Source of the DNA: a virus
Lineage: Duplodnaviria; Caudoviricetes
Length of the DNA: 35,130 bases
Virus record (IMG/VR): IMGVR_UViG_3300012038_000028
Span: 1 to 35,130 of that record
Reading direction: 5' to 3' (one strand)
Shown: one piece after another, positions 1 to 35,130 of the stretch
Layout: each line of letters starts with the position of its first letter
Numbering within the stretch: the first letter of the stretch is position 1
Program-made: the position numbers and the translations under genes
Notes under the pieces: generated by a model
Database searches by the model: none
What the model saw: the letters and a program-made list of their open reading frames with translations, nothing else
What the model was told of the DNA's origin: nothing

Positions 1-919
1 CTCTCTCTGTGAAGGTGACACCCAACTTGGGATCACCGCGATAGTGTGCTTCTATCCAAACGCTACGTGGTGGATTGTGCTTCGTGTAGTGCCTGAAATG
101 TCCCATGACCTTATGATAACGACGATGCTGTACTGATGCATCATCTTCAACGTCACGAAGTGCTGACGTACTGATGCCTCTCTCGATGGCGGGCCGATGC
201 TCGTACCGTCGATGTGGTTTGCAGATGTGAAGTCTAATCTTTCGATACTCAAGCAATGGTGGTTTGTCAGCCTTTGCTCGCTTTGCATTGTGACTGGGCT
301 TCCACTTGACTTGCTCATCGGTGTAGCACCTTGGTTGTGTGACAAGGAAGATGCCGAAGACTATCTCTAGCACAACAGAGCTAAGCTCTACTGCAAGCTT
401 CTTCTGCTTGTACAACGTGCTCTCATTGAACGCATACTCAACAGTGAAGCCTAGCGACTTTTCATCAAGTCTACCGGGCGGCCACTGTGAGAATGTGAGT
501 ACGTGCGTGAGTGTGCACATAAGCCCTTTGCGATCTTTGTCCTTCAAGCCAGTGACGATTGTCATGCGCACACGGTTACTGTCTATACGCTGTATAAGTG
601 CGCCGTAGGCAGCATACTCGATCAACTCGTCGTCAATCACTGAACCTAAGCCTGTGGTGCTGGTGTACTCAAGCCAGAAACAGTCATAGGGCAGACGCGC
701 ACTAGTCAGCACACCAATGAAGGTGAGCTGCTTGTTGTCATGCATATCGTACAGAATGCTGGGCACATCGTCACTAAAGACGATGCGCTCAGCTAGACGG
801 TTGAGTACAGCTACACCGCTATGAGGGTTGAACTTAGTTGGTAGCTCTAACCTACTACGTAGATAGCCGTCATAAGGTGAAGGCACACGGTCGCCATAGA
901 GCCACTGTTGTGCTAGCAC
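1..919 (-). CDS. Hypothetical phage protein, truncated at the left window edge (absent from the ORF track)
   Basis: Manual translation: GTG at 919-917 after AGGAGG, open to position 2 (VLAQQWLYGDRVP...RLPYDCFWLEY...HKVMGHFRHY...WIEAHYRGDPKLGVTFTER). The His/Arg-rich C-terminal motif resembles uncharacterised phage proteins. Confidence 0.8.
   Translation of the reverse strand, partial: MLAQQWLYGDRVPSPYDGYLRSRLELPTKFNPHSGVAVLNRLAERIVFSDDVPSILYDMHDNKQLTFIGVLTSARLPYDCFWLEYTSTTGLGSVIDDELIEYAAYGALIQRIDSNRVRMTIVTGLKDKDRKGLMCTLTHVLTFSQWPPGRLDEKSLGFTVEYAFNESTLYKQKKLAVELSSVVLEIVFGIFLVTQPRCYTDEQVKWKPSHNAKRAKADKPPLLEYRKIRLHICKPHRRYEHRPAIERGISTSALRDVEDDASVQHRRYHKVMGHFRHYTKHNPPRSVWIEAHYRGDPKLGVTFTER
584..596. 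repeat. TATAC-N3-GTATA palindrome (in CDS)
   Basis: TATACGCTGTATA. 582-600 is identical over 19 bp to 1385-1403. Confidence 0.85.
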
Positions 920-928
920 TGATGCCTC

Positions 929-1054
929 CTATGGACAAGCGTTGTAACAATCAATGCCATTGCCACCTATGTACATGACAATGAGCACCAACATCACTCC
1001 GCCTAGCACGTAGCCTAGCAGTGTAAGCACTGCCTCATGTAATGGTACGTGCAT
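929..1054 (-). CDS. Small predicted membrane peptide (41 aa)
   Basis: ATG overlaps the upstream TGA (TGATG coupling). MHVPLHEAVLTLLGYVLGGVMLVLIVMYIGGNGIDCYNACP has one hydrophobic helix. Its TAG overlaps the RBS of the next gene. Confidence 0.65.
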   Translation of the reverse strand: MHVPLHEAVLTLLGYVLGGVMLVLIVMYIGGNGIDCYNACP

Positions 1055-1881
1055 CACGCAGCCCTCCTTGTGATAAGCTCATCAGCCTGTTGCCATAGAG
1101 CTTGGTTGATGTTCACACTACGATCAACATTGCGTATGCTACTCATACGCCTGACTGTGTTGTTGCTCTGATACGTCATACCACCGCGCATGATGTTCTC
1201 TTGTATGACATTCATCACGCAGTAGAGGCTATTATCGTTGTCTGCATTGCGTCTGATCTGCAGCATACGTTGACGCATGTCAGCTACAAAGCTACCACTA
1301 CGATCTTCACCGAAGCGTTGCTTGACAGCTACATCAGCTAACACTAGGCGCTCTGCGAGTGTAGTCTCATGCTGCTTCATGCGATCTATACGCTGTATAA
1401 GTGAACCAATGTGCTCACCCACATCGTCTAGCTCTAGCATCACCTGCTCCATTAGGTCAGGCGCTAGATGCACAAAGCTACGAGCGTACAGCATATCACC
1501 TGCTATACACCCATTCATGCACACAAAGCGAATGAAGCCGAGGAACATCTTCAGCCTACTCGATCCATCATGGCTATCGAGTAGTACTAACTCAGGTGCA
1601 TAGTCTGTGTTAGCGAACGCAGTAGGACGTAGACGTACCATGACCTTTTTGTATAACGACTCACCACCCTGTACACTACTGACCTTGAAGCCACGATTGT
1701 GCATGTGTGTTAGTATGTCGTAGGTGTTAGTGAATGAGTATCTGTCAGTCATCTTAGGGTGTGCTGTAGTAGCAAACAACGCTGGTGCTACTTGACGCAT
1801 ACGCGCTGCATCTGTGAAGCCTGATGCATTCTCAATGTCTACGAGTTCATGCTCAGGTAGTTGTAGCAGTAATTGTGACAT
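1054..1881 (-). CDS. DUF932/DUF945-family protein
   Basis: Motifs APALFA..H...TDRY, PELVLLDSHDGSS and GFIRFVCMNGCI match the family. AGGAG spacing favours ATG 1881 over 1887. Confidence 0.85.
   Translation of the reverse strand: MSQLLLQLPEHELVDIENASGFTDAARMRQVAPALFATTAHPKMTDRYSFTNTYDILTHMHNRGFKVSSVQGGESLYKKVMVRLRPTAFANTDYAPELVLLDSHDGSSRLKMFLGFIRFVCMNGCIAGDMLYARSFVHLAPDLMEQVMLELDDVGEHIGSLIQRIDRMKQHETTLAERLVLADVAVKQRFGEDRSGSFVADMRQRMLQIRRNADNDNSLYCVMNVIQENIMRGGMTYQSNNTVRRMSSIRNVDRSVNINQALWQQADELITRRAA
1387..1399. repeat. TATAC-N3-GTATA palindrome (in the DUF932 CDS)
   Basis: TATACGCTGTATA. Confidence 0.85.
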
Positions 1882-1927
1882 CTTCATCTCCTTGAGTTAT
1901 ACAGTGTATGAAGTGAGGGAGTAACAA

Positions 1928-2185
1928 CTAACCGTTGATCTTGTACCAGTGACCGTCGATGTTCAACTCGTACTCTTGACCACGACCTAGACCAAGGCCA
2001 CGACCATAACGCTTGTGATTAGCAGGCGTCATGATTGCCCAACCACCCGCAGTTGAGCCATCAATGAAGCGTTTGCGTATAGGATAGCCGAAGCTATCTG
2101 TCTTAGGTACTTCACCATACCAACGCTTCGGATTGCTTGACGCTTGTTTGAGCTTCAACACTTCACCAACTGTGAGCTTCATCAT
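1928..2185 (-). CDS. Hypothetical phage protein (85 aa)
   Basis: AGGAG RBS at 2194-2198. First gene after the leftward promoter at 2276-2303. Contains F.DG.T..GWAIM and GRGLGLGRGQEY motifs. Confidence 0.8.
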   Translation of the reverse strand: MMKLTVGEVLKLKQASSNPKRWYGEVPKTDSFGYPIRKRFIDGSTAGGWAIMTPANHKRYGRGLGLGRGQEYELNIDGHWYKING

Positions 2186-2210
2186 GTGGCAGTCTCCTTG
2201 TTTGAGAGTT

Positions 2211-2223
2211 TATACTATGTATA
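2211..2223. repeat. TATAC-N3-GTATA palindrome (PL1 leader, upstream of RBS)
   Basis: TATACTATGTATA. Confidence 0.85.
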
Positions 2224-2275
2224 ACAAGCAAGCTATCTCAACTTCTAGTCACTATCTTCCCTCACTTCTAGCTTT

Positions 2276-2303
2276 ATTATATCACATCTAGGATCACATG
2301 CAA
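2276..2303 (-). promoter_or_regulatory. Leftward sigma70-like promoter PL1
   Basis: Minus strand: TTGCAT-16 nt-TATAAT with extended -10 TGn. Confidence 0.8.
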
Positions 2304-2320
2304 GTCTCAACAGCTTGTGT

Positions 2321-2333
2321 TATACAACGTATA
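2321..2333. repeat. TATAC-N3-GTATA palindrome (upstream of the PL1 -35)
   Basis: TATACAACGTATA. Confidence 0.85.
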
Positions 2334-2571
2334 GCCAACTACACATAGTCTACTATATCACATATACACACACATATAGCCTCAAATGCCTTCGTTGTAC
2401 GCATATACGCACGCAAGGTCAGCACTGTGGTCGGTCACAGTACCAAACTGGGGTCGGCTCCGCCTCCTGGGCGCGTGTGTATGTGTGATGTAGGTGAGCG
2501 GCGTAAGGGTGGCGGACGCACGCCTCTGGCTGCGCTTGTGTTGCCTTCATACTGTGTATGAATGCAGACAC

Positions 2572-2616
2572 AAAAAAACCCGCCGCATGTTGCGAGTGTG
2601 CAACACGCGACGGGTT
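2572..2616 (-). terminator. Rho-independent terminator after the 2635-3495 gene
   Basis: Minus strand: long GC stem (AACCCGTCGCGTGTTGC...GCAACATGCGGCGGG) followed by T7. Confidence 0.85.
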
Positions 2617-2619
2617 AGT

Positions 2620-2632
2620 TATACGTTGTATA
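2620..2632. repeat. TATAC-N3-GTATA palindrome (between stop codon and terminator)
   Basis: TATACGTTGTATA. Confidence 0.85.
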
Positions 2633-2634
2633 AG

Positions 2635-3495
2635 TTACTTGCCAGTTACTGCGGCTTTGATCTTAGTCACAACGTTCGGCACTTTCTTTTCAACGGGTGC
2701 CGCAAGCTTGGCATGCTCATCACGTGCAAGCTGCTTCTCTGCATCCGTTAACGTGTTATCAAGCTGCATCCAGAGTGCACGCAGCTTAGCTTTTGCATCC
2801 GGGCCAACGGCATATGAGCCACCATCGGTGACTAGGCCCGCAAGCGTAGTGTCAAGGTTAGTCACTGCGTCTGCAACCTTGCTAGGTTCAATACGCGTAC
2901 CGTTCGCGCCGCCCTTGTTGACGTTAGGCGTGCCCTGCTTAAGAGACTTCAATTCACCGCGCATATCCAACGCGTTGTCGTGCTTGTCTAGCAGGGCCTT
3001 TGCTTCCTCAATCTTCATAAGCTGCGAAGCATTGAAGAATACGCGGTCCTGCTCATCTTTCGCCTTAACAAAGCAGGACCACGTGCCTTTGCTTTTCTTG
3101 TCCTGTTCATACGTAACAGCGCACCCACGTGATTTGAGATAGGCAACGCCGTTGTATGTCTTTACCGCACGTTCTAGCGCAGTGTTGATTGCGTTAAGCT
3201 GCATTTGCATTGTGCGGAACCGAGTATCTTGCGCGGGTGTGCGCTTCTCAGTCTCTTTGAGTTTGTTGAACTCATCCGCAAACTTCTCACCGTCGGGGCT
3301 ACTCTCTTGCCAATAGTTGACGATGATAGTGCGGGCCTTCTCATCGTCGGCCCGCTTGATCAGACGCAATGACAACGTTGCTAGTTCGTTGTAGTGCGCA
3401 TTGCACAAGTAAATGCCGCCGGTTTCGACCTGTGATTTAGCTTGCGCAATATCAAGCAGATCAGAGACAAGCGAAGTGTGATTAGACTTAGTCAT
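2635..3495 (-). CDS. Hypothetical protein (~286 aa), stand-alone transcription unit
   Basis: Long ORF (track 2635-3531). AGAAGG 9 nt before ATG 3495 favours that start. Has its own promoter and terminator. No family recognised. Confidence 0.75.
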   Translation of the reverse strand: MTKSNHTSLVSDLLDIAQAKSQVETGGIYLCNAHYNELATLSLRLIKRADDEKARTIIVNYWQESSPDGEKFADEFNKLKETEKRTPAQDTRFRTMQMQLNAINTALERAVKTYNGVAYLKSRGCAVTYEQDKKSKGTWSCFVKAKDEQDRVFFNASQLMKIEEAKALLDKHDNALDMRGELKSLKQGTPNVNKGGANGTRIEPSKVADAVTNLDTTLAGLVTDGGSYAVGPDAKAKLRALWMQLDNTLTDAEKQLARDEHAKLAAPVEKKVPNVVTKIKAAVTGK

Positions 3496-3690
3496 GTTGT
3501 GTAGCCTTCTGTTTATGTTGCCGTTGTGCATTATGCCAACGCATAGCCACCGCGTGCATAGCTTCGCACACGGTAGCCAATGCGCCGTCTAGATGTCCTG
3601 CATCGACACATTGTGTCCGCTGTCACCGTCACCGCGTTTACGGCATTGGCTAGGCGTATGCTTGGGCTAGATCAACGTTTCAACATACAC

Positions 3691-3718
3691 ATTGTAACAC
3701 CGTGCAGAACACATGCAA
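3691..3718 (-). promoter_or_regulatory. Leftward sigma70-like promoter PL2
   Basis: Minus strand: TTGCAT-16 nt-TACAAT with TGn extension, same architecture as PL1. Confidence 0.75.
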
Positions 3719-3779
3719 GCTTTTCATCGTGTCAATTAGTAGTACTAAATCACGCAATGTGTGCACTATATCTAGCGTT

Positions 3780-3792
3780 TATACAGTGTATA
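3780..3792. repeat. TATAC-N3-GTATA palindrome (upstream of PL2)
   Basis: TATACAGTGTATA, flanked by TT and AA. Confidence 0.85.
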
Positions 3793-4248
3793 AAGCACAC
3801 AATCACACATAGCTAGAACACCATCGCGCATGAATACGTCATATATAACAGGCACTTAGCACTATAGCATGCCACACATAGCGCACATATAAGCGACAAA
3901 GCGCAACTACACATCGCGACACATAGCACGCACGCACACGTATAGCGCAGGGGTAGAGTCAGCCGCGCCGCTCACCGTGTCGAGTGTGCCCAAGTGTATA
4001 TGTGCCGCATAGTTGCGTGTATGTGTGCGTGCATGTGTTGATGTGTGCGCGTGTTGATGTAGTGTTGCAGATGTGTCCGCCACTGTGACTGCGTTGCTAC
4101 ACTTGTCCCCGCCAATTCCCAAAGGCGCACATTGACATGGACACGTGGCGAGTGGGATGAGCGTCAACACAAGCCCCGCAACTGCGTGAATTGCTTGCCG
4201 CTGTGTGTGCTATTGGTGCCTATGTGGCTATATGTGGCTATGTGTAGT

Positions 4249-4261
4249 TATACAGTGTATA
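4249..4261. repeat. TATAC-N3-GTATA palindrome (non-coding region)
   Basis: TATACAGTGTATA. Confidence 0.85.
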
Positions 4262-4327
4262 GGGGTGAGTACTTGTGTGTATAGATGTGTAGTACTCTAG
4301 ACTATACCAGTAACTCGATGAAGTCAT

Positions 4328-4379
4328 AAAAAGAGGCGCACGTAGTATGTCCTCTGTGTGAGAACTACTACGTGCACCT
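4328..4379 (-). terminator. Rho-independent terminator
   Basis: Minus strand: AGGTGCACGTAGTA...TACTACGTGCGCCT stem followed by CTTTTT. Confidence 0.75.
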
Positions 4380-4399
4380 AAGTTAGACTACCACAACAT
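4328..4399 (-). ncRNA. Putative small RNA (~70 nt)
   Basis: Lies between promoter PL3 and an intrinsic terminator, with no room for a substantial ORF. Confidence 0.55.
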
Positions 4400-4403
4400 A
4401 TAT

Positions 4404-4431
4404 AGTATAGCACATGTGTAATCACATGCAA
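4404..4431 (-). promoter_or_regulatory. Leftward sigma70-like promoter PL3
   Basis: Minus strand: TTGCAT-16 nt-TATACT with TGn extension. Shares CTTGCATGTGAT and ATGTG with PL1. Confidence 0.75.
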
Positions 4432-4572
4432 GCTTACACGCACGTGTGTAGTAGTGCATATGTCGCGGTGATAGAACCAAGCAAGACCAGCCGACCGGGC
4501 CTATCGGCCCGGACATAGTGTTGCTGCAGAGTGTGTCAGTGTTGCTGACGGTTGATGATGGCTATTAACTTG

Positions 4573-4601
4573 TTGACATGACAGTTCCAATGTGCTATGG
4601 C
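4573..4601 (+). promoter_or_regulatory. Rightward promoter of the structural operon (PR1)
   Basis: TTGACA-17 nt-TATGGC preceded by TGC, about 40 nt before the first + strand gene. Confidence 0.6.
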
Positions 4602-4643
4602 GAACATAGACTTACTCTATCTCACATGCAAGGAGAGACAGTC

Positions 4644-5030
4644 ATGCCGTCATGGGCTGGTGGTTGGGACAATCAGTTCGGTGAGCCGCACTCACTCATG
4701 CATCAGTTCACACCAACGATGCGACACATGGCAATCCTCGCTGCATCTGCTGGTGGTCAGCACTTTGCAGAGATCGCACGTGCGCTTGCGAACGGTGTTG
4801 GTGCTAACACTGAGTTCACCATCGCACAGGTGTCAGCACGACAAGCAGACGGCATGAACCAAGGTGGTAAGGTTGCCATCGTGCCGTATGCTGTCGTACC
4901 GATGCGTCCTACTACCAACGTAGACAAGGAAATCTTCCAAGCACAGATGACACCACGCTTTGCACCTGTCATCTACCCTGTTGACAAGTCTGGCAACGGT
5001 GGCGGTGGCAAAGCAGGGACAATCAACTGA
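4644..5030 (+). CDS. Hypothetical protein (128 aa), first gene of the late operon
   Basis: AGGAG RBS precedes ATG 4644. Stop overlaps the next start. Confidence 0.75.
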   Translation: MPSWAGGWDNQFGEPHSLMHQFTPTMRHMAILAASAGGQHFAEIARALANGVGANTEFTIAQVSARQADGMNQGGKVAIVPYAVVPMRPTTNVDKEIFQAQMTPRFAPVIYPVDKSGNGGGGKAGTIN

Positions 5031-5590
5031 TGGACCTTTCACAGATACCACCTGAGACACTGCAACAGGTGATGCAGACGTTGGGCATCACTGACCCTAA
5101 CGAGTTGATGCAACTCATACAGGACAATCCGCAGGCAGCACAGCAGGTGTTGTCGATGATCATGGGTGGTAGTGCTAGCGGTGCTAGTACTGAAGGTAGT
5201 GATTGGGTCGAAGGTGCCGCTGATGAAGCTAGCGGTGCGACTGTGAACGAGCCACAGTCCACCGCCGCAGGGGATGAAAGTGAAAGTGATGCAGCAAGCC
5301 CTCCCGCTGATGCGTCTGCATCCCCTGCACCTATGCAAGATGATGAAGCAGCAGAAGGCGAGGCTCCCATGCCTGCAAGTGGTAGAGGCGGTACGGTTGA
5401 TGATCTAATCAGTGCACAGATGATGCAACGCGCTGCAGGTGATCCGAATGCTGCAGTACCGCGTGCAGGTGGTAGAGGTAAGAACCCGCGCATGCCGTTG
5501 AAGGGTGCACCACAGGGCGGCGGTCAGCAAGCGATGATAGCTGAGTTGTACAGACAGATGGCAGCTAAACAACAGCAGCCGAGGCGTTGA
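5030..5590 (+). CDS. Hypothetical acidic, low-complexity protein (186 aa)
   Basis: TGATG coupling at both ends. Rich in Ala/Asp/Glu/Gln, probably disordered. Confidence 0.7.
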   Translation: MDLSQIPPETLQQVMQTLGITDPNELMQLIQDNPQAAQQVLSMIMGGSASGASTEGSDWVEGAADEASGATVNEPQSTAAGDESESDAASPPADASASPAPMQDDEAAEGEAPMPASGRGGTVDDLISAQMMQRAAGDPNAAVPRAGGRGKNPRMPLKGAPQGGGQQAMIAELYRQMAAKQQQPRR

Positions 5591-6246
5591 TGGCAGAACT
5601 ACCGCTCGCTAATGGGCTTGTCATTGATACCACAACGGGTCAGGCGATGCTTCCTAGCACCGCACCTGATGCGGTCATCAAGCAGCAGACAGCGCGTACG
5701 CAGCAGACTACGCAAGCAGCTATTACAAGAGGTCGTGATCGCAACAATCGTGTTGTGCGCCGTGGTCTTATTGATCTGCCTGCTGACAGCAAAGCAGTGA
5801 CTACAGCAGGTGTTGTGTGGTTGTACTTTATACTTGGTATAAATGACGCAGAGATTGCTGAAGCTACTGGATTGAAGATCAGTCAAGTAGACATGATCAA
5901 GGGTCTGCAGCTATTCACACAGTTAGACACGCTCATCAAAGACAACATCACTGCACTCCAACACCACGATGTGCAGAAGCGCATTGACAGTCTGTCAAGT
6001 GACGCACTCACAAAGCTCGAAGAACTTGTTGAGGATGAAGACACGAAGCCTGCTACTAAGGCACGTGTGCTGATGAACATGCTCGACCGCGGCGGCTTTA
6101 GTCCGAAGCAGGTGCTCGAACACAGACACTCGTTAGAAGGTGGCCTGACTATCCGTCACATACGTGAGATCGCGCAGCCCAAGCACATGCCGAGTATTGA
6201 TGTAGACGCGCGTGATATAACTAATCAAGTTGTGAAGGAGAAGTAG
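5590..6246 (+). CDS. Probable terminase small subunit (HTH-containing)
   Basis: HTH-like GINDAEIAEATGLKISQVDMIK, helical core ending MLDRGGF, and position upstream of the large terminase. Confidence 0.6.
   Translation: MAELPLANGLVIDTTTGQAMLPSTAPDAVIKQQTARTQQTTQAAITRGRDRNNRVVRRGLIDLPADSKAVTTAGVVWLYFILGINDAEIAEATGLKISQVDMIKGLQLFTQLDTLIKDNITALQHHDVQKRIDSLSSDALTKLEELVEDEDTKPATKARVLMNMLDRGGFSPKQVLEHRHSLEGGLTIRHIREIAQPKHMPSIDVDARDITNQVVKEK
5829..5841. repeat. TATAC-N3-GTATA palindrome (in the probable terS CDS)
   Basis: TATACTTGGTATA, flanked by TT and AA. Confidence 0.8.
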
Positions 6247-6248
6247 TC

Positions 6249-6452
6249 ATGGCTATCGTACCGAACAAAGATGGACAAGGAATTATTGTCAATGGGGTCT
6301 ACGGTAGTGTTGATCCCAGTTACACTACACCGACTGTGTTTGCTGCTGGTGTTCCTAGTACAGTAGGCTTCGCTAGTGAACTGCGTGCAGACACTGCGAC
6401 TGGTGACATCTATCGCAACTTGGGTGGCACACGTTGGGTTGATGCGCAGTAA
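6249..6452 (+). CDS. Hypothetical protein (67 aa)
   Basis: AAGGAG RBS. Fills the gap between the two terminase genes. Confidence 0.7.
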   Translation: MAIVPNKDGQGIIVNGVYGSVDPSYTTPTVFAAGVPSTVGFASELRADTATGDIYRNLGGTRWVDAQ

Positions 6453-6454
6453 CG

Positions 6455-8053
6455 ATGGCCCGACCACGTACTACTCATGTTGCTGAGCGTCCTGAGCTAC
6501 TGCTACTAGAGGGCAGTCTGCAGGATCGCTTCTTGCGTAGTAAGGCAAAGCTACAAGTCTACGGCGGTGGCTTCGGCAATGGTAAGACTACTGCTGCTGT
6601 CATCAAGGCAATACAACTCGCTGATCAATACCCAGGTAGCACTGGTCTTATATCACGTAGCACGTATCCGAAGCTGAATGACACTATACGTAAGGAGTTC
6701 CTGAAATGGTGTCCGCCTACGTGGATTACGTCTTTCAGCACTGGTCAAAACGGCGACAACATATGTCACCTAAAGAACGGCACGACTATCTATTTCAGAT
6801 ATATAGCACAACAAGGGACGAAGACAGAGAGCAGTTCTTCCAATCTATTGAGCGCAACATTCGACTGGGTGATAGTGGATCAAGTGGAAGACCCGGAGAT
6901 AACGCACAAGGACTTTCTGGACTTGTTCGGCAGGCTTCGTGGCCGCGCACGCTACATAGGTGAAGATGCGTCTATGCCTGTGACTGGGCCTAGATGGATG
7001 ATGCTGACGTGCAATCCTACTGGCAACTGGGTGTACACGAAGTTGGTACGTCCGTTGATGCAGTATGAACAGAGCGGCATTATCAGCGAAGACTTAGTAT
7101 GTGTACGTGACGTAGACCGTAAACCAGTGCTAGGTGCAGATGGACGACCTCAGTTGCTCATCGAAGTTATTGAAGGTAGCACCTATGAACTACGCCATGT
7201 TCATGAAGCTGAGGGTGGAGACTTTATTGCAACGCTTGAAACCATGTATAGTGGACAACAGAGAGATCGCTTTCTGCTTGGCAAATGGGTGGCCTACGAA
7301 GGATTGGTGTATCCGCAGTACGACAACGCATTGCACCTACTACACGAAGGCGACATCCACGCGCTACTCGACGCTCTCATTGAAACACGCTACCAACCTA
7401 ATTGGATTGAAGGCTACGATTGGGGGCTAGCACAACCTAGTTGCTACATGCTTGCGTTCGTCACTCCTGAGAAGCACGTCATCATCGTTGACGGCTTCTA
7501 CAAGAAGGAGATGTCGTTAGACGAACAGGTTGCAGCTATACGACGTATAAGAGCAGAGTGGAATGCTGAGCTAGATGACATGAGCAAGGTGCTAGCTGAT
7601 CCTAACATCTTCGGTCGTAAGACTGTACACAAGCGCACAGTCGGCAAGACGATTGCTGAGATGTTCAAGGATGAAGGCATCTACATGCGTCGTGGTAACA
7701 ATGACATCAACAACGGTGTTATCAAAGTCGGCGGTTATCTGAACGTAGACTTCAAACTGCTACACCCGATCAAGCGTGCAGCACCCTCTCCACGTTTGTT
7801 CGTCAACGCCAAGCTCGACTGGTGGAGTGATGAGTGCAGCGGCTACTACTGGCAGCAGTCTACTAGCGGCGAGCGCATAGACAAGCCAATCGACCGCAAC
7901 GATCACGCGATGGATACCACGCGCTACATACTGAGCGACATGCCTGTGATTGGCAAGTACTCAATCCCTGCATCAGAGCGTGTGCCGAGTTGGATGATGT
8001 GGCACGAGCGCGAACGTGATAGCGAGCATTCAAGGAAGCACCGCTATGGCTGA
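6455..8053 (+). CDS. terL: Terminase large subunit
   Basis: Walker A GGFGNGKT, Walker B-like WVIVDQVE, coupling motif LTCNP, nuclease motifs GYDWG and NDHAMDTTRY. Confidence 0.95.
   Translation: MARPRTTHVAERPELLLLEGSLQDRFLRSKAKLQVYGGGFGNGKTTAAVIKAIQLADQYPGSTGLISRSTYPKLNDTIRKEFLKWCPPTWITSFSTGQNGDNICHLKNGTTIYFRYIAQQGTKTESSSSNLLSATFDWVIVDQVEDPEITHKDFLDLFGRLRGRARYIGEDASMPVTGPRWMMLTCNPTGNWVYTKLVRPLMQYEQSGIISEDLVCVRDVDRKPVLGADGRPQLLIEVIEGSTYELRHVHEAEGGDFIATLETMYSGQQRDRFLLGKWVAYEGLVYPQYDNALHLLHEGDIHALLDALIETRYQPNWIEGYDWGLAQPSCYMLAFVTPEKHVIIVDGFYKKEMSLDEQVAAIRRIRAEWNAELDDMSKVLADPNIFGRKTVHKRTVGKTIAEMFKDEGIYMRRGNNDINNGVIKVGGYLNVDFKLLHPIKRAAPSPRLFVNAKLDWWSDECSGYYWQQSTSGERIDKPIDRNDHAMDTTRYILSDMPVIGKYSIPASERVPSWMMWHERERDSEHSRKHRYG
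7537..7549. repeat. TATAC-N3-GTATA palindrome (in terL)
   Basis: TATACGACGTATA. Confidence 0.8.
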
Positions 8054-10355
8054 GTATGATCAAGGTGAAGAATACAACCGTCGCGCTGAGCCTGCTACTG
8101 ATGTCAACAGTTATGAAGGTGTGATGTCTCCCGACACGCCTGCTGTAGACGATCAACCCATCTACCGCATGATTGGTGAGAGCAAGATACCTGTCAGCAA
8201 ACACCGTGGCCCGTTGTGGCGTAGTCGCTACGATCAGGGCAAGTCGGCTATGAGTAAGAACGTCAAGGCGTGGGAGGAAGCGTATAGGTACTACAGACAT
8301 GATCACTCTCGCACCAACACATCACCACGTGGCGATCAAGATGATAGCAGCGGCGGTAAGACACTGCAAGGCTCACTCGACAACACTGAGAACATGGTGT
8401 TTGCCAACGTTAGTGCACTCGTGCCCATGTTGTTCACTAAGAACCCCGATGCTGAGTTCACTAGTGAGGACAAAGAAGATCAAGAACAGACACGCATAAC
8501 AGAGAAGTTGGTCAACATACTAGCAGCCAAGAAGACATCGCCAGGATTGAACCTCAAGCGCAAGGTCAAACGCAACATCGTCAGTACTAGTCTATGCAAT
8601 GTCGGTTGGTTTGAAGTTGGCTACACACTCCGTGAGCAGTCCAGTGAAGCTGCACTAGAGGAAGTCAAACTGCTAAGCGCGCAGCTTGAGAAGGCTGAAA
8701 GTCAGAAGGACATCAAGGAGATTGAAGGCAAGCTGCTTGCGCTTGAAGAAACCATTGACATGCTCACACCTAGTGGTCCGTGGGTGAAAGTACGTAGACC
8801 TGATCAAGTCATCGTTGATCCAACAGCTACCGACTTAGACCTTAGCGGTGCATGTAATTGGGTGATGATTGAAGACCTCATGTATACTGCACTGCTCCGT
8901 GCACGATATGGACGTAAGAAGCCAGGCACTGATGAGTGGGAAAGCGTATTCTCACCTACCAACGTCATTAAGGCTGGTGTTAGTCCAGATCAAGGTGACA
9001 GAGGGCAGACAGACAACTTTCAACTGTTCAGTTACTCTACAAGCGAGCACAGTAAGTACGGGTATGCAGATCAACGCTCGTTCTTAGCTGCGCAGATGAC
9101 AAAGGTGGTCTATGTGTGGGACAAAACTACCCGCAGAGTTGAGTTATACAACTGTAACGACTGGTGTTATCCTCTCTGGGTATGGGATGATCCCTACTCA
9201 CTTGATCAATTCTTTACAGCAGTGCCAATGGAGTTTCATACCGATCCTATTACCATGTACTCTAAAGGAGAAGTCACCTACTACCTTGATCAACAAGACG
9301 ACTTGAACATCATCAACAATGAGTGGGCCAAAGTACGCAAGTTCGCAGCAGGCAAGATCGCATACGATAAGAACTCACTCAAGGATGGTTCTATACTAGA
9401 GAGCCTGATAGCAGGCACGAGTGACACCAATGCACTTGGCGTTGACCTACCAGAGGGAAAGAAGCTCGGTGATGTGCTCGGTGCACTGTTGCCACCTAGC
9501 GCAGATGCAATCAAGTTCTTCGATAAGAAACCAGTACTCGAAGCCATTGACCGACTATCTGGCGTCACGTCCGTACAGCGTGGTGTGGAGTACAAGACCA
9601 ACACCACGAATAGAGCTATCGAGAGCTACGAAAGTCAGGTGCAAACTCGCGCAGATGAGAAGATGGATGCTATCGAGGATAGCGTCGGCACTGTGTTGTG
9701 GCTCGTTGCACAGATGTGTATGCAGTTCATGCGCACTGAAGAAGTGGCAACGCTCGTGGGAGATGAACTGGCATCTAAGTGGAAGCAGATAGACGCACGC
9801 ACTATTCAACAGAAGTTCACACCACGTGTTGTAGGTGGTAGCTCACTCAAGCCGACTAGCAGAGCGAAGAAAGAGCAAGCACTGCAGATTAGTCAGATCA
9901 TCGGCCAGTTTACACGTGCTACGCCGATAGCTGCTGTTGTAGCACTCAAGGTGCTGTCTGTTGCCTTCGACAACGTAGTGATCAGTCAAGAAGACTGGGA
10001 GCTAATCTACAAAGGCATCATGAAGGAGGCTGCTGCACCACCGCCTGAACAGATCGAACAAGAGAAGATGGCTGAACAAGGTCAGCAACAGAGTAGAGAT
10101 CGTGTTGTGCAGATGGCGCAAGCACGTCAACAGGCACAAGGTGCACAAGCTGGTGGTGGTGGCGGCGCTCCACAAGGTGGTGGTGGAGATGAGATTGACA
10201 ACATTGCTCAAATAGTGCAGCAAGTGGCTAGACTTATCGACGGTTTGCCACCTGAAATCAAGCAAACACTCGGTGTGCAACTCGCACGTGGTCGCAGTGT
10301 AGCTGACATAGCTACGCAGATGATACAACAACTGCAACAAGGCGCTGTTGCGTAG
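8046..10355 (+). CDS. Portal protein
   Basis: About 769 aa directly after terL, with a helical, Gln-rich C-terminus typical of podovirus portals. ATG 8046 follows AAGGAAG. Confidence 0.85.
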   Translation: MAEYDQGEEYNRRAEPATDVNSYEGVMSPDTPAVDDQPIYRMIGESKIPVSKHRGPLWRSRYDQGKSAMSKNVKAWEEAYRYYRHDHSRTNTSPRGDQDDSSGGKTLQGSLDNTENMVFANVSALVPMLFTKNPDAEFTSEDKEDQEQTRITEKLVNILAAKKTSPGLNLKRKVKRNIVSTSLCNVGWFEVGYTLREQSSEAALEEVKLLSAQLEKAESQKDIKEIEGKLLALEETIDMLTPSGPWVKVRRPDQVIVDPTATDLDLSGACNWVMIEDLMYTALLRARYGRKKPGTDEWESVFSPTNVIKAGVSPDQGDRGQTDNFQLFSYSTSEHSKYGYADQRSFLAAQMTKVVYVWDKTTRRVELYNCNDWCYPLWVWDDPYSLDQFFTAVPMEFHTDPITMYSKGEVTYYLDQQDDLNIINNEWAKVRKFAAGKIAYDKNSLKDGSILESLIAGTSDTNALGVDLPEGKKLGDVLGALLPPSADAIKFFDKKPVLEAIDRLSGVTSVQRGVEYKTNTTNRAIESYESQVQTRADEKMDAIEDSVGTVLWLVAQMCMQFMRTEEVATLVGDELASKWKQIDARTIQQKFTPRVVGGSSLKPTSRAKKEQALQISQIIGQFTRATPIAAVVALKVLSVAFDNVVISQEDWELIYKGIMKEAAAPPPEQIEQEKMAEQGQQQSRDRVVQMAQARQQAQGAQAGGGGGAPQGGGGDEIDNIAQIVQQVARLIDGLPPEIKQTLGVQLARGRSVADIATQMIQQLQQGAVA

Positions 10356-10367
10356 TAGGAGGCTCCA

Positions 10368-11438
10368 ATGCCGGAAGAAAAAGACCTCATGTCGCAAGTT
10401 GGTGAGAGCTTTGGCATCAAGGATGATGCACAGCAGTCACAAACAGACGATACAGGCGGTGAAGGTGGTCAACTTCAGCCTGATGACCTACAAGGTGAGC
10501 AGCAACAGCCACAGAATGTGCAGCAGGACGGCGGTGAGCAGACAGAAACCGGCTCAGATCGTCATCAGCCACGCAAAGCAGACGACAAAGAGCAACTGTT
10601 CACTGACAAACCACGTAAAGGACCACGCGGCGAGCTACTTGGTAAGGATGGACAGGTAGTTGCGACTACACGGCGTGAGAAGCAGCTAGCCTACAACCTC
10701 AATCGTGCGCAGTACGCAGCAAATCAAGCATCTCGTCAGCTTAGACAGATGCAGCAGCACTTGCAGCACTACCAAGGCTTCGATCAAGTCATCAAACAGA
10801 ACAACCTGTCTCCGCAGATGGTGCAAGAGGCACTACAACTGCGTGCGATGGCGGAGAAAGACCCAATCACAGCCGTCCGTGACGTAGTTGCACGTGTTCT
10901 AGCAACTGGCATCACGATGGAGCAGCTATTCGGTACTGATGCAGTGCCTAACATCGACGCACGCATCATTACCAACGAACTTGACCGCCGATTAGGGCCG
11001 GTTGAGCAGAAAGCACGCGCAGAGCAGCAACAAGCTCAACTCAACGACCGTGCACAAGACATGATGGAGAAATTCATCAATGATCATCCTCATGCTGAAA
11101 CGCATGGCACTGAAATCAGTGGACTAGTACAGAACCACGGTCTTTCACCAGAGCGTGCGTACTTTGAGCTACGTAGTTGGGTAGAACGCAGAGGCTTTGA
11201 CTTCACGTCACCACTCCGACCACAGATTGAGGCAGCTATGAAGCGCCAACAGAACGGTGGTGGTGGTCAACGTCCTCAACGCAGGCAACAGCCAACAACT
11301 CCTGGCAGCATGCGTAGCATCTCGCCTAATGGCAGTGTCCCAACACACGATACGAACAATTCGCGTGGAGACTTCAAGAGCAACACGCCTTGGCGTGATA
11401 TTGCTAGTGCGGTGTTCACAGAACTCAACAATAAGTAG
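10368..11438 (+). CDS. Capsid scaffolding protein
   Basis: AGGAGG RBS. Acidic disordered N-terminus and coiled coils. Lies between portal and capsid. Confidence 0.75.
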   Translation: MPEEKDLMSQVGESFGIKDDAQQSQTDDTGGEGGQLQPDDLQGEQQQPQNVQQDGGEQTETGSDRHQPRKADDKEQLFTDKPRKGPRGELLGKDGQVVATTRREKQLAYNLNRAQYAANQASRQLRQMQQHLQHYQGFDQVIKQNNLSPQMVQEALQLRAMAEKDPITAVRDVVARVLATGITMEQLFGTDAVPNIDARIITNELDRRLGPVEQKARAEQQQAQLNDRAQDMMEKFINDHPHAETHGTEISGLVQNHGLSPERAYFELRSWVERRGFDFTSPLRPQIEAAMKRQQNGGGGQRPQRRQQPTTPGSMRSISPNGSVPTHDTNNSRGDFKSNTPWRDIASAVFTELNNK

Positions 11439-11450
11439 GACACATCAACA

Positions 11451-12401
11451 ATGCCTGTACTCCAAAACGTCCTCGCGACGACGCTTGAGCGTTCAAGGAA
11501 GAAGCTCATCGTCGCCGCCATGCAGAGCAACGCGCTCATGGCGTGGTGCTTCGCACGTGACCGCATTGAGAACGAAGCAAGCGGTTACAACATCACCAAT
11601 CCACTGTTGACAGGTCGCAATCCGACAGTGGGCAGTTACAGCTACTACGACAGCTTGCCTGTGCAACAGACGCAGGAGTTCATCAAGCTTGAATATAGGT
11701 GGAGTCGTATTGCTGGCACTGTCATCATCAGCAATCAGGAAGAAGACGAGAACAAGGGTGAGCAAGCCTCTGTCAAGCTGTTGCAGGGCAAGCTTGAGGC
11801 ACTTGAACTCTCCATCAAGGAGAAGTTCTCCATCTACCTGTACGGCCTCGGTGGTGGCAATGATCCGAATGGACTTGCTATTCTTGTACCTGACGATCCT
11901 ACCACTGGAGCACTCGCTGGTGTTGATCGTGCGACTGAAGTACAGTGGAGGCCGTCTAGCTACGACTTCGCAGGTACTCTCAACGCAACGAACATCGAAG
12001 AAGCATACGACGATGTTCTGCTCGACCTCAAGCAAGGCACAGAGCGTCCTAAAGTTATCATTGCAGGACGCAATCACTATCGCCTGTATCGTGCTGCGGT
12101 TCGTGCGAAGCTCACCATCCCGCTCACCAACACGAGCGCGGGCAAGCGTATGATGGACTTGGGCTTCGATGGTGTCAGTCACAACGGTGTGCCGATCATC
12201 TACGATGAGAGTTGCCCGGTTGATCGTGCATACTTCATCAATGACACCTACATGCGCCTTCATATCCTCGGTGACAACAACATGAAGAATGTTGACCTCA
12301 CTGCACCGTGGACAATCGACGGCTACGGTCAGCGTGTCATCACTCAGTGTCAGTTCTGCACGTGGAAGCAGTACCGCACACACGCAGTCGTCAACGACTA
12401 G
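11451..12401 (+). CDS. Major capsid protein
   Basis: 316 aa after the scaffold. Motifs YSYYDSL, YRWSRIAGTVIIS...N.G...VKLL..KLE..E.S, and LGFDGVSHNGVPIIYD are typical of phage HK97-fold capsids. Confidence 0.88.
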   Translation: MPVLQNVLATTLERSRKKLIVAAMQSNALMAWCFARDRIENEASGYNITNPLLTGRNPTVGSYSYYDSLPVQQTQEFIKLEYRWSRIAGTVIISNQEEDENKGEQASVKLLQGKLEALELSIKEKFSIYLYGLGGGNDPNGLAILVPDDPTTGALAGVDRATEVQWRPSSYDFAGTLNATNIEEAYDDVLLDLKQGTERPKVIIAGRNHYRLYRAAVRAKLTIPLTNTSAGKRMMDLGFDGVSHNGVPIIYDESCPVDRAYFINDTYMRLHILGDNNMKNVDLTAPWTIDGYGQRVITQCQFCTWKQYRTHAVVND

Positions 12402-12411
12402 TCTAGTCACT

Positions 12412-12424
12412 TATACGCTGTATA
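12412..12424. repeat. TATAC-N3-GTATA palindrome (after capsid stop, before next RBS)
   Basis: TATACGCTGTATA. Confidence 0.85.
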
Positions 12425-12437
12425 GCAGGAGTTACCA

Positions 12438-12884
12438 ATGGCAAGCGAACCTACACCTGTCGTTAGCTTCAATGAGCGACCAATGCAGGCACTCACTATG
12501 GATGAGCACCGCAAGGCTGTGCCTGCATACACTGTCGAACCGATGAAGCGTAAGACAGTGGTCAATCGCACCGTGAAGGATGAGATTGGCTTCCGTGTCG
12601 TACCGACAGAGATTGAAGTCGAAGGCTACATGGTTCGCACGCTGCGTGGTGATAGTGTGTTCCTCAAACACGATGACATCGTGAGGATGAAGTTAGATCG
12701 TAACCTTGTACCTTTGTTGTATGAAGGTGGCGACGATACACCAGTTGGAATGCAGCCTGTGAATGCTGCATTGTCGAGTAAACAGAAACAAGCTCTCGAC
12801 CTTGTGACGCAGCTTCTAGAGAGCGACCCTAGTATGGTCGAGAAGTTGCTTGCAGCTAGAGAGCAACCGCAAGAGGATAAGTAA
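12438..12884 (+). CDS. Hypothetical protein (148 aa)
   Basis: AGGAG RBS, within the head gene cluster. Confidence 0.75.
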   Translation: MASEPTPVVSFNERPMQALTMDEHRKAVPAYTVEPMKRKTVVNRTVKDEIGFRVVPTEIEVEGYMVRTLRGDSVFLKHDDIVRMKLDRNLVPLLYEGGDDTPVGMQPVNAALSSKQKQALDLVTQLLESDPSMVEKLLAAREQPQEDK

Positions 12885-13541
12885 ATGACGGTACAAGCTG
12901 CTGTTCCTGCAATGCGTCGTATCAATCACCGTGTAGCAGACTTGCACTACGCGGCTGATGTTGGTATCGACGGTCTGTGCACTGTTGACATTCCTGCACT
13001 CGTTGCAGCGAATGCAACTGCTATCATCAACGCTCAGTCGATTGCTGCTGCTGGCTCTGTTGCGCCATCGGTGCTGTTTACTGATCTACTCATGGGCCGT
13101 TATGGTCGCAATCTGACGGTCGTTGCGAGTGGTGCTGCTACTAGCAACGTCACCATCACAGGTTACGACTATCTCGGTCAGACGATCAAAGAGAGCTTCA
13201 CTCTCGCCGGTGCTGCACCTGTAGTCGGCAAGAAGATGTACAAGGACGTTTCTCTTGTCACCTTCGGCCTCACTGCTGGTACTACGATCAACGTCGGTGT
13301 TGGTGCTGTGTTGGGTGTGCCTTACAAAGTACTGCATACCAGTCTCATCGGTGAGTTGACTAGCGATGTGACTGCTGCAGCTGGTGCACTCGTTGCTGGT
13401 GTACCTGTGCAGACGCTCACTAGCGGTGATCCGCGTGGTCAGTACACGCCTGCAGCGGCACCTGATGGTACGCGTTGGTATCGCTTCACATGCGTCGTAG
13501 ATCGCAACAACCTGCACGGTAGCGCGCACGTTGTTGCATAG
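12885..13541 (+). CDS. Probable virion structural/decoration protein
   Basis: Ala/Val/Thr/Gly-rich, beta-type composition. GAGGA RBS. Follows the capsid cluster. Confidence 0.6.
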   Translation: MTVQAAVPAMRRINHRVADLHYAADVGIDGLCTVDIPALVAANATAIINAQSIAAAGSVAPSVLFTDLLMGRYGRNLTVVASGAATSNVTITGYDYLGQTIKESFTLAGAAPVVGKKMYKDVSLVTFGLTAGTTINVGVGAVLGVPYKVLHTSLIGELTSDVTAAAGALVAGVPVQTLTSGDPRGQYTPAAAPDGTRWYRFTCVVDRNNLHGSAHVVA

Positions 13542-13578
13542 TAGTTGTCTCACGCCGTACTCGTGATGGGGTTCGGTG

Positions 13579-13627
13579 GGACAGAGTGGCCTGCGTGTGT
13601 CTCGACGCGCACGCAGGCTGCTTGTCC
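13579..13627 (+). terminator. Long intergenic stem-loop after the head genes (terminator or processing site)
   Basis: GGACAGAGTGGCCTGCGTG...CACGCAGGCTGCTTGTCC inverted repeat with only a weak U tract. Confidence 0.5.
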
Positions 13628-13648
13628 TGTTGTATCTAGGGGACGACG

Positions 13649-14290
13649 ATGATCACATTCGGACAGATCATTACGAAGGTGTTGCAACGACTTGCACTCG
13701 TTGAAGGGCTTGATGCACAGATATACGCAGAGCCACGTATTCAGTTGGCTGTACAGCACAAGTTCGATTTGTTGTTTAGAGAGTTCTGGCTACCAGAGTA
13801 TACAACTATTCAAGAAGAATACACACTCGACGGCGTGACAGGACAAGTCACAGGCGACCTCACAAACAAACTCAATGATTGGCGTGATCTACACTCTGTC
13901 ATGTGGGAAGGCTCACATAAGCCACTACCACGTGCACCACTCAATGTGCGTGATACAGACATCAGCTATCCGAGTATCAGGCAGCAAGCTACAAATGCTT
14001 CAAAGATGTTCAAGATACTACCAACTACAACGACAGGTAAGGTGTGGGTGACATATCGCACGAAGCCTGCAGACTTTGAAGATGATGCTGATCCTATATA
14101 CATGGACACGCAGTTGTTGCTACTCGGCACGTGTTGGGACGTGTTAGAAGACGATGGCACCAATCCGGGTGCGAGTGATAAGTTCCGCACGCTATTCCAA
14201 GATGCACTCAGTCAGTTCAACAGACAAGGACACAACATACCACTAGATACCATCCCTGCTGCACGCTCAACTACTAATCGGTGGACGTAG
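13649..14290 (+). CDS. Tail adaptor / tail tubular protein A-like
   Basis: 213 aa. Position before the large nozzle gene is typical of podoviruses. Confidence 0.65.
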   Translation: MITFGQIITKVLQRLALVEGLDAQIYAEPRIQLAVQHKFDLLFREFWLPEYTTIQEEYTLDGVTGQVTGDLTNKLNDWRDLHSVMWEGSHKPLPRAPLNVRDTDISYPSIRQQATNASKMFKILPTTTTGKVWVTYRTKPADFEDDADPIYMDTQLLLLGTCWDVLEDDGTNPGASDKFRTLFQDALSQFNRQGHNIPLDTIPAARSTTNRWT

Positions 14291-14294
14291 TACG

Positions 14295-16772
14295 ATGGTA
14301 CAAATGTTGACACGTTCGTTGAAGCCACTCGGCAGGCCGAAGCAGGCACGACCAACCGCCAAGCTGCACAACACAACGATTAGAGACTTCGGCGGCGGTT
14401 TGAACGTTGTTGACAGCGAACAGAATTTGACGAGTAAGTTCTCTCCTATCTTCGATAACATGGTCACTTACACAGATAGGCGAGCAGGGCCACGTTACGG
14501 CTACGAGATGTGGCTCAAGTTGAAGACTGGTGAAGTGAGCAGTGGTAGTGTGACTATTACAGTCGCCACCACAGTCCAATCACGCATCGTTGCAATCAAC
14601 TGGGTAGCACACCCGTTCACAGGCAGTGGCTTCGAGCACATCACTATCAGTGGTTGGGATACTACGTTCCAAGACATTGTGCCAGAGATGATGAACCGCA
14701 CGCACGGTATTAGGCGTGTGATTGATGTCAACACATTTGAGATTGTGCTTACCAACTCCGCAACTGGCACAGGCACTAGTCCATCAGACACGATCAACTG
14801 GACACGTGACACACATATGCTAGGCGGTGAGCCTATCGAAGCGAAGTACTTTGCTAACTACGTGGTGCTGTGGTCTAGTGTCGGTGAGATACTAATCATC
14901 GACAGGTTCAAAGGTATACAGCGTATATGGTCACAAGCTGTTGCATTCTCACTCGCAGCCAACCCGATTGGATGGACACACACTGAGTTGATCGCTAGTG
15001 ACATCTTCGGCAAGGAGTTGATCTGCAGCAATGGTAGAGACAAGCCACTCGCACTAGACTTCACACGTGATGTGGGTCAGTGGGTGTTGTATCTAGTAGA
15101 CCCTGGCAACGTCAGTAGCAACGACAAGGTGCCAGCCTTCGACGCATGTAAGTCGGCATTCAGGTTCTTCACTATACACGATACAGAGCCTGCAACACTG
15201 CCAGAGCACGCAACAGAAATACGCATCGCTGCTAAGGACACCGCTATGGTGTTCAGCGATGCACCTGATCCTGCTGACGCTGTTGACATCAACATGAGTA
15301 AGATCACTGCTAGCCCTGAGCAGACAGTGAGAGCGTTCGCAGTCATCAAGGATGCACTACTAGTCATCACGCCGACTGCAACGACGATGATGAAGTACAA
15401 CATCTACACCACTGATGGTCAACACGATCCACAGCCAGTCGATACACTCAATGGCTTCGGTACGAGTGCACCGCGTACAGTCGTTGAGATTGGTAGTGAC
15501 GTGTTCATGGTTGACTACAACGGTGTTCCGTCTGCCAAGCTGTCATCAGTTAGCAATGCCATCGTACCTGAGCGCGTGAGCAACTACGTCGAGACGATGT
15601 TCAGCAAGCACATCGGTCACATGCGTAAGGAGACAATGAGGCTGAAGGCGTTCGGCTTCTATGACAGCAAGAACAAGAGTGTACATTTCTACCTGCCGAA
15701 GTTCGATACACAGGATACACACATACTAGTCAACGATCCATTCTTCTTCGACAGAGACATGATGACAAATGAGTACACCAAGCGTGCGCTCATTATGCGT
15801 GCTGATGATCATCAACTAGAACAAGGCGACATCATCAACGTCACAGGAGCGATAGGCTTTGGTACTCTCAACGCTGCAGACATCAACGGCGAACGTACTA
15901 TCTTAGGTGTGCTGAATGAGAACTACTTACTCATATCTATTGGAGCAGACTTGCCCGCATCATTGCCAGAGACAAGCATCAGTGGTGGTGGCAACAACGT
16001 CATCTTCCAACCAATCATCGACGGCACCATTGGCTACATCTATCACTACGTGCCACAGTTGAAACTGTTCGCATGGTCACGGTTCAAGACTAAAGAACAT
16101 CTCAAGTTCAACTGTGGGTGTGGCACACTAGAAGGCCGCGCGTTCCTCTTTACACCTGACGGCTACATGATGCGCTATGGCTCACCTGATCACCAAGTGC
16201 ATGCTGACTGGTACGGCATGTATGATCACGCAGCGTGGGTTAGTGGGCAAGCGTACACAGTGGGTGAACGTGTATACGACGCGACTGATGGGCTTGTATA
16301 TAAGTGCTTGGTAGATGTCACAACGACTGCGGCTGACTTCAAGACTGCACGTGCGCAAGAGCCTGATAGTTGGGAGGAATACAAAGGCGAGCCGATTGAC
16401 TTTGCGTGGGAGTTGCCTTGGTCTGACTTCGGTGCTCGACAGTCTGTTAAAGGTCTACGCTTCGCACACATAGACGCGAACGGTGATGCACAGTTCACAC
16501 TCAGTCTGTTCGCTGACAACATCTACCGAGATGCGGCAACGGGACAACTGACACCAGCTAGACAACTTACCTTTGTGCCTAATGAGGCTGCTGCTTACGG
16601 CACTGGCATACAAGTGTACGGTGCTGGTAGACGTACACGCGAGCAGAAACTGTGGCAGATGCCTATGCACCTGAAGCTACTCAAGCCACGCATCAGTGGT
16701 AGTAGCACTGGCCCATTGAGCATCAACGCAATGAGTTTCATGTATCATCGAGGCAGTATGGTGCGAGGATGA
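14295..16772 (+). CDS. Tail nozzle / tail tubular protein B-like, with inserted domains
   Basis: 825 aa, N-terminal DFGGGLN motif, beta-rich, AWSRF near the C-terminus, and gene order. Confidence 0.75.
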   Translation: MVQMLTRSLKPLGRPKQARPTAKLHNTTIRDFGGGLNVVDSEQNLTSKFSPIFDNMVTYTDRRAGPRYGYEMWLKLKTGEVSSGSVTITVATTVQSRIVAINWVAHPFTGSGFEHITISGWDTTFQDIVPEMMNRTHGIRRVIDVNTFEIVLTNSATGTGTSPSDTINWTRDTHMLGGEPIEAKYFANYVVLWSSVGEILIIDRFKGIQRIWSQAVAFSLAANPIGWTHTELIASDIFGKELICSNGRDKPLALDFTRDVGQWVLYLVDPGNVSSNDKVPAFDACKSAFRFFTIHDTEPATLPEHATEIRIAAKDTAMVFSDAPDPADAVDINMSKITASPEQTVRAFAVIKDALLVITPTATTMMKYNIYTTDGQHDPQPVDTLNGFGTSAPRTVVEIGSDVFMVDYNGVPSAKLSSVSNAIVPERVSNYVETMFSKHIGHMRKETMRLKAFGFYDSKNKSVHFYLPKFDTQDTHILVNDPFFFDRDMMTNEYTKRALIMRADDHQLEQGDIINVTGAIGFGTLNAADINGERTILGVLNENYLLISIGADLPASLPETSISGGGNNVIFQPIIDGTIGYIYHYVPQLKLFAWSRFKTKEHLKFNCGCGTLEGRAFLFTPDGYMMRYGSPDHQVHADWYGMYDHAAWVSGQAYTVGERVYDATDGLVYKCLVDVTTTAADFKTARAQEPDSWEEYKGEPIDFAWELPWSDFGARQSVKGLRFAHIDANGDAQFTLSLFADNIYRDAATGQLTPARQLTFVPNEAAAYGTGIQVYGAGRRTREQKLWQMPMHLKLLKPRISGSSTGPLSINAMSFMYHRGSMVRG
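14915..14927. repeat. TATAC-N3-GTATA palindrome (in the nozzle CDS)
   Basis: TATACAGCGTATA. Confidence 0.8.
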
Positions 16773-16774
16773 CT

Positions 16775-16787
16775 TATACACCGTATA
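16775..16787. repeat. TATAC-N3-GTATA palindrome (5 bp upstream of the PR2 -35)
   Basis: TATACACCGTATA. Confidence 0.85.
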
Positions 16788-16792
16788 GCTAC

Positions 16793-16821
16793 TTGACAGA
16801 TGACAACTTTCATGCTATAAA
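16793..16821 (+). promoter_or_regulatory. Internal rightward promoter (PR2) before the tail fibre genes
   Basis: TTGACA-17 nt-TATAAA with TGC extension in the intergenic gap. Confidence 0.75.
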
Positions 16822-16893
16822 ATCTTCACTTCGCGCAGCGATACAACAAGCGCACGTCTGGCTGCATCGCCGTTGCAAATTGGTGGCACGGCG

Positions 16894-19413
16894 ATGGTAG
16901 CTAACATTCGTGGTTATACTCCTAACTACGATTTCAAGCTCATCAACTTCGACACACCGCGTTGGCATACTCTTGAGTATGACAACTGGAGTAAGCTAGA
17001 TGCATTGCTTACACAGACAGGTGTGCCGAACTTCCGCGGTGAGTGGATACACTCTACACTATACAACATCGGTGATCGTGTACAGGATGGTGAAGAAGGT
17101 CATCTCTACCGTGCACTAGTACAACATTCAAGCGCACCATCTGGCACATTCGCTGACGAACGAGCAGCGCACCCGGAGTACTGGGTCATTGTCATACCCG
17201 GTGTGCCTATCTACATAGGTGAGTGGGGTAGCAGTCAGACATACGCACAAGGTGACATTGTATTCATTGACTACGACTACTTCCTCTGTGTGGGTCCGCA
17301 CTTCTCCACTGCTACATTCGACCCTCTCTATTGGCAACAGATATTCAGCGCAGAGAGCATCGTGTTGGATGCACAAACTGCTGCGTCTGCTGCTGAAGCG
17401 TCTGCTGCTGCTGCTGCTGTATCCGAGACGAACGCTGCTGCAAGCGCTGCCGCTGCTGCTGTTGACGCTGATGATGCTGCTCTGAGTGCTGAAGCATCTG
17501 CTGCCGCGCAGGGCGCATTCAAGTGGAACTATGATAGTGCTACTGCTGCAGTTGATCCTGGCACTGGTGATGTACGCTTCAACAGTGCATTCTTGCCGTC
17601 AGCTACCGTAATGATGATCAGCAGTAGCACGATGGATACTGGCAATCCTGATGTGTCTGACTGGATTGCCACGTGGGATGATAGCACTAATCCAAATATA
17701 CGCGGCACTGTGTATGTGCGTAAGGTAGGCGCACCGCAGAACTTCTTCGTTGCTAACATCACAGGTGTAGTGCAAGACCTTGGAACTTGGTTGCAAATGC
17801 CTATCACACCGATCGCATTCGGTGGTGCTATCAACAACAATGATGATGTGACTATTGCATATGCACGTGCAGGTGATCGCGGAGCTAGCGGTCCCGGTGG
17901 CGGTGATATGCTTAGTACTAATAACTTGAGCGACGTTGATGACGCAGTATCAGCCGCAGCCAACTTGGGCCTTGGTACTACTAGTGTACCGACATTCGCA
18001 CAGATCAACCTCAACAACTTGCCAACGATTGCGACGCATGTAGCGACGAAGCAGTATGTTGACGACCTTCCTGACCCACCACAGCCACTGTACATCAGCG
18101 ACACACCGCCAGTTGGCGCAAGTGACAATGCGATGTGGTGGGACAGTGATGCTGGTGTTCTATACGTCCGTTACAACGATGGTGATAGCTCTCAGTGGGT
18201 ATCAGCAACAGCCGTACCTGTGATTGACACATCGTCGTTCGTAGTGAAGACCGGCGACACGATGGCAGGTGCGCTTGTATTGCCGAGTGATCCAGCTAAT
18301 CCACTAGAGGCTAGTACTAAGCAATACGTCGATGCTGCAGAGACTAATGCAAACCAATACACCGATGGCTTGATTACTAGTATACAAGCTAGCGTGCGCA
18401 TGACAGCACGTAATCGTGTTGTCAATGGTGATATGTTCATCTCTCAAGAGAATGGTGACGCTGCAGGGACTACAGCAAACTACTACATGGCAGACCAATG
18501 GGCAACGTCTTTTTCTATTAGTGGCGTTGGTGCTGTATCAAGTAAGAGACAAGCAACAATCACGCCGAAAGGTAGTCTCTACCGCGCACGTATCACTATC
18601 ACGACAGCTATACCAGCGCCAGTTTCGACAGACTACATATTCTTCACACAAGCCGTTGAAGGTTTTAGATTTGCTGACTTCAAGTTCGGCAGTGCTTCAG
18701 CTAGACGCATCATTGTGCGCTTCGGCTGGCGTAGTCCTGCTGGCACGTACTCATTAGCAATCAGGAATAGTGATGCTACTCGCACATTCCTTGCAAACTT
18801 CACGATCCCTGTGGAGCAGGCTAACAATGACACAGAGCAAGTCATTCTAATTCCCGGCGATGTGACAGGAACGTGGACGTATAGCAATACGACTGGTATG
18901 ACGCTGTGCTTCGCTATACTCACGAACGCAGACCTTAATGGTGTAGCAGGTTGGAATGCTGGCAACAAAATCGGCACATCTGCTAACACTAACGGTGCAG
19001 CAGTCATAAACAACACGTTTGATCTGTTCGATGTCGGCATGTATCTTGATCTAGATGGATCAGGTATTCCTCCACATTGGGAACGGCCTGAGTACACTCA
19101 AGAGATAGTGTTGTGTCGGCGGTATTGGCGTCTAAATGATGACTTCCGAACGACGTTCGTAGGAAGTACGACTGCTATACGTGCGATCATGCCGATAGAG
19201 CCGTATATGAGAACTAGCCCTGCTGTGTCTATAAGAAATGGAACAGGTGGCATTCATGTATGGAGCGCGGCTCTAGTAGACTTAATAGCAATCACGGCAA
19301 ACAACAGTCAACCGCACCTACTCGATATAAGTGGAACTGGCAGTCTAGCACACTCAAACGCGCTTGCTTCAAGTATCACATTAGGCGTACTAAACGTCAG
19401 TGCGAGGTTGTAG
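16894..19413 (+). CDS. Tail fibre protein 1
   Basis: Two W...Y..GD.V CBM5/12-like repeats, an Ala-rich coiled coil, KTGDTM.G.L and TKQYVD fibre repeats, and a C-terminal RNRVVNGD..ISQ domain. Confidence 0.8.
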   Translation: MVANIRGYTPNYDFKLINFDTPRWHTLEYDNWSKLDALLTQTGVPNFRGEWIHSTLYNIGDRVQDGEEGHLYRALVQHSSAPSGTFADERAAHPEYWVIVIPGVPIYIGEWGSSQTYAQGDIVFIDYDYFLCVGPHFSTATFDPLYWQQIFSAESIVLDAQTAASAAEASAAAAAVSETNAAASAAAAAVDADDAALSAEASAAAQGAFKWNYDSATAAVDPGTGDVRFNSAFLPSATVMMISSSTMDTGNPDVSDWIATWDDSTNPNIRGTVYVRKVGAPQNFFVANITGVVQDLGTWLQMPITPIAFGGAINNNDDVTIAYARAGDRGASGPGGGDMLSTNNLSDVDDAVSAAANLGLGTTSVPTFAQINLNNLPTIATHVATKQYVDDLPDPPQPLYISDTPPVGASDNAMWWDSDAGVLYVRYNDGDSSQWVSATAVPVIDTSSFVVKTGDTMAGALVLPSDPANPLEASTKQYVDAAETNANQYTDGLITSIQASVRMTARNRVVNGDMFISQENGDAAGTTANYYMADQWATSFSISGVGAVSSKRQATITPKGSLYRARITITTAIPAPVSTDYIFFTQAVEGFRFADFKFGSASARRIIVRFGWRSPAGTYSLAIRNSDATRTFLANFTIPVEQANNDTEQVILIPGDVTGTWTYSNTTGMTLCFAILTNADLNGVAGWNAGNKIGTSANTNGAAVINNTFDLFDVGMYLDLDGSGIPPHWERPEYTQEIVLCRRYWRLNDDFRTTFVGSTTAIRAIMPIEPYMRTSPAVSIRNGTGGIHVWSAALVDLIAITANNSQPHLLDISGTGSLAHSNALASSITLGVLNVSARL

Positions 19414-19415
19414 CC

Positions 19416-19613
19416 ATGCCATATGTATCTGCATACTACGCACCAACTACTAACCTAACACCTGACATGCCTCAGCCGAAGGACGGTGAGCGTCCTGTCA
19501 TCGCTGTAGATGATCAAGGTGTTGAGTGGCATCTTACTGAAGACAGTACAGTAGGCGATTGGCTACGCTACATCGAAGACGGTGGACAGATACAACAGTC
19601 GGTGGATAGCTGA
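19416..19613 (+). CDS. Small protein, probable fibre chaperone (65 aa)
   Basis: ATG 2 nt after the fibre stop, GAGG upstream, WLRYIEDGG motif. Function inferred from position only. Confidence 0.6.
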   Translation: MPYVSAYYAPTTNLTPDMPQPKDGERPVIAVDDQGVEWHLTEDSTVGDWLRYIEDGGQIQQSVDS

Positions 19614-19614
19614 C

Positions 19615-20625
19615 ATGGGCATCAACTTCCCAAACACTCCTGCACTCGATCAGCTTCACCCTGTTCCTGCCATCCCAGGCATTCCACAGTACAAGTGGAA
19701 CGGTGAAGTGTGGGTAGCACAGCCGTCAACTACAGCGCAGTATGTGCAGATCACCGGCGACACGATGACAGGTCCGCTGTCGTTGGAAGATGCGCCGACG
19801 CAGCCATTACACGCAACGAATAAGCAGTATGTAGATGCGAATGCATCTAGTGCAGACAAGGTTAACCGTAGTGGCGACACTATGGAAGGTAGTCTTAATC
19901 TGCTTGGAGGTAATCGCGTCATTTATGAAGCTACTAACACTGGTTTCTTCATCGACACGGTTGGAGGTCCAAATAGAGTATTCTTAGGTACGTGGGGAGC
20001 AGTTGACGCATTCGCTATTCTAACAAATGTACATGGCGAAGTGATGAAGCTCGATGTTCCTACAGGCATCATCAACTTCACACTAGGAGGAACTGTTCCT
20101 AACGTCGCTACAGGCAGCAGCACGAAGATTGCGAACACTGAATATGTAGAACGACGTGCTAGTGAGTGGGCGCTAGCGTATGCTAATCAAAAGGTCGCCA
20201 AAGCTGGCGATACTATGACCGGCAACCTAGTGACAGCAAGTAATATCAACATCATTGCGTATGGTGCTGGCACAGGTGCGATTGAAGTATTCAGTCCTTA
20301 TTCTAACGCATCAATATCATTTCACATGTCGGGCCAGTTCGGTGGCAACTTCGGCATGGCTAGCAATGGTAATATGTACTTCGGTGGCTGGTCACATGGC
20401 GGTGTTGCTTATCAACTTTGGTCTAATCGTGATTTCAGTGCTCCTATGACGAATGTGCGCTTCGCGTATGTAGGTGACTACCAATACACAGCAGGTCTAG
20501 TTGAAGGTTACGGCCCTTCTGCATGTGTTACGGGTCTTAGCGGTTATCAGCAAGGCCCATATGGGCGTCATCGACAATGCCAAGTGCTTGTTGGCGGTGG
20601 TTGGTATAATGCTGGTTCTGCGTAA
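19615..20625 (+). CDS. Tail fibre protein 2
   Basis: INFPNTP...YKWNGEVW N-terminus, three GDTM.G.L repeats, ISFHMSGQFGGNFG motif. Confidence 0.75.
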   Translation: MGINFPNTPALDQLHPVPAIPGIPQYKWNGEVWVAQPSTTAQYVQITGDTMTGPLSLEDAPTQPLHATNKQYVDANASSADKVNRSGDTMEGSLNLLGGNRVIYEATNTGFFIDTVGGPNRVFLGTWGAVDAFAILTNVHGEVMKLDVPTGIINFTLGGTVPNVATGSSTKIANTEYVERRASEWALAYANQKVAKAGDTMTGNLVTASNINIIAYGAGTGAIEVFSPYSNASISFHMSGQFGGNFGMASNGNMYFGGWSHGGVAYQLWSNRDFSAPMTNVRFAYVGDYQYTAGLVEGYGPSACVTGLSGYQQGPYGRHRQCQVLVGGGWYNAGSA

Positions 20626-20647
20626 GTAGGCAAGGATACGTACACAC

Positions 20648-21307
20648 ATGAACATCATAGACCACGGCAAGTGGATACCGTATACGCCTATACCGCATCC
20701 TGCTAACTTGCCTAAGAACATCGCGTTTGCGAAGCGCGAGAGCGATGGTGTTGATTGGTATGAGTATATCTATCATGAAGTTACAGCACAGCCTATAGGT
20801 GTTGGTGAACACGGTGTGCCGGTGTATCCACCCGGTCCTACCAAGTATACAACAGTAAGAGACTTCCTCAAGAGCGAAGCAACTGTGAAGTGTGCTGCGT
20901 TGTTCTGGCCTGTACATAATGCATACATCGTTGGCGCTGCTAGCTTTGATGTAACACAGATATTCCCAGTTAATCAGTATGCATTCGTGATTGAGGGCTA
21001 CACAGGCACCGATCCGCAGACAGACTTCGGTGGTAAGGTGTATGATCCTGTTGCACTCACACTTGCTGATGCACCTATCTTGCCACCACTAGCTGACCCT
21101 AATGCACGGCTTGATGCAGGTGTAGCAGCAGCGTTGGATGTTGCTATAGCTGTTAAGTTAGCAATGCAAAATCTACCTGATAACTTCACTGCTGCTAACT
21201 TCACAGCTATGAAGATACAACTTGATGCGCTGACTGAAGCGTTTGCTGCGATGATGCAAGCATTAGTACAACCATCACCACCACCGTCACCACCGCCACC
21301 ACCATGA
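20648..21307 (+). CDS. Tail fibre assembly/chaperone-like protein
   Basis: RESDGVDWYEY motif directly after the fibre gene. Poly-Pro C-terminus. Confidence 0.6.
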   Translation: MNIIDHGKWIPYTPIPHPANLPKNIAFAKRESDGVDWYEYIYHEVTAQPIGVGEHGVPVYPPGPTKYTTVRDFLKSEATVKCAALFWPVHNAYIVGAASFDVTQIFPVNQYAFVIEGYTGTDPQTDFGGKVYDPVALTLADAPILPPLADPNARLDAGVAAALDVAIAVKLAMQNLPDNFTAANFTAMKIQLDALTEAFAAMMQALVQPSPPPSPPPPP

Positions 21308-21531
21308 TCGAAGCTATCGTCGTCGCAGCGGCGCAACAGTATATCGTACTACAGACACTAGATGGGCGCACTATGTATGTCAATCCGCGGCACATCGTTA
21401 GCACTAGTCAAGCGAAGGGTAAGTTGGTGGTAGATGCTGTGCAGTGTGTTATCTATACTACCGATGGTAGGATCATCACAGTGAGTGAGACATGTAACAG
21501 CGTCAAGGCGCGTATAGAACAACTCAAATAG
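21304..21531 (+). CDS. Small protein resembling the FlbD-like fold (75 aa)
   Basis: ATGA overlap. Pattern IVLQTLDG..MYVNPRHI...IYTTDG..ITVSET...V..RI. Confidence 0.55.
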   Translation: MIEAIVVAAAQQYIVLQTLDGRTMYVNPRHIVSTSQAKGKLVVDAVQCVIYTTDGRIITVSETCNSVKARIEQLK

Positions 21532-21538
21532 GGATGTG

Positions 21539-21733
21539 ATGCGTATCGCTCTAGTACTTGCTGCGTGCTTACTACTAAGCGGTTGTCAGATAACAGGCGG
21601 TAGATGGGTAGTTGATGATGTAAGTCGTAAGTGCCGTGGTGGTGTGATCAACACTGAGAAGCGTATCACTGATACGTACATCACTGGCCGCGTTAGGAAT
21701 ACGACTATCAGAACCGATGCGTGTTTGGATTAG
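21539..21733 (+). CDS. Small lipoprotein
   Basis: Signal peptide with lipobox MRIALVLAACLLLSG-C. Confidence 0.7.
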   Translation: MRIALVLAACLLLSGCQITGGRWVVDDVSRKCRGGVINTEKRITDTYITGRVRNTTIRTDACLD

Positions 21734-21736
21734 CAG

Positions 21737-22291
21737 ATGAAAGTAGAAGAACTACACACACCACTACACGGCGTCGATGTTGCTGAGCTAGCTCAACATC
21801 ATCACGACGAATTTGGCGGTAGCCGTGAGTTTAGCAGAGAAGCAGTAAGCCGTGCATGTTTCAACTGCATACTAGACAGACAACGTGAACAGGTCAACTG
21901 CTGGGTAGTCTACGATGATGCAGATATACCTGTTGGCTACTTCGCTGGCACTATTCATCGCAGCTTCTACAGTGATCGGCTGTATGCTGTACAAGAGATG
22001 TGGTACGTGTTGCCAAGAGTTAGAGGCACTAGAGCGGCAATCGAATTACTGGTACAATTTGAGCGTTGGGCTAACAATCACGGCGTTGAGCGTATCTATA
22101 CACAAGTCGAGCATGATGACGATGGTGATGTAGTCGAGCGCGTGTTTAAGCTGATGAATAAGTTAGGTTATAAACGACAAGGCTATATCGCTGTGAAAGT
22201 GACTAACAACAAGCCAAACACTAAGCACGAGGACAAAGACAATGATCGCTCCACACATCGCGGCGTGGGCGCTATCGAAGCGCAACAGTAA
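21737..22291 (+). CDS. GNAT-family acetyltransferase-like protein
   Basis: PVGYFAG...AVQEMWYVLPRVRGTRAAIELL..FERWA...G and KLGY motifs. Position before the ejection genes is common in podoviruses. Confidence 0.85.
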   Translation: MKVEELHTPLHGVDVAELAQHHHDEFGGSREFSREAVSRACFNCILDRQREQVNCWVVYDDADIPVGYFAGTIHRSFYSDRLYAVQEMWYVLPRVRGTRAAIELLVQFERWANNHGVERIYTQVEHDDDGDVVERVFKLMNKLGYKRQGYIAVKVTNNKPNTKHEDKDNDRSTHRGVGAIEAQQ

Positions 22292-23348
22292 AGAAGGTGT
22301 GGCTGCGGTTGTTGCCACTCCTATTCACAGTGTGCAGAAGCCTAAGAAGAAGCGCGTTGAGAACGAACGTGTGCTAGAGACAAAGGGTGGAGGTGGTTAC
22401 GTTCCACCGCCGCAACCTAGTCCGCGTGAGCTAGCTGAAGCACGCGATTGGGAAGCACGGCAAGAGTACGAACGTGAACAGCGTAGAGCTGATGCACTCA
22501 AAGAACAACAGCGCATTGAGAAAGAAGCCAGCGATGCTGCATGGAACTCTAGCAAGGGTGCAGCATACACAGGCGCACTGACAGGCGGTACGAGCAGACT
22601 GAAGTCGCTGGGCATTGAAGCTGGTGATCCATACGGTGTATATGCAGACTTCACCAATCGCCTCAACACAGCCAATGCAAGCCTGCAACCCGGTGCGGAC
22701 TACAGCAGCGCATTCGCACCTACTATCCTTGATGAGATACTAGGTGGCGCACGCAGTGGTCAGCGTAACAAGTACAAGACTGCGTTTGAGGGTCAGATTG
22801 ATCCTTACTACGCAGAGGACAGGTTCGGTAGTACTGCAGATGATGCGATCTTGAATGCAATTCTAGAAGACCAATACGGCACGGCTGCTGCTGATCTAGC
22901 TGCTGCGCGTGATCGTGGTCAGGCTAGCAACATCGTCTACGACAGGGCGTTGAAAGACCTCAGTACTGCGCGTGCAACAGCCAACACCGACTTGCAGAAC
23001 ATCGGCGGTGGTGTGCTATCTGACATCGTTGGTGACATCGGTAGCCGTAGACAGAGTGCACTCGACAGTGCTGCTGCATGGGACTTCGGTTCTACCTACG
23101 ATCCTAGCAGAGAAGCAGATCGCATTCGTAGCTACGCAGACGAACGTGGTGCAGGGCTTGAAGGTGCTATCCGTGGTGCAGTCGGTGGTCGTGAGTTCTT
23201 TGATGTCAACTCACTACTCGGCAAAGCTTCGGCACGTGCTGGCAACCAGACTACGCCAACCACTACAGGCAGTGCTCTGTTCGACACGTTCAAGAATGAA
23301 GCCACTAAGACTAGCGACAACGTGAAGACTACCGAAGGCATCTTCTAG
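22242..23348 (+). CDS. Internal virion / ejection protein
   Basis: GAGGA RBS. KGGGG..PPPQP motif followed by an Ala/Gly-rich helical body. Confidence 0.65.
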   Translation: MIAPHIAAWALSKRNSKEGVAAVVATPIHSVQKPKKKRVENERVLETKGGGGYVPPPQPSPRELAEARDWEARQEYEREQRRADALKEQQRIEKEASDAAWNSSKGAAYTGALTGGTSRLKSLGIEAGDPYGVYADFTNRLNTANASLQPGADYSSAFAPTILDEILGGARSGQRNKYKTAFEGQIDPYYAEDRFGSTADDAILNAILEDQYGTAAADLAAARDRGQASNIVYDRALKDLSTARATANTDLQNIGGGVLSDIVGDIGSRRQSALDSAAAWDFGSTYDPSREADRIRSYADERGAGLEGAIRGAVGGREFFDVNSLLGKASARAGNQTTPTTTGSALFDTFKNEATKTSDNVKTTEGIF

Positions 23349-23379
23349 CACACGTGTAGTAGTCTAGAGGAATAGACCA

Positions 23380-24432
23380 ATGATGGACTTTGGCTTGGGT
23401 GGCTTGTTCGCTGCTGGCGGTAACATCGCCGGGGCAATGATCAACGCTGAAGAAGAAGCTAAGACGCGCGACATGAACTGGGCAATCGCTGTCTGGAACA
23501 TGCAGCAGCGTGAGCGTGAGCGTAATGAAGCCATCGCTATGTCTAACAAGCTGCGTGGTGAGCAGAAGTTAGGCACGACTGATATACGTGGTACGCGGAC
23601 TAAGTTTGTGCCCGGTCAAGGGTGGGTTGTAACAGGCTCACCCGAATTGCTTGAGATGATGAAGCTGCAAGACGCAGAGCAGCGTAAGGTGCTGACTGAA
23701 GACTTGCCACTGCGTCGCAATGTGATGAAGCGCAACTACACGCGCGGGTTGGAGGAAGAAGCACTAGCTGATACGTTTAGACGACAGTTGATGAACAAAG
23801 CACCTGTAGATGATGACGCTTATGCTGCAGACTTGTATCAAGCTATGGCAGGCGGTTTGCGTGAGGCTAGTGGTGACGCTGGTCGTCGTGTGTTCACACA
23901 AGCTATGCGCACTGGTCAGAACAGCAACTTTGGTGACATAGCCACAGGTCTACAGCGCGCAGACAACGCAGCATACTCGAATGCAGCATTGCAGGCGAAG
24001 CTGATGTCAGAAGGTCATGCAGACAAGAAGGCTGGCGAGAGACAGAATAGACTTGCTAATCTGTACAACCTGTTCGCTACACGTGCACAGCAACTGCCAG
24101 AGACGAACTACAAGCCACAGACCATTGACGCGCAAGGCAATGTGAGTGATGCAACTAAGCAGGCGATGGCTGCTGGCGAGTTGTCAACTAAGATGGCTGC
24201 TATGAAGGGCGGTGAGCTTGACTATCTCTCACCAAACATGGCGTTCGGCAACGGCATCTCTGCTGCTGGTACATCATTGGGTAGCATGTTCGGTGCAATG
24301 GGTGCTAAGAACGCATACAACAACCGCGGACAGCAACAGACTGCAGGCGTGCAGAGCTTCGGTGCTACAGGTGGTAGCGGTGGTTACGGTGATATGTACC
24401 TTAGCGGTCAACACGATAACGTCTGGTCGTAG
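23380..24432 (+). CDS. Internal virion / ejection (pilot-like) protein
   Basis: GAGGA RBS. Gly/Ala hydrophobic segments near both ends with coiled coil between. Confidence 0.65.
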   Translation: MMDFGLGGLFAAGGNIAGAMINAEEEAKTRDMNWAIAVWNMQQRERERNEAIAMSNKLRGEQKLGTTDIRGTRTKFVPGQGWVVTGSPELLEMMKLQDAEQRKVLTEDLPLRRNVMKRNYTRGLEEEALADTFRRQLMNKAPVDDDAYAADLYQAMAGGLREASGDAGRRVFTQAMRTGQNSNFGDIATGLQRADNAAYSNAALQAKLMSEGHADKKAGERQNRLANLYNLFATRAQQLPETNYKPQTIDAQGNVSDATKQAMAAGELSTKMAAMKGGELDYLSPNMAFGNGISAAGTSLGSMFGAMGAKNAYNNRGQQQTAGVQSFGATGGSGGYGDMYLSGQHDNVWS

Positions 24433-24439
24433 GTGAACA

Positions 24440-27400
24440 ATGGCACGTGTTATCCCGTCAGGTTCAAAGGACGAGACTGGACAGAACGCTAGACAAACTG
24501 CTGCTGCCTTCGAGGCGCTGCGTCGGTTGTATATATCGTTGATGGCGCGGCGTGAGGAACAAGAGCGCAACGAACAGATGCGTCTGCAGATGTTGGGCTT
24601 GCAGCAGCAACACCAGATCGGCATGCAAGAGCGCAGTCAGCAACATGCGTATGATCTTGAGGATTACAGGTATGGTGGTGGTCGCAATGGTGCTGGTGGT
24701 CCTAATCTACTAGGCCCCGGTGCACAAGGTCTGCCTGCCCCAGCTACTCCTACTACTGCTAAGCCTGCTGCAGCTAAGCCACCTGTGTTCACGCCTAACA
24801 TGATACCGGGCAGTGTTGCACCACTTACACCCGGCGATCAGTTCAAGGGTGCACAGCAGCAACCAACTATAGGCCCTAATCCAGATAAGTTCTCTGCACT
24901 CACTGGCGTCGATGCTATGGCGAGTGCAGACACAGAGGCATTCAGTGCACAGTCGAAGCCTGCTGCGCCTGCTCCTACTAAGAACCAGACAGGTGTCAAG
25001 TCACCACTACCGAAGGAGACATCGAGCCGTACACGTCAACGTCCACAGCGTGATGCGTATCTGCCAATCGACCCGCAGTGGCTTGGCTACATGGCACAGA
25101 AGGAGAAGGAGTACGGTCTACCACAGGGTATGCTGATTACACTCTATGGCATGGAGAATGGTGGTGGTCGTAGTGTAGGCAGGAACCCTAAGAGCACTGC
25201 AACAGGGTTGTTCCAGTTCACTGCTGACTTGCGCAAGGAACACGGCATCAGTGATCAGGACACTACCAATCCTGCTATCATGATTGACAAAGCAGCAGCC
25301 AATCTGCAACGCAATCACGAAGTGCTCAAGTCGAAGTTCGGTGTCAGTCTACCTACTACACCCGAAGCTATCCCTGTGTGGTCACTACTACATCAGTTCG
25401 GTGCAGGCAACGGACCACGCATCGTGAAGGCGTTGGCCGATGGTCATGACACGCCAATGATGCAGGTGATGATACCAAGTAAGAACAACTACCAGACACT
25501 TGTCAACAACGGCATCGACCCGATGACGAGTGTAAAGAACTTCGTTAGTCAGCACACACAGAAGGCACGCAACTGGTTTCACTCTAGTATACAGCAGTTC
25601 CAAAATCCTAACGCACAACAGCCGCAGCAGCAAGTACAACGTCCTCCTGCAGACATTCAAGATGGTGGACGTGGTTCTAATCCACGATTGATTAGAGCGA
25701 TCAGTGGCGGTGCGTCACTTGCACTGCCTGATGGCTACTCACTGCGTCAGACATCAGGGCACAGGCCGGGTGATAGTGGCTATCATGGTAGACGTGAGGC
25801 TGCTGACTTCCAGATCGTCACACCTGACGGCAGGGCGATACCGAATAGGGGTGAGGATACGACTGGGTTGTACACACGTCTAGCACGTGGCGTGAAGACA
25901 TGGATCGCTGAGAATGATCCAGGGTTCCAAGTCAACTACGGCGGTGCACACGGTACACAGAAGCGCGGTGGTGGTGTACCTGACTTGATGCACTACGACA
26001 CTGGACGTGATCGTGGCAACATGCGTCCTGATGTGCGTATGTCTCGGTTGCCGTTGTTGAGTGACGAAGAACGCAACGCGCCTGTGCAACAGGCATCAGC
26101 ACAAGCGCCTGCTCCTGTGCCACAGGTACAAGCATTGCCACAGGTACAAGCACAAGCACCTGATGCTAGTACAGTAGCAGCAACACTGCCGTCGCGTGGT
26201 GGTAAGGTGATTGGCAACACTGCGGCGTTCGAGAAGCAGTACGGTGTACAACCACAGCCGTCTATTGCATCGCTTGACATCTTCAGCCCGACACTTGCAG
26301 CTAATCAGCCAACGCAGCAACAGCCACCCACGTCTATCACGCCGAAGTCGAGCACACTGAGTGCACGGAGTGATCTAGAGTACGGTGCACAGCCTACTAC
26401 TGCTGATGTGCCTGCTCCTATCGAACCGCAGCAGAGTACATTGAGTGCTCGTAGTGATCTTGACTACGGTGGACAAGCACCTGAGCAAGTGCCACTGCCC
26501 CCTGAGCGGCCTACTGACGTGCCACAGCAGAAGCAACCACCACCTAGTGAAGACTATGATCTGCGTGATGACATGCAGACAGAGTTCACTGTCAGTGCGC
26601 GTGAAGGCTCACCGAATGTAGACGTTGCGGTTGATCAAGCACTAGCCGATCTACGTGGTGACATCAACACACGCAACTTTCCAACACTACCGACGCCGGG
26701 TGTTGTAGCTAAGCAAGACCTACCACCTGAATTGACGCCGCCTGCTGCACCTATACAGTGGCCTCCTGCTTCACCCGCTGCACCTAGCGCAGTAGCACGT
26801 GCACCTGTGCCGCAGGAGTTTGCATCTGTTGACAGAGGACAACGACCTGTAGCAGCGCCGCCTGATGTGAGTGCTAGCAGTGCTCAACCTGCAGCACCTA
26901 CACGTGTGCCGGGTCAGAGCATTGTGAATGCTATCTACTCGCGTCTACCTAACCTGTCTACTGCTGAGCAACAAGGTAACAAAGGCACACCGCCGCAGTT
27001 GCCCAACATGCCACCGCCGTCAGCACTCATGCCCAGCTTGCCGCCTATGCCACAAGGCATGTCACTTGAAGGTGTAGGTGAGTGGTTGAAGCAGAACTTC
27101 GGTCCCGGTGGTGCACCGCCTGCACAGCGTGAGTTCAACACGAAGCTGCAAGATGCTGTGCGACAGAAGTTCGGTGATGTGCGTGGTGCTGTGAGTGGCT
27201 TCGATCCGATGGCGTTCATTGAGAAGCTGCGCTATGGGCCTAAGAGTGTGAAGACTACTACCATCGGCCCACCGCAAGCTGCACCACAGAAAGCACCAGC
27301 ACGCACGATGCCGGGTGGTACACCTTATGTACCTGATCAACCGCCGCTACAGCTTGTGCCTCCCAAGGGTGGGCCTACCAACTCCACATTGAGTGGTGGT

Positions 27401-27553
27401 GGTACGAGTGCTAGTGCTGTGCCTCTACCTGGCGGTAGTGGTGGTACTATGGTCAAGATGCCTGACGGGCGCATCATGGAGCGTCGTGTTGTCAACGGTG
27501 TACCACAGTTCGTTGTACCGAATGCACCCGAAGAAGTGACCGCTGAGCAGTAA
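24440..27553 (+). CDS. Ejection protein with lytic-transglycosylase-like and M15-peptidase-like domains
   Basis: EKEYGLP..ML..LYGMENGG...STATGLFQF (lysozyme/SLT-like). TSGHR...YHGRREAADF...DLMHYD (H-x6-D and D-x-x-H). Pro/Gln-rich linkers. Confidence 0.75.
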   Translation: MARVIPSGSKDETGQNARQTAAAFEALRRLYISLMARREEQERNEQMRLQMLGLQQQHQIGMQERSQQHAYDLEDYRYGGGRNGAGGPNLLGPGAQGLPAPATPTTAKPAAAKPPVFTPNMIPGSVAPLTPGDQFKGAQQQPTIGPNPDKFSALTGVDAMASADTEAFSAQSKPAAPAPTKNQTGVKSPLPKETSSRTRQRPQRDAYLPIDPQWLGYMAQKEKEYGLPQGMLITLYGMENGGGRSVGRNPKSTATGLFQFTADLRKEHGISDQDTTNPAIMIDKAAANLQRNHEVLKSKFGVSLPTTPEAIPVWSLLHQFGAGNGPRIVKALADGHDTPMMQVMIPSKNNYQTLVNNGIDPMTSVKNFVSQHTQKARNWFHSSIQQFQNPNAQQPQQQVQRPPADIQDGGRGSNPRLIRAISGGASLALPDGYSLRQTSGHRPGDSGYHGRREAADFQIVTPDGRAIPNRGEDTTGLYTRLARGVKTWIAENDPGFQVNYGGAHGTQKRGGGVPDLMHYDTGRDRGNMRPDVRMSRLPLLSDEERNAPVQQASAQAPAPVPQVQALPQVQAQAPDASTVAATLPSRGGKVIGNTAAFEKQYGVQPQPSIASLDIFSPTLAANQPTQQQPPTSITPKSSTLSARSDLEYGAQPTTADVPAPIEPQQSTLSARSDLDYGGQAPEQVPLPPERPTDVPQQKQPPPSEDYDLRDDMQTEFTVSAREGSPNVDVAVDQALADLRGDINTRNFPTLPTPGVVAKQDLPPELTPPAAPIQWPPASPAAPSAVARAPVPQEFASVDRGQRPVAAPPDVSASSAQPAAPTRVPGQSIVNAIYSRLPNLSTAEQQGNKGTPPQLPNMPPPSALMPSLPPMPQGMSLEGVGEWLKQNFGPGGAPPAQREFNTKLQDAVRQKFGDVRGAVSGFDPMAFIEKLRYGPKSVKTTTIGPPQAAPQKAPARTMPGGTPYVPDQPPLQLVPPKGGPTNSTLSGGGTSASAVPLPGGSGGTMVKMPDGRIMERRVVNGVPQFVVPNAPEEVTAEQ

Positions 27554-27554
27554 T

Positions 27555-30500
27555 ATGTCAGACGGTTATACAGCGTATAGCAAAGACGAGTTCATCAGCA
27601 AGTTCGGCTACGATCCCGATGCTGTTGGTGAGCCTGTTGCTGCTGGTGGCGGTTCACCTATCGCCAATCATTTGAAAGCTGCAGCAGTCGGTGCGATGAC
27701 GATACCGACTGATTTCCTCAACTTCGGTCCTACTGTTGTCAAAGGTGGCTTGGCGCTCTACGATGCATATGCCAACGATACTAAGTTCGTTGATGAGTTC
27801 CAGAAGCGCATCCAAGTTGAAGGTGCTAAGGACAACGTACAGAAGCATCTGCAAGACGTGGTGACATCATGGAAGCAACGTGATCCTAGTCTGACGCCTG
27901 AACAACTTGAAGCTGGTATCACTGAGTACCAGAAGTCGAAGCAGTTTGAAGACTTCACCACTGAGCAACTGAGCGGTCCTGCGTATGCAGCAGCCAAGTG
28001 GCGTGACACGAGTAGACGCCTACTAGGTGATGAGCGCACAGAGGATCAACGCAGTTGGACTGAGGGTGCTGCAGAGGTACTAGGTGGTGCATTGATAGGT
28101 GCGCGTGCTGGACCTGTTGTAGCAGGTGCGCAGGCTATCTCACGCCTCGGCCCTGCTGCTGCTAGAGTTGTAGCCAATCCTGTAGTACGCGGTGCTGTGC
28201 GTGTAGGTGAAGCTGTCACACCACTCACCATACCCTACACAGGTACGAACGTTGCAATCAACGCTGCTGCTGGCATCGGTATAGATCAGGCGGTGCGCTA
28301 TGCGCAGGGTAAGCCTACTGCATTCACACCTACTGATGAAGACAGCGCAGGTATTGCGTCACTAGCAGGCACTAGTGCTGTTGTTGCAGGCGCTGCAGCG
28401 TTCGTAGCTGCTGTACGTGGTAGAACTAGACAAGCACTACAACAAAGTCAGACTGAGGTAGCACTACAAGCCAATCCACAGTTGAACTACAGAGTTGAGC
28501 TTGATCCACAGACAGGCCAATCGTTTATACGTGGTGGTGCACCACAGCAGCTAGGCCCATCGTCCGAGCTAGAGGAGACATCGAATAGAAGCCTGTTCGG
28601 TCGCGTGCAAGGTTGGCGTCGTAGTGCACGTGACAGGTTGATTGATCAATCCGCACACCCCAATGCGATGATCAGGGATATACACGGTGGTGAGGTAGCG
28701 AGAGAAGCTGAGAACTTGTACACTCGTAACACCGGCGCAGTGTTAACTGATCGCATTGCATCTGACACTATTACCATCGACGGTCCAGTGCGTGATGCAT
28801 GGACAGCTATGACGCCTGAGAAGCAACGTGCTGTTGCCAATGCACACTGGATGACATCATACGGGTCAGACATCTTGACGACGATGGATGACCTACGTAC
28901 TAGGATCAACGATCTACAGACACAGATCACCAATCCACGCACGCAGCAGTCATCTATCAACACACTACAAAACCAAGTTGCAGAGTTGCAGACTAGTCTG
29001 CGCAGGCTGACGAACGATGATCCAGATGCACGTATGCGTGTGCCTGCTATCAGCCAGAACACCGTGTTCTCAACACGCAATGCATTCCTAGCTGACACTG
29101 ATCCACAGGTGACTGCATACAAGAACGCAGTTAGAAATCGCAATCGCATACTGCTCGACATGCAAGTGGCTAGCGGCAGGCTGTCACGTGCGACTGCGGA
29201 TGAGTGGCACCGACGCAATCCCTACTACGTGCAGGCAGTCAACGATCCACACAACAACTTGACAGGTTGGGCACGTACGCTGGCTAAGTGGCGTGGCTCT
29301 GTACGTGCTGCACAGACTAGAGCTAGTGAAGGCTCTGCAGCAGGTACACTGCGTGAAGGGCCACTGCGTAGTCTAGACAAGAACCCTGCAGCAGTACAGG
29401 GCATAGGTGCACCTGAGACACGCATCACGCATCCAATGGAGCCGATGAGTGCATCGCAAGAGTACACCATACGCACACTGCGAGAGGTCGCACACACACT
29501 GCCACGCAATGAGTACATCAGGCTGTTGACACAAGACCCTGCAGGCAATCCGTCTGCGCTTGTGGTTGATGGCCGTATACGCGGTGTGCAGAGTGGACCG
29601 GGTAGGTACTGGTTTACGTCTTCACAGTTGAACTCACCGCAGTTCAGACACCTGAAGGATAGAACAGATGTAGCGATAGAGTGGCAGAACGGTCAAGCAC
29701 GTGTGTGGGAGTTTGGTGATCCTGAAGTGACACGTGCACTGCGCATGGAGCCTGTGCAGTTGTCAGGCTTGATGAAGACTGCGACTGCAATCACTAACTG
29801 GTTCAAGTTCTTCACCACCGGCAAAGGCAACGCAGCGTTCGCACCTGTCAACGGTTACTACAACACAGCGATTGCGATGCTCACGCATAGAGCAGACAGA
29901 GCATTCGGGCCTCTATCGTATGCAGCGCACCGCGTGTTGCCAGAGCGTGCAGCTAGAGTGCTAGGTGTAGTACCTGATGTCACGTCGATTGCAGCGATGC
30001 CTTACTACGCAGTCAAGAACTTGATCCAACTGCAGACACACTTCTTGACAAGGCCACTAGCACGGCAGTTGGCACAGAACGTTGTACCGTTTCAGGCGTT
30101 GCAGTCTGTAGTCGGTCAGCGCATGTTCAACAGCATGGTCAATGTGGCTAGCCGTGTTGCACTGTGGGCTGATCAATCACCGGCTGTGGTACTACGCCGC
30201 GGTGGTGCTGGTCACGGTGTGCAGTCGATTGACAACATACCACGCATACGTGACAGCTTCACTTCGATCAAAGAGAACGTGCCCGCGCCGTTGCGCTACG
30301 CGTGGCAGTTCTACACCGATGTGCTCGACAGCTTCCATCTCTCTGACAAGGCACAGTACTTCACACAGAACCACGCACTCATGGCAAGGAGACATGGTGG
30401 CAACATACCACAGCGCGATCTAGAACGCCTGATTGACGAGACACGCAACATCGCCGGCGATATGTCACTCGTACCAGCTAGCAAGCTGATGCAAGACATT

Positions 30501-31862
30501 GAACGAGTGGTACCGTATATGACGCAGACCAAGCTGGGTGCTTACCACTTGGCACGCAACATGTTCGGCAGGGATACTGCGCAGTACGTGCTGCCACGCA
30601 TGATGATTGCCATGTATGCAGTCGGTCAGTCGTACTACTTCATGACGCACTGGAACACTGAGAGCAGGGACAAGCTGTGGCGACAGACACCTGAGTATGA
30701 TCGCTATCGCTTTGTCTACATACCCACTCCACAACTGGTGCTGGCGTGGGGTAGGGGTGAGAACCCTGCATACAGCGATGACTTAGTGTACAAGGTGCGC
30801 ATACCACCTGACATCGCAGGCATCGTAGCTGGTACGACTGCGTTCATGCAGATGATCGGAGCGATACCGGCTGATGCAACTATCAAACCGCTAGCTGGTG
30901 ATGTACCGAAGGTATGGGCTGACAGCTTGACACCTGCTATGCCACCTATGCTGCAGTTGTTGTTAGCACAGAGTGGCAAGCGCCTAGACCCAGGTACATC
31001 AGAGACGCGCGGCGGTGCGTGGATACGTGACAGCGGTTCGATGTTCCGTGCAGGGCCTAATGCTGAGAGCGTTAGCAACCTTGGCGAAGTGAGCAACAGC
31101 ACATCGTTGATGATGGGTGCGCTGTTCGGCGCGATGGGTACGCACATTGCGATGGCTACTGACGTGATGTTGCATGCTGCTAAGTACAACACCACAGGCG
31201 GGCCTACACCACTGCCTACACCACGTCAGTCCGCAGATTATGCTGCAGGATTGCAGAAGGCAACAGGTGAGGTGTTCAATCGTGTTGTGTCTAGGATACC
31301 TGAGATACCGCTAGTGTGGCAAAATCAGGAACGCTACGGCGTGATGACGCCTGCGTGGCAAGTGATGTCGCAGAACACCGCGCACATCAGGTCGATCACT
31401 GGTATGAGGGATGAACTAGGTAAAGCTGCTACTGCACGCAGACAGGCTGCAGTTGAAGCAGGCGGTATACCTGAGAGAGCAATGGGTGATCAAGTGTTAG
31501 TGCAGATTGCTGAGGACATCTCTGCGTGGCAACGCACTACTGGCGACCTTGGCAAGTTGAAGAAGCAGCAGAACGACTTGCGCGTTAGGTCGAGAGCTGT
31601 TGATGTGCAGTACAACTTACCACCCGATCAACGCACTGCTGAGAAGAACAAGTACATCAAGTTGCAGCAAGATAACATAGAGCAACAGCGTCTAGCTACA
31701 CTGTACGCAGAGCAGGTAATCGCTGCTAAGTACGGTCAAGTACTCATGCCACTGTTGAAGGGTAGGCAGATCAACATGGCTACACTTGACGCGCTGATGC
31801 GTGAGAACGTAGGTGGTGCGGCTGCGTCAACGACGCCACAAGCCGAGACGCAGCCGCAGTAG
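27555..31862 (+). CDS. Large internal virion/ejection protein (1435 aa), LPD38-like C-terminal region
   Basis: Last and largest late gene. RNIAGDMS...VVPY...LGAYHLARN...YIP...RIPPD pattern recalls large polyvalent-protein domains. Confidence 0.65.
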   Translation: MSDGYTAYSKDEFISKFGYDPDAVGEPVAAGGGSPIANHLKAAAVGAMTIPTDFLNFGPTVVKGGLALYDAYANDTKFVDEFQKRIQVEGAKDNVQKHLQDVVTSWKQRDPSLTPEQLEAGITEYQKSKQFEDFTTEQLSGPAYAAAKWRDTSRRLLGDERTEDQRSWTEGAAEVLGGALIGARAGPVVAGAQAISRLGPAAARVVANPVVRGAVRVGEAVTPLTIPYTGTNVAINAAAGIGIDQAVRYAQGKPTAFTPTDEDSAGIASLAGTSAVVAGAAAFVAAVRGRTRQALQQSQTEVALQANPQLNYRVELDPQTGQSFIRGGAPQQLGPSSELEETSNRSLFGRVQGWRRSARDRLIDQSAHPNAMIRDIHGGEVAREAENLYTRNTGAVLTDRIASDTITIDGPVRDAWTAMTPEKQRAVANAHWMTSYGSDILTTMDDLRTRINDLQTQITNPRTQQSSINTLQNQVAELQTSLRRLTNDDPDARMRVPAISQNTVFSTRNAFLADTDPQVTAYKNAVRNRNRILLDMQVASGRLSRATADEWHRRNPYYVQAVNDPHNNLTGWARTLAKWRGSVRAAQTRASEGSAAGTLREGPLRSLDKNPAAVQGIGAPETRITHPMEPMSASQEYTIRTLREVAHTLPRNEYIRLLTQDPAGNPSALVVDGRIRGVQSGPGRYWFTSSQLNSPQFRHLKDRTDVAIEWQNGQARVWEFGDPEVTRALRMEPVQLSGLMKTATAITNWFKFFTTGKGNAAFAPVNGYYNTAIAMLTHRADRAFGPLSYAAHRVLPERAARVLGVVPDVTSIAAMPYYAVKNLIQLQTHFLTRPLARQLAQNVVPFQALQSVVGQRMFNSMVNVASRVALWADQSPAVVLRRGGAGHGVQSIDNIPRIRDSFTSIKENVPAPLRYAWQFYTDVLDSFHLSDKAQYFTQNHALMARRHGGNIPQRDLERLIDETRNIAGDMSLVPASKLMQDIERVVPYMTQTKLGAYHLARNMFGRDTAQYVLPRMMIAMYAVGQSYYFMTHWNTESRDKLWRQTPEYDRYRFVYIPTPQLVLAWGRGENPAYSDDLVYKVRIPPDIAGIVAGTTAFMQMIGAIPADATIKPLAGDVPKVWADSLTPAMPPMLQLLLAQSGKRLDPGTSETRGGAWIRDSGSMFRAGPNAESVSNLGEVSNSTSLMMGALFGAMGTHIAMATDVMLHAAKYNTTGGPTPLPTPRQSADYAAGLQKATGEVFNRVVSRIPEIPLVWQNQERYGVMTPAWQVMSQNTAHIRSITGMRDELGKAATARRQAAVEAGGIPERAMGDQVLVQIAEDISAWQRTTGDLGKLKKQQNDLRVRSRAVDVQYNLPPDQRTAEKNKYIKLQQDNIEQQRLATLYAEQVIAAKYGQVLMPLLKGRQINMATLDALMRENVGGAAASTTPQAETQPQ
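27567..27579. repeat. TATAC-N3-GTATA palindrome (5' end of the largest gene)
   Basis: TATACAGCGTATA. Confidence 0.85.
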
Positions 31863-31863
31863 T

Positions 31864-31876
31864 TATACATTGTATA
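31864..31876. repeat. TATAC-N3-GTATA palindrome (fills the convergent gene junction)
   Basis: TATACATTGTATA occupies 13 of the 14 bp between the two stop codons. Confidence 0.85.
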
Positions 31877-34405
31877 TCACATAATATCCTGCCGCTTGAT
31901 CTTCTTGATCGTACTCCATCTGTGTACTCCACCTTCATCAGCAACGCTAATACCACACTCTGCGGGTATGATCAACTGCTTACCACCTATCAGCAGTGGC
32001 GCTTCTGCGTGTTTGACTAGCAGACGTAGTGCATGTTTAGCTACATCAAAGCGCGCCAAGCCGATTAACCCATCATGCGTGTTGAGTGCGATGCGAGCTA
32101 ACCCCTTGGGCCATTGAGGATCGTCGTGTGCTTTGTATATTACCCGACATATGTGGTCGCCTACTGTGGACTGTGGATAGAAGGCAACGATTGCTTCGGT
32201 ACTTTCTTCTGTCACTGGTATCAGTTGAACGTATCGCCTACCATAAGCGTTATAGATCGCCCTCTCTGTCCGCACACGGTTCAAGTCTGCTTGCCATCCT
32301 ACCTTTAATTCAGGTGTGAGCTTGTGGTACTTGACAAATGCTTCACTTGCTATAGACAGAGACAAGCCTGTAGTCAGTGCCAAGCGGTCAGGCATCATGC
32401 GGTAGTTAAGACCATGACGACATCTCTTAGCAATGTAACGGATGGTGGGCTTGCCAGCAAGCTCGCTGCTGTAATCAATGCCATCACGTCGAGCGGCAGC
32501 TTCGTCCAAGGGGTAACGGTCGAACGTGGGCACGTCTGCGTACGGTACATCGAACATGTCTGCGGCGAGAGCGCGGTGGCAGTCGTAGGAGCCGTCGAGC
32601 CGCGCTCTCTCAAACTGTTCTATCCACGTCGTAATGTTGTAACGCCAACCAACAACCCGCGCTTCAGCTTGCGACCCGTCGATGTATATAAAGCACATGC
32701 CAGGGTCCGCGATGAACATGCTCTTGGCACGGTCGGGAATGTTCTGCAGATTAGCTCCCGATCCCCAAAGCGTCTGCGCACTAGACAGACGACCGGGCGC
32801 ACTACGCACCCCAGTCTGACGGTAGTCACATCGCATACGTGAGTCCTCATCAGGCTTTGCAGATGCATAGACTGAGTAGAACTTATCGTCCTCGATGTAA
32901 GCATCCACCGCAGTCAACACAGCGCGTGCTGCTGGCGATGTGCGTGGGTGCTTGCGCATCAACTCGCGATTGGTTGCGTCTGTACTTGTTCCTCTGCCTA
33001 CGAGTTTGAGCTTTGAGAAGTACAACTCCGCCATCTGCTTCGGTGAGTTTGGGTTCGGTGTGTAGTGTGGATCGTCGCATGCAATACGCACTGCTTCATA
33101 GAACTCGTTCAGCTTCCGTTGCAAGTCTGCATACAGGTTGCCGGGTGTATTTTGATCTAGCATTTGCTCACGCAGTTGCATATCGTTCAGCACGCCTCCG
33201 ACAGTCATCAACACAAGATGCGATTGAAGACGCATGACGTGCTCGAAGTAGAACTTGTCTAGCTTCTGATCGCGTAGCTCAGCTACGATTGCAGCATTCG
33301 ACGCAAGCGTAAGTGCACAGTCCTTACAGTTGTATATCCAGAAATTGTCAATACCGCCAGTATGTCGCCATTCGTCCTTCTCATTCTTATAGAACGGATG
33401 CATTGTGTACTGTTTGACAATGAAGCCAAGGTCATGCGGCATCGTTGGGTATAGCACATGATGACCAAGCATCGTGTCGCTGTATGCTGGCTTGCAACGT
33501 ATGTGATCCTTAAACCAGAGCCACGCCATGTCAAAGCCTCCATTCTGCCAGACCACGCGGCTAGTAGGCGATTGGTATAGGCGTTGTAGATGACGGCGTA
33601 TCTCTGCTTCCTCTTGTACACTGTATAAGTGTTCTTGCTCACTGCGGAACGCGATACACATGGCGTCATGCGACGAGTGAGCAAGCCCGACACAAGCTGT
33701 CTCATTGCTAACGACTTCAATATCGCTTGCGATTGGATCACGTGAGGCTTCACACATACGAATGTAGTCAAGTGCTTGTACGTGGGTGGGATTGATGTGA
33801 GTGACAACTTCATGTGGCTTGTATCGACCTTCGACTACTTCATTCAACTTGTCAGCGATGTCCATGTCAAAGATGATCTGTGCCATAGGATCACGTGCAC
33901 AGAAGGCGGGGTTGTAGGTGCACACAGCTACGACAGACTTGTTGCCGATCGTACATTCGAGCACGCTACCGCGCCAGTTGGTGATACCCTTCTTACCGAG
34001 TAAAGCTTCGACCGCGTAGTTGCCAAGCAGCAGGACGTACTTCAAGTTGGGGAGCATCGACAACTCCCACATCAACAACTCCTGCCACGACGTTAGTTCA
34101 TGCTTGCCCACTGGTACGCGCTTAGCATCATCAGCGAACGCGACTTGACGCTTGACTACATTGGTAATGTAGCACTCGTGACGCTTGATGCTGGGGCAGT
34201 AAGTACGCAACGCTTTCCACAGTATGTTGCCAGCACCACCGACAAGAGGGATACCTTGTGCTACCTCATTGCGACCGGGTGCTTCTGCGATGATAGCCAG
34301 TGTAGCATGTGTAGTACCACCCATCGCACACTCGACAGACATGCCTGCCGTCTGTGCTTGCAGCGTGAACCTATCACGCATGTCTGCAGTCGTCATCACA
34401 TTCAT
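31877..34405 (-). CDS. polA: Family A DNA polymerase with N-terminal UDG-like domain and 3'-5' exonuclease
   Basis: UDG-like AEAPGRNE..G.PLVG.AG...YITNVVK; exonuclease DIE, QNGGFD, YNCKD; polymerase GRLSS, NLQNIP, DGSQAEAR, R..AKRCRHGLNY, THDG. Confidence 0.93.
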   Translation of the reverse strand: MNVMTTADMRDRFTLQAQTAGMSVECAMGGTTHATLAIIAEAPGRNEVAQGIPLVGGAGNILWKALRTYCPSIKRHECYITNVVKRQVAFADDAKRVPVGKHELTSWQELLMWELSMLPNLKYVLLLGNYAVEALLGKKGITNWRGSVLECTIGNKSVVAVCTYNPAFCARDPMAQIIFDMDIADKLNEVVEGRYKPHEVVTHINPTHVQALDYIRMCEASRDPIASDIEVVSNETACVGLAHSSHDAMCIAFRSEQEHLYSVQEEAEIRRHLQRLYQSPTSRVVWQNGGFDMAWLWFKDHIRCKPAYSDTMLGHHVLYPTMPHDLGFIVKQYTMHPFYKNEKDEWRHTGGIDNFWIYNCKDCALTLASNAAIVAELRDQKLDKFYFEHVMRLQSHLVLMTVGGVLNDMQLREQMLDQNTPGNLYADLQRKLNEFYEAVRIACDDPHYTPNPNSPKQMAELYFSKLKLVGRGTSTDATNRELMRKHPRTSPAARAVLTAVDAYIEDDKFYSVYASAKPDEDSRMRCDYRQTGVRSAPGRLSSAQTLWGSGANLQNIPDRAKSMFIADPGMCFIYIDGSQAEARVVGWRYNITTWIEQFERARLDGSYDCHRALAADMFDVPYADVPTFDRYPLDEAAARRDGIDYSSELAGKPTIRYIAKRCRHGLNYRMMPDRLALTTGLSLSIASEAFVKYHKLTPELKVGWQADLNRVRTERAIYNAYGRRYVQLIPVTEESTEAIVAFYPQSTVGDHICRVIYKAHDDPQWPKGLARIALNTHDGLIGLARFDVAKHALRLLVKHAEAPLLIGGKQLIIPAECGISVADEGGVHRWSTIKKIKRQDIM

Positions 34406-35130
34406 GACTTAGGCTTCCTTTTCCAACCCATAGACTTGAGCGATACAGCCAAGCTGCGTTGATCACAGATGATCGAAGCGTGTTTCTTTGCGCGTGTTAC
34501 TCCTGTGTAGAAGTTGGGTCGAGAGAGATTGAAGAACGCACACGACGCCATGATGTAGGTGATATTGTCATACTGCGAGCCTTGGCACTTGTGAGTAGTG
34601 AGTGCGTAGGCCAACTCGATCACCTTACGTGGATCGTATGTGAAGTGGTAGCGTTTGCGTGGGTTGTACTCACTCACACGTGGCGGCAGTTCAACAACGC
34701 GATCACCGAAGTCAATCTCTAGTACACCGTACTCGTCGATTGCTACGACTATACCGACTTCACCATTGAGCATCTGCTTAGTCTCAGGACACTCAATGAA
34801 CGTGCCCATCAAGCCAACGCCGTTGAGATCGAACTCTGTGAAGCGTTCGTTGTAGTCACGTAGATCGTAACTGTTTGTATTACACACCACCTTGTCACCG
34901 ATGCTGACGTAGACTTTGTTCTTGACCTCCCACTTGTTGCGTGGTAGCTCGATCTTGTTAGGTGTAGTGGGATTGAAGCGCATCTGCAGGATGCTGTTGA
35001 GACGCATCGTACCGATGTCAGACTTACGCGCTGGTGAGATGATCTGATTGTCCAACTGTCGCCAGTCGATGTACTCTTTCTCCAACCGGCTATACAGTGT
35101 ATGAAGCACTGCGTCACCGAGATGCACACC
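34402..35130 (-). CDS. RecD-like SF1B helicase, C-terminal part (continues beyond the window)
   Basis: GDKVV...N, MLNGEVG, LAYALTTHKCQGSQY and FYTGVTRAK motifs. Confidence 0.9.
   Translation of the reverse strand, partial: GVHLGDAVLHTLYSRLEKEYIDWRQLDNQIISPARKSDIGTMRLNSILQMRFNPTTPNKIELPRNKWEVKNKVYVSIGDKVVCNTNSYDLRDYNERFTEFDLNGVGLMGTFIECPETKQMLNGEVGIVVAIDEYGVLEIDFGDRVVELPPRVSEYNPRKRYHFTYDPRKVIELAYALTTHKCQGSQYDNITYIMASCAFFNLSRPNFYTGVTRAKKHASIICDQRSLAVSLKSMGWKRKPKS

Follow-up and report, generated by a model that had tools for sequence, protein, structure and literature searches.

A dispersed, lineage-specific 13-bp palindrome in a family of uncultured podoviruses and a candidate phage-encoded binding protein

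The analysed window, a stretch of 35,130 nucleotides that comprises most of an uncultured podovirus of ~44 kb, carries a 13-bp palindrome, TATAC-N3-GTATA, at sites dispersed along its length. The sites are non-random and symmetric, and both intergenic DNA and the early region are enriched in them. They are re-lettered in each lineage despite codon and amino-acid costs, and are gained and lost as units. A protein made by the phage probably binds the palindrome. The reading to which we give most weight, at slightly short of an even chance, is that a selected site is bound by a homodimer, for which the gene at 2635..3531 is the most likely source, and that this protein represses early promoters and stalls transcription.

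Occurrence and setting of the sites

The 14 perfect copies enumerated in an earlier note all were recovered at the same positions, whereas 100 dinucleotide shuffles yielded 0.01 copies on average and never more than one. The four copies with one mismatch (1898, 22630, 33615, and 35091) and the two-mismatch CATAC-TGT-GTATG at 2548 also were present, and 18 copies with no more than one mismatch were observed in the window vs. 0.79 expected. TATAC and GTATA were paired 14 times at a spacing of 3 nt, and never at any other spacing from 0 to 11. When codons were shuffled synonymously, the six perfect copies in coding sequence compared with 0.046 (500 shuffles, maximum 1), and 72 perfect coding sites in 16 genomes compared with 2.8. 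The shuffles and synonymous controls thus rule out chance, composition and codon artefact as the origin of the palindrome, and the earlier description of a symmetric, genome-wide site fitting a dimeric protein stands as that of a selected site. The R-N-Y spacer proposed at the same time is evident in 12 of the 14 copies, the exceptions being TAT at 2211 and TTG at 5829, but does not extend to the family, as some relatives have TCA/TGA or GGA centres. Perfect copies were found in 28 of 31 relatives of the window phage, and five complete or near-complete genomes possess 20–27 sites each with at most one mismatch. No such palindrome was seen in L302 and L303, which are only distantly related but share the polymerase type, in G018, of which a fragment is available, or in L301, for which 17 of 44.5 kb were covered.

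The promoter, ribosome-binding-site and stop-codon contexts claimed previously for the copies were borne out. In the early region, the sites at 584..596 (spacer GCT; early gene 2-919) and 1387..1399 (DUF932 gene) each read IQRI, the near-site at 1898..1910, with a GTATG arm, directly precedes the DUF932 ribosome-binding site, and the site at 2211..2223 lies downstream of the 2303 promoter, ahead of the ribosome-binding site of gene 1928-2185. These four are kept in the relative L157. The site at 2321..2333, which is altered in L157, is located 18 bp upstream of the -35 element of that promoter, a predicted early sigma-70 promoter on the minus strand (2275..2303, TTGCAT-17-TATAAT) recognized as a pattern match to the consensus only. 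The L157 counterpart of 2548..2560 is one step closer to consensus. The site at 2620..2632 separates the stop codon of the candidate binder gene, which is encoded on the minus strand (2635..3531), from a predicted intrinsic terminator on that strand at 2577..2616 (17-pair stem and U-tract); this position after the candidate's stop codon is the most conserved in the family, being occupied in 20 of 21 genotype groups. A predicted early promoter, also on the minus strand (3690..3718, TTGCAT-17-TACAAT), is situated upstream of the candidate gene with a site ~60 bp further upstream at 3780..3792, and the divergent region between early and late genes holds a site at 4249..4261 downstream of a third predicted early promoter, again on the minus strand (4403..4431, TTGCAT-17-TATACT).

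Sites in the remainder of the window are more varied in setting. Those at 5829..5841 and 7537..7549 read ILGI in a putative small terminase gene, assigned by its position, and IRRI in the large terminase gene, respectively, the latter at the same codon in 12 of 15 genomes. The site at 12412..12424 is inserted after the stop codon of the capsid gene, ahead of the next ribosome-binding site; across the family this insert is present or absent as such (33 of 53 groups) and mostly is of the genome's own version. The site at 14915..14927 reads IQRI in an 825-aa tail gene, that at 16775..16787 follows a stop codon 5 bp upstream of a predicted tail fibre promoter (TTGACA-17-TATAAA), and that at 27567..27579 lies at codon 5 of a 1435-aa putative internal virion protein, reading YTAY. 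The near-site at 22630..22642 in a structural-region gene may be due to chance, as none was seen in relatives. The site at 31864..31876 fills the 14-bp gap between the stop codons of convergent late and early units; a role there as a terminator substitute was rejected as the site is wholly behind the polymerase stop in only three of 23 groups. Near-sites also are present in the DNA polymerase gene (33615..33627), where orthologous sites follow the version of each genome, and in a RecD-like helicase gene (35091..35103). Compared with L157, the arms are conserved at 97 of 110 positions when all 11 sites are counted, which is not above the background of 86.6%, and at 88 of 90 positions in the nine alignable sites only.

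Among 259 sites in 15 genomes, 121 are intergenic in only 6.6% of the DNA, and half are intragenic. Of these sites, 151 are early, set against 147.5 kb of early coding DNA, and 108 are late, set against 406 kb. The sites are thus fourfold denser in the early region, and gaps of 6.5–12 kb are free of them. The intervals between sites look random (CV 1.0–1.2). Intergenic sites flanked by co-directional genes showed no orientation bias (34:23, p=0.18). The 55:11 bias of coding sites is most simply a reading-frame effect. As the intergenic sites are unoriented and fold weakly, the palindrome is considered to be a site in double-stranded DNA. The offsets to -35 elements scatter from ~-105 to +300, so that a fixed-distance activator site was discarded; the lack of a fixed distance to promoters also counts against the repression that we propose.

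The earlier note had raised a hairpin of a 5-bp stem and 3-nt loop in single-stranded DNA or RNA, which might act as an N4-type promoter, or as a priming or translation signal. The geometry permits such a structure, many intergenic copies are positioned 12–19 nt upstream of a start codon, and intragenic mismatches favor template-strand wobble (28 vs. 11). N4-type hairpin promoters combine a stable hairpin with conserved flanking sequence on one side. In contrast, folding here is weak, at -0.4 to -2.1 kcal/mol as DNA and -0.8 to -3.6 kcal/mol as RNA, no conserved flank surrounds the sites (information at most 0.39 bits), and the orientation of intergenic copies is unbiased. Moreover, wobble pairs are not preferred among intergenic variants (8 sense, 5 template, 10 non-pairing), the TATAA-TGA-GTATA version in G008 breaks the closing pair of the stem, and no RNA polymerase gene was recognized in the family proteins scanned. 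We regard the hairpin as very improbable. The note also had suggested a packaging or ejection signal; terminase, or a virion protein that is ejected, might recognize the sites in that case. The putative 1435-aa internal protein tracks the motif well (partial correlation 0.55). However, two relatives whose putative small terminases are 94% identical have very different motifs (distance 2.3 vs. sampling noise of 1.14–1.27), the terminase HTH is nearly invariant, and the early concentration of sites and the long gaps fit poorly with packaging. This reading is weakened to a slim chance, and the small terminase HTH was rejected as the binder on the terminase evidence.

Lineage-specific versions of the palindrome

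The version of the palindrome differs by lineage, with ACT, AAT, AAC, AGC, or TCA centres and TACAC, TGTAC, or TATAA arms. At least seven versions exist among phages with 93–98% identical capsids, and orthologous sites, intragenic ones included, switch version between lineages. At one polymerase position, serine is encoded by AGT in AGT-type genomes and by TCA in two TCA-type genomes, and the residue is replaced by asparagine (AAT) in two AAT-type genomes. The terminase sequence IRRI is altered to IIAI in G008, thereby spelling the TATAA arm.

Avoidance of GANTC in the phage DNA suggests an alphaproteobacterial host, judged from sequence. A transcription factor of the host might bind the sites, by analogy with CtrA, with the versions mirroring different hosts. 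GANTC depletion, which is a rough proxy for the host, varies among lineages from 0.00 to 0.34 of expected, and the family has no universal phage protein with a recognizable DNA-binding fold. Nevertheless, orthologous host factors usually retain their motif, and at least seven versions occur here despite the near-identity of the capsids. Motif distance shows no relation to the similarity of tail fibres (rho 0.04, p=0.67). The CtrA sites of some alphaproteobacterial phages (PMC9437464) provide a precedent for host binding, but are promoter-focused, unlike the sites here of which half are intragenic. Binding by a host factor is thus judged to be unlikely.

The candidate binder and the proposed model

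The earlier note named no cognate protein, and overlooked both the lineage-specific versions and the first early gene (2635..3531) inside the window. If the binder is made by the phage, the prospect that it is the product of this gene is about even. The protein is predicted to be a dimer: the prediction score was 0.77, compared to 0.00 for the best of three controls, at a mark reached by 20 of 30 solved homodimers and one of 23 monomers. The runs agreed in at least 78% of contacts with pLDDT of at least 81. In addition to the site after its stop codon, one to four sites are present within 1.2 kb upstream of the gene in 29 of 29 cases. Candidate distance tracks motif distance better than that of 31 of 32 other gene families on shared genomes (rho 0.46, Mantel p=0.001, a value that ignores kinship among non-independent genome pairs). 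The exception was a 150-aa early protein (L157:12797-13249), which outdid the candidate head to head (0.51 vs. 0.45). Over all available pairs, the partial correlations of the polymerase and the 1435-aa virion protein (both 0.55) exceed that of the candidate (0.45), as do the best 40-residue windows of the polymerase (0.71) and of a 128-aa early protein (L157:13254-13640; 0.63) compared to the candidate (0.46). Tree parsimony ties the candidate with the DUF932 and HNH genes, and no single residue is a clean predictor of the site version. The gene is among the most variable in the family, which inflates its distance range. A hypervariable first gene could equally encode an anti-defence protein.

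Neither Pfam, PHROG, nor fold comparison matched the candidate, which shows no recognizable DNA-binding domain or HTH profile match. Fold searches gave a best E of 1.7e-3 (TM 0.17) in a viral library, nothing with E under 0.001 in the PDB, and a best Z of 6.2 to helical bundles in VIA, none of which is a clear match. The C-terminal part is barely covered, with an Atlas search score of 0.77, and no cultured phage matched the candidate. The repressor c family of phiC31 (PF25746) was a weak neighbor in the ESM Atlas at 0.80, below the 0.9 bar, a lead that was dropped when hhalign of the candidate against 36 repressor c sequences returned probabilities of 0.1–0.2%; 14 other protein families yielded under 5%. 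An optional HTH gene (L127:16592-16879) is present in only seven groups and absent from L157, and therefore is not the family-wide binder.

A less probable reading, which still merits serious attention, is that a different phage protein (the conserved HNH-HTH protein, the polymerase, or another early protein) is the binder, or that the sites serve a purpose other than transcription, such as landmarks for nicking, recombination-dependent replication, or DNA organization or protection. The HNH gene, which matches Pfam HNH_3, was present in all the complete genomes examined, its stop codon has a site after it in 20 of 25 groups, and its tree entails no excess of version changes. However, its beta-strand region is letter-identical across three lineages, one each of the AAT, TCA and AGC types, and it wins only 11 of 31 head-to-head comparisons. 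Similarly, the polymerase has the highest-scoring windows but loses to the candidate head to head (0.28 vs. 0.60). The random-looking gaps and the abundance of intragenic sites agree with a purpose outside transcription, whereas the inserts between stop codons and ribosome-binding sites and the clustering at early promoters are a better fit to transcription.

In the model that we favor, a homodimer of the first early gene product would occupy ~20 dyad sites throughout the genome, repressing early promoters and stalling transcription at many points. This would silence both the genome of the phage itself and any incoming genome that shares its site type. The versions may then have diverged to evade cross-repression, as immunity groups do; joint divergence of motif and repressor has a precedent (PMC6550527). 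Against silencing, and bearing on any immunity-relevant state, neither an integrase nor a parABS or other partition gene was recognized by Pfam, PHROG, or a survey of rare ORFs of at least 150 aa in five genomes, in which several core early genes are unannotated, and no prophage of this family was found among 185,579 genomes. More tentatively, these may be a large family of integrase-free but replication-proficient podoviruses with a kin-recognition code, in which a homodimeric repressor of new fold keeps the genome, and any superinfecting phage of the same version, silent. Escape from cross-silencing would then have split the family into many immunity types, each a pairing of site and protein, in the absence of integrative lysogeny.

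Ever since the Cluster O report, dispersed dyad repeats have been a puzzle in phages that lack an integrase. Dozens of natural site versions and recombinant genomes are available in the family, along with a small candidate protein, so that binding, specificity, and silencing are testable in a laboratory strain without culture of the phage. If the model is correct, it would entail a new DNA-binding fold, immunity-like divergence among lytic-looking phages, and a natural set of near-orthogonal operator-repressor pairs.

Comparison with known dispersed sites

No paper on this podovirus family was found in the literature searched, which covered few subscription journals, and a text search with six motif spellings returned unrelated eukaryote papers only. 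The repressor c of phiC31 binds conserved inverted repeats. These repeats are a perfect palindrome of their own, counted 15 times and dispersed in the 41-kb phiC31 genome, and the sites here likewise are dispersed and palindromic. In contrast, phiC31 is temperate with an integrase, none was recognized here, and no homologue of repressor c was found by profile comparison. The same literature, with its few subscription journals, contained no paper on phiC31 repeat binding. The matS site of enterobacteria is a chromosomal, dispersed 13-bp dyad bound by a MatP dimer. It shares its length, dispersal, and AC-RNY-GT core with the palindrome, but is chromosomal, and RNY is not family-wide here. No MatP-family Pfam match was detected in the phage proteins scanned and fold searches gave no clear match.

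CtrA sites (PMC9437464) resemble the present ones in their many copies and likely host class; they are host-bound, concentrated at promoters, and common to unrelated phages, whereas those here are dispersed and lineage-specific. The earlier note had likened the palindrome to the stoperators of Cluster A mycobacteriophages. The likeness (PMC6550527, PMC9283540) holds in that 20–30 sites of ~13 bp are dispersed genome-wide, most away from promoters, and that motifs differ among related phages; density in the early region also agrees. It fails in that stoperators lack symmetry and follow the direction of transcription, whereas the dyads here are unoriented. Stoperators are the target of Rep, a monomeric HTH repressor, in temperate phages; here the candidate binder is predicted to be dimeric and has no recognized HTH, and neither integrase nor parABS was recognized. 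Cluster O mycobacteriophages carry over 30 copies of a 17-bp repeat, TGTTCGG-N3-CCGAACA, for which the report describes one consensus for five close genomes and names neither binder nor function (PMC4351075). Both repeats have inverted arms around a biased 3-nt spacer, are dispersed partly between and partly within genes, are denser in one leftward-transcribed region, and are unoriented in phages without an integrase. The present palindrome differs in sequence, in its 5-bp arms and 20–27 copies, in its at least seven lineage versions, and in having a candidate binder. The palindrome resembles the phiC31 repeats, the Cluster O repeats, and the stoperators, and belongs to none of these systems.

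The palindrome and its versions

All 14 perfect and four near (one-mismatch) copies of TATAC-N3-GTATA that the earlier note had placed in the window were recovered; expectations were 0.01 for perfect copies and 0.79 for copies with up to one mismatch. TATAC and GTATA in the window were paired 14 times at a spacing of 3 nt and never at 0-2 or 4-11 nt, and the motif ranked first among spaced 5-bp palindromes (14 seen versus 0.07 expected). Six perfect copies in the window are coding versus 0.046 in synonymous shuffles. Across 16 genomes, perfect coding sites number 72 versus 2.8 in synonymous shuffles. A text search for the palindrome's sequence produced no match in any relevant paper.

Perfect copies were present in 23 of 26 records and then in all five of a second set. 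Among the other three, G008 has the version TATAA-TGA-GTATA, G007 has TGYAC-N3-GTRCA-like arms with 14 matches to TRYAC-N3-GTRYA, and no palindrome was found in G018, a distant fragment. Favored spacers elsewhere were AAT in G003 (12/20 sites), AAC in G005 (10/27), ACT in G013 (18/30), TCA in G011 (6/9) and AGC with TG..CA flanks at locus L215; G002, G010 and G014 possess TACAC arms. The distant locus L297 (L297:67-3403) includes four TRTAC-N4-GTACA copies in 9 kb, with similar arms and a 4-nt spacer. The palindrome is family-wide, yet lineage-specific in version.

Orthologous sites in several genes adopt the version of their own genome. The Y-T-L-Y stretch of a Sak4-like gene is written with TAC ACA in genomes of the TACAC type and with TAT ACT in two of the TCA type; a polymerase serine moves from the AGT to the TCA codon family in two TCA genomes and is replaced by asparagine in two AAT genomes; the G008 terminase has an altered protein sequence that spells TATAA. 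There are exceptions: one of the three sites is missing from each of G012, G013 and G015, and the spacer in terminase is mostly off-version. The site past the capsid stop codon is an insert in 33 of 53 groups; in the remainder the ribosome-binding site usually comes immediately after the stop. Of 11 window sites compared with the relative L157, eight persist and one has changed; the last two fall in a stretch that cannot be aligned, in which L157 carries two different sites. The palindrome is real, under selection and rapidly diversifying.

Phage, host and relatives

The window is the entire contig of a podovirus-like phage encoding terminase, P22-like portal, capsid, SU10-type adaptor, tail fibers, RecD-like helicase and a family A polymerase with an N-terminal uracil-DNA-glycosylase-like domain (31877-34405). 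Cultured phages matched at 23-29% only. Eighty of 107 capsid loci of relatives were retained, all except one at 93-98% identity. Complete genomes of the family are ~44 kb, and L157 supplies the early region absent from the window. GANTC is nearly absent (4 seen versus 87 expected) and occurs at 0.00 to 0.34 of expectation among relatives; CCWGG, GTCGAC, CAGCTG, ATCGAT, GAAGAG and AGCGCT likewise are depleted in the window. GANTC avoidance points to an alphaproteobacterial host via CcrM, with the proviso that a GANTC restriction system would have the same effect.

No integrase or partition gene was recognized among the scanned proteins of the window and relatives, and two scans of 185,579 genomes detected no prophage of the family, yielding solely a distant 44.5-kb contig with 53% capsid identity. 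Primase, endolysin and RNA polymerase were not recognized among the scanned proteins of the window and complete relatives G001-G005. Judged by eye, G018 has lysozyme-like and holin-like ORFs. This same relative without the palindrome also bears an 86-aa ORF of ribbon-helix-helix appearance (L155:1873-2133) that precedes the helicase and has no PHROG match.

One fixed syntenic core gene (L157:12115-12816), not a sporadic homing endonuclease, combines an HNH domain of the His-Me type with an HTH-like tail. Two conserved early proteins of unassigned function are one with GHKL-ATPase-like motifs (L157:9911-11197; phrog_8203) and one ending in H-x-V-x-G-H-x-R (L157:7414-8349), equivalent to window gene 2-919. 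Early-region inserts in G001 and G003 encode signal-peptide-like proteins of 246-270 aa (L117:9873-10685 and L125:1957-2697).

The site and its candidate binder

Across 15 genomes (G007 and G018 excluded), intergenic DNA makes up 6.6% of the sequence yet holds 121 of 259 sites, and the early region is ~fourfold denser in sites than the late. Sites between co-directional genes in 16 genomes had no preferred orientation, did not favor wobble pairs and lacked conservation of their flanks; hairpin folding was marginal and promoter distances were scattered. Thus, the sites fit a putative double-stranded DNA element bound by a dimer. The symmetric site for a dimeric protein envisaged in the earlier note agrees with the unoriented dyad. 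A strand-specific signal, including the single-stranded triloop hairpin suggested as an alternative, does not fit, nor do the scattered promoter distances fit a fixed-position activator site. Two of the three leftward promoters of the TTGCATGTG type lie in the early/late divergent region (window 3540-4640), which also has long CA/TG-rich runs, aligns poorly even to L157, and is a possible origin or genome end.

Motif distance was compared with protein distance across genotype groups with at least six sites. Merging loci at 99.5% identity gave 101 groups, 50 with at least four sites. Several late genes, the small terminase among them, were excluded as near-identical proteins accompany different motifs. 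Partial correlations over all pairs were 0.55 for the polymerase, 0.55 for a 1435-aa putative internal virion protein and 0.45 for the first early gene (window 2635-3531, minus strand). The highest-tracking 40-residue segment of all lay in the uracil-DNA-glycosylase-like domain of the polymerase. When families were compared head to head on the genomes they share, the first early gene surpassed 31 of 32 families (0.60 versus 0.28 for the polymerase) and was itself surpassed by a 150-aa early protein (L157:12797-13249). The flanking site is most conserved at the first early gene (20/21), followed by the HNH gene, whose product is a rival candidate binder (20/25).

Among 50%-identity representatives, 53 matched the first early gene, and its product gave no family or fold match in profile and fold searches. 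A weak Atlas lead to the phiC31 repressor c failed direct profile comparison. The product is predicted to dimerize, with a score of 0.77 where the best control scored 0.00; among solved homodimers 20 of 30 attain this mark, as does one of 23 monomers. Its assignment as site binder is a lead rather than a result because genome pairs share ancestry and because this very variable gene may instead counter host defenses.

Proposed silencing and known systems

Silencing is the preferred mechanism. The first early gene product would be the earliest protein expressed, driven by three strong predicted leftward promoters, would bind sites around early promoters and past its own stop codon, and would act as both repressor and, at the remaining sites, roadblock. 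Kin recognition is preferred to plain timing control since rewriting ~twenty sites, several inside essential genes, would be costly yet has recurred among phages with nearly identical capsids. Counting against it, the dormant state in which kin silencing would act is hypothetical. Immunity among Cluster A mycobacteriophages correlates weakly with repressor distance and motif distance (PMC6550527). Binding of the sites by a host factor is less likely, as tail-fiber similarity does not track the motif.

The palindrome cannot be assigned to any of the phiC31 palindromes, Cluster O repeats and Cluster A stoperators. The phiC31 genome contains 15 dispersed palindromes by our count, which are bound by repressor c. 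Cluster O repeats (PMC4351075) resemble the window palindrome in form and also occur without an integrase. The stoperator analogy drawn in the earlier note holds for site number and divergence between relatives but breaks down in that stoperators are oriented and lack symmetry, and their binder is a monomer (PMC6550527; PMC9283540).
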